The notes under the pieces: generated by a model
Seen by the model: only the letters and a program-made list of their open reading frames with translations
The model's database searches: none
Told to the model about the DNA's origin: nothing
Origin: Vampirovibrionaceae bacterium NZW_1234
GTDB taxonomy: Bacteria; Cyanobacteriota; Vampirovibrionia; Vampirovibrionales; JAGQHJ01
Reading direction: 5' to 3'
DNA: 64,000 nucleotides
NCBI GenBank assembly: GCA_041697335.1
Contig: JBGUGD010000030.1
Coordinates: forward strand, 176,291-240,290
Position numbers and translations under genes: made by a program
In this document: piece after piece, positions 1 to 64,000 of the stretch
Layout of the letters: each line of letters opens with the position of its first letter
How positions within the stretch are numbered: the stretch's first letter is position 1

Positions 1-13
1 ATGGTATAAGGCC

Positions 14-1417
14 ATGATGTACGGGGCGCCGGTTCACTATGGCTATCCTACCTATGGCGTGGCCTATTCCCCTCGGTTTCGGCCTTCTGGACCTCTGAGT
101 CCACCACCGGATGTTACCCGGCTGGCGAGCCTGGAAAAATCCTCGTTGGCATTGAAAGATGAGGCTTTGCCTCATGCGGCTCTGGATGTTCATTGGGATA
201 CGACACAACGGCCCTATCGCTATCTTGGGCCTGCTCAGGTTGCGGCTCTCTTTTTGGGCGGTGTGGCTACAGCGTTTGGGCTAAACTGGTTTATCCGCGG
301 GGCCCGTCTTCCTTCGTTCAGTAAGCTTTTTAATCAGTACCAGGATACAATGTCAAGCCCAATGCGAAAACTGGCCAAACGTGCCAAGTGGCCCAAAGGC
401 GCAACCAAGCGTGGGCAGTCCATTGGCATCTATTTTCTCGAGGGCTTAGGTTCTGTCCTGCAGTTTGCCATGAAAAATCCCGAGGTTCGTGGGCGCCTGA
501 TGGCGTATCTGGGGGCAACCAGCCTTGGGTATCTGGGCGGCAGTGTGTTGGGTGGTGCCCAAGAGGTGTGGGTGCGACAGGAAGAGACATTGATTCGAGC
601 GAACTTGATTCGACAACTGAGCAGTAACTTTCGTAAGAGCATTCAGTACAAAGGCCAACTGGATGATCATCTTCGGGACAAGGCCAAACGCCGTATTCTA
701 AGTATTTTGAAGCACTATCGGGTTCCCAACCCCGAGGAACTGATGTCCCCGGCTGCGGATGTGCCATTTTCTCGCTACAGTCGCTATCCCTATGAGCCGA
801 CACACTTTTCATTGCCCTATGCCCTTGCCTCTGCATCCCGGTTTCGAGGCCAATCGGGCGATGATGTGCTCCCCGTCGATGTTATTGGGGTCACTCCGGC
901 TCGCTTGAACTGGGTCAAAGGAGGTATTTGGGCGGCTGGGATGGCATGCGGCTTGATGGGGCAAATGGTTGTGTCTATGATGAAGCCGGCACAGCGTTTG
1001 CCGCGTATTAAATCCCTGTCTCGGGTATTTAATGTCCGAGATATTGAGGCCTTATTTTTGACAGGCAGCGGTCGCGGACTCTGGGCAGTGTTGGGCCTGA
1101 CGGCGCTGGCCAAGATTGGGAAAATGATGGTGGATGGGTACCGTGAAATTGAAGTTACTCGTCAGCATGCCAATACAGAGCTACGCTATCAGTCCTATAA
1201 CTGGCTTGCCTTGGATCCGGAATTTCATCGGATCGCTGAAGAGGAAGCGCTGGAAGAAGCATTACAAAAGCTTAAAGAGGCATTACCTCAGGAAAGCTAT
1301 GAACGCTCTGCTCTGGCACAGCGAATTAAGACGATTTTGACCAATGTGGGGCGTAATTCTGCGCCTAAATACTTCCAGATGACGCCTCCCGTTAGTTTGG
1401 TTGCTGCTCGCGGTTAG
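14..1417 (+). CDS. Hypothetical membrane-associated protein with two related halves
   Basis: 467-aa ORF with several Gly/Ala-rich hydrophobic segments; similar motifs GAQEVWVRQEETLIRANL and GYREIEVTRQHANTELRY; no family recognised. Confidence 0.7.
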   Translation: MMYGAPVHYGYPTYGVAYSPRFRPSGPLSPPPDVTRLASLEKSSLALKDEALPHAALDVHWDTTQRPYRYLGPAQVAALFLGGVATAFGLNWFIRGARLPSFSKLFNQYQDTMSSPMRKLAKRAKWPKGATKRGQSIGIYFLEGLGSVLQFAMKNPEVRGRLMAYLGATSLGYLGGSVLGGAQEVWVRQEETLIRANLIRQLSSNFRKSIQYKGQLDDHLRDKAKRRILSILKHYRVPNPEELMSPAADVPFSRYSRYPYEPTHFSLPYALASASRFRGQSGDDVLPVDVIGVTPARLNWVKGGIWAAGMACGLMGQMVVSMMKPAQRLPRIKSLSRVFNVRDIEALFLTGSGRGLWAVLGLTALAKIGKMMVDGYREIEVTRQHANTELRYQSYNWLALDPEFHRIAEEEALEEALQKLKEALPQESYERSALAQRIKTILTNVGRNSAPKYFQMTPPVSLVAARG

Positions 1418-3024
1418 TAGGCCCCCGGCATGACGGGGACCACGGGCATCGGTGTGATGCCAGCCTGAGGGAACATCATCATGTTCAAGGCTTGTCCTGC
1501 CATCTGCTGTAGGGCTTGTTGGCTGGCAGAAGGGATTTGGCCTTGGCGGTATCCGGCCTGCTGCATCAGTCGCTGCATCCGTTGGGCAATAGGGTACTGG
1601 GGGTAGGTGATACCAAACACCTGTTGTTCGAGTTGATTGAGTCGGAATGTCAGGGCCATGCCGTGGTAGGTTTGACCAAAGAATTGTTGCTCCAGCATAC
1701 TCAAGGACGGCCCGTACTGATTGGCCATAGCTGTTACGGCGCTGTTCATGCCAGGGTTGATCGTGTAGGGTGTTCCCAAAGGTGGGGTCTGGATTAAGGG
1801 CGGGATTAACGAATTGGACGGTGTTGGGTTTGGATAAGATTGGGCATGCCAGGGATGTTGCGGGCTCTGAAAAGGATATTGGATGGGATGCCCATAATAG
1901 GGCTGAATAGAAGGTGTATTGGGCATTGCCAGGGAGTTGCCCTGAAACGGTGTCATAACTTGAGTTTGCTGACGGGTGGTCCATGAACTGGGGCCGGAAT
2001 ACACATGGGTTTGGGTTGAGGAACTCATCCCTCCCCCCACCATTGCCGGGCCTTGAAGACTGTTTTCCTGTGTCTGGGCTTGTCCTTGGCCCTGGGTTTC
2101 CAGGCGATGGCGCACATGGGCCGGGAGCATATTCAGCATTTCCGAGCTGAATTGGTAATTGCTGCCGTACATGCTCCCCAAATGGACCTGAGGGCCTGTT
2201 GGGTAGCGTCGAGCAGGTGGTGATGAATAAGGGCTCTGACTGATATCGGATTGCGCCGAAGGTCGCTCCATATAGTGTGACAACAGGCGCTCCAGACGGT
2301 CGTCTATGGCCCCTTGACGGGGGCCGCCAAAGACTTTCTTTTCCAGGCGGGTTAAGCGGTTGACAATCAATTCGCCGCCAAAGGACTTGCCGAACAAATA
2401 TTCTTCCAGGGCCGTTAGTTTGGAATAAATTCCCAGATTGCTACTGGCGAATTCGGTACCTTGGCTTGGTAGTCCACCGGTGGATTTTTCTTCCTGAATA
2501 AGTGGGTTTTCTGGTAAAACTTTCAGCGTCAGTTGATCGACCCGGTCAACCATGGGCAATTCGTTGAAGGTTTGTTGAAAGACCCGTTGCTCCAGACGGT
2601 TCAGGCGAGAGGCGATGTCTTCCTGTGAAAAGGTTCGCTCAAAGAGGTTTTTTTCCATCTGGCTCACGGTGGGGTAATCGGTTCCATCCTGGGCACGCTT
2701 GAAGCCGGACTCAGCCTGGGGGACTTTGGCGGTCGAAGGGGGTGTTTGCTGTGATGAGGCTTTTTGGCTTTGAGGAGCCAGGGTGGCAAACGCACTGATC
2801 AATTTTGTCTGGCGCTGTGTTAGGTCTCCCGTGCCAGCTTTTCCATAGAGTATGGATTCCAGTCGAGAAATACGTTCTTCTAAGGGGTCTGGGCCATATT
2901 CTCGTCCCAGCACTTGTTGCTCGAGGAGGGTTAAGGGTTCCGCTTCTGAATCGGCAAAAGCTGTTGGGAGTAATCCCAGAGTCAGCAGGAATGTCAGCAG
3001 AGACCAAGTTACCAAACGGATCAT
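1414..3024 (-). CDS. Secreted protein with repeated 'LE..vFG..y.......RL.RLE..vFG' helical modules
   Basis: Sec-type signal peptide (MIRLVTWSLLTFLLTLGLLPTAFA); four copies of the module; Gln/Pro-rich linker. Confidence 0.8.
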   Translation of the reverse strand: MIRLVTWSLLTFLLTLGLLPTAFADSEAEPLTLLEQQVLGREYGPDPLEERISRLESILYGKAGTGDLTQRQTKLISAFATLAPQSQKASSQQTPPSTAKVPQAESGFKRAQDGTDYPTVSQMEKNLFERTFSQEDIASRLNRLEQRVFQQTFNELPMVDRVDQLTLKVLPENPLIQEEKSTGGLPSQGTEFASSNLGIYSKLTALEEYLFGKSFGGELIVNRLTRLEKKVFGGPRQGAIDDRLERLLSHYMERPSAQSDISQSPYSSPPARRYPTGPQVHLGSMYGSNYQFSSEMLNMLPAHVRHRLETQGQGQAQTQENSLQGPAMVGGGMSSSTQTHVYSGPSSWTTRQQTQVMTPFQGNSLAMPNTPSIQPYYGHPIQYPFQSPQHPWHAQSYPNPTPSNSLIPPLIQTPPLGTPYTINPGMNSAVTAMANQYGPSLSMLEQQFFGQTYHGMALTFRLNQLEQQVFGITYPQYPIAQRMQRLMQQAGYRQGQIPSASQQALQQMAGQALNMMMFPQAGITPMPVVPVMPGAY

Positions 3025-3333
3025 GGGGGTGATTCCTATTCCGGGCCTGGTAGTAGGCGTGTCCCGCTTCGACCCAACGGATTTGAGGACACTAATTCTA
3101 TTGTGACCTAAGTCGAGGCAGCTGTAAATCGTTTGGATAGAGAGTTATTTCGGCTGCTCGACGCATCGTCGACCATTGATCGATACTCTGGATTGGCAAT
3201 CGCATGACAAGGACGCGTCAGCATCTCGGGGGTGACGATTTGGCTAAAGACCTGGTCTAAAAATACGCTTTGGTTTGATGCTTCGAAAAAAAGGAAGAGA
3301 GCGAATGTTGAGGATGTGCTTCACGAGCAGACT

Positions 3334-4755
3334 TTAGTTAAAGTGACGGTTTCCGCTGTAGAGCTTGTTTATGAAGTAGGTACGGTTTTGGGCAATCATA
3401 TTGGCAAAATAGTTGGCCGCGCGAGCTTGGATTTTGCGATCGGGATTCAGTAATCCATTCAACGCACTTTGCGAGACACGCTGTTCCCGGTCGGCATGTT
3501 TTTCCCCAAAGGCATCTCGACGAGACAGTTCATAAGCGGTTTCCTCGGCGGCCAGAGCAATCAGCTGGGGAAGATCATCATGTTGGATTTTATCCATCAC
3601 AATTTGACGGATTTTGGGTCGCGCTTTGAAGAGGTCTTCCACACGTTCACGGAAGTTGCCGAATTGATGCGGGGATTCCTGCACCCGTTTGGTTGCGCCG
3701 GTGATTTTGGTGAAGAACAGAATACCCTTCAAGCGAGTTGAGAGGTTTGCTGACTCCAAATTCTCCAGCGCTTCTCGGGTTTGTTGCAGCACGGGAGGTT
3801 CTTCATCTGGCGCGGGGGCGGGTTGAGAAGGATCCTGCAAGGCCTTTATTTCGGCTAACTCACGTGAGGCGAGAAAAGCGGTTTGCGCAACATCCATGCT
3901 TTGAATGCCAAAGTAGCTGGCATGGCGTCTGAACTCAGCTTCTAATGCCTTAGGTCCTTTAAATATACTGTGGATCTGTGTCACGAAGTGGCGGAATCCT
4001 TTAATCCATTGCCCCGAAAAAGTGGTGCCTTGCTCGGGTGTTTCTTTCGCTGTAACGAGGAGAAATTTGGGATTGTTTTTTCGGGCTTGGGACTTAAAAA
4101 ACTCGGGATACAGCTGGGATAAATCACCGGATTTAACAAAAGCTTTCAGGAAAAATTGTGCGGCATCGGCTTGCTCATCCTTATCTTTGGATACCAGGGC
4201 ATTTAATTTGTCCATTAATAGAGGGTGTTGGAGTTGAAGAGGGCTGGCTTCACCGGCTTTGACTCCCAAGTCTACAAAGTGGAGAAAGTGGCCCACATGT
4301 TTTAAAAACCCTTTAGCTCCTTGCTGTTCATGGCGGGCCATCGGCAAGGTGGGCTCGTTCATCAGGTTGGTTAATGCCGCTTTAAACGGTTCGTTCTCAG
4401 CGGCAATCCGATTCAGTGTTTTGGTATAAAATTCCGGCGATTTGGCTTTTTTCAGGTGGTCCATCATGGTTTTGGCTTGGCTCACACCCTGGGCGATACC
4501 TGAAAATAAGGCCTTGATTAGTTTAAAGGGCAAAGCTATTAGCTCATAAATGGCAGAAAAGAACTGTTGAAGAAGCGATGGGGGATTTTGAGCCTGTGAA
4601 CTCTCAGTAGCGCCCGTCTTGGTGCGACCAGCAAAACGAATTGAATCAGCAGATGCAGCGGATAAGGTCACCTGGTGTCGGTTTGTCTGTTCAGTCAGGG
4701 TTGCACCAAGCATTCGGCTTGCGTAAGAGGGAGCCAGTCGAAGGGAGTCCACCAT
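3334..4755 (-). CDS. Hypothetical helical protein with RF[G/A/S]-type N-terminal leader
   Basis: Start moved to ATG 4755 (AAGGAA RBS upstream); leader ends SIRFAG; three weakly similar helical segments. Confidence 0.75.
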   Translation of the reverse strand: MVDSLRLAPSYASRMLGATLTEQTNRHQVTLSAASADSIRFAGRTKTGATESSQAQNPPSLLQQFFSAIYELIALPFKLIKALFSGIAQGVSQAKTMMDHLKKAKSPEFYTKTLNRIAAENEPFKAALTNLMNEPTLPMARHEQQGAKGFLKHVGHFLHFVDLGVKAGEASPLQLQHPLLMDKLNALVSKDKDEQADAAQFFLKAFVKSGDLSQLYPEFFKSQARKNNPKFLLVTAKETPEQGTTFSGQWIKGFRHFVTQIHSIFKGPKALEAEFRRHASYFGIQSMDVAQTAFLASRELAEIKALQDPSQPAPAPDEEPPVLQQTREALENLESANLSTRLKGILFFTKITGATKRVQESPHQFGNFRERVEDLFKARPKIRQIVMDKIQHDDLPQLIALAAEETAYELSRRDAFGEKHADREQRVSQSALNGLLNPDRKIQARAANYFANMIAQNRTYFINKLYSGNRHFN

Positions 4756-4883
4756 AGCATGTTCCTTGTTTCCTGAGGCGTGTACCGAGTATAACACCGC
4801 TCAAGATAACTTTGTGTCGTGTTTTTCGTGAAGCGTTACAGATTGTTAATCAAGTTCAGGAAAGGGTGGTGGTGCGGCGGTAT

Positions 4884-5906
4884 TTAACGTGATGGAGTAA
4901 CAGGTGTGTTTACCGCTTGAATAGCGGCCTCTAAAATTGGAATCAACTCGGTTTCCACTTGTTCCGGCGGCTTTGTAATCGTACAGCCCGAGGCCATCTT
5001 ATGTCCCCCGCCATTCCAACGTTCTGCAATTTCAGCCACGTTAATGCGGTGATCATCGCTTCGAAGGCTGACTTTGGTCATCCCATCCGGCGTTGCTTTC
5101 AGCAGAGCCGCGACACGAACCGTAGAAATGCGTCGTAAGATATCCACCAAACCTTCAATATGTTCATCGATGGCGCCGGTTTGTGCCAAATCCTCCCGTG
5201 AAATAATGACCCAGCTTAGGCTGTTGTCGGCATTGAATTTGGCTTTCTGTACACAGGTTGCATGGAGCAAGGCCTGGGACTTGGGCATCACATCATAGAT
5301 TTGTTTGAACAACATTTCAGGGTTGGCCCCGGCATCCACCAGATCGGCTGCTAAGCGGAAAATTTTAGATGTGGTGCTGGAATACTTGAACCCGCCTGTA
5401 TCCGTCAACAACGCGACGTACAAGCAAGCCGCCGTTTCGGGTGTCAACGGAATCTGGTTGGGGGTTAGAAGGTCTGCAACCACTTCCCCACTGGCAGCAG
5501 CTTGAGTATCAATGAGGTTAATATGCCCGAAGCGTTTGTTGCTGACATGGTGATCAATATTGATGGCGCATTTGGCACCCATAAAAAAGTGCTGTGAGCT
5601 GCCAAGGCGGTCTGGGGAGCCACAGTCCAGACAAAAAGACAGATCGTATTGTGCTAACAGGTCTGTTGCTGTATCCGGGTCTTTAATCTCGGACACACCG
5701 GGCAGGCCGTGATAGATATCCGGGATTTTGCCTGAAACAGCGGCATCAATAACGGTTAAATGGGGAAACGCATTTTTCAATGCATGCTTTAGACCCAACA
5801 TGGATCCCAAAGTATCACCGTCGGGGCTGACATGGGCGCACAGAAACACAGATTTGGCCTGTAAAATGGCTTCTTTAAATTGGGTAACTTCACTGGGTGT
5901 AATCAT
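4884..5906 (-). CDS. nrnA: DHH family bifunctional oligoribonuclease/PAP phosphatase
   Basis: HVSPDGD, IDHH, TDTGGF and GGGH motifs of DHH/DHHA1 proteins. Confidence 0.92.
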   Translation of the reverse strand: MITPSEVTQFKEAILQAKSVFLCAHVSPDGDTLGSMLGLKHALKNAFPHLTVIDAAVSGKIPDIYHGLPGVSEIKDPDTATDLLAQYDLSFCLDCGSPDRLGSSQHFFMGAKCAINIDHHVSNKRFGHINLIDTQAAASGEVVADLLTPNQIPLTPETAACLYVALLTDTGGFKYSSTTSKIFRLAADLVDAGANPEMLFKQIYDVMPKSQALLHATCVQKAKFNADNSLSWVIISREDLAQTGAIDEHIEGLVDILRRISTVRVAALLKATPDGMTKVSLRSDDHRINVAEIAERWNGGGHKMASGCTITKPPEQVETELIPILEAAIQAVNTPVTPSR

Positions 5907-6019
5907 CGGTCAGGTGGTCTTTACTGTTGGGTGGTTCCATGATGGATTACTGTCATGATAACGATGTCTGACGTAAACTGTTCAAGGGTCACCTATCGTG
6001 AGACAAGGATTATTCTGCC

Positions 6020-6850
6020 ATGAAAGAGCCAGTTGACCAATATGCCCCTAGCGAGCTATCCGGTTTTCGTTCGTTGCTTGGGGTGATTCGAAAATTACGA
6101 GACCCGGATGGAGGCTGTCCATGGGATTTGAAGCAAACCCATCAATCTCTGCGGCCTTATATTTTGGAAGAATCGTATGAATTGGTCGAGGCCATTGATA
6201 GTGGCAATGTGACCCATATTAAAGAAGAACTGGGGGATGTATTACTGCAGGTGGTCTTGCACGCCCAACTGGCGACCGATGCGGGTCAGTTTACAGCGGA
6301 TGAGGTGGCTTCAGCCATTGCCGAAAAACTGGTTCGGCGTCATCCTCACGTGTTTGGTGATGTTTCTGTGGCCAATGCCGAAGAGGTGACCAAAAACTGG
6401 GAAGCCATTAAAGCCCAGGAAAAGGGTGATGTGCCAACGAGCGCCATGGATGATGTCCCTAAGGGTATTCCGGCGTTAAGCCGAGCGCTCAAGGTTTCTA
6501 AAAAAGCGGTTAAACAAGGGTTCGAGTGGCCTGATTTTGACTCTTTATGGGCCTGTGTGATGTCAGAGTTCGATGAGTTTCGTCAGGAGTTGGATCAAGA
6601 TGCACCCTTCGAGCGTTTGGAAGATGAGTTGGGGGATATTCTTTTTGCTACGGTGAACTTGGCCCGATTCAACGGCATTGATCCCGAAGTGGCTTTGACG
6701 AAGGCCACGAATAAATTTATGCGCCGCTATCGAACTATGGAGTCGTTAAGCGATAAACCCTTATCCGAGCAACCCTTCGAGACGCTGGATGCCTTATGGA
6801 ACGAGGCTAAGGTCGTTTGTCGGTCAGAATCTTCCATTTCATCATCCTAG
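6020..6850 (+). CDS. mazG: Nucleoside triphosphate pyrophosphohydrolase MazG
   Basis: GCPWDLKQTH, EESYE, EELGDVLLQVV, RRHPHVFG and second EDELGDILF motif. Confidence 0.95.
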   Translation: MKEPVDQYAPSELSGFRSLLGVIRKLRDPDGGCPWDLKQTHQSLRPYILEESYELVEAIDSGNVTHIKEELGDVLLQVVLHAQLATDAGQFTADEVASAIAEKLVRRHPHVFGDVSVANAEEVTKNWEAIKAQEKGDVPTSAMDDVPKGIPALSRALKVSKKAVKQGFEWPDFDSLWACVMSEFDEFRQELDQDAPFERLEDELGDILFATVNLARFNGIDPEVALTKATNKFMRRYRTMESLSDKPLSEQPFETLDALWNEAKVVCRSESSISSS

Positions 6851-6922
6851 AGCGTTTGCCGATGGCCTTTGAACCCTAATTGGTGGATCTTTGGGTCGCG
6901 CATCGACATGAACCATTGCCCC

Positions 6923-6976
6923 TGTTATAATGCTCGCGTTCTCCGGTTGACACTGATTTCGATGGGTATATAGCAT
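6923..6976 (+). promoter_or_regulatory. Sigma70-type promoter candidates of the leucine-catabolism operon
   Basis: Extended -10 TGTTATAAT at 6923-6931; also TTGACA(6947)-18 nt-TAGCAT(6971). Confidence 0.5.
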
Positions 6977-6990
6977 CGTATGAGGCTCTC

Positions 6991-8601
6991 ATGGACGTAT
7001 TAGCCACGACTATTCAGACTTCTGATCCCGTTTTTCAAGAAAACCAGGCGTTTATGCAAACTCAGGTGGCTGAGTTATCTGCTCGTGTTGCCAAAGCCAA
7101 ACAAGGTGGTGGAGAAGAGGCCATCGCCCGTCATAAAAAGCGGGGCAAGCTTTTGGCAAGAGAACGAATCGATGCGTTGGTGGATCCGAATACCCCCTTT
7201 TTGGAGCTTAGCCCCCTTGCAGCATATGAGATGTACAACAACGATGCTCCTGCTGCGGGCATTGTTACCGGGATTGGGGTTGTCCATGGCCGAGAAGTTC
7301 TCGTTGTTGCCAACGATGCCACCGTGAAGGGCGGCACCTATTATCCAATCACCGTGAAAAAACACCTTCGGGCGCAAGAAATTGCGCAGGAAAACCACCT
7401 GCCCTGTGTGTATCTGGTTGACTCGGGGGGCGCATTTTTGCCCCTGCAAGCCGATGTTTTTCCGGATAAAGAGCACTTTGGTCGCATTTTCTTTAACCAA
7501 GCCCAAATGTCAGCGGCTGGCATTCCGCAAATTGCTGTGGTTCTGGGTTCATGTACTGCGGGCGGGGCTTACGTTCCTGCCATGAGCGATGAGTCGGTGA
7601 TTGTCCGGAATCAAGGAACCATTTTCTTGGGGGGGCCTCCCTTGGTGAAGGCGGCAACCGGAGAAGAGGTTTCGGCTGAAGACTTGGGCGGGGCGGATGT
7701 CCATTGCCGCACGTCTGGCGTAACAGATCACTATGCCCAGAATGATGAAGATGCCCTGGCCATTACACGCAATATCTTGCAAAATCTCAACCCTAAGCCC
7801 AAGCACGTTTTGGATATTCAGCCTCCTCGGGATCCTCTGTATGATCCGAAGGAAATTTACGGCATTATTCAAAAAGATATTCGTAAGCCCTATGATGTTC
7901 GGGAAATTATTGCCCGCATTGTGGATGGCAGTGAGTTTCATGAGTTCAAAGCCCTGTATGGTCAGACTTTGGTCTGTGGTTTTGCCCGCATTTGGGGCTA
8001 CCCTGTGGGCATTCTGGCAAATAATGGGGTATTGTTCTCTGAAAGCGCTTTAAAGGCAGCACACTTTATTGAATTGTGCAGCCAGCGCGGGATTCCGTTG
8101 GTCTTTTTGCAGAATATTACCGGCTTTATGGTGGGGCGTCAGTTTGAGTCCGGTGGGATTGCCAAAGATGGTGCCAAAATGGTTCAGGCTGTCTCTAATG
8201 CGGCTGTGCCGAAGTTTACGGTTATTATTGGCGGTTCTTATGGGGCGGGCAATTATGGGATGTGCGGGCGAGCCTATGGGCCCCGCCAGTTATGGATGTG
8301 GCCGAACGCCAAGATTTCGGTGATGGGGGGCGAACAGGCCGCCAATGTCTTGTTGACGGTAAAAAAGGATCAACGGGTTGCCAAAGGGGAGGCACCCATG
8401 ACACCGGAAGAAGAAGAGGCCTTTAAGCAACCCACACTGGATAAATATGCCCATGAAGGCAGTGCCTATTATAGTACGGCTCGGCTCTGGGATGATGGGG
8501 TGATTGATCCGGTAGATACACGCATGGTTCTGGCATTGGGAATTTCAGCCTCGTTGAATGCCCCGTTCCCGGCGCGTCGCACGGGTGTGTTTCGGATGTA
8601 G
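6991..8601 (+). CDS. liuB: 3-methylcrotonyl-CoA carboxylase beta (carboxyltransferase) subunit
   Basis: [48 protein letters not shown] and C-terminal GVFRM. Confidence 0.93.
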
Positions 8602-8617
8602 AGAAAGGACAGGGTCT

Positions 8618-9424
8618 ATGTCACAGCTGATTCGAATTGAGGTTACGTATCCGACAGCCAGGGTGATTTTGGCTCGGCCGGAACTTCACAATGCGTTTAA
8701 CGATGCGATGATTTCGGATTTGGATTCGGCATTTCAATGTTTAGGCCAAGATCCTCAGGTACGGGCCATTATTCTGGCTGCTGAAGGCAAGTCATTTTGT
8801 GCCGGGGCTGACTTGAACTGGATGAAGTCGATGTTGGATTACACCTTTGATGAAAATGTGGCCGATGCACATCGCTTGGCGACGATGTTGCGGACCATTG
8901 CCGAGTGTCCCAAGCCTGTTATTGGGAGGATTCATGGGCCTGCCTTTGGCGGGGGCGTCGGGTTGACCAGTGTGTGTGATATGGCGGTTGCCGTTGCTTC
9001 TGCTTCCTTTTGTTTGAGTGAAGTGAAGCTGGGGCTTTTGCCGGCTGTGATATCGCCCTTTGTGTTGGCAAAAATGCCTGTGGCCCAAGCACATCGATAT
9101 TTTCTAACAGCCGAGCGCTTTAGTGCCCAAGAGGCACATCGTATCGGGTTGATTTCGGCCGTGGTGGCTGATGAGGCTGAACTGGACAGCACCATTGATG
9201 GCTGGGTGAAGGCTATCTGTCAGAATGGCCCGGAGGCAGTGGCCTTGTGCAAGACACTCATTCATGAGGTTTCCGAGCGGGACTTGGATGACGCAATTAC
9301 GCTTGCGACTCATCGTATTGCCGATCGGCGGATCAGTGAGGAAGGTCAGGAAGGCATGCGGGCTTTCTTGGAAAAGCGGCCGAGTCGATGGGTGGCTGTG
9401 GAGCCCGGGGCCCATGTTTCGTAA
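8618..9424 (+). CDS. liuC: Methylglutaconyl-CoA hydratase (crotonase family)
   Basis: FCAGADL, AFGGGVGL, LSEVKLGLLPA; ATG 8618 after AAGGA RBS; operon context. Confidence 0.88.
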   Translation: MSQLIRIEVTYPTARVILARPELHNAFNDAMISDLDSAFQCLGQDPQVRAIILAAEGKSFCAGADLNWMKSMLDYTFDENVADAHRLATMLRTIAECPKPVIGRIHGPAFGGGVGLTSVCDMAVAVASASFCLSEVKLGLLPAVISPFVLAKMPVAQAHRYFLTAERFSAQEAHRIGLISAVVADEAELDSTIDGWVKAICQNGPEAVALCKTLIHEVSERDLDDAITLATHRIADRRISEEGQEGMRAFLEKRPSRWVAVEPGAHVS

Positions 9425-10913
9425 GGTTTTAATTGCCAATCGCGGGGAAATTGCCGTTCGCGTCACTCGAACCCTTCAAGAAATGGGGATAGCTGCTGTT
9501 GCTGTTTATTCCGATATGGACGCTGAATCGCCGCATGTGCTTGGGGCGGATGAGGCTTATTCTCTCGGTGGCAATACGCCAGCGGAATCTTATTTGCGTG
9601 TGGATAAACTGATGGCCATTGCCAAATCTGCTGGGGTGGATGCGGTTCATCCAGGCTATGGGTTTTTATCGGAAAATGCGGCCTTTGCAACGGCATGCCA
9701 GGAAAACGGCATTACCTTCATCGGTCCTACTCCAGACGTTATTTCCGCCATGGGCGATAAGATCATTGCCAAAAAGACCATGGAAGAGGCAGGGGTTCCC
9801 GTGGTTCCCGGATGGACAGGCGATGTAAGTCAAATTGAGGAAATTCGTCAGGTTGCCGATGAGATTGGGTATCCTGTTCTGGTGAAAGCGGCTGCCGGCG
9901 GTGGTGGCAAAGGCATGCGTCTGGTTCAAGAGCCTGCCCAGTTGGTGTCTGCTTTGGAAGGGGCGGCTCGGGAGGCGGAAAAAGCCTTTGGAGATGGCCG
10001 GATCTTTTTAGAAAAATACATCACCCGGCCTCGCCACATCGAATTTCAGATCTTCGGTGATACCCATGGCAATGTGGTTCATTTGTTTGAGCGAGAATGC
10101 TCCATTCAGCGTCGTCACCAGAAGATTATCGAAGAATCCCCGGCACCGGGCTTAAGCCCTGAAGTACGTGAGGCCATGGGGAAAGCAGCTGTCGCAGCAG
10201 CCAAGGCGATTGGCTATACCAACGCCGGGACCGTTGAATTTATCGTAGATGATCAGAACCGGTTCTATTTTTTAGAAGTCAACACCCGTCTTCAGGTTGA
10301 GCATCCTATTACGGAGCTTGTGATTCGCCAGGATTTGGTGCGAGCCCAGTTGACGGTGGCGATGGGACATCCGTTGCCCTTTACTCAGAGGGATATTGTT
10401 CAGGATGGGCATGCCATCGAATGTCGCATTTATGCGGAGGATCCGGATAACCAGTTTTTACCCTCCACAGGAACATTGCAGCTGTATCGGGAGCCCCATG
10501 GTCCTGGAATTCGGGTGGATAGCGGTGTTCGCCAAGGCTCTGCCGTCACAATTCATTATGACCCCATGCTTTCTAAGTTGATCGTTTGGGCCAAAGATCG
10601 CACGGCAGCGTTAGCCAAAATGGTTTGGGCCCTAAAGCACTATCCGATTCTGGGGGTGACCACCAATACGGCGTTCTTACGGGACATCTTACTCCATGAG
10701 GCATTTGTGCAAGGTGATATTGATACCCATTTCCTGGAGCGCTATCCCGCAGCTTCCTTACGGCAGCCTGCACAACAACAAGACCTGGCATTGGCCATGG
10801 CGGCTGTGGCTCTAGAGCGTCCCATCGGTATGGGGCAAGCCCTATCGCAGGGTTCGGATAATTTGGCGGTAATCCAGGATCCCTGGGTCACGGCCGGGGC
10901 TTGGCGAGGTTAG
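9414..10913 (+). CDS. liuD: Biotin carboxylase, N-terminal part of MCC alpha subunit
   Basis: MFRKVLIANRGEIA start, HPGYGFLSEN, GGGGKGMR, ERECSIQRRHQK, EVNTRLQVEHP; biotinyl domain absent. Confidence 0.9.
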   Translation: MFRKVLIANRGEIAVRVTRTLQEMGIAAVAVYSDMDAESPHVLGADEAYSLGGNTPAESYLRVDKLMAIAKSAGVDAVHPGYGFLSENAAFATACQENGITFIGPTPDVISAMGDKIIAKKTMEEAGVPVVPGWTGDVSQIEEIRQVADEIGYPVLVKAAAGGGGKGMRLVQEPAQLVSALEGAAREAEKAFGDGRIFLEKYITRPRHIEFQIFGDTHGNVVHLFERECSIQRRHQKIIEESPAPGLSPEVREAMGKAAVAAAKAIGYTNAGTVEFIVDDQNRFYFLEVNTRLQVEHPITELVIRQDLVRAQLTVAMGHPLPFTQRDIVQDGHAIECRIYAEDPDNQFLPSTGTLQLYREPHGPGIRVDSGVRQGSAVTIHYDPMLSKLIVWAKDRTAALAKMVWALKHYPILGVTTNTAFLRDILLHEAFVQGDIDTHFLERYPAASLRQPAQQQDLALAMAAVALERPIGMGQALSQGSDNLAVIQDPWVTAGAWRG

Positions 10914-10918
10914 GGAAG

Positions 10919-11461
10919 ATGGCAAATGTGACTTTGATTTCGGCAAGAGATGCCTCTTCTCATCAGGTGGTCTGTGAACGGCTCCCTGAAGGAACAGTCC
11001 GGGTTCGTCTTGAGGATAGGGAGCTTGAGCTCTGGGTTCATTGGGACACTCCAACCTGGGGATGGGCCAGGAATCTACAAACAGGGGAAGTCCATGCCGT
11101 TGGGTGTGTGATCCAGGAGGATGAGGTCTATCTCTGGCTGGATGGGGGTACCTATCGGTTTACACGTCAATCTCCCCAAGCAAAACGGCGTCAGGGAGGA
11201 GCGGCCGGTGGGCCTGCTTCAGGGGATGTGAAAGCCCCAATGCCTGGCGCTATTTTGAAGGTTTTGGTTTCTGAAGGTGAGACTGTGGAGGCCAATACAC
11301 CCCTTGTTTTGATGGAGTCCATGAAAATGGAAATGTCACTGACAGCCCCCATTGCAGGGGTGGTGAGCGCTGTGGCGTGTTCTCCCGGTCAAATGGTTGA
11401 AATGAATATGGTCCTCATTCAACTCAGACAGGAGGGAGCGGATGGTTCTGAAAACGCCTAA
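10919..11461 (+). CDS. Biotin carboxyl carrier protein with N-terminal linker domain (split MCC alpha C-terminus)
   Basis: APMPG and ESMKME biotinylation motif. Confidence 0.88.
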   Translation: MANVTLISARDASSHQVVCERLPEGTVRVRLEDRELELWVHWDTPTWGWARNLQTGEVHAVGCVIQEDEVYLWLDGGTYRFTRQSPQAKRRQGGAAGGPASGDVKAPMPGAILKVLVSEGETVEANTPLVLMESMKMEMSLTAPIAGVVSAVACSPGQMVEMNMVLIQLRQEGADGSENA

Positions 11462-12368
11462 GGCCGTTCAAATTGTTGAAGTTGGGCCTCGTGACGGCCT
11501 GCAGAATGAATCAGCGGTGATTCCCGTTTCGGAAAAATTGGCCTTTATTGATCTTTTGGCCCAAAGTGGGTTGAGCCAGATTGAAATCACGTCTTTTGTC
11601 CATCCAAAGCGGATTCCACAGCTTGCGGATGCCATGGACGTATGCCAAGGTGTTGTTCCTCGAGATGGTTTGGTTTATTCGGCCTTGGTACCCAATATGA
11701 AGGGCCTGGAACGTGCCATTGAGGCCGGTATCAATCGTATTGCCGTCTTTACGGCTGCGTCTGAAACGTTTACGCAAAAGAACATTAATATGTCCATCCA
11801 AGAGTCTTTGGACACCTTTCAGCCCGTGGTTGAGGCTGCTTTAAATCACGGGATGTCCGTTCGGGGCTATGTTTCGACCTGTTTTGTCTGCCCATATGAA
11901 GGGGATGTGGCTCCTGAGAAGGTGGCCTCCGTTACGCAAGCCCTTGTTGCCATGGGCATTGATGAGGTGTCTTTGGGCGATACGATCGGGGCTGCTGCCC
12001 CGACGGATGTCTACCAGGTGTTGGAACCCCTGATGGCCTTGGTGCCGGTTGAAAAGCTTGCGTTGCATTTTCATGATACCTATGGGACGGCTTTAGCCAA
12101 TGTGGTGGCGGGTTTGGAGTTGGGTGTCACGACCTTTGACTCCTCTGCAGGTGGCTTGGGGGGCTGTCCCTATGCTCCCGGGGCATCCGGGAATCTTGCA
12201 ACCGAAGACCTGGTCTACCTGTTATCGCGAATGGGGATTCACACGGGGGTGAATTTAGAGGCCCTGGCAAACGCCTCTCGCCGAATACAACGTGTTCTGA
12301 ATCGCTCTCTTCCCAGTAAGCAGTTACAGCGTTTGGCGGCCTGTGATGTGCCGCAACCGGTGGAATGA
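11442..12368 (+). CDS. liuE: Hydroxymethylglutaryl-CoA lyase
   Basis: EVGPRDGLQNE, HFHDTYG, GLGGCPYAPGASGNLATED. Confidence 0.95.
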   Translation: MVLKTPKAVQIVEVGPRDGLQNESAVIPVSEKLAFIDLLAQSGLSQIEITSFVHPKRIPQLADAMDVCQGVVPRDGLVYSALVPNMKGLERAIEAGINRIAVFTAASETFTQKNINMSIQESLDTFQPVVEAALNHGMSVRGYVSTCFVCPYEGDVAPEKVASVTQALVAMGIDEVSLGDTIGAAAPTDVYQVLEPLMALVPVEKLALHFHDTYGTALANVVAGLELGVTTFDSSAGGLGGCPYAPGASGNLATEDLVYLLSRMGIHTGVNLEALANASRRIQRVLNRSLPSKQLQRLAACDVPQPVE

Positions 12369-12997
12369 CCTTAGATCTGCCCCCCGGTTTTTGGCTGGAC
12401 TCGGTGGATTCCACCCAAGATGAAGCGCGTCGCCTGATTGCCGCAGGTCGGATTTCTGGAACGGCCTTTGTTTATGCCAGTCATCAAACTGCCGGGCGAG
12501 GGACCAAGGGGCGGGTCTGGTCTTCTCCGAAAGATCGGGGTGTGTACCTGTCGGTGGTCCATCGAGCCCCTCAAAATGAGGGGTTTGTGGTAACCCCCAT
12601 CTATACCATGGCTGCCGGGGTGGCGTGTGTTGAAGCCTTATTGGCTACGACAGGGGTTAAAGTCGCTTTAAAGCCCATTAATGATTTATATGTCGATGGC
12701 CAAAAACTCGGGGGTATCCTGGTAGAAAGTGATGTTGCTTCCTACGGCTTGACTTCCCTCATTACCGGCATTGGAATTAACACTCATACTGAATACCATA
12801 CGCTGGATCGGCCGGTGGTCACGCCCGTGGCGCTGGAAGCGCTGATGGCTCCGGACGCTTTTTTAGCCTTAAACCTCGATACTGTTGTGGAAACCCTAGT
12901 AGCCAAAGTTTGTTTTTGGTACGGCTTGGTTTTTAGTGGGCAGGAAGGCCAGGTTAGCCGGGCCTGGGAGCGTCATGTGTTGCCTGAATTAGCCTAG
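12365..12997 (+). CDS. birA: Biotin--protein ligase (no HTH domain)
   Basis: DSTQD, QTAGRGTKGRVW, KPINDLYVDGQKLGGILVE, GIGIN. Confidence 0.9.
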   Translation: MTLDLPPGFWLDSVDSTQDEARRLIAAGRISGTAFVYASHQTAGRGTKGRVWSSPKDRGVYLSVVHRAPQNEGFVVTPIYTMAAGVACVEALLATTGVKVALKPINDLYVDGQKLGGILVESDVASYGLTSLITGIGINTHTEYHTLDRPVVTPVALEALMAPDAFLALNLDTVVETLVAKVCFWYGLVFSGQEGQVSRAWERHVLPELA

Positions 12998-13118
12998 GTT
13001 CTGTCTTTTCCTTTGAACGATTTTGAATGTAAATTTCGCTGATTGAGATGAATGGTTCTCCCTTTGGTCTAAGACAGCTATAATATAAACGATAGCGTGA
13101 ATGAGGCCTGAACGTTCC

Positions 13119-14471
13119 ATGTACCAACGAACAGCCACGGTTAAAGTGGGTTTGTTGACCATCATCTCTCTGGCAGTATTGATCACCACCGTTATTTGGT
13201 TGCGTGGACGCAGCTTGGGCGGGGGGCAAAGTTTTGAAGTGCTTTTCAGAGATGTGGATGGCATGCGTGAAGGGGCTTCAGTTCAGTTTATGGGGATTCG
13301 GGTTGGGTTTGTGGATCAGGTGGTCCCATTTCAGCTGAGTGATAAGAAATACCGGGTTCGGGTGAAGTTTACCGTCACTGAACCTCGGGTTCATATTCCC
13401 AAGGGGTCCACGATTTCACTGCAACAGTCTGGGATTATCGGGGAGAAGTTTGTTGAAATTACACCGCCCCGGCCTCGTATTCGGGAAATTACATTATCCG
13501 AACGTGATGAGGCCATTACTCGCAATATGCCTATTAAGGTGAAATTCAAGAATGGTCTGATGCAGGTGGGCTATGTCATCGGGGCCTCTGTAGACGAGGT
13601 GCGTACTATTGCCCATCCGAACCCCGATTATGTCTATCAGATTCAGTACGTCATTAATAAGCCAGGCTACTTGGCGCCCTCTGAGCCGGAATTGAAGGTG
13701 ATTCATCCCCAAAGTGGTCAGGCTTATATGGTTATGGAAGATCTGTTGGCCAGCTTTCAACACAGCCCTCAGTTGGAAACCTACTTTACGCTGGAAGAGC
13801 CGCTGCGACTCAAAGAATTCTTGGAAATGCAGTTGGCCTCTGCGGAATCGCTGAAGATGACCAACGATAAAATCAACAAATTGTTGTCCGATGAAGCCAT
13901 TATGTCCTTGCAGACAACATTTAAAAACTCTGAGCAGCTGACGGCTCAAGCTTCCAAGGTTTTGGCCCATGCCAATTCCCTGTTTTCGACCACCTCCCAA
14001 GACCTTCACACACTGGTGGCATCCACCCAGCATTTGACGAACAATGTGGTGGCAGTTAGCCAGAATATCAATGAGGTGGTTGGCGATCCTAAGCTGAAAG
14101 CCAATATTATGAAGACGGTCGATTCCATTGAGCAATCCAGCACCGCGTTGAACAATATTCTTCAAGATCCGGCCCTGAAGCTCCTGATTTCCGATGCCCA
14201 GGTGACATCGCAAAATGCGGCTCAGTTAATGACCTATCTTCGGCAAACGGCTGTGGATAATGACCTGCAGGGGCGTTTGAATGAATCCTTGACCTTGTTG
14301 AATTCTTCTCTGGTCCGGTTGAATACCGTAATGGGCGATGTGGAAACGGTGACGGGGGATAAGGCCAGCTTGCAGTCCATTATTCAGGAAACCCGTGAAA
14401 CATCGCAAAACCTCAATCGATTTTCAGAGCGTCTCAATAAACGCTTCCTGCTGTTTCGCCTCTTATTTTAG
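13119..14471 (+). CDS. MlaD/MCE family protein with long helical C-terminus
   Basis: N-terminal TM (VKVGLLTII), GASVQFMGIRVGFV, GIIGEKFVEITP; start could be 13101. Confidence 0.85.
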   Translation: MYQRTATVKVGLLTIISLAVLITTVIWLRGRSLGGGQSFEVLFRDVDGMREGASVQFMGIRVGFVDQVVPFQLSDKKYRVRVKFTVTEPRVHIPKGSTISLQQSGIIGEKFVEITPPRPRIREITLSERDEAITRNMPIKVKFKNGLMQVGYVIGASVDEVRTIAHPNPDYVYQIQYVINKPGYLAPSEPELKVIHPQSGQAYMVMEDLLASFQHSPQLETYFTLEEPLRLKEFLEMQLASAESLKMTNDKINKLLSDEAIMSLQTTFKNSEQLTAQASKVLAHANSLFSTTSQDLHTLVASTQHLTNNVVAVSQNINEVVGDPKLKANIMKTVDSIEQSSTALNNILQDPALKLLISDAQVTSQNAAQLMTYLRQTAVDNDLQGRLNESLTLLNSSLVRLNTVMGDVETVTGDKASLQSIIQETRETSQNLNRFSERLNKRFLLFRLLF

Positions 14472-14723
14472 CCGGCGAATCCATAACCGATGGGCATGGG
14501 GATCTTCGGCCAAGGGTTCCTGTTTGACGATGGCATGGCCTTCGGCTTGAATGCTTTTGGGAATGTTCATTACCGAATCCGAATCGGCGCTAATCCATAC
14601 TTCGAGGATGCTGTTGAGGGGCAGTTTTTCTAAAGCCAAGCGGGTTTTTACAAAATTCAGGGGGCATTTGGTGGTGCGAAAATCAAGAACCTCACAGGGC
14701 CTTTCCTCAGAAAGAAAGCTCAT
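14463..14723 (-). CDS. TusA/SirA-family sulfur carrier
   Basis: LDFRTTKCPLNFVKTRLALEKL signature; ATG 14723 overlaps the upstream stop. Confidence 0.85.
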   Translation of the reverse strand: MSFLSEERPCEVLDFRTTKCPLNFVKTRLALEKLPLNSILEVWISADSDSVMNIPKSIQAEGHAIVKQEPLAEDPHAHRLWIRRLK

Positions 14724-14998
14724 GGCGTATGGCCTCCGGGGCAAAAGCAGCTTTTATCCAGAATGCGAGGGCAGGGCTTATAGTCAAAATTATCCCATGG
14801 CGTCTTAAAGCATTCGCGCGCTTCGACATAATCCAAAATCCAATGATAAAACGCTTCGGGTGTTTGGCCCTCTTGTGCCGCCAAACACTCCAGACAGTAC
14901 ATATCTTCAATGTTATCCAGCACCAGATTCATGACCTGGATTCGTTCGCAGTAGGGGCGACCGCAGGCGTCACATGGGTAGTCAAAGAAATCGCTCAT
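14720..14998 (-). CDS. Small Cys-rich putative metal-binding protein
   Basis: 92 aa with CxxC, C, CxxC and further Cys; translationally coupled to the TusA-family gene. Confidence 0.7.
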   Translation of the reverse strand: MSDFFDYPCDACGRPYCERIQVMNLVLDNIEDMYCLECLAAQEGQTPEAFYHWILDYVEARECFKTPWDNFDYKPCPRILDKSCFCPGGHTP

Positions 14999-15068
14999 GG
15001 GGCTGCTTTATTGCCGTGGGCCTTTGTCGTACCATTTTGGGCAACGTCAGCAATTCATGGAGACCACC

Positions 15069-16460
15069 ATGGTCGAAACCTCTGATACCACCCGCATTGC
15101 CTATATAGCTGTGGACGATACCACCGGCTTGTTGCCCGCAGTTTCGAGTTTACAGGAGCAAGGCTTTGTTTTCAATGGGCCGGCCTACATGATGGGCTGG
15201 TTTGAGGCCCAAGGTATTCCGTTTCAGCCCCTGCCGATGAGTGCGATTTTGACCACCCTGGACGCCCATTCGGCAAAATCTGTGGCCTGGATCTTTATCC
15301 TTCATGGGGAGGCTTCTGCCGCCCATGGCGAACATGCCCATTTGATGGCATTAACGACCTTTGTGCAGGTTCAGGCCTTGCCAGGCGTATGGTTGTTGAC
15401 GCAGCCGGCACAGTATCGTTATCTGACTGTTCCAAATCTGCAGGAATCAGAACAGTGGGGACGGGTCAGTCGGCAGCTATACCAGGAGGTGCATCCAGGC
15501 GAGTCCTTGACGTTGGTTAAAAAAGCGATCCCGGGTGCCGTTACTTCCGGGGTTTATACAGCCAATCCCGCCTGGCTGGATGCGATTCGGGTGCTTCCAA
15601 ACGCAAGTGGTATGAGGCGTTTGAGTCAAGCTCAGCTTCGCCATGTGTTGTTGGGCACCCATTTATTGGTTCAGGCCGGGCGAACGGAAGGGATTTTTCC
15701 AGCCCAGGCCTACTTGTTGCATCATGGTGTGCCGGTGCAAATGGCATGTCACCCAGAAAATCTGGAGACGGCTATGACGCATGTGCTATTTCAGAACAGT
15801 CTTCAAACGCCTGGGGCAACCCTGGTGACATCACAGGCCATATCGCCGGAGATGGTTTCCCAAGCAGTATCTGCGGGTGTCTTGGTATTCGTGGCGCCGC
15901 ATTGGGAGGAGGCTTCCTTGGTTCGTCTTTCAGGAAGGGCTGTTGGCGTTTTGTTTGATGTGAGTCAATTGCAACTTGGTTCGGCAGAATTGATGCCCTT
16001 AGGTCCGTCAACGCTGATGTATCGGGCTTCGGGGGTTGATGCTCATCAAGTGCTTTGGCAGACAGCGAAGAAGCCGAGTGCTGAAGAGCTTCAGGATTTG
16101 GAGCTGGGCCTGGTTTTGGCCGAACAAATGGTTGGTAGCAGCGTCACCTTGATCAAAAAACAAACGACACTGGCCGTGGTGACGGGTCATGCTTTGCCTG
16201 TCGATGCTGCTGAGTTGGCGATTTCCCACGCCTCGGGTGAAACCGATGGGGCGGTCTGTGTGGTTACTGGCGATGTTCTCTCTCCTTCGCTTCTGGATAT
16301 TTTGATTCAAGCCCGCGTGGCTGGGGTCTTGTTCTATCATGCCGAAGGATATGATGAGGTTACTTTAAAGACCTTAAAGGATCTGCCATTCTTTGTTGGG
16401 TGTTATACCGAACCTGAAGGCGTCCAAGCCTTACAACCTGCGGGGGTGCGCCATGGGTAG
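15069..16460 (+). CDS. Highly diverged PurH (IMP cyclohydrolase/AICAR transformylase)-like protein, catalytic motifs degenerate
   Basis: RIAYIAVDDTTGL and KPSAEELQDLELG...VDAAELAISHA...GAV resemble PurH termini by eye; GGAG RBS before ATG 15069. Confidence 0.6.
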   Translation: MVETSDTTRIAYIAVDDTTGLLPAVSSLQEQGFVFNGPAYMMGWFEAQGIPFQPLPMSAILTTLDAHSAKSVAWIFILHGEASAAHGEHAHLMALTTFVQVQALPGVWLLTQPAQYRYLTVPNLQESEQWGRVSRQLYQEVHPGESLTLVKKAIPGAVTSGVYTANPAWLDAIRVLPNASGMRRLSQAQLRHVLLGTHLLVQAGRTEGIFPAQAYLLHHGVPVQMACHPENLETAMTHVLFQNSLQTPGATLVTSQAISPEMVSQAVSAGVLVFVAPHWEEASLVRLSGRAVGVLFDVSQLQLGSAELMPLGPSTLMYRASGVDAHQVLWQTAKKPSAEELQDLELGLVLAEQMVGSSVTLIKKQTTLAVVTGHALPVDAAELAISHASGETDGAVCVVTGDVLSPSLLDILIQARVAGVLFYHAEGYDEVTLKTLKDLPFFVGCYTEPEGVQALQPAGVRHG

Positions 16461-17055
16461 ATTTGCTGGACGCCAAAGCAGACCTTATCTAAAAGCGGCT
16501 TTGTTTATTGGCTGCATCACCACGAGCCTTGTATTCGTTGGGTGTAAGCAAGACAAGGCCGTCTATCAACCTGCGGTGGCTAAGTTGGTTCAGTCTGCTG
16601 ATGCCCTGAAGAAAGCCAATCGTGTGGATGAAGCGATTTGCCGTCTTCATGCGGCAGTCGATATTTCTCCAGATACATTTCAGCTGCATTACAATCTGGG
16701 GGTATTGTATTCTCAGGCCAACAGATGGGCAGAAAGTGCTGCGGAACTTGAAAAAGCCGTGAAGCTATCGCCCAATGACCCTAATGCGTGGTATACCTTA
16801 GGCTATGCGTATACGGCCATGGGCGATCAGGCAAAGCGCCCGTCTCCTACAAATGGCTCTCAAGACATGGGTTCTGGACCACCTACGGGCCCTTCAGCTG
16901 AGATGTTAGCCATGGCACAGGCCTACTATCAGCAAGCCCTACAAGCATTTGATCGCTATATGGCTGTGGCCCCCCAGACCGATTCCGGACGGCAACAAGT
17001 TCAACAGCAAATGCGCTATCTTCAGGCACAATTAGGCCAAGCTGCGGCCCATTAA
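16453..17055 (+). CDS. TPR-repeat lipoprotein
   Basis: Lipobox VFVG-C; TPR motifs LHYNLGVLY and AWYTLGYAY. Confidence 0.82.
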   Translation: MGRFAGRQSRPYLKAALFIGCITTSLVFVGCKQDKAVYQPAVAKLVQSADALKKANRVDEAICRLHAAVDISPDTFQLHYNLGVLYSQANRWAESAAELEKAVKLSPNDPNAWYTLGYAYTAMGDQAKRPSPTNGSQDMGSGPPTGPSAEMLAMAQAYYQQALQAFDRYMAVAPQTDSGRQQVQQQMRYLQAQLGQAAAH

Positions 17056-17156
17056 GTCTTTTTTGTCTTGCACTACACCATACACGGGGTCTAATCTGCG
17101 TTTGGCTCTGATTGAAGCTGGTACATATTTCAACGTGAAATTGAGGATGTTGCTTA

Positions 17157-17211
17157 TTGCAAATTATTCTCAATTAAGATACACTTATTTTGTAATCGAG
17201 AATCATTCTCA
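17157..17211 (+). promoter_or_regulatory. Sigma70 promoter overlapped by two Fur-box-like 7-1-7 sites
   Basis: TTGCAA(17157)-17 nt-TACACT(17180); TGCAAATTATTCTCA 17158-17172 and CGAGAATCATTCTCA 17197-17211 vs consensus TGATAATnATTATCA. Confidence 0.65.
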
Positions 17212-17300
17212 ACTAGATTTTTATTTGACTGACATAGGGGCAGTTGACGACTCCTAAATGGGCTTTACCTCCTATACACAACTGCCCTATTTTTCTTTTT
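17192..17300 (+). ncRNA. Candidate iron-regulated small RNA
   Basis: Promoter and Fur-like boxes between convergent genes; stem 17234-17246/17279-17290 then U-tract; loop holds CTCCT and CCTCCT. Confidence 0.45.
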
Positions 17301-17372
17301 GTCAATTCAATATGCCAAATTACTTCCCAGGCATGGCTGCCCAGGTTTCAGGGATAATCTTGCAAGCCAATT

Positions 17373-18506
17373 TTATGCTGGCTGATGCGATAGAAGGTGT
17401 TGATATTCTGCGCTGGTTAAAGGGGGGACAGCTGCTAAGGCTAAATTTTCTTCAACATGGTTTGCTTGTTTGTGACCCACGAGTGGGGCCGTGACGCCGG
17501 GTGTTGAACGGGCAATCTGAAGGCAGGTTTGGGCAGGCGTCAGATTACCAATGGGGTTGAGATCGGCATTGAGTAAATGTCCTTGCATCAGGGGGACGCT
17601 GGTGAAAATGGATAAACCCAAGGCTTGGGCGGCATGGAACAGTGGGGTCTGACTGCCTCGAACCGGCTGATTGGGGCTTAATAATGCTTCTAAAAAAGCA
17701 AAGTTAAAAGGCACCTGAATAAACCGAAATCCATGGTGGGTTCCGCCAACTTCCTGAGCTATCTGGATGACGCTTTCCAAATCCAAATAGCGCTCGGTTT
17801 CATCAGGCGGGAGTCGAAAACAGTCCCAAGTGGCCATACCATAGTAGCGAATCTGATTTTGGGCACGGGCAGACTCATAAAATGTAAATGCCTCGCGAAG
17901 GCGATTTAAAAACATATGTCGCCCTACGTGAGCCAATTGCGATTCTGCCGCATTGTGAAGATACATTAAATCAATGGTCTCCAGGCCCAGGTTTTCTCGG
18001 CTCTGGTTCAATTGAAACTCAAGAAATCGAGGCGTCATGCTATGACAATTACCAACAATGTCCTCCGGTGTAATCACGCCACTATTCAGGTAAGTCTCAA
18101 TGCAATAGGCTCGGTAGTCCGGATTATTATCGGCATCTGCTGTCAAATAACCATTCTTCGAGCACACAAACACTTCATCCCGTTGTACGGTACCGTTGGT
18201 AAATAGGGTACTCAGCGCTTTTCCCAAAGAACGTTCAGATGCTTGGTGACGGTAATTAATGGCCGTGTCGAGAACATTGATGGCTCCTGAGGCTATTGAA
18301 GTGATGGCTGCTTCCATCATCTGCGTACTGGTTTGAATATCAATATCGCCTAAGTAGGTTCCCATCCCCAAACTCGTGAGCACCAAGCCTTGAGGGGTTT
18401 TTCGGAAATGCCCCTGAGCCACCTGGCTCTGTCCTTCATGCCGAGCTTGATAACGTTGGGTCCCTTCTGAGGTCGCGTGACCGCTCCATTGTGTCATCGG
18501 TGCCAA
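17373..18506 (-). CDS. Aldo/keto reductase
   Basis: SLGMGTYLG, DTAINYRHQASE, CSKNG, IDLMYLHN, PLMQG motifs; start 18506 or 18497. Confidence 0.9.
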   Translation of the reverse strand: MAPMTQWSGHATSEGTQRYQARHEGQSQVAQGHFRKTPQGLVLTSLGMGTYLGDIDIQTSTQMMEAAITSIASGAINVLDTAINYRHQASERSLGKALSTLFTNGTVQRDEVFVCSKNGYLTADADNNPDYRAYCIETYLNSGVITPEDIVGNCHSMTPRFLEFQLNQSRENLGLETIDLMYLHNAAESQLAHVGRHMFLNRLREAFTFYESARAQNQIRYYGMATWDCFRLPPDETERYLDLESVIQIAQEVGGTHHGFRFIQVPFNFAFLEALLSPNQPVRGSQTPLFHAAQALGLSIFTSVPLMQGHLLNADLNPIGNLTPAQTCLQIARSTPGVTAPLVGHKQANHVEENLALAAVPPLTSAEYQHLLSHQPA

Positions 18507-18592
18507 TCTTTCTTAAGGAGGACTGCTTTTTGTTTATCATACCGCAGTTCTGATAGATAAAAATTCTTGCCGCGAAAAACTACGTGTGACTC

Positions 18593-18630
18593 TCCTTGCG
18601 ACAAACAACACGAAACGCATGTCGCAAGGA
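18593..18630. terminator. Inverted repeat, possible terminator
   Basis: TCCTTGCGACA...TGTCGCAAGGA perfect 11-bp stem just downstream of the 18663-19055 gene; no clear U-tract. Confidence 0.35.
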
Positions 18631-18662
18631 CACAAAAATAATGCTGAGTAAGGATCCGTGAG

Positions 18663-19055
18663 TTAAATCACGATGTCTAATTTATTCCCAGACTCAGGTG
18701 TAGGTGCTTTCGGGGCCCGAAAGGTCACGGGCATATTATCTGACACGCGGGTTAATAATTCATCTACGTGAGAGACATCTGCACCACGGGCACCGTTAAA
18801 GGTTTTTTCGGAATTGGCCACGTAGGCAAAAGATACGCCAGCATTGGCCAGCGTTCTGGCGCTTTCCATATTCTGTTCTTTGGCGACTCTGGTTTTTCGA
18901 CTGTCATCTGAGAATTGGATGACAAAGTGATCCTTGGGAATATTGTCGCCGGTTCGATTAACTTGCCATTGGGGAAACTGATCGGACAAGGCCATCGGTT
19001 TGACGGTTTGCCAGTGCGAATTATGGATCAGCGCTTTACCACGAAATTGAATCAT
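18663..19055 (-). CDS. Small hypothetical protein with C-terminal GNKLDIVI motif
   Basis: 130-aa ORF with GAGGTG RBS and a sigma28-like promoter upstream. Confidence 0.7.
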   Translation of the reverse strand: MIQFRGKALIHNSHWQTVKPMALSDQFPQWQVNRTGDNIPKDHFVIQFSDDSRKTRVAKEQNMESARTLANAGVSFAYVANSEKTFNGARGADVSHVDELLTRVSDNMPVTFRAPKAPTPESGNKLDIVI

Positions 19056-19111
19056 AGCGGTTCACCTCACTATTCCCGTTTCTTCTTCCTGTGTTCCTGT
19101 TCGACTCGAAC

Positions 19112-19138
19112 TTATCGCCAAGATTGAATTCAAATTAA
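19112..19138 (-). promoter_or_regulatory. Sigma28 (FliA)-like promoter
   Basis: TTAA-N15-GGCGATAA vs consensus TAAA-N15-GCCGATAA. Confidence 0.45.
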
Positions 19139-19291
19139 TATTAAAAAATAGATGAACCAACCTAGTTATTGGCGACAGAGCATCCCCAGCGGGTCACCAG
19201 TCACATTTTCTAAAACCTTACGATTTAATCATATTTTGTCCATTCGATCAATACGCGTCATTGTTATGCGACGCGGAGCGAAAAATTTCGG

Positions 19292-19320
19292 TTGACATGA
19301 CTGTCTGTGATCGATAGGGT
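19292..19320 (+). promoter_or_regulatory. Sigma70-like promoter upstream of the prkA operon
   Basis: TTGACA-17 nt-TAGGGT; second TTGACA at 19385 in an AT-rich region. Confidence 0.45.
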
Positions 19321-19515
19321 TAATACCGCCAATAGGCTTTTTAAGAGGAACCTTAGCTCTTCAAGTCGTGAAATAAAACTTTACTTGACATTGTGATAAG
19401 TAAGTTTGATCATAAGTCAGTTATTATTCATATCACGAATAATAAATTAATTCTTTTCTATAACCTCTTAAACAGGCAGTATCGCATTAGGTAGTTGCAG
19501 AGTGAGATAGCAATA

Positions 19516-21768
19516 ATGAGAATAGCGAACTTAACTTCAGGGAATATGTTGCAGCGCACCAATCGGGGTGAGCAAGGTACAAAAAAAGTGGCACAGGGTA
19601 AACTGGGGACTCAGTCTCCTTCGATGCCGACTGGCTATATGTCACTTTATGATAACGCTGGCCTTGCTGGGGTTCGATTCGGTGTTTCACTGAAAGGTGT
19701 TTTAAGTAAATTCACCAACGCTGAATTTGATATTGCAGGCACCATGGCGCTTGAGCGCGAAGTGCCCATGCTGGACTACCTGAATGAGGTGGTGGATAAA
19801 CCCGCTTTGCAGCGAAATACCAAACAGCGTATCTATGACATGATCACAGCCCGTGGAACGGACGATAAAAAAGTTCTGGGGCGTGAAGTGAAGACCTACA
19901 AGTTTTTTACCGAACCTGACAATCCTGATGATGCCTTATTAGGTATGGAAGAACAGCTTCATACTGTTGTTGAACATTTACAGCAAGCAGCTTTGGGGAC
20001 CGATGCCGGTAAAAAGCTTTTAATTCTGGTGGGTGGTCCTGGTAGCGGTAAGTCTACCGTCGCTCGGATTATTGTTCGAGGGTTGGAAAACTATTCTCGA
20101 ACTGCCGATGGCGAACGCTACACGCTGAAATGGAAGTTACCTAAAGATGTGGCTCGCGCCATTGGTTTTGATAAACAGGAGTTTGTGGAAGAGGTCTACA
20201 CTGATCCCGTCAAGCTGTTGCCTCTTGAAATGCGAAAAGATTTGGAAAAAACGTTAAACCGCAATAGCAAATTGCCCTATCCGATTAAGTTGTCCAAAGA
20301 AGGGTTACCACCGGCCTCTCAAAAGCTTTACGACAAATTGCTGGCGTATGAAATTCAAAATGGTGGTCAAGATGGTGCTTTTGAGCGAGTTCTGCAAAAA
20401 TATGCAATGGCCAAACGCTTTAAGGTCAGCTCTGTCCACCGGACCGGTTCGGGTAGCTTAGCCGCTGTTGATGGAAAGAGCTTAGACGTGACCCACATGT
20501 CCGGGGGCTCCAAAATGATTAAAGCGGCCACCTCCAGCGAAGGGGATCCGTGGGCCTATGATTTTGCCTCCGGTGAACTGTTTGCGGCTTCCGGTGGGGT
20601 CATGGAATTTATCGAAATTCTGAAGCTGGATAAAGAGCACTTGTTGCCCATCTTGACGCTGAACGAAGAAGGCAAGGTGAAGCCCTCCAAGCAGCCACAG
20701 GTGGAAGTAGACGAATTTGTTATTGCCCACACCAACTTGCCGGAATACGAAGCCAAGGCGGCTGATCCGGAAATGGCGGCAACCTGGGATCGGATGAAGA
20801 TCGTTCGCTTCCCCTACAATACGGCAATTAGCTCTGAGCAGGCCATCTATGAGCGCAGCTTGCCTCTCTTGCATCAGCAAGGTATCAATGTTGCTCCGCA
20901 TACGATGCGTACGGCTTCCTTGTGGGTCATCTTGAGCCGACTGCTGCCAGCCAAGGATCGGAAGTTTGATCCCTTGACCAAAGCCCGTCTTTATAATGGC
21001 GAGCCGAATAAAGATATCGGGATGGCCGAAATTCGGGCCCTGAAAAAAGAAGGTGTGAAGGGCCGTGAAGGGATGGAAGGCATCTCGCCTCGGAAATTGA
21101 AAGATAACGTTATTCCGGCAATTATGACGCATCCGGATGTTCAGAAAACCAAATCCATTGATGGTTATGGTGTTTTGACCATTATTCGGGATAAGTTGGA
21201 TTCCGGTGAAATTGAGTTGGAAGGCGAAGTGAAAGACAAAGCCTACCAAAACCTGGAAATTGCTTTAAAAGATTTGGATGAGCACGTGAAAGAAGATGTC
21301 ACGGAAGCCATTGCCGGGGATCGGGATAACCTCAATGCCATCTTGGATGAATACCTGCGTAACGTGGAAGCCTTTGTGGATAAGAAAGATGTGAGCGATT
21401 GGCGTGGGATTTCCTCTGGCCCCAGTGAACAGCTGATGCAATCCATCGAAAAGAAGATGGGGGTTTCCGACAATCGGACACACCGCCAAAAGCTGAATGC
21501 CATCTTAGGTTCCTATCGTCGTGATGGTAAGCCTATTGATCTGGATCTGTTCCCGGATATTAAAAAGGCCATTGTCCAACATGAGTTGGAACAATTGGAG
21601 CGCAACATTCCATGGAAGGCCTTGTGTACCACGGAGCCGTTGTCCACCAAGAAACAAGAAGATTATCGCCAGGGTGTCATTGGCAACCTGAAGAAAAAGG
21701 GGTACGACGAAGAGTCTGCACGTCACGCGCTGGCTCGGGTTGGTTCTCTGTTCAACACCAATAAGTAA
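19516..21768 (+). CDS. prkA: PrkA/YeaG-family AAA+ ATPase with N-terminal RFG leader
   Basis: Walker A GGPGSGKS, GVMEFIEILKLD, VIAHTNLPEY, FPYN, GMEGISPR, terminal KGYDEESA; leader ends GVRFG. Confidence 0.9.
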   Translation: MRIANLTSGNMLQRTNRGEQGTKKVAQGKLGTQSPSMPTGYMSLYDNAGLAGVRFGVSLKGVLSKFTNAEFDIAGTMALEREVPMLDYLNEVVDKPALQRNTKQRIYDMITARGTDDKKVLGREVKTYKFFTEPDNPDDALLGMEEQLHTVVEHLQQAALGTDAGKKLLILVGGPGSGKSTVARIIVRGLENYSRTADGERYTLKWKLPKDVARAIGFDKQEFVEEVYTDPVKLLPLEMRKDLEKTLNRNSKLPYPIKLSKEGLPPASQKLYDKLLAYEIQNGGQDGAFERVLQKYAMAKRFKVSSVHRTGSGSLAAVDGKSLDVTHMSGGSKMIKAATSSEGDPWAYDFASGELFAASGGVMEFIEILKLDKEHLLPILTLNEEGKVKPSKQPQVEVDEFVIAHTNLPEYEAKAADPEMAATWDRMKIVRFPYNTAISSEQAIYERSLPLLHQQGINVAPHTMRTASLWVILSRLLPAKDRKFDPLTKARLYNGEPNKDIGMAEIRALKKEGVKGREGMEGISPRKLKDNVIPAIMTHPDVQKTKSIDGYGVLTIIRDKLDSGEIELEGEVKDKAYQNLEIALKDLDEHVKEDVTEAIAGDRDNLNAILDEYLRNVEAFVDKKDVSDWRGISSGPSEQLMQSIEKKMGVSDNRTHRQKLNAILGSYRRDGKPIDLDLFPDIKKAIVQHELEQLERNIPWKALCTTEPLSTKKQEDYRQGVIGNLKKKGYDEESARHALARVGSLFNTNK

Positions 21769-21798
21769 CGCCTTTTTCAGCCAATCAGGAGAACGTTC

Positions 21799-23862
21799 AT
21801 GATACAGGTGTTGTATCGGAATCCGATTCATAATTTGCCTATGGCGAAAACCGTGAAGGTGCAGCGCCCTACAAAGGCTCTTCCTCAAGCGGTTGTTCGC
21901 TCCGGCTCGGCCTTGGCCAAGGTGTCCTCTGTGCCGCTTACTGCGACGCAATGGCAGGCCTATGTCTTGCCAAAATCCGATCGGCAAACCCGCTTTGGGA
22001 TGAACTCGGATATTTTCTCTCCCGGTGATATCCTACTGGGCGATCATCCTCCGGATGATGAGCTGGATGAGCTGGATGCGTCTCGTAAGTACCAGTGGGA
22101 TATTATGACCCGGTCTCGGCCCGGATTCCCTCAAGGATGGCTACAACCGGAAGATACCGTATTTGTGGTCACCGATCAGATGCGGATGATGCAGGCCAAT
22201 GCCCGAAATGGGTTTCCGCTTCGCTATAATCACTATAGCTGGGGTGAGGCCTTTAACCGGCTCTATCAAATGCAGGGCCATGGGTTGATGCGGATTTACG
22301 AAAGCGTCATCAATACCAAGCCTTCGGTTGCCTATTTGTTGGATTTCAATCCGGTCTATGCACAGAAGCTGGTTATCGGACACGTGTTTGCACACACCGA
22401 CTTCTTTAAGAATAATATCCGGTTCCAGGACTCGAACCGAGACATTATGCGAGTTATGGCCGACAATAAGCGCGCCATTGCCAAATATGCCTCTGACCCG
22501 ATGATTTTACGTAAAAGCGTCGGGAAAACCACCCCGGTGGAGCGGTTTATTGATGATTATAAGACGATGGAATGGCTCATTGACATGAGTAAATCCGCAC
22601 CGCCGCCACTAACCCCCTATGGGCAGGCAACGGATCCATCTACGGTGGCTCAGGTGGATTTGGACATGGGGTTAAGCCGTCAAAAACTTGGCTTGGGTGG
22701 CTTGATGCGAGACTTTATTGTCTCTGAAGACGAGCGTTCGAAAGCCGTAGATGATGCGCTGACCCGTCGGGAAAATCGAATCAAAAACATTCCGCCAGAA
22801 CCCACGCGAGATGTCTTGGGCTTTTTAATTCAGCACTCTAAGTCGCTTGAACCTTGGCAGCGGGATATTTTAACCCGTCTTCGCGAAGAATCGTACTACT
22901 TTGCTCCTCAGATTCAAACCAAGGTTATGAATGAGGGGTGGGCGACCTGGTGGCATACCCGAATGGGTGCTGAAGGGGTCTATAAACCGGATGAGATGGT
23001 TCCGGTTGCCAAGATGATGGCCGGTGGTGAAGCTCATGACCCTCAGGGGCTTAACCCTTATTTGGTGGGTCGCACCATTTTCCATAATATCTATGAAAAA
23101 GCGGGGCGGGGTATTCCCATTGATGTGCCCGAGGAAGAACTGGTTAAACGCTATAGTATTGATGAGCTGATGGCGCTGAAAAAGAAACCCATTGACGATG
23201 AGTTGGGCATCAAGGCCATTCAGCATGTGCGCAAATATGAAGATGATATGTCGTTCTTGCGCAAATATTTAACCGAGGACGTTGCCCGTGAATTGGGTCT
23301 GTACAATTACGAAGAGGTAACCGATTTCCGGGGTAATACGGAAGAGGTTGTGACTTCCAAAGATTTCAATGCGGTCAAATCTCGGATTCTTCAAAATTAT
23401 GACAATGGCGGTATGCCTATCATTGAAGTCGTCAATGGGGACTATCGCGGTCGCAGTGAATTGTTGCTGCGTCATGTCCATCTGTTCCAGGATCTGAATC
23501 GCAACGACGCCAAAGAGACGTTGAAATCGGTTTATCGGATGTGGGGTATGCCGGTTCACCTGGATACCTTCTACACCGCACCCGTGGATCCCAACCTGAT
23601 TAACAGTTTGGTTCAATCGATCCGTAATGCCCGACAATATGGCCAAGGCAAAGCCTATTGGCGTGGCAGTGAAAAGACGTTACAGGAAATGGAACAAGAG
23701 TTGCATAAACTGCAATCCAACAAGACGAAAGTCCCCATCCGATTCTCGACCGAAGATGGGAAGGATGTGTCCATTCGCGTCCTGAATGACAAAGGGGATA
23801 CCACCAAAAACTTCGATCCCAAAGATTTCGTGATTAAGGCAGACAGCGATTGGTATTGGTAG
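21799..23862 (+). CDS. spoVR: SpoVR/YcgB family protein with N-terminal RFG leader
   Basis: GFPLRYNHYSWG, IYESVIN, GHVFAHTDFFKNN, YFAPQIQTKVMNEGWATWWH, NPYLVG. Confidence 0.92.
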   Translation: MIQVLYRNPIHNLPMAKTVKVQRPTKALPQAVVRSGSALAKVSSVPLTATQWQAYVLPKSDRQTRFGMNSDIFSPGDILLGDHPPDDELDELDASRKYQWDIMTRSRPGFPQGWLQPEDTVFVVTDQMRMMQANARNGFPLRYNHYSWGEAFNRLYQMQGHGLMRIYESVINTKPSVAYLLDFNPVYAQKLVIGHVFAHTDFFKNNIRFQDSNRDIMRVMADNKRAIAKYASDPMILRKSVGKTTPVERFIDDYKTMEWLIDMSKSAPPPLTPYGQATDPSTVAQVDLDMGLSRQKLGLGGLMRDFIVSEDERSKAVDDALTRRENRIKNIPPEPTRDVLGFLIQHSKSLEPWQRDILTRLREESYYFAPQIQTKVMNEGWATWWHTRMGAEGVYKPDEMVPVAKMMAGGEAHDPQGLNPYLVGRTIFHNIYEKAGRGIPIDVPEEELVKRYSIDELMALKKKPIDDELGIKAIQHVRKYEDDMSFLRKYLTEDVARELGLYNYEEVTDFRGNTEEVVTSKDFNAVKSRILQNYDNGGMPIIEVVNGDYRGRSELLLRHVHLFQDLNRNDAKETLKSVYRMWGMPVHLDTFYTAPVDPNLINSLVQSIRNARQYGQGKAYWRGSEKTLQEMEQELHKLQSNKTKVPIRFSTEDGKDVSIRVLNDKGDTTKNFDPKDFVIKADSDWYW

Positions 23863-23871
23863 GGGTGACGT

Positions 23872-25662
23872 ATGATTATTAATCAACTTGGACAATTCAT
23901 ACAGAAACCGACAAACACGGCTCGCCCCAGTGTTTCTCGGCGACCTGTGATGCCTGCGCTGAACCAGGATCTGTTTCAAATCTCCAGAGCGCAATCGGGC
24001 CAGAGTCGGCAAGTTCGTTTTTCGGGCGATGACGATGGCATGACCGATCCGGATACCAAGCGTTTCTGGGATATTGTCAAAGGTGTTGAGACGCCGGAGC
24101 ACTTGCTGGATCAAATTACCCGAGGCGGTTTAAAAATTGGCCAGGATGGTGGTGTGACGTTGCCGATGCCGACCATTAACCGCCCCACGTTCTCTTATAA
24201 ACCCAATAGCGATAGCAATGATGATGGCGACGGCGATGGCGATGGGGATGGTCAAGGTGGACCAGGACAAGGCCCCGGTAAAGGTGGCGGTGTTGGGAGC
24301 AATCCTGGTGCCGGACCAGGTGACGTCATTGGTCAGGATGGCGATGGCGAAGGTGATGGCCAAGGTGGCAAAGGTGCTGGCCAAGGCGGTGGTGGTGGTG
24401 GCCGTGAAAAATGGGAACGCCGCCTCACGGGAACCGAAGTTGCGAAATTGCTTGAGCAATTGGAACTCCCCTATTTGCAAGACAAAGGGCGGGGCCAGTT
24501 CCAACATGCCGGAATTCGGTGGAATAACAAGCGTCAACCGCCGCCGGGGATCCCGCTCAGAGAGTCGTATGATCCGGCCATTGCACGTGAAACATTCCAC
24601 GTGAGTCAGGAACAAAAGAAGTTTATTGGCGAGCTTTATCAGGTGGCCTTTGGGCGAGAGCCTCAGGATGACGAGCTGGATTATTGGAAAGACGTACTCA
24701 AGGAGCTTGAGGCGGATAACCAGATGGATCTGGAAAACGTTGAGCCGTTGTTGATTGGCGAGTTTTTAACCTCGGAGCAGTATCAACAGCAGTTTGGCGG
24801 CAAAACCGATAAGATGATTTCGGATGCCTACAAGCTGGCCATCGGCAAAGCGCCTTCTCGTCATGGGATTGAACTCTGGAGCAGCAAATTGGAAACCGGC
24901 TTAACGGTTAAAGATATGCCGCTTGCGCTTTACCAGATGTTTGGCGACAAGATGGACAGCCGACGTCGGAATATCGTTTTTAATCCCGATAATCTGATTA
25001 TTGCACCCAAGGAAGTGCGACGCATTGACTGGAAAGAACACAAGAAGCCTTTTTCTCAGGCCGTTATTTTCTATGTCATGGATGTTTCCGGATCCATTTC
25101 CGATCAGGATAAAGAAATGGCCCGGATGAACAACTACTTGCTCTCGACCTGGGTGAAATACCAGTATGGTTTGAAAGTGGCCAAGATGCAGGGCAAAAAG
25201 TACAACGACAAAGAATTTTTCGGCAAAAGTGTCGCTGAGCGTCATATCATTTTTACCGAGACTGCCAAAGAAGTGGATGCCGATGAGTTTTACACCACCT
25301 CTCAATCCGGTGGAACCAGTATTTCATCGGGGTTGAAGATGGTCGAAGAGATTATTGACAAAGATTATCCGCCCAAGGATTGGAACGTGTATGTGTTTGT
25401 TTATAGTGACGGGGACTCTTGGAGCGACAACGATAAGTCCGTCAAGATTATTCAGGACTTGGAGAAAAAAGGGATTAATCTCATGGCATACGGTCACTTA
25501 GGGCAACGAAGCAGCATTTCCGGCAGTAATTTTGCCAATGTGCTCAATGAAAAATTCAAGGAATCCAAGACCGTGCGTCTTGCTGTCCTGGATCGTCCTG
25601 AGATGAAAACCTATAAAGAAGCCATAAAAGCCATGTTGGCGAAAGAGAAGGAGGCTGTGTAA
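23872..25662 (+). CDS. yeaH: YeaH/YhbH (DUF444) vWA-domain protein with leader and inserted DUF4214-like domain
   Basis: Gly/Asp-rich linker, LELPYLQDKG, MDVSGS MIDAS, SGGTSISSG, YPPKDWNVY, SDGDSW; leader ends QVRFSG. Confidence 0.88.
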   Translation: MIINQLGQFIQKPTNTARPSVSRRPVMPALNQDLFQISRAQSGQSRQVRFSGDDDGMTDPDTKRFWDIVKGVETPEHLLDQITRGGLKIGQDGGVTLPMPTINRPTFSYKPNSDSNDDGDGDGDGDGQGGPGQGPGKGGGVGSNPGAGPGDVIGQDGDGEGDGQGGKGAGQGGGGGGREKWERRLTGTEVAKLLEQLELPYLQDKGRGQFQHAGIRWNNKRQPPPGIPLRESYDPAIARETFHVSQEQKKFIGELYQVAFGREPQDDELDYWKDVLKELEADNQMDLENVEPLLIGEFLTSEQYQQQFGGKTDKMISDAYKLAIGKAPSRHGIELWSSKLETGLTVKDMPLALYQMFGDKMDSRRRNIVFNPDNLIIAPKEVRRIDWKEHKKPFSQAVIFYVMDVSGSISDQDKEMARMNNYLLSTWVKYQYGLKVAKMQGKKYNDKEFFGKSVAERHIIFTETAKEVDADEFYTTSQSGGTSISSGLKMVEEIIDKDYPPKDWNVYVFVYSDGDSWSDNDKSVKIIQDLEKKGINLMAYGHLGQRSSISGSNFANVLNEKFKESKTVRLAVLDRPEMKTYKEAIKAMLAKEKEAV

Positions 25663-25664
25663 CG

Positions 25665-28394
25665 ATGGTTGACTCCATTTCTTTTTCTTCTTTGCCAGCG
25701 TTGGTTCGGCGTCGGTCGCTGTCGACCCCGGTAATGCCCAGAAAACCCATTGTGGTTACCCCGGGGTTAAAATCCTCAGCGTTTGGGTTGGCCAAGGGTG
25801 TTCATTACCAGGCCTATGCCTTGCCTCGTTTCTCAGCGGCAAACACGACACCCGTTGTGAAAGAAGCGCCAGCCCAAACCCAAAGTGGCGCTGCTGCTGA
25901 AAACGCTGAAGCCCAGGCGGATGCGTTGCTGAGTAAAATCACGACCGACACGAAGGTAAAATTCAAAGAAACCAAGCCGATGATGAGCTTGAAAGAGTTT
26001 ATCTCGCTGGTTTACCAAGATCCCTATAAATACCTGCCTACTGCCAGTCACTATGCGGTTCGCGGTTTGAAGTCCTTCGGAACCGAGAATAAACGGGTGA
26101 TGGGTGAAGATGTGGTGGCGCACAAGTTTGTGAAAGCGCCCTGGAAATCCCAAGCCTTAAACGAAATTCCCGGGCTCCTGGGTCAAGATGAGGTGATTTC
26201 TCAGATTATTGAAACCCTGGAAGATTTTTCCCGAACCGGGAAGCAGAATCGGATGATTTTGCTTGTCGGCCCCAAAGGCAGCGGAAAAAGTGAAACCTGG
26301 CGCCTGGTCTCCAAGGCCCTGGAACTCTATTCACATCGACCTGAAGGGGTGCGCTATACGTTGAACTGGGTCTTCCCCAAGAGCAATCCCTTCGATATTA
26401 TTCGCCCCTTAATGACGGAAGACGATTACAATCAGTGGGAAAAGACCAAGCAAGGCTCTTCTACCGTATTGTCTCCCAAAAATATCGGGGCACTTCTAGA
26501 GTCTAATTTAAATATTCACCCGCTGTTCTTGTTGCCGGTTCAGGATCGCGAAGCTTTAATCCAGGATCTGCACCGCCGGGGTAAGATTCAGAATACGGCT
26601 GAATTTAGTTACTTCATCAACGGTAAACTGGATTCCTACTCCCAGAAGATTCTTGATGCTCTGACCGAACACTACGACGGGGATATGAGCAAGGTGTTCA
26701 ACCACGTGATGGTCGAGCGCTGGACGATGTCTGAACAAAGTGGTAAGGGTCTTGGCATGGTGCCGCCTGCGGCAAACCGAGATGCGATGTTAAAACAGGT
26801 GACTCCCGATGTTCGATGGGATAGGTTCCCAGCCTTCCTGCAACGAGCTGGCCTGATGAAACTGGTGGGAGCCTTGCCCAATGCCAATGGCGGCTTGTTT
26901 AACATGGAAGATATGGGCCGTAACATGGACCCGACCCGTTATGTGTATCTCCTGATCACCGGCGAAACAGGGGAGACCATTATTGACACCCATGGCCAGG
27001 ATGATGCATCCACAGTTCGTGAACAATTGGATGTGGTTTTTGTAGGCAGCGCCAACCCGGAAAGCATCTTAAAAATGATGAAAGAAGGGCAATGGGATGC
27101 TTTGTCGAAGCGGACCAAATTGATTTATGTGCCGTATTTGCGCCAATATCGTGAAGAAGCCCAGATTTACGAACCCTTGCTGGCCAATCAGCGTCAACGG
27201 GGTCGAAAGATCGATCCGTTTGTCAATGAAGCCTTCCCGTTGTTTTTGACGACCACGCGTTTGCTGCCCGTCAATGCAGATAATGCGGCTTATAAAAAGG
27301 TCAATAGCGATGAATTGACAGAAGGCTTGAAAAAGCTCGATCCGTTACGCAAGGCGTTGCTGTATCAAGGGGAAGATTTAAATTCCTTTGAAAGTTCGCC
27401 GAATAAGGTGCCGCCTTTTGAACGACGGATTCAAGAAGCCCTGCATGATCATGTGGCCCTGGTCAAACATGAGCATGACCCGGATTCTCGCTCGGACATT
27501 GTCTCGAACTTTGAAGGCAGTCATGGCATCGATCCTCGTGAAGGTGAGGATTTGATGAAGCGGATATTAAACTATGATCCGGAGTCGCCGGTGACGGTCT
27601 TGACGATGTTTCAAGCTCTTGCCGATGTGGTCAAAACGGATATGAAATATCAGCAGGATTTGGTGCAAGCCATTAAAATGGATCCCAATTTCTTTGGCAA
27701 GTTTCAGAAGCCCGGGGCCAAGAAAGATGAAAGCCCGGCCTTTGTTCCGACGCCCATTGATTTGCTGAAGATGGTCGAGGGCCATATGCGACGGAAAATG
27801 CAGGTGGAAATCAAAGAGGCCTTGAAGGTCTATCATGAGCCCAAGATCTATGCCGACCAGATTCGCAAGTATATGGCCCATGTTGAGGCCCGTAACAATA
27901 CGACTGAAATAGACGATCCGGAGCTGCGTTCACCAACATCCACGGATAAAACACCCGATCCGAATTTCATGAAGCGAATTGAATTGATTATTGCGCCTAG
28001 TGCCGTGAAATCGGATAAGGATTTAGAAACCTTCCGGCTGGAAATGATGGGCCGTCAAAAGCGATGGGATCGGAGCCAATCCGTACAGGACAACATCTTG
28101 CGGATTTATGAGCCCGAGGTAAAAACCTTGATGACCCATGATGAAACCAAGTTCCAGGAACACCTGGATCGGTTGCTGGCCGATCTGCCCAAGGTCTTGC
28201 GTAATCCCAATATTTACGACAACCAGGCCGATAAAAAAGATCATGTGGAACAAATTTTAGGAGGTATTGCAAAACTCACCGAGCGCGGTATACCCAAGGA
28301 AGCGTTGCCTCAAATGGTGGAGTGGGCCTTTGATCCGGCTCGAAACTTTATCTCCGATGGTACATTTAAAATTAGGAGGCCCTCGCAGTCATGA
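25665..28394 (+). CDS. Second PrkA/YeaG-like AAA+ ATPase with leader
   Basis: Walker A GPKGSGKS, GALPNANGG, GSANPE, VPYLRQYREEAQIY, EGSHGIDPRE; leader ends LPRFSA. Confidence 0.85.
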   Translation: MVDSISFSSLPALVRRRSLSTPVMPRKPIVVTPGLKSSAFGLAKGVHYQAYALPRFSAANTTPVVKEAPAQTQSGAAAENAEAQADALLSKITTDTKVKFKETKPMMSLKEFISLVYQDPYKYLPTASHYAVRGLKSFGTENKRVMGEDVVAHKFVKAPWKSQALNEIPGLLGQDEVISQIIETLEDFSRTGKQNRMILLVGPKGSGKSETWRLVSKALELYSHRPEGVRYTLNWVFPKSNPFDIIRPLMTEDDYNQWEKTKQGSSTVLSPKNIGALLESNLNIHPLFLLPVQDREALIQDLHRRGKIQNTAEFSYFINGKLDSYSQKILDALTEHYDGDMSKVFNHVMVERWTMSEQSGKGLGMVPPAANRDAMLKQVTPDVRWDRFPAFLQRAGLMKLVGALPNANGGLFNMEDMGRNMDPTRYVYLLITGETGETIIDTHGQDDASTVREQLDVVFVGSANPESILKMMKEGQWDALSKRTKLIYVPYLRQYREEAQIYEPLLANQRQRGRKIDPFVNEAFPLFLTTTRLLPVNADNAAYKKVNSDELTEGLKKLDPLRKALLYQGEDLNSFESSPNKVPPFERRIQEALHDHVALVKHEHDPDSRSDIVSNFEGSHGIDPREGEDLMKRILNYDPESPVTVLTMFQALADVVKTDMKYQQDLVQAIKMDPNFFGKFQKPGAKKDESPAFVPTPIDLLKMVEGHMRRKMQVEIKEALKVYHEPKIYADQIRKYMAHVEARNNTTEIDDPELRSPTSTDKTPDPNFMKRIELIIAPSAVKSDKDLETFRLEMMGRQKRWDRSQSVQDNILRIYEPEVKTLMTHDETKFQEHLDRLLADLPKVLRNPNIYDNQADKKDHVEQILGGIAKLTERGIPKEALPQMVEWAFDPARNFISDGTFKIRRPSQS

Positions 28395-29671
28395 CCGTTG
28401 CTCTGACCCCAGTGAATCAGTTTGTGTCCTCACGTTTATTGGCCAGTAAAGGGGGTGTTTCTCCCAAGCGGCCTGTATCCCGCCAGCCGCGTTTTGCCGG
28501 TCAATTCAGTCAGCCAGTAACGGCACCGGTATCCAATCAGCAATTGGTGTCGGCGCTCAAGGGCCAGGTTAAGTTTGGCTCCTTGGGACAACTGATCAGT
28601 ATTGCCCCGGGGTATAAGTTGGGTGAAGCTCGGGCAGCTCATAACCAGCCCCTGAATCGGATGCCCAGCATTATTTTGGAAAGCGCCACCGGCGATAAAA
28701 TCGCGATCGATCCGGTTTCGGCCAATTTTGAGCGCAATATTATCGAGTTTACCGAAGATTTTAATCAAGACTCGGCTCGCGCCTTTAATGCCCAGGTCGA
28801 TTTTCTGAAAAACAAAATCCTGGATAAACGTGCTAAGGGCGAAATTAAAGACCCCAGTGAAGAAACGGTTCATATTTACATCAATAGCCCGGGTGGGATG
28901 ATTATCTCGCTTTATGCCATGATCGATGCTGTTGATACGTTGAAAAAAGCCAATATCCCCGTGGCTACCTACTGCCGTGGCATGGCTGCCAGTTGCGGTT
29001 CGGTATTGTTTGCCCTGGGTACTCCCGGCCAGCGTTATATGACCCCCCATGGGCGTGTTTTGGTGCACCAACCGTTGGGTGGAAGTTATGGTCAGGCAAC
29101 GGATATCGGGCTTCAGAACGAAGAAATTCAAGAGATGAAAATTAAGCTGACCGATATTTTGTCCCTCTCTGCGCTGGAGGGCAAAATCATTCGATTGCAG
29201 AAAGAAGTGGATCGCCTGTCGGAATCCGAAAATCAGTGGTCCCCGAATGTACAGGCCCGGCAAAAGCAAATTGCGCAATTTGAGGCGGAGAAAGTTCGGA
29301 TTCGTAAAACCCAGGAAGCTCGCACTCAACAGAAAATTTACATTACCCAGGCCGAAATGCTGAAAGCAGAAGACCGGAGTCAAGAAGCCGAAGAGGCCTT
29401 GGCTAAAGGCCAAAAGCTCGTAACCGATACCATTGCAGCCGTCACCAGCGAAGCCCGTGAGCAGGAGCGTCAGCGTTTAACCGAGGTGATTGCCAATTCC
29501 GATGGTGCGACGAAGACTACGGCAGAACGAGAATTGAGACGCTTGGATGATCGCAAGGTCCCCTATAGCTCGACTCGCGAACGTATGGCCCAAGTCATGG
29601 AGCGCGATCGCTGGTTGACTGCTGAAGAAGCCGTTGAGTACGGCTTAGCGGACGGTATTGTCACCCGCTAA
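28391..29671 (+). CDS. clpP: ClpP-family serine protease with leader and large coiled-coil insertion
   Basis: IYINSPGG, GMAASCG (Ser), VHQPLGG (His), ERDRWLTAEEAVEYGLAD (Asp); ATGA overlap with upstream gene. Confidence 0.88.
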   Translation: MTVALTPVNQFVSSRLLASKGGVSPKRPVSRQPRFAGQFSQPVTAPVSNQQLVSALKGQVKFGSLGQLISIAPGYKLGEARAAHNQPLNRMPSIILESATGDKIAIDPVSANFERNIIEFTEDFNQDSARAFNAQVDFLKNKILDKRAKGEIKDPSEETVHIYINSPGGMIISLYAMIDAVDTLKKANIPVATYCRGMAASCGSVLFALGTPGQRYMTPHGRVLVHQPLGGSYGQATDIGLQNEEIQEMKIKLTDILSLSALEGKIIRLQKEVDRLSESENQWSPNVQARQKQIAQFEAEKVRIRKTQEARTQQKIYITQAEMLKAEDRSQEAEEALAKGQKLVTDTIAAVTSEAREQERQRLTEVIANSDGATKTTAERELRRLDDRKVPYSSTRERMAQVMERDRWLTAEEAVEYGLADGIVTR

Positions 29672-29806
29672 GTGGTTTTTCACACGCACCCTCGATTGAC
29701 TTGATTCAGATCCCCGTATTGTCGCTGCTGCTGGGCTCGTGTCTTGTGATTCTTTCAGGTACAATGGCCCAACATGGGCCGTATTGATACGAGAGAGGAG
29801 CGTTTT

Positions 29807-31333
29807 ATGAAGGTGGTTGCGAAATCCGGTAATGTATTGACCAGTGATGCTGACGCCTTGGTGGTCAACTTGTTTGAAGGCGTAACCCAGCCGGGGGGTG
29901 GCACGGGAGCGGTGGATCAGGCCTTGGATGGGGCGATTCGCCAAGAGATTGAACATGGCAAGGCCTTTAAAGGCAAACTGGGCGAAACCCTGATTTTGCC
30001 CACCTATGGAAAGCTTCCTGCACGCTATGTGGTGGTAGTTGGCTTAGGCAAGGCAGAGGATTGCAAAAGCCTGCAACTGCGTCGAGCGAGTGCTGCTGCG
30101 ATTCGCGCCTGTCAAAAACTCAAGGTGTCTTCGGTAGCCACCTTGCTTCATGGGGCTGGGATTGGTCAAATTGATGCTCAGGCAGCGGCTCGGCTCTTGG
30201 CCGAAGGAGCCATTCTCGGCAATTACCGCTTCACGTTGAGAAAGACCAAAGACCCAGCGGATGAGCCTGTGTCCATTGACACGCTCACCGTGGTCGAACA
30301 GGATCAAGCAAAGCTGGGTGCGATTGAGACCGGTTTGCGGTGGGGGGCGGCCATTGCCCAAGCCACGTGCCAGGCGCGCGATTGGGTACAGGACAGCCCC
30401 AACTACGTAACGCCCACATTTTTGGCAGAGCAAGCCCAAAAACTGAAGGGCGGGCAAGTGCAATGTCAGGTTTTGGACAAGGCCGAAATTGAAAAGCTGG
30501 GTATGGGGTCCTTTTTAAGTGTGGCTCGCGGCAGTGTGGAGCCCCCTAAGCTGATTCATTTGACCTACACGCCTGCGACCGGCACGCCCAAAAAGAAAGT
30601 GACCTTGGTGGGCAAGGGAATTACCTTTGATAGTGGGGGGTTGTCCTTAAAGCCAGCTGCGTCCATGGAACTGATGAAAAACGATATGACGGGTGCTGCG
30701 GTGGTCATTGCCACGATGCGGGCTCTGGCGGAACTGGGTGACCTGGATATCCAGGTGGATGTTGTGGCCCCATGCTGTGAGAACATGCCCAGTGGTCAGG
30801 CTAATCGTCCGGGAGACATTGTGACGGCCATGAACGGGAAGACCATTGAGATCAACAACACCGATGCTGAAGGTCGGCTGATCCTCTGTGATGCTCTGGT
30901 GTATGCCCAAAAACACATTCAGCCGGATGAGCTCATTGATCTGGCGACCTTGACAGGGGCATGCATTATGGCCTTGGGCAAAGAGGCCTCGGGCATTATG
31001 GGCACCGATGACAGCCTGTTAGAAGCAGTCAGAAAAGCCGGAAATGTGGCAGGTGAAAGATTCTGGCCATTACCGCTTTTTGATGAATTCAAGGACATGC
31101 TTAAAAGCGATGTGGCTGATCTGATTAATGCCGGCAGCAAAGGCCAAGCCGGGTCTTCTGCAGGTGGGATGTTTTTAAAAGCCTTTATCGAGGATAACCA
31201 AAAGTGGGTTCATCTGGACATTGCCGGGCCTTCCTGGACCGATCGCGATGTGCCCGAAGTCCCCAAAGGCGGTACGGGTGTGGGTGTACGAACATTACTA
31301 TACTATTTGTATCAGATTGCAGAAGTGTCTTAA
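29807..31333 (+). CDS. pepA: Leucyl aminopeptidase (M17)
   Basis: GKGITFDSGG, MKNDMTGAA, NTDAEGRL, DLATLTGA, HLDIAG; GAGGAG RBS before ATG 29807. Confidence 0.95.
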   Translation: MKVVAKSGNVLTSDADALVVNLFEGVTQPGGGTGAVDQALDGAIRQEIEHGKAFKGKLGETLILPTYGKLPARYVVVVGLGKAEDCKSLQLRRASAAAIRACQKLKVSSVATLLHGAGIGQIDAQAAARLLAEGAILGNYRFTLRKTKDPADEPVSIDTLTVVEQDQAKLGAIETGLRWGAAIAQATCQARDWVQDSPNYVTPTFLAEQAQKLKGGQVQCQVLDKAEIEKLGMGSFLSVARGSVEPPKLIHLTYTPATGTPKKKVTLVGKGITFDSGGLSLKPAASMELMKNDMTGAAVVIATMRALAELGDLDIQVDVVAPCCENMPSGQANRPGDIVTAMNGKTIEINNTDAEGRLILCDALVYAQKHIQPDELIDLATLTGACIMALGKEASGIMGTDDSLLEAVRKAGNVAGERFWPLPLFDEFKDMLKSDVADLINAGSKGQAGSSAGGMFLKAFIEDNQKWVHLDIAGPSWTDRDVPEVPKGGTGVGVRTLLYYLYQIAEVS

Positions 31334-31480
31334 TTGTCTTTTAGACACTATCTTGCCCGTAGGATTTTTGTGTTATTTTTGCGCAGATCTGAGAAGATAG
31401 GCGTATAATAAAGTCATTACCTGGATGAGTGACTGCTGATCCTGAGAGGCCTTGCCATCAAGGGATTGGGAGTGACGCGT

Positions 31481-31498
31481 GTTACAAATTATTACAAA
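31481..31498 (+). promoter_or_regulatory. HLR1-like direct repeat (OmpR-family operator candidate)
   Basis: GTTACAAA-TT-ATTACAAA. Confidence 0.5.
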
Positions 31499-31596
31499 TG
31501 TAGCTGTATGATAGAGGCCCCTTTTGGCCAGAATGAAGGCGACTCCGACAGGGTTGCCGGGTCTCGCCTGAACAGAGGGAATTGTAAATCATTGGT

Positions 31597-31623
31597 TTAG
31601 GGAATAGCGATCCGTGCCGATAT
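31597..31623 (+). promoter_or_regulatory. Sigma28-like promoter
   Basis: TTAG-N15-GCCGATAT about 35 nt before the 31658 ORF. Confidence 0.4.
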
Positions 31624-31657
31624 ACTCTAAGATAAGAATACGGAGTCAGGAAAGGCT

Positions 31658-32275
31658 TTGAACGCAATGAATTTCAACAAGAGTCTCGTTGTAAAAGAAG
31701 CTGTAATGGGAAGTATTGCCGTTTTTCGTGAGCGTCGGCTTCCTGTCCAACTCAATCCGCGCCAATTCAAAGTATTGGCGACCTCGCTGGGTGTGGCTGG
31801 TGTCATTGTCTTAGGTTTGTTTTTTATTTCCGGCCAAGGTGATCTGACGGTATTGCGTCAACGCCTGGTGGGGCAAGTTCATTTGAGTACCGGAGTGTAT
31901 TCTGCTCGGACAGTCACCCAGTTGAATCATTTGAGCTGGCAAAACGGCCTGGATATCTTAACCGCACTGGAAACGGTGAACGGTAACCTGCGTCAGCTGG
32001 AAAAACTGCAGAGTAAACCTCGAACCAAAAAAGCCCACATTTTAGCCGCCCGTCGCTCGTTAAACGAGTCGGTCAAAAAGCTGGATGTCCTGCTTGCCGA
32101 TCGCCAAATCCTGGAAGATGCGGCCAAAATTTTGAAGGCCAACACCTTGTATACGCCTGTATATCAGGAATTTCTCAAGGATACGATGGCACGTGTAGCC
32201 GATGCGTCTCCACGAAAAAACACATCTGAAAACCTGGTTCAGGATACAACTTTACCCCCGTTAACCCAACAATAA
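31658..32275 (+). CDS. Hypothetical single-pass membrane protein with helical domain
   Basis: TM segment LATSLGVAGVIVLGLFFI; start uncertain (31658/31667/31706). Confidence 0.7.
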   Translation: MNAMNFNKSLVVKEAVMGSIAVFRERRLPVQLNPRQFKVLATSLGVAGVIVLGLFFISGQGDLTVLRQRLVGQVHLSTGVYSARTVTQLNHLSWQNGLDILTALETVNGNLRQLEKLQSKPRTKKAHILAARRSLNESVKKLDVLLADRQILEDAAKILKANTLYTPVYQEFLKDTMARVADASPRKNTSENLVQDTTLPPLTQQ

Positions 32276-32403
32276 TTTAGGCCGAAGGTTCAGGAAAGAT
32301 ACGCTTTGGCGGATCAGAAACGTTTTCGGGACTCGTATTTTCGTTGACGCCCTGATGACGGCTGCTCAAAGTGTGCCCTATGCTTTGTGGGGTGTTTCGA
32401 TTG

Positions 32404-32431
32404 AAAAAGAAAAAGAGGGCCGAAGCCCTCT
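32404..32431 (-). terminator. Rho-independent terminator
   Basis: Minus strand AGAGGGC-TTCG-GCCCTCT then TTTTCTTTTT. Confidence 0.8.
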
Positions 32432-32495
32432 CTAAAGATTGGTAGACGATTGGTTAGTATCACAGGAACAAAAGATTGGTGTTGTGTTGTAATGC

Positions 32496-33641
32496 CTATT
32501 CGATACCCAACTGCCGCTGTTGTGGGATGATGCCCCGGGCTTGTTGCAGATTGGGCTGGATACCTGGATTGCCAGCAATGCCTTGTCTTGGAATGATGGG
32601 GCGAATCCCTGTAGCCTGCCCCGGTCTTATGCCAGGTTGGCCAAGGGGAGTCCCGGGTTGACCTTGTCCCACAAAAGGGGCACCTGTGGGATTGCCGACG
32701 CCTTGGAAGTTAATCCCTGGATTAACTTGTGGTGCTACGTTACCATTTCCCAGCTGCCCAATGATGTTGCCTGCTGGGGTATTGCCGCCGCTCAGGAGAT
32801 CGATCCCTGCGTTCCCTTGCGGGATGGGTAAGCCGCCATTGGTGAATTGACCAATAATATTCCCGGCAGGAGAATTGCCGCCTGTGGCAATGTTCACACC
32901 ACCATTGGGGCCGACTGTGGGAAACCCGCCATTGGTGAGTTGGCCGATGATATTCCCGGCAGGAGAATTGCCGCCTGTGGCAATGTTCGCACCACCATTG
33001 GCACCTACGACGGGGAAGCCTCCGTTGGTGAGTTGAGCAATAATGTTGCCCCCGGGGGAATTCCCACCCGCTGCAATATTGGCCCCACCGGTACCCATGG
33101 AGACGGGAAAGCCGCCGTTGGTGAGGAGGGAAATAATACCGGCACTGCGGGTTGTCCCGCCGCTTAAGACACTGTTGTCAAAATTGGGCAGAAAACCAAA
33201 GGGGTTGTTGCCGAAAATTTGAGAAACGATATTGGTTCCTTGCCGCCAGGGTGGCGTCCAGGAGACGGGTAACCCAATCGGGCGCCCAGGACCGATATTG
33301 GGGCGACCAAACCCACTGAACCAGTTTTGACTTTGGTTGAGTACCACTTGCAGGAGTTGAATAATGACATCGAGCAATTGATCATCCAGGGAGGGTCTTG
33401 TGGGGCCTGGAGGAGAAATCCGTCTTGTCAGAGATGCACTGGTTTCGGGAGGGGCATCAGCACCCCGGGTGCCACCATTGGTAGCGCCATTGGAACTGCC
33501 GCCACCGCTTGTTTCTGGGTTTGCAAGGCGAATAAAGCTAAATGACTCAATCTGTCCTTCATTGTCGGTTTTGATTTTGAGCTCGCCATTCTTGGGCAAG
33601 CCGCGCACCATCGACGCTGGGTTCAATGCCACGTCAGACAT
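32496..33641 (-). CDS. Gly/Asn/Pro-rich protein with 31-aa tandem repeats
   Basis: GGAGGT RBS before ATG 33641; about 4 copies of NIIGQLTNGGFP..G.NGGANIATGGNSPAG; terminator downstream. Confidence 0.8.
   Translation of the reverse strand: MSDVALNPASMVRGLPKNGELKIKTDNEGQIESFSFIRLANPETSGGGSSNGATNGGTRGADAPPETSASLTRRISPPGPTRPSLDDQLLDVIIQLLQVVLNQSQNWFSGFGRPNIGPGRPIGLPVSWTPPWRQGTNIVSQIFGNNPFGFLPNFDNSVLSGGTTRSAGIISLLTNGGFPVSMGTGGANIAAGGNSPGGNIIAQLTNGGFPVVGANGGANIATGGNSPAGNIIGQLTNGGFPTVGPNGGVNIATGGNSPAGNIIGQFTNGGLPIPQGNAGIDLLSGGNTPAGNIIGQLGNGNVAPQVNPGINFQGVGNPTGAPFVGQGQPGTPLGQPGIRPGQATGIRPIIPRQGIAGNPGIQPNLQQARGIIPQQRQLGIE
32740..33140 (-). repeat. Coding 93-bp tandem repeat
   Basis: GAATTGCCGCCTGTGGCAATGTTC recurs 93 nt apart (about 32872 and 32965). 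Confidence 0.8.
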
Positions 33642-33738
33642 TCGATACCTCCGAGAAAAATCCTTGATACACACACACGACACACAATCTATGTTTGTAT
33701 AAAAACAGGCAAGTGTGGAATGCTGCCTTAAAAAAATA

Positions 33739-33773
33739 TTAAGCCCCGGATCCCAGATTAGGGCGGGGCTTAA
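33739..33773 (-). terminator. Terminator-like inverted repeat after HEAT gene
   Basis: TTAAGCCCCG...CGGGGCTTAA followed on the minus strand by a T-rich run. Confidence 0.5.
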
Positions 33774-33809
33774 AACGAGCTTGGCTTTTGCGTTTGAGAG
33801 GGCCTGAAA

Positions 33810-34379
33810 TTAACCGACCTTCTCCAAGGGTAATACCGGGCTATCGAACTCAGGAGTCCGGTGGGGGATTTTTAAACCCAGTTCCTGCATCACAAATTCA
33901 AATACCCAACGGGTGGCAGCCTTGCGACTGTATTTGGGGTAAGCCTGTAGAATAGCCTCTTCGGCATCAATACCCATCCGAATTAATGCCATAGCCGCAG
34001 TAGAGCGGACATTAATATGGGCGGTTGCCAAACTCTTGACGAGCTCTGGAATGGCCAGGGCACCGGCTTTGACCAACACATTTTCAATTTCGGTAGAGAA
34101 ACTGTTGTCGGCATATACCAACGCTTTCAGAAGGTAGTGGATGCCATCTTTGGTCAGGAGGGGATCTGAGGCGGATGCTGGCTTTGATGAGCTGCTGATG
34201 AGTTTTAGCTTCAAAGCTTCGAGGCTAATCGGTGCCTGTCTCACCATTATGTTAAGTCTCCGTGCGATATCCGAATGGGATTGAGTATCATAATCTCTTC
34301 TATTGTTTATAGCGGATCTTAGAGCAAGGTGCAACGCGAGGGGCAGGGCATGATGTAAAGGAAGCTTTAGGCTTTCCAA
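33810..34379 (-). CDS. HEAT-repeat domain protein
   Basis: AIPELVKSLATAHINVRSTAAMALIRMG is a HEAT/PBS-lyase-type repeat; TTG start uncertain. Confidence 0.7.
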   Translation of the reverse strand: MESLKLPLHHALPLALHLALRSAINNRRDYDTQSHSDIARRLNIMVRQAPISLEALKLKLISSSSKPASASDPLLTKDGIHYLLKALVYADNSFSTEIENVLVKAGALAIPELVKSLATAHINVRSTAAMALIRMGIDAEEAILQAYPKYSRKAATRWVFEFVMQELGLKIPHRTPEFDSPVLPLEKVG

Positions 34380-34566
34380 GCTTCTTTATATCTCGTAGTG
34401 TTACATGCATGGATATCGATCGCAACCCTGATGAAGATTGCCTTGGTATGACGCTAAAAATGGGGTAAACGTGGGTGTTAAGGCGGATGACCGGTCCTGA
34501 TATGATCCCTACTTTTTTTTCAAAGATCGTTTACCAAATCTTTACATCTTCTTAATTTAGGATCGG

Positions 34567-35433
34567 TTAAATTGAGGAGGTCATTGGGGTAGACAGGGTG
34601 ATGGGACATCCGGGTTGGGTCGAAAGATACGTGGCAGCATTGCCTTGGGGAAGAGCGATCTCAAGCATGCCGTGACTGCCTGGTATAAGGACGAGACTGG
34701 TATTGTCAGACGATGGATCTGCAAGATAAAAGGGGCGTGATGTCACCGAGATCCGACGGTTGGGAAGCGTTAAAAGTAACTGGATTCCCTCGGCCGGGAG
34801 CCACGCATGAGGGATGTTGGTGATCAGATTGCCGTAGGTATCAATCACATCTATTTCCCCCTGCCACCGCATTGCCTCCGGGCGCTGGGGATGACCCAAG
34901 GGTAGGTGAGTGATTTCCGTGGGAGAGAGACAGTGCCCCAACTCGTTTAGCGTGTTCTCCAGGTTGTGCGTGATAAAGGCGTTGGCCAGATGAGCGGCCA
35001 CGGGGGCATATATGTCTCGGCCATGAAAGCTTTGACTGGGAAGGGTTTCTGGAATGCGGTAAAAACGAGGATTGGTCAGCGCAACAACATGGGCTAAGCG
35101 ATCGCTGGTAGGCGGTAAAATGCGTGTGGCTAGCCCGTTGTTGGGGAGAACCACCCCTTTGTGGACGTCGGGAAAGTAAATGGCCAGGGGAAGCTGATCC
35201 GGGCTGCCGACATGGGGATCAACCACGGCAACCAAAAACGCGCCCGGAGGGAAGGCATCAAAGGCCTGCTGCAAGACCCAGCTGCCATGGCGGATGTCCT
35301 GGGGTGGGATGTGGTGGGCAATGTCCAGGATGGGGATTGTTGGGGCAAAGCCCTGGATGACCCCTTTCAGAACCCCGGTAAACCCGTCGCGGTCTCCAAA
35401 ATCTGTGATGAGTCCAATGCAGGCGTGTGTCAT
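34567..35433 (-). CDS. SAM hydroxide adenosyltransferase / SAM-dependent halogenase family (DUF62)
   Basis: IGLITDFGDRD, VVDPHVGS, SFHGRDIYAPVAA, IDTYGNLITN. Confidence 0.9.
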   Translation of the reverse strand: MTHACIGLITDFGDRDGFTGVLKGVIQGFAPTIPILDIAHHIPPQDIRHGSWVLQQAFDAFPPGAFLVAVVDPHVGSPDQLPLAIYFPDVHKGVVLPNNGLATRILPPTSDRLAHVVALTNPRFYRIPETLPSQSFHGRDIYAPVAAHLANAFITHNLENTLNELGHCLSPTEITHLPLGHPQRPEAMRWQGEIDVIDTYGNLITNIPHAWLPAEGIQLLLTLPNRRISVTSRPFYLADPSSDNTSLVLIPGSHGMLEIALPQGNAATYLSTQPGCPITLSTPMTSSI

Positions 35434-35503
35434 ACGAATCGTGGCAATCTGGCTATCTTCCGTGTACGATTTTAAGTGGTAACACAAGCAAGGAAGGAAT
35501 GCG

Positions 35504-36466
35504 ATGCCGGTTGTGGTGTACTACGGGGATGAGCCCTTTCTCCTCGAACAGGCCGTTAAACAGCTGCGCCAAGCCGTGGTGAATCCCGCCATGGCGAGCT
35601 TATGCCACCGGGTTTATAGTCAGCCTTCTCTGGCAACTGTTTTAGAGGCTGTCGGGAGCGTGTCTCTGGCTCTGGGTGGACAAACCTTGATTGAAATTCG
35701 GGATTTCCCCCTGTTGCATAACGCAGCCAAAGATTCGGCCACGGAAAAACAGTTGGAAGAATTAAAGGGTTTGCTTGAGGCTGTTGACGCCAGCAAAACC
35801 ATCTTGTTTTACAGTGCCAAGCTCGACGGCAAAATCAAATTTCCCAAGTGGCTGGCCAAGCACCCACAGTTTACGGTGCAGAAGTTCGAGGCCTTTAAAT
35901 TCTGGGAAACCCAAAAGGTGGTGGATTTTCTGAGAAGCTATGCTGCACAGCACCACATTGCGTTAAGTGGGGAGGCTGCGGAACTTTTGGTGGAAAGCCT
36001 GGGGACAGATCTGCGTCAACTCACCAATGAAGTGGGGAAACTTCAGCTCTATGCCGACGGTCGGACGATTACGCCGGAGGATGTGATGCGGATGGGCAAC
36101 CACAGTGACAACCTGTTTCATGTGATCACCCGGTGGATTTTGCAGGAAAAGCCGGCCGACAACTTTCGGGATCTGCAGGAAATTTTGCTTCGACGCCATC
36201 CGGTTGAAGTGTTTGCCACCATGCAGAGTGTGTTTAACAATATTTTTCGGGTGATGTGGCTCAGTCAACACGGCGCCTCCATTGATGCCATTGCCTCTCG
36301 CACCGGGCAGAAGCCCTTTACCATTCGTAAGCATTTGTCCGATTACCGACGTGTCTCCCGGGCGCGTTGGTTATCCCTCAAGCATCAGTTGGCCGAGCTG
36401 GAGTGGAAATCCAAGACCGGACAATTGGAAGGGCATCTGGCCCTGGAAACCTTGTTGGGGACCTAA
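35504..36466 (+). CDS. holA: DNA polymerase III delta subunit
   Basis: YYGDEPFLL start, GTDLRQLTNEVGKLQLY, C-terminal ELEWKSKTG. Confidence 0.88.
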   Translation: MPVVVYYGDEPFLLEQAVKQLRQAVVNPAMASLCHRVYSQPSLATVLEAVGSVSLALGGQTLIEIRDFPLLHNAAKDSATEKQLEELKGLLEAVDASKTILFYSAKLDGKIKFPKWLAKHPQFTVQKFEAFKFWETQKVVDFLRSYAAQHHIALSGEAAELLVESLGTDLRQLTNEVGKLQLYADGRTITPEDVMRMGNHSDNLFHVITRWILQEKPADNFRDLQEILLRRHPVEVFATMQSVFNNIFRVMWLSQHGASIDAIASRTGQKPFTIRKHLSDYRRVSRARWLSLKHQLAELEWKSKTGQLEGHLALETLLGT

Positions 36467-36469
36467 ACG

Positions 36470-37471
36470 ATGCGGACGTTGATTGATTTTGAAGCGGCTC
36501 AGCCTTTTGCGGTGAACTTTTTTACCCAGGCCCTTCAAACCCATACATGGGTGAATGCCTATATTCTACGGGGCAAGGATCTGGGGGCTGTCTATGGCAT
36601 GATCTTGCGGCTGGCCCAGATTCTGAACTGCCCCGAAAAACCTGGGCCCGTATCTGCCTGTGGGCAGTGTCAGTCCTGTCGCTGGATTGAAGAAAATGCC
36701 CACCCCGGTGTGGTCACCGTCTCCAATTTGACCTACCTGACGCATGTCGATCCGCAGACCGGGGCCGCTCGCAGTAAAACCGGCAAGGCCCAACGTTCTA
36801 TTGTGGTGGATCAGCTGGATCAGTTGCTGCATGAGCTCAATCTCCACAGTGGGGGCTTTCATCGGGTGGTCATTTTAACCGGCGCCCAGGAGGTTTCTCA
36901 AGAGGGCGAGGATCATCAATCGCCCTTTGCGGTGCCCAGAGATTGGCAGGCCCAGGACGCGGGACGGCTTGCCTGGGTGCCCTTGGACCGTAAGCTGTTT
37001 CCCGATGTGCTGGCCAACAAGTTCTTGAAGACCCTGGAGGAGCCCCCGCGCGATGTTCTTTTCTTTCTGATGACGGACAGTGAAGAGAAGCTCCTGGATA
37101 CCATTGTCTCTCGGTGTCAGATGGTGCCGTTCAAGACGCCGGCGTCGTTTTTTGAGACTCGTTTTTCCCCGGCGGCCGAGCAGGTCTATCATCACCTGCT
37201 CAGCGAATTGGGGCGCCAAGACTTTTTAAGCCAGACCCAGACCTTAGTGGCCTATTTATCGGAAAACCACGTGAGTGCTGCCGAGGCGTTGGCCGGGTTT
37301 CAGCAGTTTATTTGGGAGTCTTCCAAGCGGACCGGCCTGCCGGAGCAACGCTACGGCCACGTGACCTCGATGATCCGAAAAATTGACCATGCCCGGCGCA
37401 TGTTGGAAGACAAGGTCCGTGAAGAGGCGGTTTTGGAAGATCTGTTTTTACAGCTGGCTCAGGCGGGATAA
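36470..37471 (+). CDS. holB: DNA polymerase III delta-prime subunit
   Basis: C...CGQCQSC Zn module, HP motif, ANKFLKTLEEPP, TIVSRCQ; degenerate Walker A. Confidence 0.85.
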   Translation: MRTLIDFEAAQPFAVNFFTQALQTHTWVNAYILRGKDLGAVYGMILRLAQILNCPEKPGPVSACGQCQSCRWIEENAHPGVVTVSNLTYLTHVDPQTGAARSKTGKAQRSIVVDQLDQLLHELNLHSGGFHRVVILTGAQEVSQEGEDHQSPFAVPRDWQAQDAGRLAWVPLDRKLFPDVLANKFLKTLEEPPRDVLFFLMTDSEEKLLDTIVSRCQMVPFKTPASFFETRFSPAAEQVYHHLLSELGRQDFLSQTQTLVAYLSENHVSAAEALAGFQQFIWESSKRTGLPEQRYGHVTSMIRKIDHARRMLEDKVREEAVLEDLFLQLAQAG

Positions 37472-37503
37472 GTTCTAAAAATATTACAAATGTGACACAA
37501 TTC

Positions 37504-37533
37504 TTGCATCCCAGTGGATGAGCGGGCTAGAAT
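37504..37533 (+). promoter_or_regulatory. Sigma70-like promoter
   Basis: TTGCAT-18 nt-TAGAAT. Confidence 0.45.
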
Positions 37534-37560
37534 GAACCGTAATACTTAAATGGATGGGTA

Positions 37561-39828
37561 TTGTTCGTGATAGTCCCTGTACATCACGTCCCGGCACAAT
37601 CAAGTGTTGTCCCCCCGAAAGCAAAAGGCTACGGGTACCCGCCAAAACACACCTATCTCCCAGCAGTTCAACACAATAGCCTATTTACCGCCCCCCGATT
37701 CGGGACGGATAAGGAAGTGCATCGCACTGGGGAGACGAAGTTTATTCATGTCTTGCAACATGCGGCAGCCCCCTTTCGAGAATTGCTGCAAGGGCTCGCA
37801 TTGGCGGTTCGCCGTTTTGGTCAATGGTTGGGCAATGTCTGGTTTCGGATTATGCGCATGGTGTCTCCGGTTTCGGTGCCCCAGCTGCGTGATGCTCTCA
37901 ACCCGTTGATGGTTCAAGCTCAACATCGGTTCCCCATTCCCATGGTTCGTGCCAAGCTCCTCAAAGAAGGGTCGCCGGATGCGCTTTTGCCCTATCGGGA
38001 GTTGGAGCGCCGCTATCGGCGGAATCCGGAGCAGCGGGTACGCTTGCTGGAAAACTTTGTGACCTCCGAAGCCACGGCTTATTTGGCCAGCCATCTGCTG
38101 GCCTTGCAGGAAGCCATCCGAAATCCGGGCCAACCCCTGCGGATTGATCGAAGCCACATCCCCGCGGCGGTTCGGATGGGGGTGGATGATGCCAATGCCA
38201 TCGTGGCCCGGCGCACCAAAGAATTGCTTTATGCCAAGGACAAGCAGCCCATTGCGGACAACCTGTATAACCTGATTCTGGAGTCACCCAAGGTGGCCTT
38301 GCACGAGCATTATCGTGGGTGTGCGCCCATGGCCATGGTGCGGGCGTGGTTTATGGCCCAGAATGACCCCATTGCCTTTAAGTCCAATGATGAGTTGGAA
38401 GAATACTGCCGGATTGATCGTCTGTTTACCCCGGACGGCGAGGGCCCGCTGTATCAACCGAGTTTGGATCGATACCGCTGGAAGAACGACAATATCGTCT
38501 CGGTCTCCATTAATTCAACGGAGACGGCGTATATGGCGGCCTATATGTATACCCTTCGTTCCGGGTTGGAAAATGTCCGCTACTTCGAGTATCGCCTAAA
38601 CCCCATCAGTAAAGGGGTAAAGGACTCTATCGCCTACGCAAAGGCCATCCAGCAGGGTATTCACGATGGCAAGATGTTTCTCAAGGAATCTCGGGGGCAG
38701 GATATTGATGCCAACCTGATCTATTCCGCCGACCGGCAGCCCAAACCCGGGGTGGAGGTGAACAATCCGCTGGCGCCAAAGATTGATGATCGGATTTGGC
38801 TGGCGATGAAGATTATTGTTCTGGCCATCAAGTCTCGTCTGATGGGGATGCATGTGACCGGGTTTGATGTTCAGGGCTCTGAAGCCAACTACGCCATTAT
38901 GGACTTTGAACCCGTGGCTCGGATGCTGGCCCGTTGGAATCGGGTGGCCAAGGCCATGAACCAGATGAAGATGCCGGGCTGGGAGAAGGACTACCGTGTG
39001 GGTGCAACGCTTCACTCGGGTGAAACGCCACTGTCCGGCTTGATTAGCCATAAAGATGCGCCCATTACCGGGGCCGAATCTGTGGAGCGTTCCGTGGAGC
39101 TGTTCACCCGGAAGGACACCTCGCCCATGAATCTGATGGCCGTGGGGCAGGCGATTCAACAGTTACTCAAGACCCCGGACACGCAACTGGATGACGCCAC
39201 CACCTTACGGGTCATCGATCTGCTGTTGCCCAAGGAGGACCGACGGAAACTGGGGACAAGTCGCGGGGCCTTGAAAGCCGAATCCCAGGCCATGCCTGCG
39301 CCCAATGAGCTGCCCCCGGATCAGGACCCGGACATTGATACCCCGGTGCGCATTGGCCATGGGGTGCAGCTGAAGTTCGGGCCGCGTTGGTTGATTGATG
39401 CCTGCTGGAAGCACAAGATTGGGTTTGAACAATGTCCCAAGAGCAATGTGCAGACCGGGGCCGTGTCCTACTATAACGAATTGCCCACCCTGGTGATGTC
39501 TCGTCCCCGGGACGAGGGCCACGGGTTGATGGTGTCCATCAGCCGCGATAACGGGACGACCTCCAAGACGAATATGCCCAACGAACTGGTGAAGTTGACC
39601 CGTCACCTGAAGGCCCGTCACGAGGATCGCAAGCGCTTCCAGATCAACGGGATTCAAACGGCCTTTCTCTTTGACCCGGAGCTAAAGACCAAGATTCGCC
39701 AGGAGATGTTACAGCGCTTCCACCGTCTGGAGTCTCGCCCGGCTTATGGTGAAGTCATTCGTCACGAGCAGGATCCACGTCTGTTTAAGCGGCTGATTGA
39801 AAATCGCCGGGGGGCTCACACGGCCTGA
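37561..39828 (+). CDS. Adenosine/AMP deaminase-superfamily protein with RFG leader and N-terminal extension
   Basis: PKVALHEHYRG, VRYFEYRLNP, TLHSGET, RIGHG, EQCPKSN, ISRDN motifs; leader ends APRFG. Confidence 0.8.
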   Translation: MFVIVPVHHVPAQSSVVPPKAKGYGYPPKHTYLPAVQHNSLFTAPRFGTDKEVHRTGETKFIHVLQHAAAPFRELLQGLALAVRRFGQWLGNVWFRIMRMVSPVSVPQLRDALNPLMVQAQHRFPIPMVRAKLLKEGSPDALLPYRELERRYRRNPEQRVRLLENFVTSEATAYLASHLLALQEAIRNPGQPLRIDRSHIPAAVRMGVDDANAIVARRTKELLYAKDKQPIADNLYNLILESPKVALHEHYRGCAPMAMVRAWFMAQNDPIAFKSNDELEEYCRIDRLFTPDGEGPLYQPSLDRYRWKNDNIVSVSINSTETAYMAAYMYTLRSGLENVRYFEYRLNPISKGVKDSIAYAKAIQQGIHDGKMFLKESRGQDIDANLIYSADRQPKPGVEVNNPLAPKIDDRIWLAMKIIVLAIKSRLMGMHVTGFDVQGSEANYAIMDFEPVARMLARWNRVAKAMNQMKMPGWEKDYRVGATLHSGETPLSGLISHKDAPITGAESVERSVELFTRKDTSPMNLMAVGQAIQQLLKTPDTQLDDATTLRVIDLLLPKEDRRKLGTSRGALKAESQAMPAPNELPPDQDPDIDTPVRIGHGVQLKFGPRWLIDACWKHKIGFEQCPKSNVQTGAVSYYNELPTLVMSRPRDEGHGLMVSISRDNGTTSKTNMPNELVKLTRHLKARHEDRKRFQINGIQTAFLFDPELKTKIRQEMLQRFHRLESRPAYGEVIRHEQDPRLFKRLIENRRGAHTA

Positions 39829-39857
39829 GCCGCCCAATAGGAGTTTTTTCTTGTGCG

Positions 39858-40060
39858 GTGTTTTGACTCGTTTTAACTCATTTTTACTCAGGTTTTTTTG
39901 TTTTTGTGTGATTTTGCCTCGTTTTTACTCAGGCTTTTTTGTTTTTGTGTGATTTTGACTCATTTTTGCTCAAGGTTTTTTTGCTTTGTGTGATTTTGAC
40001 TCGCTTTTACTCAGGTTTTTTTGTTTTTACGTGATTTTGACTCATTTTTGCTCAGGGTTT
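39858..40060. repeat. Non-coding T-rich tandem repeat, 41-bp period
   Basis: GTGATTTT unit starts at 39908, 39949, 39990, 40031 plus a degenerate upstream copy. Confidence 0.9.
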
Positions 40061-40272
40061 GATAGTCTGGCTTCGGGTGATCCCCCTCCAAGGCGGGCCG
40101 TTTTCCGGGGGCAGCTCTGGGGAGGCGCTGGGTTTGTGTGAAGATGACTGAAGTCTTGGCTTGATAAGCATATGGTGGTGCTTATCAGCATTATTCCAAG
40201 TTTTTTCTGAATTTAAACCTGCATGTCCTTGGTAAAAAGCGGCTTTGGATACTTTGGCTTCCGCCAGGACAA

Positions 40273-40917
40273 TTAGCCGTTGGTCCAGGGCAGGATGTAG
40301 TCGGGGTCTGTGACGCTCTCGGGTAGCCGATCGTTGGTCAGAATGGCGGAACTGGCAAAGCGACGCGTGGTGATGCGTCCGCCAAAGAACAGCATCAGGC
40401 TAATGGCCGGTTGAGGGCCATCGGCGTCGGGATCCATAATGAAGCGAACGGCATGGGTATTCAGGCCCGGGGTCTGACCTGTCGGGGCAAACTTGGCGGT
40501 GGAATCATACTGGAGCACCCCCCCGCTGTTTAACAGCAGGCACGGGGTGGTCGCATCGCAAGGGGTTCTAAACAAGGCACAACTTGAAGCACCAGCCTGC
40601 AGGCAGGTCCCGTTGGCTGGGGTGTTGGTGACATTTTGAAGCTGGGTGGAGGTGCTGCCGTTGGAGATCCGTCGGACGTGATCCATTTTCAGGGCAATGG
40701 TTTGGGCGGTGGTGTCTGCGGTGGAGGGGGTTTCACTCAGCAAGGTTGCATAACCTTGGCCCAGGGCAGAGGCACTGTTTTTGGCAATATCCATAAACTT
40801 TTCCTGCCCCACGTTTTGAAACAGGACAGGAATGAGCATGGTTGCCAGAACCCCAATCAGGGCAATGGTAATCAGGATTTCCACTAAAGTAAAACCGTTA
40901 GAAAAGCACCGTCTCAT
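40273..40917 (-). CDS. Type IV pilin / T2SS pseudopilin-like protein
   Basis: Class III signal G|FTLVEILITIALIGVLA; GGGAG RBS before ATG 40917; Cys pairs. Confidence 0.88.
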   Translation of the reverse strand: MRRCFSNGFTLVEILITIALIGVLATMLIPVLFQNVGQEKFMDIAKNSASALGQGYATLLSETPSTADTTAQTIALKMDHVRRISNGSTSTQLQNVTNTPANGTCLQAGASSCALFRTPCDATTPCLLLNSGGVLQYDSTAKFAPTGQTPGLNTHAVRFIMDPDADGPQPAISLMLFFGGRITTRRFASSAILTNDRLPESVTDPDYILPWTNG

Positions 40918-41013
40918 CGAAAACAACTCCCAGGGGTAACCCCAACTCACGACCAATCCGAAGATAGATTTCGTATCGACCAGGCGGGGGAAAGCTTTAA
41001 CGTCCACCCCAGA

Positions 41014-41511
41014 TTACGGCGTATTGACCGAGGCCGGCACCGCGGAGGAGCCACCCTCTGTGGCGAAATATTGATCGCCCAGAAGCTGTTTCATGCGTTG
41101 GATTTCGACCCGGGCTTGGGCAGCATAGGGGCTGGTGGGGAAGTTGCTTTGAATGTAGTTGTAGAAATCGAAGGCGTCATCATACATTTCCCGGCTCTTA
41201 AACAGGCGGCCAGCCTGGTAGGCGGGTTTTACCAGGAGCTGGCTGGTGGGATAATCCCGGATCAGGTCCAGCAACTGAAGTTTGACGTCCATGGCCTGGG
41301 CCACGTCATCGGGCGAAAACAGGCCTCGCGCCGCACTTTTTTGCTCTAACGGGGTGAGCACTTGGGTAATGGGATCCAGGACTTTTTGAACTTCCTTGTC
41401 GGCTTTGCTGAGCTTTTTCTTTGATGCGGCCAAGGCCGGATCAATGGCGGTTAACAAGATTAGCGCCACGAGAAAGAGAACTAACAAATTCTGTGCAAAC
41501 ACAATAAACAC
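41014..41511 (-). CDS. Secreted TPR-like protein (BamD/CpoB-like repeat)
   Basis: Signal peptide ending PALA; IRDYPTS and QSNFPTSPYAAQA motifs. Confidence 0.7.
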   Translation of the reverse strand: MFIVFAQNLLVLFLVALILLTAIDPALAASKKKLSKADKEVQKVLDPITQVLTPLEQKSAARGLFSPDDVAQAMDVKLQLLDLIRDYPTSQLLVKPAYQAGRLFKSREMYDDAFDFYNYIQSNFPTSPYAAQARVEIQRMKQLLGDQYFATEGGSSAVPASVNTP

Positions 41512-41792
41512 ACCCTGCTAACTCTGATTACTCTAACTGCTTGGTGACATCAATCACACGGACTCTTCATGTTTATTGTAAAAGATTTTCCCAAAATGCC
41601 ATTCCTCTGTTCAGAGGAGCTCTCCGATGGCTGGGGGAGTTCAGGTGGGTTTTTATCGTCCGGGTGTGGGACGCATTTCTCCCCCAAGGGGAGGAAATTG
41701 CGGGGGAAATGGTGCTGAGTCCGACAAGACCAAAACGGCCCAGAGAGTCCTTCAGGCAAAAGGTTTTGGGAGATTTTCGACCCATTGCCACC

Positions 41793-41801
41793 TGTTATAA
41801 T
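41793..41801 (+). promoter_or_regulatory. Extended -10 promoter of the sigma factor gene
   Basis: TGTTATAAT. Confidence 0.5.
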
Positions 41802-41844
41802 GTAACTTACTTTTTTAGCGTAGCGCTGACCAAAGGACGCGATA

Positions 41845-42885
41845 TTGCTCGTGAATAAACGCAAACAAAGCTCGGGTACAACCAAAGAAAATCCGTTTCC
41901 TAAAGATGACCTCGTTGAAGATATGGAGGATGAAGCCCTCGGATTTGACGACGGGGACGATCATGTCGATATTTACGACCAACTGGAAGAGGAGCCGGAT
42001 GAAGATGAGGACGGGGCCAAGGATCTGACCGAACGCACCGCAGCGGACGATTCGGTCAAGATTTACCTGCAGCAAATCGGTCGCGTCAAGCTCTTGTCCG
42101 CCGATGAAGAAATTGAATTGGCCAAGCGCATTGCCGAAGGCGATGAGGTGGCCAAACAAAAGCTGATTCAAGCCAACCTGCGCCTTGTGGTGAGTATTGC
42201 CAAGAAGTATATCGGACGGGGACTGTCTTTTCTGGATCTGATCCAAGAGGGAAACCTCGGTCTGATCCGGGCCGCAGAAAAGTTCGATTATCGCCGGGGC
42301 TTTAAATTTTCGACCTATGCGACCTGGTGGATTCAGCAGTCCATTACCCGAGGCATTGCCGATAAGTCTCGGACCATTCGCCTGCCGGTTCACATGATTG
42401 AGACCATTGGGAAGTTGAAACGGGTTTCTCGGGAGTTGACCCTGGAATTGGGGCGGACCCCGACGAAAGAAGAACTGGCTCAGCGGATGGGCGTCTCCTT
42501 AGCCAAGCTGCGTCTCGTGCTTAAGGCCACCCAATCCACCATTAGTCTGGAAACGCCTTTGAACACCAAGGACGAGGCCTCCAAGATTGGGGATTTTCTG
42601 GTGGATGAAAGCATGGAGTCTCCTGACAGCCGGGTTTCCAATGAAAGCCTGGTGTCCGAGTTGGAAAAAATCTTGTCGACCTTGCGCCCTCGCGAGCGCG
42701 ATGTGTTGAAGCTTCGCTTTGGCTTAAATGACGGCAATAAGCGGACGCTGGAAGAAATCGGCCAGCTTTTCGGGGTCTCTCGGGAGCGGGTGCGTCAGAT
42801 TGAGACTCGGGCCTTGAACAAGTTACGCAAAATGTGCCGTAACAACCGCAGCATCCGAAGCTTGCGAAACTATTTAGGCGGTTAG
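41845..42885 (+). CDS. RpoD/SigA-family sigma70 factor, possibly a group 2 paralogue
   Basis: [68 protein letters not shown]. Confidence 0.93.
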
Positions 42886-43042
42886 GTCCGGTTTTGTAGT
42901 TTTATGTAAATTTGAATATAAATTATATTGAGTTTGTGCTGTGTTGTCGCTATAACAAAAGCATGGGACTGTTCCATGAGGTTGGGAAAGGACGCCTTCT
43001 CGCTCTGGAGATTCCCCAAAGTAAGACGGACAATGTGCTGCT

Positions 43043-44338
43043 GTGGTTATTGCGTTCAACTCGGTTAAACCCTTTTCAGCCGGCTCTGCTACTCGACCTG
43101 TGGCAACGCCCGTGTCATGGGCTTCCTCGTCCCAGCGCCGGTTTGCATCTCAAACATCGACAGATTCTTTACGACTCTCTTCGTCACAGTCCACGAATTT
43201 ACTTCAAAAATACGGCATTGATCCCGAGCGGGTGTCCGTGACCTCCTGGGATGATCGGGGGTTGGATCCTGACTTGGCAACAGCGATCCACCGTCAGAAA
43301 GTCACCTTGATCACCCATGCCCTTGAAGCCCACGAGCTTGCCTTAAAACACCAGGCCCTAGGGAACTACTCCAACGATTATCGGGCCACGCATATTTCAC
43401 TGAAAAACGGCACGACCGCCATGGCGACCAACCTGGAATTGAACGAAGGTAAATCTACGCCCTGTGGCGAGCGTTCTGCGGTGATTGCTGCCGTGAATCA
43501 GGCGATTCGGGCGCTGCCTTTGGCTCGGCTGCAGCAGGCCAGCGGTTCTGATATCGCAATGATCAGCGAGGGCTTAAAGGCCAATGTGTTGGTGATGGCC
43601 ACCAGCAACCTGAAAGACTATGCGGAAGTATGCTCCGATTGTGAAACCTGGATGGCGGATAAGAAACTGTTTTCACCGGATACCCTCTTTGTCAGTCTGG
43701 GGCAAACCCCTCACGGAGCCTTTTCGTTGCGGGTTCAACGCTTGATCGATCGGATGCCCCGATGGGGCAAACAGCACCCTTCCGTGTTTACCGACGGCCA
43801 GACCTTTGAAACAGCCAATGTTGACCCGCTTCTCTCGAAACGGGCTCAGCAGGTGCTGGCGGCCAAACCCTACTTGGTTTCCCAGGTGCAGCCGCTGCTT
43901 CAGCAAGCCAAGGCCGAATTCGATGCCAACCGAACGGCATGGGCGCCCGAGCGTAATACCGCTGCTGCTGTGATGCTGTCCTCCAGCACGTCTACGTTGC
44001 CGACTCTTCACCGCTATGCGGCCCCTCTTTTTAGCTGGAAGCGGCGCTGGTATGAAGCGCCGGATTTGCTCGCGGCCAGCTGGGGGTATCAGGATTTAAC
44101 CAACCGCTTGCAGGCCCAGGATGTCCGAATTCAAGCTGTGGCCTATTATGGAAACGATTCCCAGTTCCCGCTGCCCACCAATTTGGGACGTCTGGCCCAA
44201 GCAACCCGAGGCGGGCTGGATACCTTGGTGGTGGTCCTTGAGCATAACCGGATCCATGTCAGAACGATTGCCGATTATCTCCCTCGGACCTCTGTTTCCA
44301 ACGGCACGCCTGGCTCCTCCAACCGGTCTTATGCCTAG
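43043..44338 (+). CDS. Cytidine-deaminase-like protein with leader and degenerate second domain
   Basis: ATNLE...PCGERSAV...VCSDC zinc-deaminase motifs; leader contains QRRFAS. Confidence 0.68.
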   Translation: MVIAFNSVKPFSAGSATRPVATPVSWASSSQRRFASQTSTDSLRLSSSQSTNLLQKYGIDPERVSVTSWDDRGLDPDLATAIHRQKVTLITHALEAHELALKHQALGNYSNDYRATHISLKNGTTAMATNLELNEGKSTPCGERSAVIAAVNQAIRALPLARLQQASGSDIAMISEGLKANVLVMATSNLKDYAEVCSDCETWMADKKLFSPDTLFVSLGQTPHGAFSLRVQRLIDRMPRWGKQHPSVFTDGQTFETANVDPLLSKRAQQVLAAKPYLVSQVQPLLQQAKAEFDANRTAWAPERNTAAAVMLSSSTSTLPTLHRYAAPLFSWKRRWYEAPDLLAASWGYQDLTNRLQAQDVRIQAVAYYGNDSQFPLPTNLGRLAQATRGGLDTLVVVLEHNRIHVRTIADYLPRTSVSNGTPGSSNRSYA

Positions 44339-44366
44339 CGGGTCTGACCCATACAAAGCTTGCTCT

Positions 44367-44395
44367 TAGACAAGCCGGTGTGGGCCGATTATAAT
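44367..44395 (+). promoter_or_regulatory. Sigma70 promoter of ybaB-recR
   Basis: TAGACA-17 nt-TATAAT. Confidence 0.7.
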
Positions 44396-44438
44396 AAGGG
44401 CACTGTTGATGTAGAGGCAATCACCAAGGAGCAAGGCC

Positions 44439-44750
44439 ATGGGATTCGATATCCAGAAAATGCTGAAACAAGCCCAAAAAATGCAGGAACAAATGGCAGG
44501 GGTTCAGGAAGAACTTGCGAAGCTGGAAGTGACCGGGAGCGCTGGCGGCGGCGCGGTCACTATTGTTTGTGATGGTCGGGGCGAAACCAAATCCGTGAAA
44601 ATTGCCAAAGAAGCCATGGATGATGCCGAGACCTTGCAAGAGCTCGTGCTGGCTGCGATTCGGGATTCTCAGAAAAAGGCCAGTGAATTGGCCCAGGAAA
44701 AAATGTCCGGTGTGACCCAAGGGCTCAAAATTCCAGGCTTGCCTTTCTAA
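44439..44750 (+). CDS. ybaB: YbaB/EbfC nucleoid-associated protein
   Basis: MLKQAQKMQ, GSAGGGAV, terminal GLKIPGLPF; adjacent to recR. Confidence 0.95.
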   Translation: MGFDIQKMLKQAQKMQEQMAGVQEELAKLEVTGSAGGGAVTIVCDGRGETKSVKIAKEAMDDAETLQELVLAAIRDSQKKASELAQEKMSGVTQGLKIPGLPF

Positions 44751-44871
44751 GCGTGTTGCTTTGACTCCCGAAGCGACGCCAACCCTGAAATCGGGTGCAT
44801 CCTGACGGTTGCTCCTGATGTCGTCCGAAGGCATAATAGAGATACGGTTTAACGCAACGTGAGACGTTCTG

Positions 44872-45468
44872 ATGTATACTCGTCCGCTGGCGCGGTTGAT
44901 TGAAGAATTTCAAAAGCTCCCGGGTGTTGGGCCAAAGTCGGCTCAACGGCTTGCTTTCCATGTGCTTAAACGTTCGGAATCTGAAATCCAAGGCTTCTCC
45001 GAGGCCTTGATTGATGCCAAGCGCCAAATTGGGCGTTGTTCCGTTTGCTATAATTTGTCGTGCCAAAACCCCTGTGAGATCTGTACTCATACGGGGCGCG
45101 ATAGGACACTGCTGTGTGTGATTCCCGAGCCTCGCGATCTGTTTGCCCTGGAGCGAACCGGGGAATATAAGGGCCTGTATCATGTCCTGGACGGGCTGAT
45201 TTCCCCCCTTGAAGGCATTGGTCCCCAGGAGCTTCGGGTCCAGGAACTGCTGAATCGTTTGGCGCCGGAGTCGGATATCCAGGAAGTGATTTTGGCTTTG
45301 CCCCCTTCTGTGGAGGGAGATACGACAAGCCTTTATCTGACCCGGATGTTGAAGCCCTCCGGGGTCAAGCTGTCTCGGATTGCCTTTGGCTTGCCTGTGG
45401 GTGGCGACATTGAATATGCCGATGCGCTGACCTTGACTCGGGCCATGGCAGGGCGAATCAGCCTTTAA
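44872..45468 (+). CDS. recR: Recombination mediator RecR
   Basis: LPGVGPKSAQRLAF, C4 zinc finger, Toprim, GLPVGGDIEYAD. Confidence 0.97.
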   Translation: MYTRPLARLIEEFQKLPGVGPKSAQRLAFHVLKRSESEIQGFSEALIDAKRQIGRCSVCYNLSCQNPCEICTHTGRDRTLLCVIPEPRDLFALERTGEYKGLYHVLDGLISPLEGIGPQELRVQELLNRLAPESDIQEVILALPPSVEGDTTSLYLTRMLKPSGVKLSRIAFGLPVGGDIEYADALTLTRAMAGRISL

Positions 45469-45512
45469 TCCAAAACCAACGGGTTTTTCTATTGACGTAG
45501 GGTGGCTGCGGC

Positions 45513-47996
45513 CTAAACCGGAAGCAGTGTGGCGGCTTTGCGTCCTTCGTTTAAGGCGGCAAAGGCCTGTTGAAAGCGAGCATCCTGCATCAGGGCGTCT
45601 AGGGTCAATGGCATTTTTTGGCGCCAGTTGGGGTAGCGCAATACGGGATAGGGGCGACCCTCTTCCGGTGCTTCATAAATGGGTTGCTCTGCCTCTGAAG
45701 AGCCAGGAATGTTGACCTGCTTGACCATGCCAAGAATGTCTTCCAGCTGAACGATAAAGAGTTTGCACCGGATACGGGCCATAAACTGGTTTAAGGCCCG
45801 TGAAAAGGCCGTAAACTGCTCGGGAGCCGAGGTGCCGTTTTGTTCGACGACCTCGGGTGTAAAGCTTTGACGCAGCGATTCCAGGGAAATCTCCCCGGAC
45901 AAAAGCTGCTCCTGCTGAAGGACCTGAATGAGCTTGCGTAAGGTATCCTCTTCGTCGTTCATCGCGACCTGCATATCTTCCGACCAGGTCTGGAAGGTGT
46001 TGGCCATCAGGTTCCAGTACCATTGGGTGATCATTCCTGCCAAGGTCGAGCTGTCATGCAGGCTGAAGGTTCCCAAGGCATAGGGTGGATAGGTTTCCGG
46101 AGGGGTGATGGGGTTGCCTTCTTGTTGACTGTCCTTTTGCCAGCGGCCCACACGGTAGGAGAACAGGCGCCATTCGGCCAGGGCTTCCGGAACCCCGGGG
46201 GGAACCGTTCCCAAATCTTCCCCAATGACCATACACTGGTTGCGATGGCTTTCCAAGGCAATGATGCCCAGGTACTCCTGGAGGTTGTTTTTGACGTAAA
46301 GCCCGTGCCGGGAATCGCGTGGGTTTTCAGGATTGGGTGTAATCCAGTAGAGACGGTTTAAGCCCAGCGCATGATCCACCCGCAAAATACCGGCATGGCG
46401 CATGCTGGTTCGGAGTAATTCGATAAACGGTTCATAGGCAGCTTGGCGTAGCTTTTGGGGATGGAACGGAGGCAGGCCCCAGTTTTGGCCCATCGGGCCG
46501 AGCTGATCCGGTGGGGCACCCACGGAAACGTCCAGGGCGTAAAGCTCCTGGTAGCGCCAGGTGTCAAAGCCGCCTCGATCTGCGCCCACAGGCAAATCCA
46601 TGTACAGGCCCAATGCCAGACGGGCGTCCGGGTCGGTGTTCAGTGCCGCCAGCTGGGTGTCGGTGAGCCATTGAAGGTATTGGTAGAACTCAATTTGAGT
46701 CTGGTTTTCAGGCTGTTGCGCAAAGCGCTCGATAGCCGGGCTGTCCGGGGTCCGGTACTCTTCGGGCCAGTGGAACCAGGCTTGACCTTGAAACTGCTGT
46801 TGTAACGCCTGAAAGATGGCCAGTTGCGTGAGCAACGCGCCATGGTGAGTCTTATAGGCCTCAAAGGACCGGGCGTGCTCGGACTGGCTGAGATTGGCCT
46901 TAAAATAATCGAAGAGGTGTCTCAGGGTATTGAGTTTGACATAGCCCACGGCGTTGTATTGAACCGCATTGGCTGAGCGGGCTTGACTGAGGTGCTGTTG
47001 GGTTTCAGGGGCACTTAAGAAGGCCTGGCCTTCTGATGTTTTGGCCCAGTCGGCATAGCCGGGGACCTGGTGGGTATCCAGGTATAAGGGGTTTAAAAAT
47101 AACCGGCTAATGGGAGAGTACGGGCTCGCGGTGTCCGGGTAGACCAGATTGAGGGTTGTTAACGGATTCAAACCGACAAAAGAGCCGCCTTGGCTTTTGA
47201 TCCATTGGTTGAATCGGTTTAAGGTTGTAAAATCCCCCATGCCTTCATAATGCGGGTGTGCATGGGGGTCTTCTTTAAGAGTATAGAGCTGAATGGCCGT
47301 GCCCCAGACTGGCGGCAGATTTTCGGGGACATAGGTTGTGGATGGGGTGACAATGAGTCGGGTCTGAGCCAGTATCGCTCCGTTTGTGCCATCCTGTAAG
47401 GCCAGCTGGTGGTAGCCAAGTGGGAGCTGACTGACGGCATCACTGCTGAGAACACTGGTCCGGCGGACGTATTCGGTGCCATGGATGTGGCGTGTGTGCG
47501 CGGCATCGGACTCTTGCCAGTGACAAGGGTGCGATTGAGCCGACTGGGCTTCCGGCGTGATAAGCCAGGTCAAGGCGCGTGTTTGCCATTCTTGAGGCAT
47601 GCTGACCGTCACAAAGAGCCCATGGGCTTGTAAATCTTCAGTGCGAGCCACGATGACCGGATCCAAATACATCAACCAGGAGCTTTCTTCCAGGCGCTGG
47701 CGCTCGGCATGCAGCCCTTCAACAGAGTTCATGCGATCCCGGGGGACACCCAACGCCTCCAAGAGGGCTTGCAGGTGACCCGTTTGCGGTTCCACGAAGT
47801 CGGGGTGAAAACTCAACAGTTCGACGCCATACTCCAGGGCGAGTTGACGTAAAACATCATCATAGGCATTGTCGGACACAGCATCAGTTTCCCGAATTGA
47901 CGATAACAAGGCAAAATCAGAAGAAGCAGGGGGAGCATCCACCGTGGATGCAGGTGATGAGTCTTTAATCATGACGCGAGGGACCTCAGGACGCAC
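45513..47996 (-). CDS. malQ: 4-alpha-glucanotransferase (GH77)
   Basis: SPYSPISRLFLNP, DLPVG, GAPPD, GQNWGLPP, RVDHALG, IGEDLGTVP, YPNWRQK; start 47996 or 47972. Confidence 0.93.
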   Translation of the reverse strand: MRPEVPRVMIKDSSPASTVDAPPASSDFALLSSIRETDAVSDNAYDDVLRQLALEYGVELLSFHPDFVEPQTGHLQALLEALGVPRDRMNSVEGLHAERQRLEESSWLMYLDPVIVARTEDLQAHGLFVTVSMPQEWQTRALTWLITPEAQSAQSHPCHWQESDAAHTRHIHGTEYVRRTSVLSSDAVSQLPLGYHQLALQDGTNGAILAQTRLIVTPSTTYVPENLPPVWGTAIQLYTLKEDPHAHPHYEGMGDFTTLNRFNQWIKSQGGSFVGLNPLTTLNLVYPDTASPYSPISRLFLNPLYLDTHQVPGYADWAKTSEGQAFLSAPETQQHLSQARSANAVQYNAVGYVKLNTLRHLFDYFKANLSQSEHARSFEAYKTHHGALLTQLAIFQALQQQFQGQAWFHWPEEYRTPDSPAIERFAQQPENQTQIEFYQYLQWLTDTQLAALNTDPDARLALGLYMDLPVGADRGGFDTWRYQELYALDVSVGAPPDQLGPMGQNWGLPPFHPQKLRQAAYEPFIELLRTSMRHAGILRVDHALGLNRLYWITPNPENPRDSRHGLYVKNNLQEYLGIIALESHRNQCMVIGEDLGTVPPGVPEALAEWRLFSYRVGRWQKDSQQEGNPITPPETYPPYALGTFSLHDSSTLAGMITQWYWNLMANTFQTWSEDMQVAMNDEEDTLRKLIQVLQQEQLLSGEISLESLRQSFTPEVVEQNGTSAPEQFTAFSRALNQFMARIRCKLFIVQLEDILGMVKQVNIPGSSEAEQPIYEAPEEGRPYPVLRYPNWRQKMPLTLDALMQDARFQQAFAALNEGRKAATLLPV

Positions 47997-48120
47997 TTAA
48001 GAGGGTGACACAAAACGAGGAGCATGACCCATTGTTGGCAGACGGCAGCGCCATCCAAAAGACCATACACCGCATGGCACATCTCACTCAAGTGGGCAAA
48101 CGGCGGAATGGGCCACGAAT

Positions 48121-48138
48121 TTTACAAAACGTTACAGG
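48121..48138 (+). promoter_or_regulatory. HLR1-like direct repeat upstream of malQ
   Basis: TTTACAAA-AC-GTTACAGG. Confidence 0.45.
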
Positions 48139-48176
48139 TTGGGGTCTCTAAGCCTTCTGCTTGGGGGCGTTTTGCC

Positions 48177-49139
48177 TCAAGGTGTGTCCTCATCGGGGCT
48201 GTCTTTCTCCATGGCCTCGGCCTGGTCCCGAAGGGCTTGGGCTTTTTCCCGCTTATTCTGGGCTTCAAGCAGATCGGCCAGCTGTTCCATCGTGCTTTTC
48301 AGGAACGTGCTTTTGGGGTGCTGCTTCAACAGCAGGTCTAATTCATCTTCTGTTCTGGCAACCCAGTATTCCGACGCGGTGTAGGCTTTTTCATAGTCGT
48401 CATTATCATCGGTGTTGACAGCAATCTGGTAATGGGTTTTGGCCAAGAGATGCTTCAAATCCAAGGTGTGGAAGTTGGCCGGTTTTTTTTGCTGGTTATA
48501 GGTTGCTAACGCTTCTCGAAAATGTGCCAGTGCGGTTGGATGTTCTTCTCGGTTCAAGGCAATTTTGCCTAAGCCGGTATTGATATCCGCCCAATAGGGG
48601 TAGAGCTTTTTCTGGAAGACCCCGCGTTCCTTGCCGGTGGGGTTCATGGTTTTTTCTGCGGCTGTCAGAAGTTGCTCGGCTTCATCCCAGTTGTTTCCGG
48701 AATTGATGAGCATTAAGGCCAACCAGGTTTGGGTACGGGCTTTGCCCAGTGGATCATTCAGGCGCCCTTGGGGCTGGTAGAGTTCCAGGGCCAAGTCAAA
48801 ATGACGGCGGGCTTCCTCATAGCGTCCTAAAGCACTACAGGCATTGCCTTGAGACTCCAGGGTAATCAGGTGGTCATTGTCGTCGTTGGTGTCGGTATCA
48901 TCCAAAAATTCCTTGGCCTGGTAATAGGCGCGCAAGGCTTCGGTATAGTTTCGCTTTTCGTAATGCACATGGCCCCGATCCAGATGATTGCGCCACAGGG
49001 CCTTAAAGGCTGTGTTTGCCCCAAAGCGAACATACGAATCACTCTGGGATGGCGCCGCCGACGAGGGCCGTTCTGGGCTCGTCCTGGGTGTTTTGGGTTT
49101 GATGATTGATTGACCTGGTAAATGAAACCGAACCTGCAT
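48177..49139 (-). CDS. TPR protein with RFG leader
   Basis: Kinesin-light-chain-like TPRs; GGAGGAG RBS; leader ends SYVRFGA. Confidence 0.82.
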   Translation of the reverse strand: MQVRFHLPGQSIIKPKTPRTSPERPSSAAPSQSDSYVRFGANTAFKALWRNHLDRGHVHYEKRNYTEALRAYYQAKEFLDDTDTNDDNDHLITLESQGNACSALGRYEEARRHFDLALELYQPQGRLNDPLGKARTQTWLALMLINSGNNWDEAEQLLTAAEKTMNPTGKERGVFQKKLYPYWADINTGLGKIALNREEHPTALAHFREALATYNQQKKPANFHTLDLKHLLAKTHYQIAVNTDDNDDYEKAYTASEYWVARTEDELDLLLKQHPKSTFLKSTMEQLADLLEAQNKREKAQALRDQAEAMEKDSPDEDTP

Positions 49140-49250
49140 TGCCCGTAGTACTCCTCCCGACCATGGGCTTATTGTACAGAAAGCGCTGGCCGAGGGCAGA
49201 GAGGTGTCTGTCGGAATCGTTACAAATATTTATACGAAGCCGCGGCGGGA

Positions 49251-51038
49251 TTATTCGGTGGCCTGAGAGGAGGGGATGCGAGAGGCCATTTGTCGCAGTT
49301 CGGTTTCGGTATGCTTGTCGCCTTGTAATACCGAGATTTCCGCCAGTCGCTCCAGGAGATCTTTTACAAAGCCGCTTTGGGGATCGTCCTTCAGGACGGC
49401 TTTCGCGTCCTTGATAGCAGCGGCCATATGGGCTTCAGCCTCTTGGGTCAAGGTATCATATTCGTCTTGTTGGGGACTGGCATTGGCTTTTTGCATCAAC
49501 GCTTCTGCCAGCAGGGTGCGAAGCTCCGCGGAATTGGTGGTGCCGTCATGGCCCATTTCCTTTTCGCTGGTCAGAGCCACATGAAAATGCTCTAAGGCTG
49601 ATTGTGAGTCATTTTGGGTTAAGGCAATCCGCCCCAATCCGTAGTTGACGTCGGCCCAATGCGGGCAAAGCTCACCGTCCTGATGCCTGCCATCTTTCAT
49701 ACCGTCGGTTGTCATTCGCCGATACAGATCCTGAAGCATGGGGGCTGCTTCGGGATGATTGGCATCCCAGTCCAGATAAACCAAGGCCAAGCGAGTTTCG
49801 GTATCCATCCTCTCCCAAGGTTTGCTCTTTGCTTGCGTGTGAATGGCTAAGGCCTGCTTTAAGTGGCCTTCTGCCAGTTCAAACTTATGCGTATAGCGGC
49901 TGGCTGTGGCCAAGCGATGCAGGGTTTTGATCAAGGGCCTCTGCTGGGCTGGGTCTGTGGGATCCAGAAGCTCTAAAGCACCTTTGTAGATGAGATAGGC
50001 TTCTTGGTACCTGTGCTTATTCATTTTCTTTTGAGCCGCTTCCAGGCGCTCGGACCATAGTTCCGGCATCAGGTGATGGTATTCGGCTACCTGGCGGGCC
50101 AGGGGAATAACCTGCTCTGTTTTGCAAGGGAGCTGAAGGTCCGCCTCAATCTCTGCCATTTCATCGAACATGTAGCATGTTTGTCGGTTAGCCACGCCCA
50201 AGAGATAGAAGCCGTTAAAGTCGGCAACGGCAGCCTCAATATGGCTTGCCGCCGAGGCTTTATGCTGCTCTGCCTGGAAGGGAGATGCTTGAGCCTGCTG
50301 TGCATGGATGGTTGCTAATAAATAATGCAACCGGAAAGTCTCTTTGGAAGAGTTCTCCCCCTGCTCGAGTCGGCTTTTTAATGCTTCCGTGGTGAATTGT
50401 TGGGCTAATGCCAAGTCACCTTGATGCAACGATAAGCGGCCTAGACCTTCATGCAAGATGCTCCAGCTGGGGTGTCGGTGGTTGCCTTTGACTCCGTGGG
50501 TGTAGCCTTCTTGTGTCAACGTGGTGAACGCTTCACGCAAGAGTCGGTTGGCTTCAGCGTAGCGCTTTGGGCTCCAGTGAAGATATAGAAAGCCAAGTTG
50601 AGCTTGTGTTTGAGCCAACGTGGTTTTTTGGACCCGCGACCCGAGGTTGTGTTGGAGTTGCAGCGCGTGTTTAAAATGACGCTCGGCTTCTGCAAAGCGG
50701 TTGGTTTCCCGGCAGACTTCTCCTAAGGCATTGAGCAAGCTGACATGACGCTGGATCTTGGGAAAATCCGGGCGGATTCGATCGTAGGCCCGTGCCAACA
50801 TGACATAGGCCTCGTTTGGAGAATATTTTTTGAGATGGTCGTGGGCTTGTTTAATGGTGTGGCGCAGATGTTTGTAAAATTGATTTTCCTCTGAGCGAGC
50901 CTGCTTTTTGCGTTCTGCACGGTTGGGTCGCTCTGCGGCAAAACGAAGTGGCTGAAGGGGCGTTTTTTCGGTGCTCAAGTAAGCCTTAGGTGGGCGTTCT
51001 TTGGGTTTTGAAATGGCTCCGATGGGAATGAGGGGCAC
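49251..51038 (-). CDS. TPR protein (two modules paralogous to the neighbour) with RFA leader
   Basis: AAGGAG RBS before GTG 51038; leader ends QPLRFAA; shared WAD[IV]NxGLG[KR]IAL motif. Confidence 0.82.
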   Translation of the reverse strand: MPLIPIGAISKPKERPPKAYLSTEKTPLQPLRFAAERPNRAERKKQARSEENQFYKHLRHTIKQAHDHLKKYSPNEAYVMLARAYDRIRPDFPKIQRHVSLLNALGEVCRETNRFAEAERHFKHALQLQHNLGSRVQKTTLAQTQAQLGFLYLHWSPKRYAEANRLLREAFTTLTQEGYTHGVKGNHRHPSWSILHEGLGRLSLHQGDLALAQQFTTEALKSRLEQGENSSKETFRLHYLLATIHAQQAQASPFQAEQHKASAASHIEAAVADFNGFYLLGVANRQTCYMFDEMAEIEADLQLPCKTEQVIPLARQVAEYHHLMPELWSERLEAAQKKMNKHRYQEAYLIYKGALELLDPTDPAQQRPLIKTLHRLATASRYTHKFELAEGHLKQALAIHTQAKSKPWERMDTETRLALVYLDWDANHPEAAPMLQDLYRRMTTDGMKDGRHQDGELCPHWADVNYGLGRIALTQNDSQSALEHFHVALTSEKEMGHDGTTNSAELRTLLAEALMQKANASPQQDEYDTLTQEAEAHMAAAIKDAKAVLKDDPQSGFVKDLLERLAEISVLQGDKHTETELRQMASRIPSSQATE

Positions 51039-51123
51039 GCAGCGCTCCTTTACACAAAACACAAGCTTCCTCTTCTATGAATAAATGAAAACCCTCCACG
51101 GATCGAATTGTTTCGAGAGCCTT

Positions 51124-51141
51124 GTTACAAATTTTTACAGA
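51124..51141 (+). promoter_or_regulatory. HLR1-like direct repeat
   Basis: GTTACAAA-TT-TTTACAGA; related GTTACATT-TC-GTTGCAAA at 51267-51284. Confidence 0.5.
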
Positions 51142-51399
51142 GAGAATGCCTTTTCTATACTGGCGTTTGCTTAATTGACATTTTTTAGAGATACAATTCA
51201 ACTTGTTTTTTGGGAAGGTGAAATAAGAAGAGCCTTGTCGCAGCTGTGTTTTGATGTGCCCAAGGTGTTACATTTCGTTGCAAAAAAAGAAACGTAGGCA
51301 ATTTTGCCATAATGTTTGTTTTTATTAAATTGTATTTTTATCCACGGTTGATTGCTGCCAGAATTATCGGCGTAAACTTGTGACTTGGAGAGAAGATGG

Positions 51400-51897
51400 A
51401 TGTCTATTGATGGTCTTTCAAATGGTATGCCGTTTAATTCGCCCAATGGGGCGGGTTATGCCAATGCTCAGGCTCAAGGCTCCTCATCGTCTTGGTCTGT
51501 GATTCAACGGCCTTTTTCCACGCTTGCATCCCAAAACAGCGGTAACGCCGGTCTTCCTTGGGAGTCTTCAAGTTATACGGATGCCTTGGAACAGCAACGG
51601 GCCGGGAATTATGACAACCAAAGAGGTCTGTCGGATGCCATTCATTTGCTGAATGTCAAAACAAACGCCATTGGAAATCTGGATTTTGATATCAATTTTT
51701 ATACCAGCCGAATTTTTAATCAGCGCGCGCAATTGGCCGAAGCTCGTCGGCGCAATAATCCGATGATGGCACGTCAGTTGGAAGCCCAGATTGCCAATAA
51801 CGAAAGTATGTTAAGTGGTTACTTGCCAGCAATTGATTTGGCCCAAAGCGCTGCCGATATGCTGAAAGCTCAAATTACCTCGCTATTTGGTTTTTAA
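51400..51897 (+). CDS. Hypothetical protein, Ser/Asn/Gly-rich N-terminus and coiled-coil C-terminus
   Basis: GGAG RBS before ATG 51400; no family recognised. Confidence 0.65.
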   Translation: MSIDGLSNGMPFNSPNGAGYANAQAQGSSSSWSVIQRPFSTLASQNSGNAGLPWESSSYTDALEQQRAGNYDNQRGLSDAIHLLNVKTNAIGNLDFDINFYTSRIFNQRAQLAEARRRNNPMMARQLEAQIANNESMLSGYLPAIDLAQSAADMLKAQITSLFGF

Positions 51898-52048
51898 GAA
51901 GAGCAGGATCCAGGCCAGAGGCGATAGGGCCCTATTTTATACGATAAAATCTTTTTCTAATAAATTATATGCTTAACAGCATCAAAAAATATATTTATAT
52001 TGTTTTAATATATTTAAGTGTATTGGCGTTAGGAGCGAAAGTGCGCGT

Positions 52049-52747
52049 ATGACACTTCGTTTGGCTACGGTACTGCGCAATCAGTTGGTCGGTTTGATGA
52101 ACAGCTCAGCAGCAACTCAGAATGCATCTGGCAGCTCTACGCCGATGTCTGGTTCTTTTGTTCAGGATAAATCCATTGCTGTGACACCGCTGAAACAGGA
52201 ATTCAATGCCTGTGGCACTACCAGCATGGCCATGATTTTTAATTCCTTCGGTATTCCCGTGTCGCCTCAGGACTTGGATGCACGCTACCGTCAAGGCGGT
52301 GGCGGAACAACAGTTACCAACATGGACAGGGCTGGTGATGACGTTGGCCTGTATTCTTCTGTGGTGAACAATGCCGATTTTAATACCGTTCGCGAGGAGA
52401 TTGATAAAAACAATTTGATGGCCGCCCAGGTTACAACCAGGACCGGTCAATCCCATTATGTTGTGATTCATGGCTATCGTGTGTCGCAAGAAGGTAACCA
52501 GGAAATCCTCATCACAAATCCGGCCAGCGGAAAAACCATGTATGTTGATTACGATACCTTTGCCCAAGACTATTGGCTCGAACAACGGGATCGGTCCGGC
52601 AATGTCAAAACGGATCAGCTTTTAATCACGTATTCGGCTGACAACGATGTTCCTGAATCCAACTATGCCCCGTCGCCACTGAATTTGCTTGTATCCAGCT
52701 CCACAGGGCAACAATTGTTAGGGCTTGTGCGGAAACTGAAATCCTAA
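52049..52747 (+). CDS. C39-like papain-fold cysteine peptidase
   Basis: KQEFNACGTTSMAM (Gln, Cys), SHYVVIHGY (His), ITNPASG; AGGAG RBS. Confidence 0.8.
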   Translation: MTLRLATVLRNQLVGLMNSSAATQNASGSSTPMSGSFVQDKSIAVTPLKQEFNACGTTSMAMIFNSFGIPVSPQDLDARYRQGGGGTTVTNMDRAGDDVGLYSSVVNNADFNTVREEIDKNNLMAAQVTTRTGQSHYVVIHGYRVSQEGNQEILITNPASGKTMYVDYDTFAQDYWLEQRDRSGNVKTDQLLITYSADNDVPESNYAPSPLNLLVSSSTGQQLLGLVRKLKS

Positions 52748-52792
52748 TATTCAGAGGCTTATCTTAACGCTATTTGCGCATCGTGATGCGAC

Positions 52793-53506
52793 TTAGTGGG
52801 TCTGGATTTTCGCTAATAAATCCAGAGCCGGAATGTATTCGGGCGTAATCAACAGGCATTGCTTAATCGCTGTGGTTGCGTCCTGAGGTTGGCCAATGGC
52901 GTGATAATATTGCCCCAGGTGGAAATAGACCTCGGGATCATTGGGTAGAATACGTTGGCCCAATAACAACATCTGGCCTGCCTTTTCATAGCGCCCAATG
53001 TGATATAGGGCTCGGCCGGTAAACTTGTAGGCTTCATAGTTGATCTGACCTAGCGTATCTGCGTGGTTGACAATATGATCGACCCATTGAGTCTGACCGG
53101 CTTGAGCTAAATGAATGATATCGGCTTCCAAATGGTTACGGACTTGGAGAAACGTGGGAACGGAGCTCATCCGGTTCATAATGAGACCATATAAAGAGAT
53201 GCACCAATGATTCTGGCGCAGGGTGCTTAAAGGACGCCAATACTGCAGTGTACCGTTAATATCACCCTTAAGCATCTGGCAATAGCCGGCTTGGTAATAG
53301 TCGCCAGTTGCAGAAAAATATTGGGTTGCTTGATCATAGTACCCGAGACGGGACAGGCTGAGCCCAGCCAGCTCCAACACGCCCCGTCTGTCGGCAAAAT
53401 CCAGAGAATCGGCATCTGCCAGTAAGGGCTCCAGACAGTCAAGGGCCAGCTGGGCATTGTTTTCGAGAAATAATGCTTTGCGAGCTTGCTGCAATGGGTT
53501 GGCCAT
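52793..53506 (-). CDS. TPR-repeat protein
   Basis: TPR motifs such as PNDPEVYFHLGQYY; downstream of csrA. Confidence 0.78.
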   Translation of the reverse strand: MANPLQQARKALFLENNAQLALDCLEPLLADADSLDFADRRGVLELAGLSLSRLGYYDQATQYFSATGDYYQAGYCQMLKGDINGTLQYWRPLSTLRQNHWCISLYGLIMNRMSSVPTFLQVRNHLEADIIHLAQAGQTQWVDHIVNHADTLGQINYEAYKFTGRALYHIGRYEKAGQMLLLGQRILPNDPEVYFHLGQYYHAIGQPQDATTAIKQCLLITPEYIPALDLLAKIQTH

Positions 53507-53540
53507 GCCAATAGGTCCTAAACAAAGGCTAACGAAGCGC

Positions 53541-53783
53541 TTACGTGGGGTCAGAGGGCTTTGTATCTAATAAATCCATCACGCCTGTCAGATCAACAAC
53601 AGCTTGGGTCGCTTGTTCGTTGGCTTTTCGAATTTCGGCATAAATTTCTTCCCGGTAAACACTCACATCGCGTGGTGCTTGTATCCCAATTTTGACGGAA
53701 TCACCCCAGGTTTCTAAAATCGTAATTTCGATTTTGTCGCCAATAATGAGCTTCTGACCAATTTTTCGTGTAAGAACCAACAT
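53541..53783 (-). CDS. csrA: Carbon storage regulator CsrA
   Basis: MLVLTRKIGQKLIIGD...VKIGIQAPRDVSVYREEIY. Confidence 0.96.
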   Translation of the reverse strand: MLVLTRKIGQKLIIGDKIEITILETWGDSVKIGIQAPRDVSVYREEIYAEIRKANEQATQAVVDLTGVMDLLDTKPSDPT

Positions 53784-53789
53784 ATCCAG

Positions 53790-54290
53790 CTAGCTCCTTT
53801 CTTCCGGGCCGGAAGCACTGCTGGAGTGGGAGGCTTTATCTTTTTCCAGGGCTGAATCCGCAAGCAATCGGGTTCGAGTGTTAAATTGAGTGTCTTGCAA
53901 AACAACTTGCATGGCTTGCAGGTTGTTTTGATTAATCACGATCGGGGCAAGCAGGTTTGCTGTCATTAAGGCGGGGTTGCTTTGGGGAATGTTGACAATT
54001 GTAAAGACAATAACGTCGTCTGCTGTTTGAATACTCAATTTCGCTACAGCGTCGTCGGGTAGGGCAAATTCATAGGGAATGCCAAAAAACTTGGGATTGG
54101 TTACGACAAAGGCTAAATCCTCATTTTCTGTGGATTGTAGCCACTTGAAAGGAGAGTTTTCTGCATGATCGAGTAAAACAAACGTTTTAAATTGCTCAAA
54201 ACCCAAGATGGGAGATACAAATTCGATGATATTTTGGTTATCAACCTCAATAGTCCCGAATCGCGAGGTCGATAGTTGGATGGTAGACAT
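53790..54290 (-). CDS. fliW: Flagellar assembly factor FliW
   Basis: SRFGTIEV, ILGFE, WLQS, TANLLAPIVIN; directly upstream of csrA. Confidence 0.95.
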   Translation of the reverse strand: MSTIQLSTSRFGTIEVDNQNIIEFVSPILGFEQFKTFVLLDHAENSPFKWLQSTENEDLAFVVTNPKFFGIPYEFALPDDAVAKLSIQTADDVIVFTIVNIPQSNPALMTANLLAPIVINQNNLQAMQVVLQDTQFNTRTRLLADSALEKDKASHSSSASGPEERS

Positions 54291-54744
54291 CAGACTGTGT
54301 TCCGCCTCTTACACTTTTTGGTATAATGAGTTCCTTACAAATCAATGGTAGTTGGGTTGTACTTTTACTATTTTACAGAGAAAATAGTGGTTGGGTTATT
54401 TTAGGTCGATTTAATTTTTTTTTGTTCTTGTCGATAGGTTAAGGAGTAAGCCAGGTAGAACCAAGAGGGGATTTGCCGTGTTACAGGACAAATTGGGTTA
54501 CCAAAACGACTTGCAAGTGCTGATGCACGAGCTGGATGGGATTTCCACCGATATTTCACAATATGTGAACTTTCTGGTCCAGCGTGAATACCTAATGAAC
54601 AAGCTCTTATTGGATGATTCGGCATCCAATAATTAACTCAAGAGACTTTTGGGGTTGGTTACAACAGTTTCCAAAAGTGAATTTGCTGAATTCTGGGGTA
54701 TTTCGGTGTGTATCGTGATGTGTTAAACAGGTGTTGACGAAAAT

Positions 54745-54975
54745 TTAGATATCCTGCATTTCGTCTGCGACTTCCAGAGCCTTATAGACCAAGTAGCCTG
54801 CAAGAATGACTTTTTTCGCATCAGCGGAGTCTTGGGCCAAATTCAGCAGAAGTGAATTAATTTCGGGGTTATCTTCTTTGAGATGGTGTACCATTTCCCG
54901 CTTCCATTCGTCGGAGGCATTTAAAATGGTCTCTTCCAAACTTTCACGTATATCGGATGTGACAACGGGTAACAC
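54745..54975 (-). CDS. Small acidic helical hypothetical protein
   Basis: 76 aa, GTG start with AAAGGTGG RBS. Confidence 0.6.
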   Translation of the reverse strand: MLPVVTSDIRESLEETILNASDEWKREMVHHLKEDNPEINSLLLNLAQDSADAKKVILAGYLVYKALEVADEMQDI

Positions 54976-55170
54976 GTTTAACCACCTTTCGGATCACGGA
55001 CTGTATATATAGTTATACCACAACCCGGGTGTACGAGATCCCTTAACCAGTGGATCCGTTTGATATCCTTAAAGATCGCGATGGTGTTGCTCTTTTGACA
55101 CTGGTAATATGTCTCTCTTCGGGAAGTCCGAAATCGGATTTGGTCGGTTTTTACTCTATAATAGAGCCCT

Positions 55171-56070
55171 ATGGATACCCAACCAATACGCGACTTCAAG
55201 TATTTCTATACCCTGCGAAAAGATTTGCTCTGGCATGCCTTTCGTCGCTGGCAGCACGGTTTGGCCTTGCGCCAGGAGCGTCAGTCCGGGATTTATGAAA
55301 AACCGGCTCCATCACATAATTTAAAGCTCTCCACCTGTGTGATTACTATGAATGCGGCGTCTCGTATTGCCCCATTGATTGCGCATGCCAAGACCTTTTC
55401 TGATGAAGTGGTCATTGGCGTTGACTCAAAAACCACGGATAACACTTTTGAAATTTGCCAGAAGGCGGGTGCGGATGTGGTTTTTTGGATCCAAAATGAT
55501 GCATTGACTTGTAATGCGGGTTTAGAGCAATTGGTAAAGGCATGTTCGGGTGATTGGATTGTTCGCTTGGATGATGATGAGTATTTAGAGCCCCAATTTT
55601 TAAAAATTAAAGATTCACTGATGGCCCAAGACCATTACACGCATTATAAATTCCCCCGTTTGCATATTAGTGGTATCGAGCCCTTGCGGTGGGTCAATGA
55701 CAGTTATCTTTATCCGGATTACCAAATGCGGTTGTTTAGGAACGATTTAACCCTGCTTCAATTTCCCGGGGCTGTAGGGCACACCTCTATTACTTCCAAG
55801 GGGCCCAAGGGGCGGATCGTGGGTACCAATATCGTCCATTTGAATTTGGCCATAAATTCTCGCCAGAATCGAGAGGCCAAGCTGGAGCGCTATATTGTTC
55901 GTCATCAGGGCGGTTGGGTGCATCCGATTAACGAATATGCGCTGCTGTTTGAGAATTTTGCGTATCGTATAGAACTCTACCAACACCCGGATCACACGTT
56001 TTGTGAGCTGCTGGCATCTGTGGTCAGGGGACAGCGTCAGGACCAATACGCTGAGGTCGCTGCATTATGA
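55171..56070 (+). CDS. Glycosyltransferase family 2
   Basis: STCVITMN, DSKTTDNT, DWIVRLDDDE, YPDYQMRLFRN. Confidence 0.88.
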   Translation: MDTQPIRDFKYFYTLRKDLLWHAFRRWQHGLALRQERQSGIYEKPAPSHNLKLSTCVITMNAASRIAPLIAHAKTFSDEVVIGVDSKTTDNTFEICQKAGADVVFWIQNDALTCNAGLEQLVKACSGDWIVRLDDDEYLEPQFLKIKDSLMAQDHYTHYKFPRLHISGIEPLRWVNDSYLYPDYQMRLFRNDLTLLQFPGAVGHTSITSKGPKGRIVGTNIVHLNLAINSRQNREAKLERYIVRHQGGWVHPINEYALLFENFAYRIELYQHPDHTFCELLASVVRGQRQDQYAEVAAL

Positions 56071-57278
56071 CGGAGCGACGGAAGCGGAAAATTTTATTTA
56101 TCAGCCCGGATACAGCCCCTTACGATGATCAGATGGCGCTATTCTGGCTGTTAAAAGGGTTGGATCCAGAACGCTATGAAGCGATTGTGGCGTTTCATAA
56201 AGAATGTAGCTTGATGCGTCAGGTGGAATCCCTCGGTCATCGTGTTATTCGCTTTCCTCGTATTCGATTGGCCAAAAAAGAGCGACCTCACTTACGTGGC
56301 TTGGGCGAGCGACTTACATGGTGGTTGTGGAAAAAAACCCGGGGTGAAAAAGTTGTTAAGCTCATTGAGGATGAGCAGGTTGATCTGGTGCATACTGCCA
56401 GTTTGATTCGGTTTGAAGGGGCTTATGCTGCCATGAAGACTCAGCGGCCTCATGTTTGGCATATTCGTGATATTTTGCCAGGCAACCGACGCTTATTTGG
56501 GGTTTTCGGAACTCGAAAGACGCTGAAAGTTATCTCACGTTATTCTCACCGGGTTGTATGTGTATCGGATGCGGCAAAATGGCAATTTTCAGGCTGGCAA
56601 CGCCAACCTGAAAAGTATGTCACGCTCTATGATGGTGTTGAGCCTCGGATTTGGGAGGTCGCAGAATCCTCTGCTCTTCCTGCGGATAAAATGTCCTTGC
56701 GGGGCCAGTTTGGGATTCTTGAGAAAGATCCAGTCATCGCCTTTTGGGGGGCGGCAACGCCAGCCAAAGCCTTTTCCGATCTGGTGGATGCCTGTGTTCT
56801 ATTGCATCAGGATGGCGTGTCGTTTCAGCTTGTCCTGATTGGGGCTTTTGCGGAGGACCATTTTCAAGAGCAGATGTTGGATGCCGTTGCCGATGCCGGA
56901 TTTCGCTCCCAATTCCATATTCTTGATGATGTTCCTGCTCAGGACTGGCCTTGGCTTTTGAAGCAAGCCGATATTCTTGCTATTCCCGGTGCAAATGAAG
57001 CTTTTCCTTCCGGTGCCCTTGAGGCTATGGCGTTGGGGCTTCCTGTCGTGGGTGCTAATGTAGGCTCCACGACTGAAGTGGTTCAGCACAACCGGACCGG
57101 CTTACTGGTAAAACCGGGAATGCCGGGGGCGCTTGCGCAGGCTCTGAAGACCCTGATCTCGGATCCGGAATATCGGCGTGTCCTTGGGCAAGCCGGACAA
57201 TCTCGGGCAAAGGCACAATTTTCAATGACGAATTACTGGGAGCAGTTTGATGCCCTCTACACCCAGTGTCTCCCGTAA
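56067..57278 (+). CDS. Glycosyltransferase family 4
   Basis: PHVWHIRD, EAFPSGALEAMALGLPVVG, TGLLV. Confidence 0.88.
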   Translation: MTERRKRKILFISPDTAPYDDQMALFWLLKGLDPERYEAIVAFHKECSLMRQVESLGHRVIRFPRIRLAKKERPHLRGLGERLTWWLWKKTRGEKVVKLIEDEQVDLVHTASLIRFEGAYAAMKTQRPHVWHIRDILPGNRRLFGVFGTRKTLKVISRYSHRVVCVSDAAKWQFSGWQRQPEKYVTLYDGVEPRIWEVAESSALPADKMSLRGQFGILEKDPVIAFWGAATPAKAFSDLVDACVLLHQDGVSFQLVLIGAFAEDHFQEQMLDAVADAGFRSQFHILDDVPAQDWPWLLKQADILAIPGANEAFPSGALEAMALGLPVVGANVGSTTEVVQHNRTGLLVKPGMPGALAQALKTLISDPEYRRVLGQAGQSRAKAQFSMTNYWEQFDALYTQCLP

Positions 57279-57891
57279 TCGTGTTATTGGGGTTTATACA
57301 TCGGTTTTTTTAACGCCTGAGGATGCCTGGGTTTATGAGGCGGTATCCCGCATCGATGGTCTGGAAGTTCATGTGTTTTATGATTCGCTTCAGGATATTT
57401 CTCGTTATCCTTTTCAAAATATTCACTGTGTGTTCCCTGCAGAGCCGGATCCGCCCGCTATTTCTTTTGCTTCGCTGTGGCCTTTCTCGAGAAAAGCGCC
57501 CGTGGAAAAAAAGGGGGGGATTAAGCCTGGGGCATTGTTGGCCGAGGAGGTGTCATTTTGGGGAATCAAGGCCCTGCATGTACTTTCGGGTTTAGTGGCA
57601 TTTAACGCTTGGCCTGTGTTTCAGGCTTTCAATATTCCTATGGTGACTTCCTTTGACGAAAAGACACTAGCGGCCTTGGCATCCCAGGAGGCTGACATTG
57701 AAACATATCAAACGTTTTGGCGTCAATTCAGGCTTATGGGTTGTATGTCCTCCTCGGTTACCCAAGGCTTGAAAGACTTAGGCTGTCCACCTGAGAAGCT
57801 ATATCCGCTTTATTTGTCAGAGCGTCACCAGACTTCTTCCTCGCCACCATGTTTGGAGGCGTTTTATCGCCAGATACTTAAAGACGTCTAG
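57250..57891 (+). CDS. Hypothetical protein resembling a stand-alone GT4 N-terminal domain
   Basis: IPMVTSF and LGCPPEKL resemble GT-B N-domain segments; no C-terminal nucleotide-sugar domain. Confidence 0.55.
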   Translation: MPSTPSVSRNRVIGVYTSVFLTPEDAWVYEAVSRIDGLEVHVFYDSLQDISRYPFQNIHCVFPAEPDPPAISFASLWPFSRKAPVEKKGGIKPGALLAEEVSFWGIKALHVLSGLVAFNAWPVFQAFNIPMVTSFDEKTLAALASQEADIETYQTFWRQFRLMGCMSSSVTQGLKDLGCPPEKLYPLYLSERHQTSSSPPCLEAFYRQILKDV

Positions 57892-58214
57892 TTGTTTTGA
57901 GCTAAGCATGGTTTCAAAACAGGCTTCTTGAGCGCTTTTCTGGTACAAATTTAAGTTTTTGCCAAATTGGTAGAAACTCAATGAGAATCGAAACGGGTAT
58001 GCTTGCACCTCGATTCTGGACGAGTAGACGTGTGTGGGACGAAGTCCAATGAGGGTATTTTGCCCAGGGCTTAAATAGGCTGAACCCAAGGGTCGTCTCC
58101 TAAGCCAAAATCGGTTGTTTGTATCCTATTTCGGTGTGTGTTAGCCATATATCTTGAATTTAGAACGAATCAGGTCGTTTTATCCGATTCGGGGTTTCAC
58201 GGATGACGTTCCCC

Positions 58215-58249
58215 AAACAGCCCGCTTGTTCGAGCAAGCGGGCTGTTTT
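58215..58249. terminator. Strong hairpin, probable terminator
   Basis: AAACAGCCCGCTTG-ttcgag-CAAGCGGGCTGTTT perfect 14-bp stem. Confidence 0.75.
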
Positions 58250-58462
58250 GTAGGGATAACGTTTTAAAGATGGTTCGAAGGCAGACAGGCTAAAAACCTT
58301 GATGGCACAAGCATTTCGACAAAAAATAAAAAAAATATGATTATAATTCTTAACAAAATATAAACAAACTTATTTTCATGGGTTTTATACCTATGTAAGG
58401 TTCAAACAATCGCTTCTAAAAAAACAAGTAGGGTAGGAATCGTTCTTAGGAGGTTTTAGCTG

Positions 58463-58699
58463 ATGTCGTTAAGCAAGTCTATTTCTGAAAGCCAAATGGC
58501 TGATAGACAACAAGCTTTAGACAATTCAATGATTCTGGTTGAAAGCCGGCGTGCCTTAATGGCCCTGGTTGACACCGCCTCCTTGAGCCAAGGTTTGGTA
58601 CTCGGTTTTGAAAACCCAATGATGAGCTTACTCGTCGATGCTTCATTGAGCCAAGGCTTGGCCTTGTCTCCCCGGCATCAACTGCAGCCAGAGTTTTAG
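58463..58699 (+). CDS. Small monocistronic protein with internal LVDxASLSQGL repeat
   Basis: AGGAGG RBS, AT-rich upstream region, own terminator. Confidence 0.65.
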   Translation: MSLSKSISESQMADRQQALDNSMILVESRRALMALVDTASLSQGLVLGFENPMMSLLVDASLSQGLALSPRHQLQPEF

Positions 58700-58759
58700 A
58701 TTTCTCTTTATACTATCTTCTCTCTTTTCTTCTCTTCACTTCTCTCTCCAATGTGACTT

Positions 58760-58785
58760 GCCTCCAGCGATGGGGGCTTTTTTTT
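58760..58785 (+). terminator. Rho-independent terminator
   Basis: GCCTCCA-GCGA-TGGGGGC then T8. Confidence 0.8.
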
Positions 58786-58789
58786 GGCC

Positions 58790-58827
58790 AAAAGAAACCG
58801 GGTGGGTTTATACCCTACCCGGTTTCT
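58790..58827 (-). terminator. rpsO terminator
   Basis: AGAAACCGGGTGG...CTACCCGGTTTCT stem followed by T-run on the minus strand. Confidence 0.7.
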
Positions 58828-58915
58828 AGCCCATTTATTGCAAATAATTCGATGACAGAGTTTCTCCCAGTTAAGACTTGGGGAGTCGCCAGAGGCAAGC
58901 CTGTGACCGATGCAA

Positions 58916-59188
58916 TTATTTTCTGAGGTTGAGTTGGGTCAGCAACTCTTTGTAAGCTTCAGGGGTGCGGTGATGCTTGAGGTAATTCAGCAACCGACGG
59001 CGTTTGCCGACCATCCGCATCAAACCACGGCGGGTGGAAAAGTCTTTTTTGTTAATTTTCAAGTGTTCGGTGAGGTGGTTGATTCGTTCGGTTAAAATGG
59101 CAATTTGAGTTTCCGGAGCACCGAAATCTTTCTCAGACTTACCGAACTGGGCACACAATTCCTGTTTACGTTCTTTGGTAACGGCCAT
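58916..59188 (-). CDS. rpsO: 30S ribosomal protein S15
   Basis: PETQIAILTERINHLTEHL, KDFSTRRGL, GKRRRLLNYL. Confidence 0.97.
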   Translation of the reverse strand: MAVTKERKQELCAQFGKSEKDFGAPETQIAILTERINHLTEHLKINKKDFSTRRGLMRMVGKRRRLLNYLKHHRTPEAYKELLTQLNLRK

Positions 59189-59287
59189 ACGTTGTTCTAA
59201 ACCTCTGATTTGTCTTTTGCAATAAACCGAATGTGAGGGTAACTATGGTATAATTCGGAAGTTTAATATAGCATCGTCTATTTTTCA

Positions 59288-59980
59288 ATGCAAGCACTCC
59301 GAAAATCCGCACTTTCTGTTGTTTTTCTGGCTGTAGTGGTTGTGTCCAGCAGTCTATGGCTGATCGGATGCCAACCTGCTTCCTCCACAAAGGTCTCGAA
59401 AGAAGCTCTTCTCGCTCAAGCGGAAGCTCATTTGGAGTCCGGTGATGTTTACAAGGCCCTTCGGGAATTGCAGCAGGTGTTAAGCCAGGATCCCAATAAC
59501 AGCCAGGTTCATGTGGATCTGGGGTGGGTTTATTTATATACGGATGATTTGGATAAAGCGCTGGCACAATTGAACAAGGCCTCTCAATTGGATCTGAATA
59601 ATCCGGATCTTCATTATTTACGGGGGGCCATTTATCACAGAACAGGCCAATGGGTTGATGCTCTTGAGGAATACAACCATGCCCTCAAGACGGATATTAA
59701 TAACCCACAGCTTCATGCGGATATTGCGGAGGTGTTTTTACTTTTGAATAACCCCGATGGGGCATTAAAAGAATTTGATGTGGCGAGTCGTTTGGATAAG
59801 GACAATGGAGATTATGTCTTTGGAGAGTGTCGATCCTACCGCCAGTTAAAGCGCTATGATCAGGCCATTCTGGCATGCCGTCAGGCGTTGCAATTGACCA
59901 ATGAGCCTCAAGCGCGCGAAAAAATCCAGGAAGTTGCCCATACGATTGAATTGCTTCAGTCTTTAGAGTCGGCTCGCTAA
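59288..59980 (+). CDS. TPR-repeat lipoprotein
   Basis: Lipobox LIG-C; five or more TPRs. Confidence 0.85.
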   Translation: MQALRKSALSVVFLAVVVVSSSLWLIGCQPASSTKVSKEALLAQAEAHLESGDVYKALRELQQVLSQDPNNSQVHVDLGWVYLYTDDLDKALAQLNKASQLDLNNPDLHYLRGAIYHRTGQWVDALEEYNHALKTDINNPQLHADIAEVFLLLNNPDGALKEFDVASRLDKDNGDYVFGECRSYRQLKRYDQAILACRQALQLTNEPQAREKIQEVAHTIELLQSLESAR

Positions 59981-59993
59981 GGCTGGCCGGAAG

Positions 59994-60815
59994 TTAGATG
60001 AGGAAGCTTTGTTCCGGGCGATGGTGTTGCTGGCGTGTTAGATAGCGCTGAACCATCTCATAGCTTTCTTCAAATTCGGCCTTGTTAAAAATTTCCAAAG
60101 CCAAGGTAATTTTGTGAGGCGACAGCACGAGGTGGTTCATAAACTCTTCCATATTGACAGTACCGTACCGGTAGCCACGATGTTCATCAAATTCCCCATG
60201 ATTATTATGTGAGTGGACGTAAACCAACTGGTGCTCCAGTTGATCAAGCCATTGATTCACGGAGACGTTGGAATAAATATTGGCATGGCCTGTATCCAGG
60301 CATGCTTTGATTTGCGGGTGATCGATGGTTTCAATCAACTCGCGCAGCAGTTCAGGCTCTTCTTCCATAAAGTTTTCAATTACCACGGAGAGTGTCGGCG
60401 TATCGGATAAAACATCTTCAGCAAATTGCTGCCAGTAATCCACAGACGCCGATAACCATTCGGCTTTGATTTGAGCCACTTTAAAAATGGAGCTGAATTG
60501 GGAGTGAACCACTAAATAGCGGCAGTTTAGTCGCTTGCAAACATTCGCAGCCTGCTGGTATCGAAGGCGAGATGCCGCAGCAATTTGTGGATCCAGACTC
60601 ACTGGGTTGATGTCATAGACAGGCCCATGGAGCGTTCTCATGCCAGGAATGCCTTCGAGTTTTTGCTCCCAATCGCCATAATGCTCAGCTTGGTTATCCA
60701 GCATGGCAGGTTCGACAAAGTCTGGGATTTCATATCCTAACTGGTACTGTCGGGAGAGTGCTAACCCTTCTTCAACAGGCATATATTTGGCAGCGCCAAC
60801 CAAGTGATGAATCAT
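59994..60815 (-). CDS. Sugar phosphate isomerase/epimerase (AP endonuclease 2 TIM barrel) family
   Basis: LHGP, IEN, CLDTGHAN, HSHNNHGEFDEH, LEI. Confidence 0.85.
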   Translation of the reverse strand: MIHHLVGAAKYMPVEEGLALSRQYQLGYEIPDFVEPAMLDNQAEHYGDWEQKLEGIPGMRTLHGPVYDINPVSLDPQIAAASRLRYQQAANVCKRLNCRYLVVHSQFSSIFKVAQIKAEWLSASVDYWQQFAEDVLSDTPTLSVVIENFMEEEPELLRELIETIDHPQIKACLDTGHANIYSNVSVNQWLDQLEHQLVYVHSHNNHGEFDEHRGYRYGTVNMEEFMNHLVLSPHKITLALEIFNKAEFEESYEMVQRYLTRQQHHRPEQSFLI

Positions 60816-61027
60816 AGACAGCCCGTTTCTCTTGTTTGGAATAACCTATTTCATGAGGATGCTTAAGCGATTGTACCTGTTTTGGCCCGGGGAGGGAATC
60901 GTTTCTTCAAGGGGGCTTTATCAAATCCTCTGGCTAATGGGTTTCTTCCGGGATATTCTTAACGCATGATACAAGTATCAGGCAACCTCACGCTGCAATA
61001 ATAAGGCATTGGTATGGAGCACCCCGG

Positions 61028-61861
61028 ATGGACGTCAGGAAGCGTTCTTGGTACTGCTTTTTTCGCTTAGGCTATCTAGTCAGTTTTTGCCTACTGCTTA
61101 TGATGCAAGGACCGTTTCTTGCAGGGGCAGAGGAGCCTGTATTACAGGGGCGGTTAGAAAAAACCATTGATCCAGATGCTGTATTGCAGGGCCGAGTGTT
61201 GGACACTCAAACCGGTCAACCTATTTCGGATGCGGAGGTGTCTTTACCCGACTATGGAGAGTCCACCCGAACCGATCGATCCGGCTATTATCGCTTATAT
61301 AAGCCGAGTACCAAAGAGCCTTATATTATGAGTATTGAGAAACCAGGCTATGCTCCTTTTTCTCTCAGCGTAACTCAAACGGCGCCAGCTATGTTCAATC
61401 TTCGCTTGACGAAACAGCCGCTTATGCTGGTTTTAGACAATCAATTGCATCATTTGGGCGATGGAGGCTATTCTGCGGTCTCCAGCAATGCCACTCAATT
61501 TCGTAAGCCGGCAGAAGGACCCTTATTACGACTCCCTTTTTCTCTGGGGCCTTCTCAAGCCATATCCGACTCGCCCTACATTCAGATTGGCAGCATTATT
61601 GGCCTGGATACGGCCATGACTCATTTTTTGAGTGGAAATCCCCTGGACACCCATGCATCTGCTCTGGAGATCCGCCTGAATGGGAGACGTATAGCCCAGA
61701 TTCAAGTCAATGGTGATAATCAGAAGATTCGCTTTTCTCCGTCACTTCTCAACAGGGTAGGTTCGAATGTGCTTGAAGTGCAAGCCGGGCATCAATACCC
61801 TGAACCTGGCAGAATTGATTACGATGATATGGAGCTCATTCACCTGATACTCTTCTTATGA
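61028..61861 (+). CDS. Secreted protein with carboxypeptidase-regulatory-like domain
   Basis: Signal peptide; GRVLDTQTGQPISDAEV...TDRSGYY...KPGY. Confidence 0.78.
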   Translation: MDVRKRSWYCFFRLGYLVSFCLLLMMQGPFLAGAEEPVLQGRLEKTIDPDAVLQGRVLDTQTGQPISDAEVSLPDYGESTRTDRSGYYRLYKPSTKEPYIMSIEKPGYAPFSLSVTQTAPAMFNLRLTKQPLMLVLDNQLHHLGDGGYSAVSSNATQFRKPAEGPLLRLPFSLGPSQAISDSPYIQIGSIIGLDTAMTHFLSGNPLDTHASALEIRLNGRRIAQIQVNGDNQKIRFSPSLLNRVGSNVLEVQAGHQYPEPGRIDYDDMELIHLILFL

Positions 61862-62133
61862 TGCCATTATCGGGGGGCCTGTGTTCACGGATGCCTGTTT
61901 GATAAGGATTGAGTCAGGACTGGACTTTTTTCAAAAATAAGGCAAACTACCACTAGCGCTTAGAGGAGCCATTGGCAAAGGAGCCAGGAAGAGAAGTAGA
62001 AGTAGAGGATCCACATCAGACTTTTTAATGCAGTTTTCTAGGGCATAAGATGTCTGATTACTTATCCCTTTGTCTGCTTCCTCAAGCGGGTCGTCGACCG
62101 TTCTACCTGTGTTAGTCTCGATGGAGTGAAGAG

Positions 62134-63213
62134 ATGAATTTGAATCATTCAAGGCATGTTATCCCATCCCTGGCCTTAACCGGTATATTGCTTCTGGAAT
62201 TAATAGTCCCTGGCACTGTGAGTGCCCAATATTATCCTCCTACAACGCCTGGTTATAGTCCCTATCCTCCATCGACAGTCGGGAGCCCATATCCGCCTTC
62301 TGCATCTCAGCCGCCATTAACCAGTCCTTTTCCTGCTGAAGGGGGAGCTACTTATGCGACGGCCCCGGCCGGAGCCTCTCCTTATCCACCTGTAAGCAGT
62401 CCCTATCCTGGAGCGCCCCCGGCAACAAGCTATCCCCCGTCCACAACTGCTTACCCTCCTTCTTCGTCATATCCCCCGGCAGCCGGTTATGCCGCCTTCC
62501 CGGCTCCGACCTATCCACAAACAACAGCCCCGGTAGCGACGTCAATGATGTCTTATGCTCCGTATGCTGCTGTTTCTGGATTTAAGTATAATTACAGCCC
62601 GGATGCCGGAGACTTTGTATCAATTCAAGCCAGAAATGCCGGGCGTTGGGAACAATTTCCCCTAACCTTGCATTTAACGTATCCAGAAGGCATGGGGGAT
62701 AGCGAAAAGCAGATTGTCAAAGATGCGATTGCTGCCTGGCAGAAGCATGTGGATATTCAGCTTGTAGACAGACCAGAGCAAGCCAAAATCGAAATTCAAT
62801 GGGCCACAGATTTAAATACCAATGATTTGGGTGAAACTACTTTTACGGCAACCCATGTTAATCCCACAGGGTGGCTTATTTTAGATAAAGCCGTGGTCCG
62901 TTTACAGGATCCGGCCAAATATGTGGATGTTCAACCGGGTTCTTTGAAAGCTGCCGTAATGCATCAAGTGGGCCATGCCTTAGGCATCAATAACCACAGC
63001 GATAATGAGCGTGATGTTATGGCAGAGCCTAACTATCGACGTCATGGCATGGTTCAGACGGCGGTGAGAACATTGGCCAACAGAACCATTGGTCAATTTC
63101 TCGGGTTTCCGTCCTATGACAATGCAACACCAGACCGGAAACGTTCGATGATGCCGCCATCGGATCGGTTGACCAAACGGGATTTGAATACCTTAATTCG
63201 CTTATATAACTGA
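62134..63213 (+). CDS. Secreted matrixin (M10)-like protein with Pro/Tyr-rich region and HQxxH variant motif
   Basis: Signal peptide; AVMHQVGHALGINNHS, DVM Met-turn, LTKRDLNTLIRLY. Confidence 0.8.
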   Translation: MNLNHSRHVIPSLALTGILLLELIVPGTVSAQYYPPTTPGYSPYPPSTVGSPYPPSASQPPLTSPFPAEGGATYATAPAGASPYPPVSSPYPGAPPATSYPPSTTAYPPSSSYPPAAGYAAFPAPTYPQTTAPVATSMMSYAPYAAVSGFKYNYSPDAGDFVSIQARNAGRWEQFPLTLHLTYPEGMGDSEKQIVKDAIAAWQKHVDIQLVDRPEQAKIEIQWATDLNTNDLGETTFTATHVNPTGWLILDKAVVRLQDPAKYVDVQPGSLKAAVMHQVGHALGINNHSDNERDVMAEPNYRRHGMVQTAVRTLANRTIGQFLGFPSYDNATPDRKRSMMPPSDRLTKRDLNTLIRLYN

Positions 63214-63283
63214 TACACAGTTACTTATTTCCTCTCAACGGAAGGGCTTGGCAATCACCTCACTGCCAAGCTTTTTTTTGCCC

Positions 63284-64000
63284 TTATGAATTCGGCTTGG
63301 CAATGCCGGCTGTTTCCGAGGCAGAGGAGGGGGCGGAGTTGGTACTGGAGAAGTAAAAGTTGAAATTGGTTTTAAAGTCCCATAAGGCAAATCCGAACAG
63401 GATACAGAATAGCCCGATTTCATTGGCCCAAGCTCTTTGAGGCATGTAATGTACCCAGACAACAAATTCCTCAAGATTCTGAGGCCAAGAGATGGGGCAT
63501 CCGCCCGGGTGACCTTCAACGGGCCACAGCGTGAAGCTGCTCCAAAGAATGGCAAAGAGCCAGATGTTGCTCCGGGCCCATTGATAGTGTGTTTTTTTAA
63601 TTAGTCGCTTTTCGGCATCGGTTTCATGACGAGGGTTATACTGTGGAAAGAGCCAATAGGCCGTTAAAATTGATATGCTTTTCTGGATAAAGAATCCCAG
63701 TCCGCCTTTTTCCCAAGGGCGGTGGCTTAAAAAAATGACACTGGAATCCACTACCACCATTATCATGGTGTAAAGCATAAACTCTCTCAAATTGAGTGTG
63801 TTCGCCCCAACCATATAGAAGGTCAGGCCTGTTAACAGGCACAAGACCACGACCAGAAAATAACAGGCATCCCAGGCCTTGGTTTTGACAAGGGACACGT
63901 AATCCAAAAGAATAAAGCTTTTCAGGACAGAGCGGAGCACGGTCGCCAGAAAGCCGAAGAGCAGCAATACATAACTGGCAAACGTCCAGTTACAATTAAC
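63284..64000 (-). CDS. Multi-pass membrane protein, 5' end probably outside the window
   Basis: Several hydrophobic segments; frame stays open to the window edge. Confidence 0.6.
   Translation of the reverse strand, partial: VNCNWTFASYVLLLFGFLATVLRSVLKSFILLDYVSLVKTKAWDACYFLVVVLCLLTGLTFYMVGANTLNLREFMLYTMIMVVVDSSVIFLSHRPWEKGGLGFFIQKSISILTAYWLFPQYNPRHETDAEKRLIKKTHYQWARSNIWLFAILWSSFTLWPVEGHPGGCPISWPQNLEEFVVWVHYMPQRAWANEIGLFCILFGFALWDFKTNFNFYFSSTNSAPSSASETAGIAKPNS

Follow-up and report, generated by a model that had tools for sequence, protein, structure and literature searches.

What is the function of a shared N-terminal leader on otherwise dissimilar proteins encoded close together, and which machinery might read it? 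This question is raised by ten genes of the window analysed here, a DNA stretch of 64,000 nucleotides. The source organism is a non-photosynthetic cyanobacterial relative (Vampirovibrionales).

The leader motif in the window and genome-wide

The preliminary description had placed a motif of the RF[GAS] kind at eleven positions, all of which translate as claimed in the whole stretch. Indeed, the ten named genes all score 7.5-13.0 in a model combining a PWM with composition:

3334..4755, minus strand: orphan 473-aa protein, F41, RFAG at 4627-4638, Shine-Dalgarno (SD) site before the ATG at 4755, score 10.4
19516..21768, plus strand: PrkA (AAA_PrkA and PrkA C-terminal domain), RFG at 19675, score 7.5
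21799..23862, plus strand: SpoVR, RFG at 21991, score 11.2
23872..25662, plus strand: YeaH/YhbH (DUF444), RFSG at 24016, score 11.9
25665..28394, plus strand: long PrkA paralogue, RFSA at 25827, score 11.5
28391..29671, plus strand: ClpP with two motifs, RFAG at 28490 and KFG at 28571, score 11.8
37561..39828, plus strand: adenosine-deaminase-domain protein, RFG at 37696, TTG start uncertain, score 11.8
43043..44338, plus strand: orphan with a leadered paralogue, RFAS at 43139, score 10.3
48177..49139, minus strand: TPR protein, RFGA at 49017-49028, score 13.0
49251..51038, minus strand: TPR protein, RFAA at 50934-50945, GTG start with SD site, score 8.4

The PrkA gene at 19516, whose start is uncertain, heads a five-gene operon in which all five genes carry the leader and leader starts abut or overlap the stop of the preceding gene; between one and three x-F-[GS] motifs are retained in its orthologues. 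The leadered ClpP seemingly retains the catalytic Ser/His/Asp motifs (read by eye), leaderless ClpP paralogues are encoded elsewhere in the genome, and repeated motifs like its own occur in two relatives too. The orphan at 3334..4755 has no Pfam or NCBIfam match, and neither has the protein at 43043, so that its earlier label 'CDA-like' was left unconfirmed; Rfam gave no match within the window. The genes named earlier as leaderless controls do score below 0, with the exception of the biotin carboxylase ORF at 6.3, which looks like the effect of a false upstream start. FliW (53790-54290) scores 9.6, probably a false positive given what we take to be the canonical FliW start.

Leaders were defined as Ser/Pro/Arg/Thr-rich, acid-poor stretches ending in [PVLIT]-R-F-[GSA], and they were found on 244 of the 3055 called genes (~8%; FDR about 5%). 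RFG is the commonest N-terminal 3-mer proteome-wide (163 observed vs 31 expected, z 23.7). The N-terminal enrichment over background is clear, since RF[GAS] lies within residues 4-70 in 211 of 1875 proteins of at least 240 aa, as compared to 61.4+-7.3 in shuffled sequences (100 shuffles, maximum 76) and to counts of 68, 74 and 68 for segments taken from the interior and the C-terminus. Starts lying downstream of the motif would have undermined the proposal, but an SD site precedes the upstream start in 184/244 genes vs 11/116 downstream ATGs. Synonymous codons at the motif remain near the genome average, which places it at the protein level and rules out a DNA- or RNA-level repeat as its source. 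Note that genes were called with our own simple gene caller, which yields some false positives (FliW, NuoB-like, ObgE-like) and would favour an artefact of start mis-calling or composition; for the whole set, this reading has practically no probability left and is already refuted: z exceeds 20 relative to the shuffled and internal controls, SD sites support the starts, orthologues conserve the motif, and an independent DNA element points the same way.

The leader opens with M-x-[ILV], continues as a disordered stretch rich in S/P/R/T and poor in D/E, and closes with phi-R-F-[GSA]-small, or more broadly phi-x-F-(x)-G. Its proposed length of 30-65 aa holds inside the window only, as F lies at residues 5-77 genome-wide (median 21.5), and of the residues said to be abundant, S, P, R and T are enriched but K and Q are not. 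Net charge is +3, with 10% Pro. The expected lack of a hydrophobic h-region was borne out, as a Sec-like one occurs in the first 35 residues of 1/244 leadered proteins vs 412/2605 others. Bipartite signals were not enriched by regex (Tat-like 2/244, lipobox 0/244), and an h-region downstream of the motif in 15/244 leadered proteins vs 3/206 controls provides a lead only towards signal-peptide-like segments in some cargo. The ESM Atlas gave no usable match to the leader sequence.

Conservation of the motif and a shared promoter element

Homology was predicted to start after the motif, and it does so after F in 34/35 leader/leaderless paralogue pairs. In orthologues, the motif is kept while the rest of the leader diverges. 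As an example, x-F-G precedes the domain in 8/8 YeaH/YhbH orthologues of family f3 (read by eye), and the motif is present in 21/42 long PrkA homologues (7.9 expected) and absent from the other 21/42, as compared to 2/105 of other homologues; leadered f9 YeaH copies have F-G in just 1/5. The motif Arg is swapped for K/H/Q/S/N in relatives, and F and G therefore constitute the conserved core.

The suggested survey of related genomes thus confirmed conservation in orthologues, but no enrichment was found in 160-190-gene samples of f6, f8 and f9 (FlhA2 subclade B), for which a de novo motif search gave nothing convincing. The f5/f10 samples, from lineages lacking the second export apparatus described below (T3SS2), showed no enrichment either. 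In f7, the first patterns tried gave nothing clear, and a pattern picked post hoc after the data were seen occurs in 9/191 genes vs 2.2+-1.4. Pooled loci, mainly anchored on machine genes, were not significant (16/183 vs 8.8+-3.0, maximum 18; 7/339 vs 3.9+-1.9), and for f2 and f3 the motif was read in orthologues alone. The F-G motif is seen in subclade-A genomes, and its co-distribution with FlhA2 among such kin is not independent evidence.

A promoter-like element (GCAATTT-N6-TTGAG-N4-5-TTT) lies upstream of about a quarter of the leadered genes. In cross-validation, it was found in 26/122 and 29/122 held-out genes vs 43/2605 and 34/2605, i.e., about 15-fold enriched; no copy scoring at least 9 precedes any of the ten genes in the window. 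Promoter-positive genes without RF carry variant motifs in 20/53 cases vs 211/2613, and none (0/53) has a Sec signal. In addition, leadered genes cluster (77 adjacent vs 36.6+-7.3); the leadered proteins are a large, partly co-regulated set. Taken together, the enrichment, Sec exclusion, orthologue conservation, position before the domain and shared promoter element make a lineage-specific, Sec-independent sorting tag well supported. The tag for secretion, sorting or cleavage suggested earlier stands to this extent, while delivery into another cell is a proposal.

A second flagellum-type export apparatus

The genome encodes two flagellum-type export sets. The second, T3SS2, has the FlhA, FlhB, FliPQR, FliI, FliH, FliF and FliE of a type III system:

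Export gate, ATPase and ring: FlhA2, FlhB2, FliP2Q2R2, FliI2/H2/J2 and FliF2/E2
Rods and further parts: FlgB2/C2/F2/G2, a third protein of the rod/hook type, and one resembling FliK

P/L rings, a cap, a junction, flagellin and FliG-C of its own did not turn up, and T3SS2 does not match a motility flagellum, with its flagellin, FliG-C rotor domain, stator and P ring. This genome has a single FliG-C to its two gates, and in f7/f8/f9, where FlhA2 is the only full gate, flagellin (0/53), FliG-C (0/21), MotA (0/21) and FlgI (0/5) were not detected. Where the T3SS2 operon would be expected to hold fliG, it encodes a 385-aa protein (model pLDDT 70.8) without a Foldseek match at E 0.001; we do not identify this protein as FliG (hhalign probability 2%, not significant; weak Atlas leads to FliG_M/N clusters, 0.78-0.79).

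FlhA2 forms a separate clade (FastTree support 1.0; 70 sequences, midpoint-rooted), scores under both the FlhA and SctV (TIGR01399) cut-offs and falls outside the injectisome clade. Among the matches listed, an FlhA2-type protein occurs in at least 114/118 class genomes outside f5/f10 and in 0/32 f5/f10 genomes. The FliA-like sigma factor encoded beside flhB2 is present in 79/101 genomes vs 0/20 of f5/f10, which is the same pattern as FlhA2, and a second sigma paralogue is present in 38/41 subclade-A genomes vs 0/38 matched subclade-B genomes. The cultured V. chlorellavorus also has the T3SS2-linked sigma. This gene content suggests that T3SS2 is a non-rotating, flagellum-derived machine, an old paralogous system beside the full flagellum.

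On present evidence, we judge it fairly probable that the leader is a Sec-independent export signal, with T3SS2 as candidate reader. The initial guess of a T3SS- or flagellar-like signal gains such a reader, but it agrees only in part with known signals. The gate recognition motif (GRM) of flagellar export has the consensus form FxxxPhi. In the available text of PMC8983047, early flagellar subunits carry a two-part signal, an N-terminal hydrophobic element plus the GRM, which requires 19-24 residues of spacing. Like this signal, the leader is Sec-independent, N-terminal and built around a key Phe, with a candidate reader of FlhA/FlhB type. The small hydrophobic element is also present (residue 3 is I/L/V in 114/244 vs 579/2605; L/I/V/F at positions 2-5 in 223/244 vs 1805/2605). 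In contrast, neither GRM spacing (F before residue 20 in 109/244, at 30 or beyond in 93/244) nor FxxxPhi (hydrophobic F+4 in only 48/244) is reproduced, and the leadered cargo consists of enzymes, not axial subunits.

Injectisome effectors have disordered, Ser/Pro-rich, acid-poor N-termini. The leader is similar in composition, and the T3SS2 gate is likewise flagellum-derived and without a motor; however, about 8% of the proteome shares the sharp consensus of the leader, SctV and FlhA2 do not group together, and T3SS2 retains FliE, a ring of the FliF type and the rods FlgB/C/F/G. The contact predator of bacteria Myxococcus xanthus has an atypical, needleless T3SS* required for prey lysis, for which the consulted portion of PMC12075869 describes no substrate motif; unlike FlhA2, the SctV-type sequences of Archangium sit in the injectisome clade. 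For the predation of Vampirovibrio chlorellavorus, the accessible part of PMC4451040 models type IV secretion, with hydrolases passing through a pad and spike on contact, but VirB4 (PF03135) was found in 0/81 FlhA2-lineage genomes, this one included, and a type IV system therefore cannot be the general reader. TssC and contractile sheath proteins (T6SS) were found in 0/5 genomes.

Partial flagellar gene sets are known from Gastranaerophilales (PMC3787301; PMC5877343; bioRxiv 10.64898/2026.04.24.720558, each as far as available). Di Rienzi et al., in the portion seen, describe a flgG-flgG-flgC-fliF-fliH-flhA-fliI-flgE cluster and a second flhA in ACD20, and the preprint, likewise in part, postulates secretion by these genes. 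These are the same genes as T3SS2, taken in the consulted sections as flagellar or decaying; in contrast, we find an old paralogous system to which a sigma factor is linked and for which the leader is a candidate substrate signal.

The signal might also be read by another route, i.e., the motility flagellum, a type IV pilus/secretin or another transporter. Secretins are indeed present in 5/5 genomes tested (two in this one, none seen in T3SS2 loci), T3SS2 also occurs in subclade B, whose samples showed no motif enrichment, and the T3SS2 structural subunits and operons lack the motif and the cargo promoter element, respectively. We also rejected a lytic transglycosylase of the T3SS2 operon as connecting the motif with the machine, its RFS not being kept in orthologues. 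We nevertheless consider another route improbable, since f7 has a related motif without flagellin, FliG-C, MotA or flagellar FlhA, secretins also occur in f5, where the motif was not seen, and secretin routes depend on Sec/Tat signals, which the cargo lacks.

Cargo and destination of the leadered proteins

The cargo includes proteases, AAA ATPases, nucleases, amylases, transcription factors and extra copies of central enzymes, among them TCA and nucleotide enzymes, and more specifically PrkA-YhbH-SpoVR, ClpP, FtsH- and ClpB-like ATPases, citrate synthase, MDH and sigma-like proteins. Such duplicated enzymes stand alongside leaderless housekeeping copies for 49/244 leadered genes, and the cargo paralogues are similar to bacterial enzymes that the genome itself encodes. 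Both sigma-54 activators of the genome are leadered, and RpoN was not detectable in it, a hint that the target may be bacterial; an algal target accords less well with the cargo than a bacterial one.

If the leader is an export signal, the T3SS2-linked FliA-like sigma would turn on cargo genes upon contact with a host or prey, the unfolded leader would enter the gate, its Phe would dock on a gate component or chaperone, and the cargo would be delivered to an ATP/NAD-containing compartment beyond its own cytoplasm, most simply another cell. The leadered proteins may be injected into another cell, perhaps another bacterium.

The cytoplasmic look of the cargo would suit a stage-specific regulon whose proteins carry a degron or pro-peptide for the cell's own protease or adaptor, with T3SS2 merely co-inherited; the shared promoter means co-regulation, not export, and its absence from the T3SS2 genes, together with that of the motif, agrees with this. 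We hold such a tag to be unlikely, given the almost complete exclusion of Sec signals, the duplicated enzymes, the leadered sigma-54 activators without RpoN and the signal-peptide-like segments after some leaders.

Plastid transit peptides and mitochondrial presequences are also S/R-rich and acid-poor and end before the mature domain, mitochondrial R-2 sites are cleaved, and effectors mimicking transit peptides exist. RF/[GSA] could therefore be mainly a cleavage site or organelle-import signal acting after delivery into an algal or protist host, export itself depending on the remaining leader. The motif position at the leader/domain boundary, the leader charge and composition, the starch enzymes and Chlorella as prey of a named relative speak for this. 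However, an amphipathic mitochondrial-type presequence found no support (helical moment 0.493 vs 0.488+-0.009 shuffled, 126 leaders), and the 10% Pro also sets leaders apart from such peptides; Arg is replaceable, a related motif occurs in gut relatives, and we know of no eukaryotic partner for sigma-54 activators, so that this alternative also appears to have little chance.

Finally, T3SS2 could stock one of the organism's own compartments, be it a daughter cell, a resting body or a feeding outpost; the SpoIIIAH-SpoIIQ channel plays such a part during sporulation. A nearly self-sufficient cargo kit and the missing P ring would fit, but the two sigma-54 activators would be partnerless in any own compartment, and the published descriptions, as far as available, contain none, which makes this very improbable.

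Returning to export through T3SS2, its fullest version, which we advance only tentatively, would be a third, independently derived type III lineage injecting some 250-350 Phe-Gly-tagged proteins, many under one promoter class, into bacteria; the prey would be reprogrammed by constitutive sigma-54 activators, by proteins resembling sigma factors and CsrA, by proteolysis modules and by additional enzymes of central metabolism. T3SS2 would then be a second exaptation of the flagellum next to the injectisome, and what has passed for 'incomplete flagella' in Melainabacteria from the gut and the environment would be recast as a dedicated secretion machine. Type III signals normally lack a consensus, to our knowledge, and a sharp motif on this share of the proteome would make the substrate list directly predictable. 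This would also offer an alternative to the type IV model of Vampirovibrio predation, the cultured species holding the linked sigma. Altogether, if injection into bacteria is true, much of the class, including the common gut Gastranaerophilales, would be contact parasites or predators, and the need for a host cell may be what keeps most of the class out of culture.

The leader and its gene set

The leader, a disordered N-terminal stretch ending in RF[GSA], is a real and previously undescribed sorting motif of genome-wide extent, and its genes form a co-regulated set. All counts for the Vampirovibrionaceae bacterium NZW_1234 genome (G000; 3.70 Mb in 41 contigs, prefixed C, with the window at C5:176291-240290; 94.75% complete) are based on 3055 genes called by a hexamer/SD script. 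The motif coordinates of the preliminary description all translate as it stated, and the N-terminal enrichment that it implied was recovered, since RFG was the most enriched N-terminal 3-mer (163 versus 31 expected, z 23.7) and RF[GAS] occurred at residues 4-70 in 211 of 1875 long proteins, compared with 61 ± 7 in shuffles and 68, 74 and 68 in other windows of residues. A leader model combining a PWM and composition (cut-off score ≥8; FDR ~5%, estimated from internal pseudo-starts) retained 244 of the 3055 genes, with the consensus [ST]-S-[PVLIT]-R-F-[GSA]-[SAG], a median F position of 21.5 and a composition of 12% S, 10% P, 8% T, 8% R and 3% D+E. The ten genes named in the window scored 7.5-13.0, and the window PrkA, at 7.5, falls just below the cut-off and hence outside the 244. 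Likely false positives, identified by eye, include FliW, a NuoB-like protein and an ObgE-like protein. The leaders are not helical, and their motif codons vary synonymously. Translation starts appear to lie upstream of the motif, as SD sites precede 184 of 244 pre-motif starts versus 11 of 116 downstream ones. Note that a TPR protein (window 16453-17055) begins with MGRFAGR followed by a lipoprotein-like signal, and was excluded from the leader count with its RF at position 3; the window also holds a csrA-fliW pair (53541-54290), and a separate leadered CsrA-like protein lies at C25:9629.

The gene set behaves as if sorted by a tag. Sec signals were found in 1 of 244 leader genes versus 412 of 2605 others, leader genes cluster (77 adjacent versus 37 ± 7 expected), and a paralogue without the leader exists for 49 of the 244. 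Of 35 leader/leaderless pairs chosen more strictly, 34 have an alignment that begins past the F, which bears out the view that homology starts after the motif. Among orthologues the leader cannot be aligned and the motif is nonetheless kept, as in all eight YeaH copies of family f3 (by eye; f1-f11 are coded families of class genomes), while ClpP carries repeated motifs in two relatives (3 of 5 non-self matches viewed). For PrkA (2 of 149 rows without a start Met left out), the motif occurs in 21 of 42 long homologues versus 7.9 expected, these 42 forming one clade, and in 2 of 105 other, mostly leaderless homologues versus 1.5 expected. Since relatives have R, K, H, Q, S, T or N immediately before F, the motif core is best written phi-x-F-(x)-G.

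Several variant arrangements were also seen. A Tat-, Sec- or lipoprotein-like signal follows the RF motif, giving a bipartite leader, at G000:C10:63584-65095, C14:63058-63864, C8:48499-51537 and C17:11018-12145. In f9 genomes (L015-L019, L025, L026) an ordinary leaderless YeaH adjoins aldehyde dehydrogenase, and some f9 genomes have a leadered PrkA-YeaH-SpoVR operon in addition. Adjoining proteins at L028 (G000:C9:90331-93939) are made up of 'FKPGQVKV(D/V)' repeats separated by Gly/Pro-rich spacers.

Upstream of leader genes, GCAATTT was found in 33 of 244 cases versus 5.6 expected, as part of a full element, GCAATTT-N6-TTGAG-N4-5-TTT[AT][AT], lying ~50-140 nt ahead of the start. In two-fold cross-validation (score ≥9), it was recovered in 26 and 29 of 122 held-out genes versus 43 and 34 of 2605 others. 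Its shape and position suggest a promoter. Among element-positive genes without an RF score (n=53), 20 bear variant motifs versus 211 of 2613, so that, by extrapolation, the true leader set may approach 300-350. In the f7 genome G030, a regex written post hoc places a comparable element ahead of 3 of 7 leader genes versus 1 of 193 others. At score ≥9 the element was found at 0 of the 10 named window genes and at no operon of the export apparatus described below.

A second flagellum-type export apparatus

G000 encodes two FlhA proteins. The first export set is part of a complete flagellum (contigs C2, C4, C23, C25 and C26), and the second, T3SS2 (subunits suffixed 2), is distributed as follows.

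T3SS2 loci in G000
L033:8784-20950 (C32): operon, flgF2-flgG2-flgB2-flgC2-slt-fliE2-fliF2-X-fliH2-flhA2-fliI2
C8:66046-69792: fliM/N-like-fliO-fliP2Q2R2 (fliO labelled by eye)
C29:178730-180600: flhB2 and a FliA-like sigma factor
C30:50562-52826: fliJ-like, fliK-like and rod/hook-like genes (fliJ-like and fliK-like labelled by eye)

Counterparts of the C32 and C30 genes form a single cluster in the relative G001. In G000 no second FlgA, FlgH, FlgI, FlgD or FlgK was found; it has one FliG-C and two MotAB pairs, both outside the T3SS2 loci. In a midpoint-rooted tree, which gives no order of origin, the FlhA2 sequences group apart from flagellar FlhA and injectisome SctV as a clade of their own (FastTree support 1.0) and divide into subclades A (f1-f4, f7) and B (f6, f8, f9, f11). 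An FlhA2-type match (42-77% identity) is listed in 114 of 118 genomes outside f5 and f10 and in 0 of 32 within them; relatives include proteins titled Gastranaerophilales or Melainabacteria. In f7, f8 and f9, FlhA2 and rod genes are kept, and flagellin (0/53), FliG-C (0/21), MotA (0/21) and FlgI (0/5) were not found, which argues that T3SS2 is not a motility organelle. Altogether, T3SS2 is, as judged from its genes, a second flagellum-type apparatus, predicted to be motor- and filament-less, with its own FlhA clade and spanning most Vampirovibrionia.

Two FliA-like sigma factors (L283:2661-3359 and G000:C16:18950-19630) both score below every curated subfamily cut-off. The flhB2-adjacent one shares 69% identity with proteins named Vampirovibrio chlorellavorus and Vampirovibrionales, adjoins flhB at 4 of 4 other FlhB2 loci, and was found in 79 of 101 genomes and in 0 of 20 from f5 and f10, a distribution that parallels T3SS2. 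The second paralogue occurs in 38 of 41 subclade-A genomes versus 0 of 38 matched subclade-B genomes.

Some proteins at these loci deserve separate mention. Protein X (L033:14371-15528), in the fliG position, is all-helical, conserved in subclade A and without a Pfam, NCBIfam or PDB match; it may act in a sorting platform or as a reader. Immediately past fliI2 (L033:8784-9689) lie two small paralogues of no known family, which might encode a chaperone, needle or tip. FlhB2 (L283:2167-2571) has NPIH, and its relatives NPVH or NPDH, compared with the usual autocleavage motif NPTH. In f7 genomes G024, G030 and G005 (L272-L274), a 490-505-aa protein joins a coiled-coil-like N-terminus to an FlhA cytoplasmic domain nearer FlhA2, possibly as a soluble substrate receptor.

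Leader, apparatus and cargo

To survey relatives, 80-290 genes were sampled from the DNA of each genome. The occurrence in related genomes implied by a lineage-specific tag held for subclade A (f1, f3, f7; in f3 as seen in orthologues) and did not extend to the subclade B samples; leaders without F-G occur in subclade B. The first patterns tried gave no clear signal in any relative; phi-[SNT]-F-x-G, a post hoc pattern, occurred in 9 of 191 genes of G030 versus 2.2 ± 1.4. In samples from f5, f10, f6, f8 and f9 the motif was not above shuffles; thus it was not seen in samples where T3SS2 is absent, and that it tracks T3SS2 is only partly borne out. Enrichment in pooled loci anchored on machine genes was not significant, and the machine subunits lack the motif. 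The RFS of the T3SS2-operon transglycosylase was rejected as not conserved.

As for other routes, VirB4 was not found in G000 or in 80 further FlhA2-lineage genomes searched, TssC and a contractile sheath were not found in five genomes searched, and secretins are present. The leader would act like a type III export signal, yet by the tests applied it belongs to neither the GRM nor the injectisome family. T3SS2 is a strong, if indirectly linked, candidate for the leader-export machine, and we consider it somewhat probable that leadered proteins are exported by it. In the literature searched on Vampirovibrio, Melainabacteria, Vampirovibrionia and Gastranaerophilales, subscription papers excepted, no account was found of the leader, of the promoter or of a second, paralogous machine.

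Domains were scanned in 54 of the 244 leader proteins, picked from gene clusters, and in the ten window proteins; 25 of the 54 had Pfam matches and 29 none. The matches comprised proteolysis and AAA domains (FtsH-like AAA+M41, M16 peptidase, ClpB-D2-like AAA), metabolic enzymes (malate/lactate dehydrogenase, citrate synthase, aldehyde dehydrogenase, enoyl-CoA hydratase, amylase), and Nudix, Ppx, EEP nuclease, DAG kinase, CheR, receiver and sigma-54 activator domains. Since these enzymes require ATP, NAD or CoA, they are unlikely to end up in the periplasm. Both G000 sigma-54 activators (L300:1014-2279 and G000:C13:152128-153825) are leadered, one with RFG and the other with an RFTG variant (score 4.8), and the leader joins the AAA domain directly with no regulatory domain. 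Two models for RpoN gave no match in this 94.75% complete genome. Tandem-AAA sigma-54 activators were also seen in four f9 genomes that likewise gave no RpoN match.

Leaders are also present on sigma-like and CsrA-like proteins. Together with the leadered sigma-54 activators of a genome in which RpoN was not found, these proteins point to a bacterium as the putative recipient. The activators may instead act independently of sigma-54 or represent leftover cargo, and an algal recipient would also fit the starch enzymes among the cargo. An interbacterial reading of the leader and T3SS2 system is put forward only tentatively, as rather unlikely; if true, it would be a categorically new system.

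Follow-up and report, generated by a model that had tools for sequence, protein, structure and literature searches.

Five adjacent genes in the window, a 64,000-nucleotide stretch of bacterial DNA, encode two PrkA-type AAA+ ATPases, a SpoVR, a YeaH and a ClpP, and all five proteins begin with an extension that carries an RF(G)-type motif. We propose, tentatively and from sequence, that these genes specify one ATP-dependent, ClpP-coupled bulk protease that would be exported by the bacterium to act in prey or host cells. New here are the placement of PrkA2 in a wider family with an IGF-type loop, the fold of SpoVR, the genome-wide occurrence of the leader and the second export set. In the open-access literature, supplements aside, we found neither the leader nor the second export set described, and no PrkA–ClpP link (Table S3 of PMC4451040 may list duplicate flagellar genes).

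The interest of such a machine lies in what is known of its relatives. YeaG is needed for bulk, non-specific starvation proteolysis in E. coli, according to PMC13684143, and PMC13001217 describes purified B. anthracis PrkA as having no protease activity. Together, these observations indicate that a separate peptidase is required. ClpP is a candidate for the cutting enzyme of the YeaG/PrkA module.

The operon and its five proteins

The five co-oriented ORFs and their spacing, as described in the initial annotation, were borne out, with gaps of 30, 9 and 2 nt followed by a 4-nt overlap (Table 1). Purine-rich words resembling ribosome-binding sites lie upstream of genes 2–5. The sigma-70-like match upstream of prkA1 was the best-scoring site of the promoter region, yet the total of 13 sites there was the same as the shuffle mean (12.8), and neither promoter nor terminator counts at the operon showed an excess over shuffled sequence.

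Table 1. Positions in the window of the operon genes, leaders and other features.
Feature	Position	Strand	Remarks
Sigma-70-like promoter match upstream of prkA1	19385..19413	+	TTGACA-17-GATCAT, 10/12; weak
prkA1, canonical PrkA/YeaG(SpdA)-type AAA+ ATPase, 750 aa including leader	19516..21768	+	PF08298+PF06798; PDB 9xip match
PrkA1 leader ending VRFG (R54)	19516..19683	+	9xip match begins only at residue 70
spoVR/ycgB, gluzincin-fold protein, 687 aa	21799..23862	+	H195-V-F-A-H199, N378-E379-G-W; Val for catalytic Glu
SpoVR leader ending TRFG (R65)	21799..21999	+	residues 1-70 pLDDT <50 (AF2 model)
yeaH/yhbH (DUF444) vWA/MIDAS protein, 596 aa	23872..25662	+	Gly/Asp-rich linker and DUF4214 insert
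YeaH leader end VRFSG (R49)	24016-24024	+	
prkA2, divergent PrkA paralog, 909 aa	25665..28394	+	AAA_PrkA+PrkA
PrkA2 leader: residues 1-80 disordered; PRFSA at R55	25827-25835	+	
PrkA2 surface loop, residues 237-266; site of IGF-type tripeptide in homologs	26373..26462	+	here FPKSNPFDIIRPLM, without tripeptide
Operon-type clpP, 426 aa	28391..29671	+	S201, H226, D406; leader PRFAG (R34) and VKFGS (K61)
ClpP E/K/R/Q/A-rich insertion, ~130 residues, between His and Asp segments	29171..29566	+	

Pfam assigned the ORFs, in order, to AAA_PrkA and PrkA; SpoVR and SpoVR_C; DUF444 with a DUF4214 insert; AAA_PrkA and PrkA again, more weakly; and CLP_protease. The PrkA, YeaH (with MIDAS) and SpoVR families are thus co-located. 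The motifs claimed previously were also found: an intact Walker A in both PrkA proteins (GGPGSGKST at 173 in PrkA1, GPKGSGKSE at 202 in PrkA2), a MIDAS in YeaH (D404-V-S-G-S, GGT at 480, SDGD at 512) and an RF leader on all five proteins (RFG, RFG, RFS, RFS, and RFA plus KFG). The prkA/spoVR/yeaH module is present as a single copy in the source genome, from which leaderless prkA, spoVR and yeaH are absent; clpP does have a leaderless housekeeping copy.

PrkA1 aligns with PDB 9xip over residues 70–688 (E 2e-79). Scores for the Pfam AAA_PrkA and PrkA C-terminal families were 155 and 119 bits for PrkA1 and 66.5 and 45.4 bits for PrkA2 (cut-offs 25), and the NCBIfam PRK15455 equivalog was not reached (116.8 and 30.2 bits, cut-off 576); all of the operon proteins fall below NCBIfam equivalog cut-offs. 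Judged by these scores, PrkA1 and PrkA2 are divergent subfamilies and not E. coli-type orthologs.

Nearly all of the best 49 structural matches to the AF2 model of SpoVR were zinc metallopeptidases or fold relatives, the best with Z 11.4, rmsd 3.8 and 192 residues aligned, and SpoVR could be placed in the gluzincin fold via Z values of 11.4–9.3 to DUF885, M1 and M30 proteins. For SpoVR, phmmer against the PDB found no match and Foldseek none at E up to 0.001. The zinc-ligand positions H195, H199 and E379 keep His, His and Glu in 14 of 16 orthologs; the three-gene loci L004 and L005 have lost these ligands. The Glu of HExxH (HVFAH here) is replaced in all 16 aligned rows, by Val, Cys or Ala. 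On this model SpoVR has the fold of a zinc peptidase but not its catalytic Glu.

The PrkA2 loop and the coupling of clpP

PrkA2 does not have a Clp/Hsp100-type AAA+ domain: Pfam gives PrkA families, and its nearest folds are BchI, LonC, RuvB and MCM, not Clp ATPases (ClpA ranked 47, E 0.0085; NorQ and CbbQ were among the weak matches). The [ILVM]-G-[FL] tripeptide has a docking role on ClpP, and the source genome's own ClpX carries KSMGF. A [ILVMF]-G-[FL] tripeptide was found in a flexible loop of 78 of 82 leaderless PrkA2 homologs (chance rate 5.2%), mostly 10–14 residues past an invariant Trp. The loop sits after the Walker A helix, not at sensor 1, and no loop of this kind was seen among the E. 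coli-type PrkA sequences that we inspected. In the window PrkA2 the loop reads FPKSNPFDIIRPLM, the tripeptide having been lost, and its residues 244–266 have pLDDT <50.

The PrkA2 profile matched in 0/96 f5, 0/99 f7 and 0/19 f2 genomes, and Myxococcota have an IGF-bearing prkA2 apart from prkA1-yeaH, with no clpP inside 1.5-kb flanks. Searches with PrkA2 for related loci gave no matches and for phages only one partial match; a homologous-protein search with A1 gave only two. For a second group of N-extended PrkA2 proteins, a cluster look-up returned no taxonomy.

The operon ClpP (PF00574, 129.8 bits) has the Ser-His-Asp triad that had been reported for it, as S201, H226 and D406. D406, which we take to be the catalytic Asp by reference to E. 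coli ClpP, aligns with the Asp of 'DTDRD' in housekeeping ClpP, past a charged insertion of ~130 residues that was absent from the earlier description. From its composition the insertion is probably a coiled coil, and it may affect assembly of the ClpP tetradecamer. The ClpP proteins of loci L008 and L013 have a shorter insertion at the equivalent position.

The refuting conditions of the initial annotation that could be examined did not refute its reading. Leaving aside L125, which meets a contig end, the gene downstream is visible in 18 operons; in 10 of these, from two taxonomic orders, clpP comes immediately behind prkA2, and in the other eight it is missing, so that it is an optional member. 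All nine matches to operon-type clpP among 301 genomes of the class lie directly 3' of prkA2, as does that of L010, and none was found away from prkA2 in those 301 genomes. The tripeptide is kept in 8 of 12 loci without an adjacent operon-type clpP (the other four also lack it) versus 1 of 10 loci with one, a count that omits L116 (operon in pieces) and rests on contrasts between related genomes, which are not independent. Two of the contrasts are close: L117 (IGF, no clpP) versus L006 and L010, and genome G082, which has both types. The initial annotation had the PrkA pair acting as an unfoldase that feeds a dedicated ClpP. The adjacency of prkA2 and clpP supports this link, as does the ClpP-docking-like tripeptide in the PrkA2 family; the optional status of clpP and the window loop without the tripeptide count against it.

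The RF(G) leader and a second export set

Within the first 70 residues of the 2,913 ORFs of the source genome, no tripeptide was more enriched than RFG (192 seen, 43 expected), and about 230 of these ORFs (~8%) have an RF(G) leader. The leader was previously read as sending the whole complex to one destination. It is indeed present on all five subunits, and a single destination for them is plausible from sequence, but its genome-wide occurrence means that it is not specific to the complex. Of 63 operon proteins taken from the window and from relatives of its order, 57 have a looser motif among their first 90 residues, versus 17 of 124 internal windows; f9 operon proteins have the extensions, but only 3 of 27 carry the motif. 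The operon leaders are not the most typical: a genome-trained profile (threshold 6) scored the five proteins, in order, at -2.0, 9.6, 5.3, 0.3 and 4.7, so that only SpoVR lies above threshold.

Leader N-termini are disordered, Ser/Pro/Thr-rich and acid-poor. A Sec-like hydrophobic stretch was found in 4.5% of leader proteins versus 19%, none of 201 was polytopic versus 8%, and the P. syringae effector N-terminus rule was satisfied by 27% versus 7%. Mimicry of plastid or mitochondrial transit peptides was considered from composition. A family could be assigned to 19 of 68 leader proteins scanned (among them S8, M41, Lon, M16 and trypsin proteases, a ClpB-like ATPase, MalQ, NAMPT and PRPP synthetase); by these assignments the RF(G)-marked proteins include proteases and cofactor-dependent enzymes.

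The source genome has duplicate sets of fliP/Q/R, flhA, flhB, fliI, fliF, fliE, flgC and flgF/G, and the second export set (gate, ATPase and ring genes) is retained in relatives without flagellin. Its FlhA2 is present in 99 of 99 f7 genomes, of which 14 have the flagellar FlhA, and in the tree its branch is long and falls with flagellar FlhA, not with SctV (split support 100, FastTree only). We identified neither a needle nor a translocon nor a chaperone; a search for CesT chaperones gave no match, and its controls gave none either. For the gene that occupies the fliG position, the Atlas yielded only sub-0.9 leads. We set aside export by a type IV or type VI system, as the 94.75%-complete genome has no VirB4, no TrbI above cut-off and no VipB.

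Leaders and FlhA2 did not covary significantly in samples of 120–600 kb, which have low power. Leader frequency was 5/343 in an FlhA2 genome versus 3/307 in a non-FlhA2 genome (p 0.42), and fresh samples comparing leaders with internal windows (f7, 5/343 vs 2/366; f5, 3/307 vs 7/360) were not significant. Earlier samples, for which the leader rule was set after viewing G160, gave 5/177 versus 1/174 in f7 (p 0.11) and 4/180 versus 6/202 in f5, with leaders at 1/97 in f2 and 4/157 in f9.

A proposed exported protease and its alternatives

We hypothesize that PrkA1 and PrkA2 assemble into an AAA+ unfoldase ring in which PrkA2 would be the ClpP-docking subunit, through the IGF-type loop of its family. 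Lineages without their own clpP would keep the standard tripeptide and recruit a standard ClpP; in lineages with an operon clpP, the window's included, the changed loop and changed ClpP would form a private pair. From the pattern across loci, docking of PrkA2 on ClpP, private pairs included, is fairly probable. Counting against it are the window's PrkA2 without the tripeptide and its ClpP with the large insertion, the operons that have no clpP, the non-Clp fold neighbors of PrkA2, the position of the loop behind the Walker A helix, and the Myxococcota loci with no clpP nearby. YeaH, with its MIDAS, and SpoVR, with its peptidase-like fold, could serve as adaptor and as peptide-binding receptor for substrates. 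The RF(G) leader would route the subunits via the second flagellum-derived type III system to a compartment of prey or host that contains ATP, and there the complex would turn protein into peptides and amino acids; we lean slightly towards such leader-guided export, against which stand the lack of significant covariation with FlhA2, the f9 operon proteins that mostly lack the motif, and the negative result for needle, translocon and chaperone. Chlorella cells are emptied by V. chlorellavorus, which inserts a spike (PMC4451040). The source organism is related to predatory, non-photosynthetic cyanobacteria, and we infer from its relatives that it is a predator.

The same ClpP-coupled protease could instead be a starvation machine of the SpdA type in the bacterium's own cytoplasm, the leader marking its proteins for turnover, for a chaperone or for an internal compartment. 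The sole prkA/spoVR/yeaH copy in the genome fits such a role, as do the starvation proteolysis performed by YeaG in E. coli (PMC13684143), the need of all subunits for ATP and the lack of significant covariation between leader and FlhA2. We nonetheless consider it rather unlikely, given that canonical homologs of the operon proteins have no leader and that the genome has a lower-scoring paralog for as many as 55 of the 231 leader proteins (an upper bound, as some paralogs have weak leaders). In addition, the same-site orthologs of genome G003 are only 28–41% identical, versus 74% for the neighboring PepA and 58% for an aldo-keto reductase (three other flanking genes, ~40%), and the absence of PrkA2 from all f5, f7 and f2 genomes scanned indicates that the module is not generally needed. 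That the leaders are chance matches or artefacts of start-codon choice is very improbable: the ORF caller uses the first start codon, which gives false extensions on some genes, and some RFG matches are ordinary domain motifs, but the operon's spacing and RBS-like words leave no alternative reading of its starts, and the enrichment of RFG and the motif's recurrence in orthologs argue against chance.

Two further alternatives concern the peptidase. All five proteins might be exported with ClpP as an independent, co-regulated cargo, the window PrkA2 having lost docking and the PrkA/YeaH/SpoVR core remodeling targets alone. This is unlikely in our view, as operon-type clpP was never seen apart from prkA2 and tripeptide loss accompanies clpP gain, not clpP loss; in its favor are the operons without clpP, a phosphoesterase-like ORF (identified by eye) in clpP's place in L011, the window loop, and the clustering of leader genes in any case (36 adjacent pairs, 17.9 expected). 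Alternatively, SpoVR itself, as an atypical gluzincin with another general base, might be the peptidase and ClpP an accessory. Against this stand the universal replacement of the HExxH Glu, the lost ligands of L004 and L005 and the negative Foldseek result, and we regard it as improbable, even though its structural matches are mostly zinc metallopeptidases, most orthologs keep the ligands, and SpoVR accompanies PrkA everywhere while ClpP does not.

If PrkA2 does act through ClpP, as the tie between clpP and prkA2 and the family-wide IGF-type loop suggest, it would represent a new class of ClpP partner, although such a link alone does not explain single-PrkA organisms such as E. coli. The shared leader suggests possible injection of the machine into prey or host cells. 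For predation by Vampirovibrio a plasmid-borne type IV system has been proposed; the genome-wide leader together with the second type III set offers a different route. The second set is also a possible reason why gut Gastranaerophilales retain export genes without a flagellum. A still broader picture, which we offer as speculation and think somewhat unlikely as a whole, is that an injection system evolved a second time, independently, from the flagellum in Vampirovibrionia, recognizes an RF(G)/x-F-G leader as its signal, is kept even in non-motile gut members, and in this organism delivers a few hundred proteins including the whole PrkA1-PrkA2-YeaH-SpoVR-ClpP protease and so causes starvation-type self-digestion in prey, with PrkA2 as a non-Clp/Hsp100 ClpP partner having a convergent IGF loop.

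The operon shares its three core families, with Walker A, MIDAS and SpoVR motifs, with the PrkA(YeaG/SpdA)-YeaH(YhbH)-SpoVR(YcgB) module of starvation and sporulation, and differs in its order (prkA-spoVR-yeaH), its second PrkA of the IGF-loop family, its coupled clpP and its leaders of 50–80 residues throughout. It resembles ClpXP, ClpAP and ClpCP in having an AAA+ gene beside clpP and, in the flexible loop of the PrkA2 family, an [ILVM]-G-[FL] tripeptide comparable to KSMGF of ClpX. However, PrkA2 is not a Clp/Hsp100 protein, its loop lies elsewhere in the fold and lacks the tripeptide in the window copy, and its partners are a vWA and a gluzincin-fold protein. An AAA+ ATPase with a MIDAS protein is also found in the MoxR-type pairs RavA-ViaA, CbbQ-CbbO and NorQ-NorD, which, to our knowledge, remodel one specific target and have no peptidase. 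The second export set is like non-flagellar type III injectisomes in having export gate, ATPase and ring genes without flagellin, and the disordered, acid-poor N-termini recall those of effectors in composition, though leaders did not covary significantly with FlhA2; it differs from them in that FlhA2 lies outside SctV, the rod genes flgB/C/F/G and fliE are kept, and the putative signal is a discrete RF(G) motif.

Architecture and conservation of the operon

The architecture described in the initial annotation was upheld when the operon was re-read: five ORFs with gaps of 30, 9, 2 and -4 nt, both Walker A motifs, the MIDAS of YeaH, and the Ser-His-Asp of ClpP, with the Asp located after a charged insertion of ~130 residues. 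The leader claimed for all five proteins was likewise present, as 50–80 additional N-terminal residues each with an R/K-F-G/S/A motif, and AlphaFold models had pLDDT <50 at residues 1–70 of SpoVR and 1–80 of PrkA2. Within 301 genomes of the class Vampirovibrionia, the PrkA2 profile had matches in 25, confined to three families (f1, f3 and f9). Conservation of clpP next to the cluster in relatives held in part. Among 18 operons having prkA2 and a visible downstream gene (a count that excludes L125, at a contig edge), clpP was immediately 3' of prkA2 in 10 (the window, L001, L002, L003, L006, L008, L010, L013, L114 and L115), and eight were without it. Lone prkA2 genes (L121–L124 and L126) and three-gene prkA-spoVR-yeaH loci (L004 and L005) were also observed. 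The operon-type ClpP profile matched 9/301 genomes, every time directly behind prkA2; in 25 chosen genomes, its remaining matches were lower-scoring ClpP types only. As for leaderless copies, the genome has a housekeeping clpP beside clpX and no second prkA, spoVR or yeaH. In the relative G003, the operon is flanked by the same genes as in the window, with identities of 28–41% for the operon proteins and also ~40% for three further flanking genes, versus 74% for PepA. The operon is thus genuine and conserved, and constitutes a variant form of the PrkA-YeaH-SpoVR module.

Additional variations were noted around these loci. The pepA gene also lies downstream of the operon in G003, and not at other loci; PepA could complete peptide breakdown by the operon machine. 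L004 and L005 adjoin clpB, and of the zinc ligands their SpoVR retains neither the second His nor the Glu; genome G022 has a three-gene locus and a five-gene operon together. At L116 (genome G181), all four operon genes are split into several ORFs, by pseudogenisation or assembly error. Matches similar in size to the two ~720-aa ClpP-domain proteins (Table) are present in relatives. The source organism is probably a predatory member of the order Vampirovibrionales, and the metagenomes matching the operon region (Table) may include its source sample.

Table. Locations of features in the window and elsewhere in the genome (C, contig; L, locus; the window is C5).
Feature	Location	Remarks
prkA1-spoVR-yeaH-prkA2-clpP operon	window 19516-29671 (+)	
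DNA sequencing runs X1–X8 matching this region	window 19500-29400	contain at least a quarter of the region's words; labelled as hot-spring or microbial-mat metagenomes
PepA	window 29774-31333	leaderless M17 aminopeptidase, 102 nt downstream of clpP
Six-gene cluster	window 6991-12997	carboxyltransferase, enoyl-CoA hydratase, biotin carboxylase, biotin carrier, HMG-CoA lyase-like, biotin ligase; an ordinary leucine-catabolism-type operon
Adenosine/AMP deaminase-domain protein	window 37561-39828	leader-bearing
Two TPR proteins	window 48177-49139, 49251-51062	leader-bearing
Two family-less proteins	window 3334-4797, 43043-44338	leader-bearing
Two ClpP-domain proteins, ~720 aa	C14:100628-102808; C15:42857-44992	ClpP domain C-terminal; N-terminal half apparently a second ClpP-like unit; leader-like beginning (IRFEG) in C15 protein
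Second, dispersed flagellum-derived export set	C32:8784-20950 (L014, L015); C8:66046-68536; C29:178730-180600; C30:50448-52826	flgF/G, flgB, flgC, lytic transglycosylase, fliE, fliF-like, 385-aa gene in fliG position, fliH, flhA2, fliI2; fliP/Q/R2; flhB2 adjoining sigma-factor-like ORF

The PrkA2 loop and the SpoVR fold

Tripeptides of the IGF type dock Clp ATPases on ClpP, and ClpX of this genome has KSMGF. A profile search for PrkA2 over 1.84 billion representatives, with 150 matches listed (128 with a pattern-findable Walker A, 94 of these in the first 150 residues), included leaderless proteins of 730–800 residues. Among the matches listed, the surface loop could be located in 82 of those 94, the leaderless type, and [ILMVF]-G-[FL] was present in 78 of the 82 (IGF 38, LGF 17, VGF 9, MGF 6), mostly 10–14 residues past an invariant Trp; the chance rate per random 24-residue window is 5.2%. 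In longer proteins, 6/13 located loops have it. A Myxococcota example has the loop KGAIGFGG and a prkA2 separate from prkA1-yeaH. As Clp ATPases were ruled out for PrkA2, whose best fold matches were BchI, LonC, RuvB and MCM, the tripeptide would be convergent.

The loop of the window's PrkA2, FPKSNPFDIIRPLM, is without the tripeptide and is flexible in the model. By locus, the tripeptide occurs in 1/10 with adjacent clpP and 8/12 without, counts given without a p-value because the loci are related; two close contrasts are L117 versus L006/L010, and one copy versus the other within genome G082. We read the window type as a putative private ATPase-ClpP pair drifting from the standard interface; alternatively, the same pattern would reflect docking that was lost. 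Gene linkage and the family-wide motif suggest that PrkA2 and ClpP are probably coupled.

The SpoVR model (pLDDT 75.7) aligns with DUF885 proteins and M1, M30, M32 and M4 peptidases (best alignment Z 11.4, rmsd 3.8, 192 residues), and Foldseek returned nothing for it at E up to 0.001. H195, H199 and E379 are conserved in 14/16 orthologues, and the Glu of HExxH is present in none of those aligned. The role that would suit SpoVR best is that of a peptide-binding receptor with a zinc site, or else of an atypical peptidase.

Leader proteins and a candidate export route

In 2,913 ORFs from our own ORF caller, no tripeptide was more strongly enriched within the N-terminal 70 residues than RFG (192 observed versus 43 expected), and 231 ORFs scored ≥6 with the leader profile versus 16 expected; SpoVR alone of the five operon proteins reached that score. 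Ser, Pro, Thr and Arg are abundant in the leaders, whose Asp and Glu content is low. In 201 high-scoring proteins versus 2,464 others, Sec-like hydrophobic stretches were found in 4.5% versus 19%, polytopic proteins made up 0 versus 8%, and 27% versus 7% satisfied the Pseudomonas syringae effector rule. A family scan of 68/84 candidates, all taken from leader-rich regions, placed 19 in Pfam families and 49 in none; the former include proteases (subtilase, FtsH-type, Lon, M16, trypsin), a ClpB-like ATPase, MalQ, NAMPT, PRPP synthetase and dehydrogenases. Since many require ATP, NAD or PRPP, their expected destination would be a cytoplasm or organelle. A looser motif was present in 57/63 operon orthologues from the window's order versus 17/124 internal windows; family f9 operon proteins keep extensions, with the motif in just 3/27. 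A second PrkA2 group (P0027, P0029, P0030, P0032–P0036, P0041, P0042, P0092 and P0099) has acidic N-terminal extensions, mostly without an F-G motif, and may represent tagging that arose independently in a different host-associated lineage.

Two FlhA genes are encoded in the genome, along with duplicates of fliP/Q/R, flhB, fliI, fliF, fliE, flgC and flgF/G; VirB4 and VipB were not found in it, nor was TrbI above cut-off. In a FastTree phylogeny, FlhA2, the second export gate, sits on a long branch within flagellar FlhA and apart from the SctV group. It occurs in 157/301 class genomes (window's order 46/48, f7 99/99, f9 10/12, f5 0/96), and flagellar FlhA in 14/99 f7 and 0/12 f9 genomes; five FlhA2-bearing genomes have a FliI-type ATPase and lack flagellin. 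FlhA2 is present in 23/25 PrkA2-profile genomes (the two others are 56% and 79% complete), a weak co-occurrence because FlhA2 is far more widespread. Export of leader proteins into prey or host through the second type III set, the candidate route, is plausible and judged slightly more likely than not. Counting against this link, leader frequency did not differ significantly between samples of FlhA2-positive f7 and FlhA2-negative f5 genomes, and neither a needle nor a translocon nor a chaperone was recognised.

Searches of an open-access library listed no description of the leader, of the second set of export genes or of a link between PrkA and ClpP. YeaG, renamed SpdA, is needed for non-specific starvation proteolysis in Escherichia coli (PMC13684143); that paper mentions "ClpP" a single time, within a reference, and its main text contains neither yeaH nor ycgB. 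Bacillus subtilis PrkA is reported to cleave casein slowly in a PMSF-sensitive, ATP-dependent manner (PMC9512850), and highly purified B. anthracis PrkA to be without protease activity (PMC13001217). For V. chlorellavorus, PMC4451040, from which "type III" is absent, proposes a type IV system and describes a spike extended into Chlorella.
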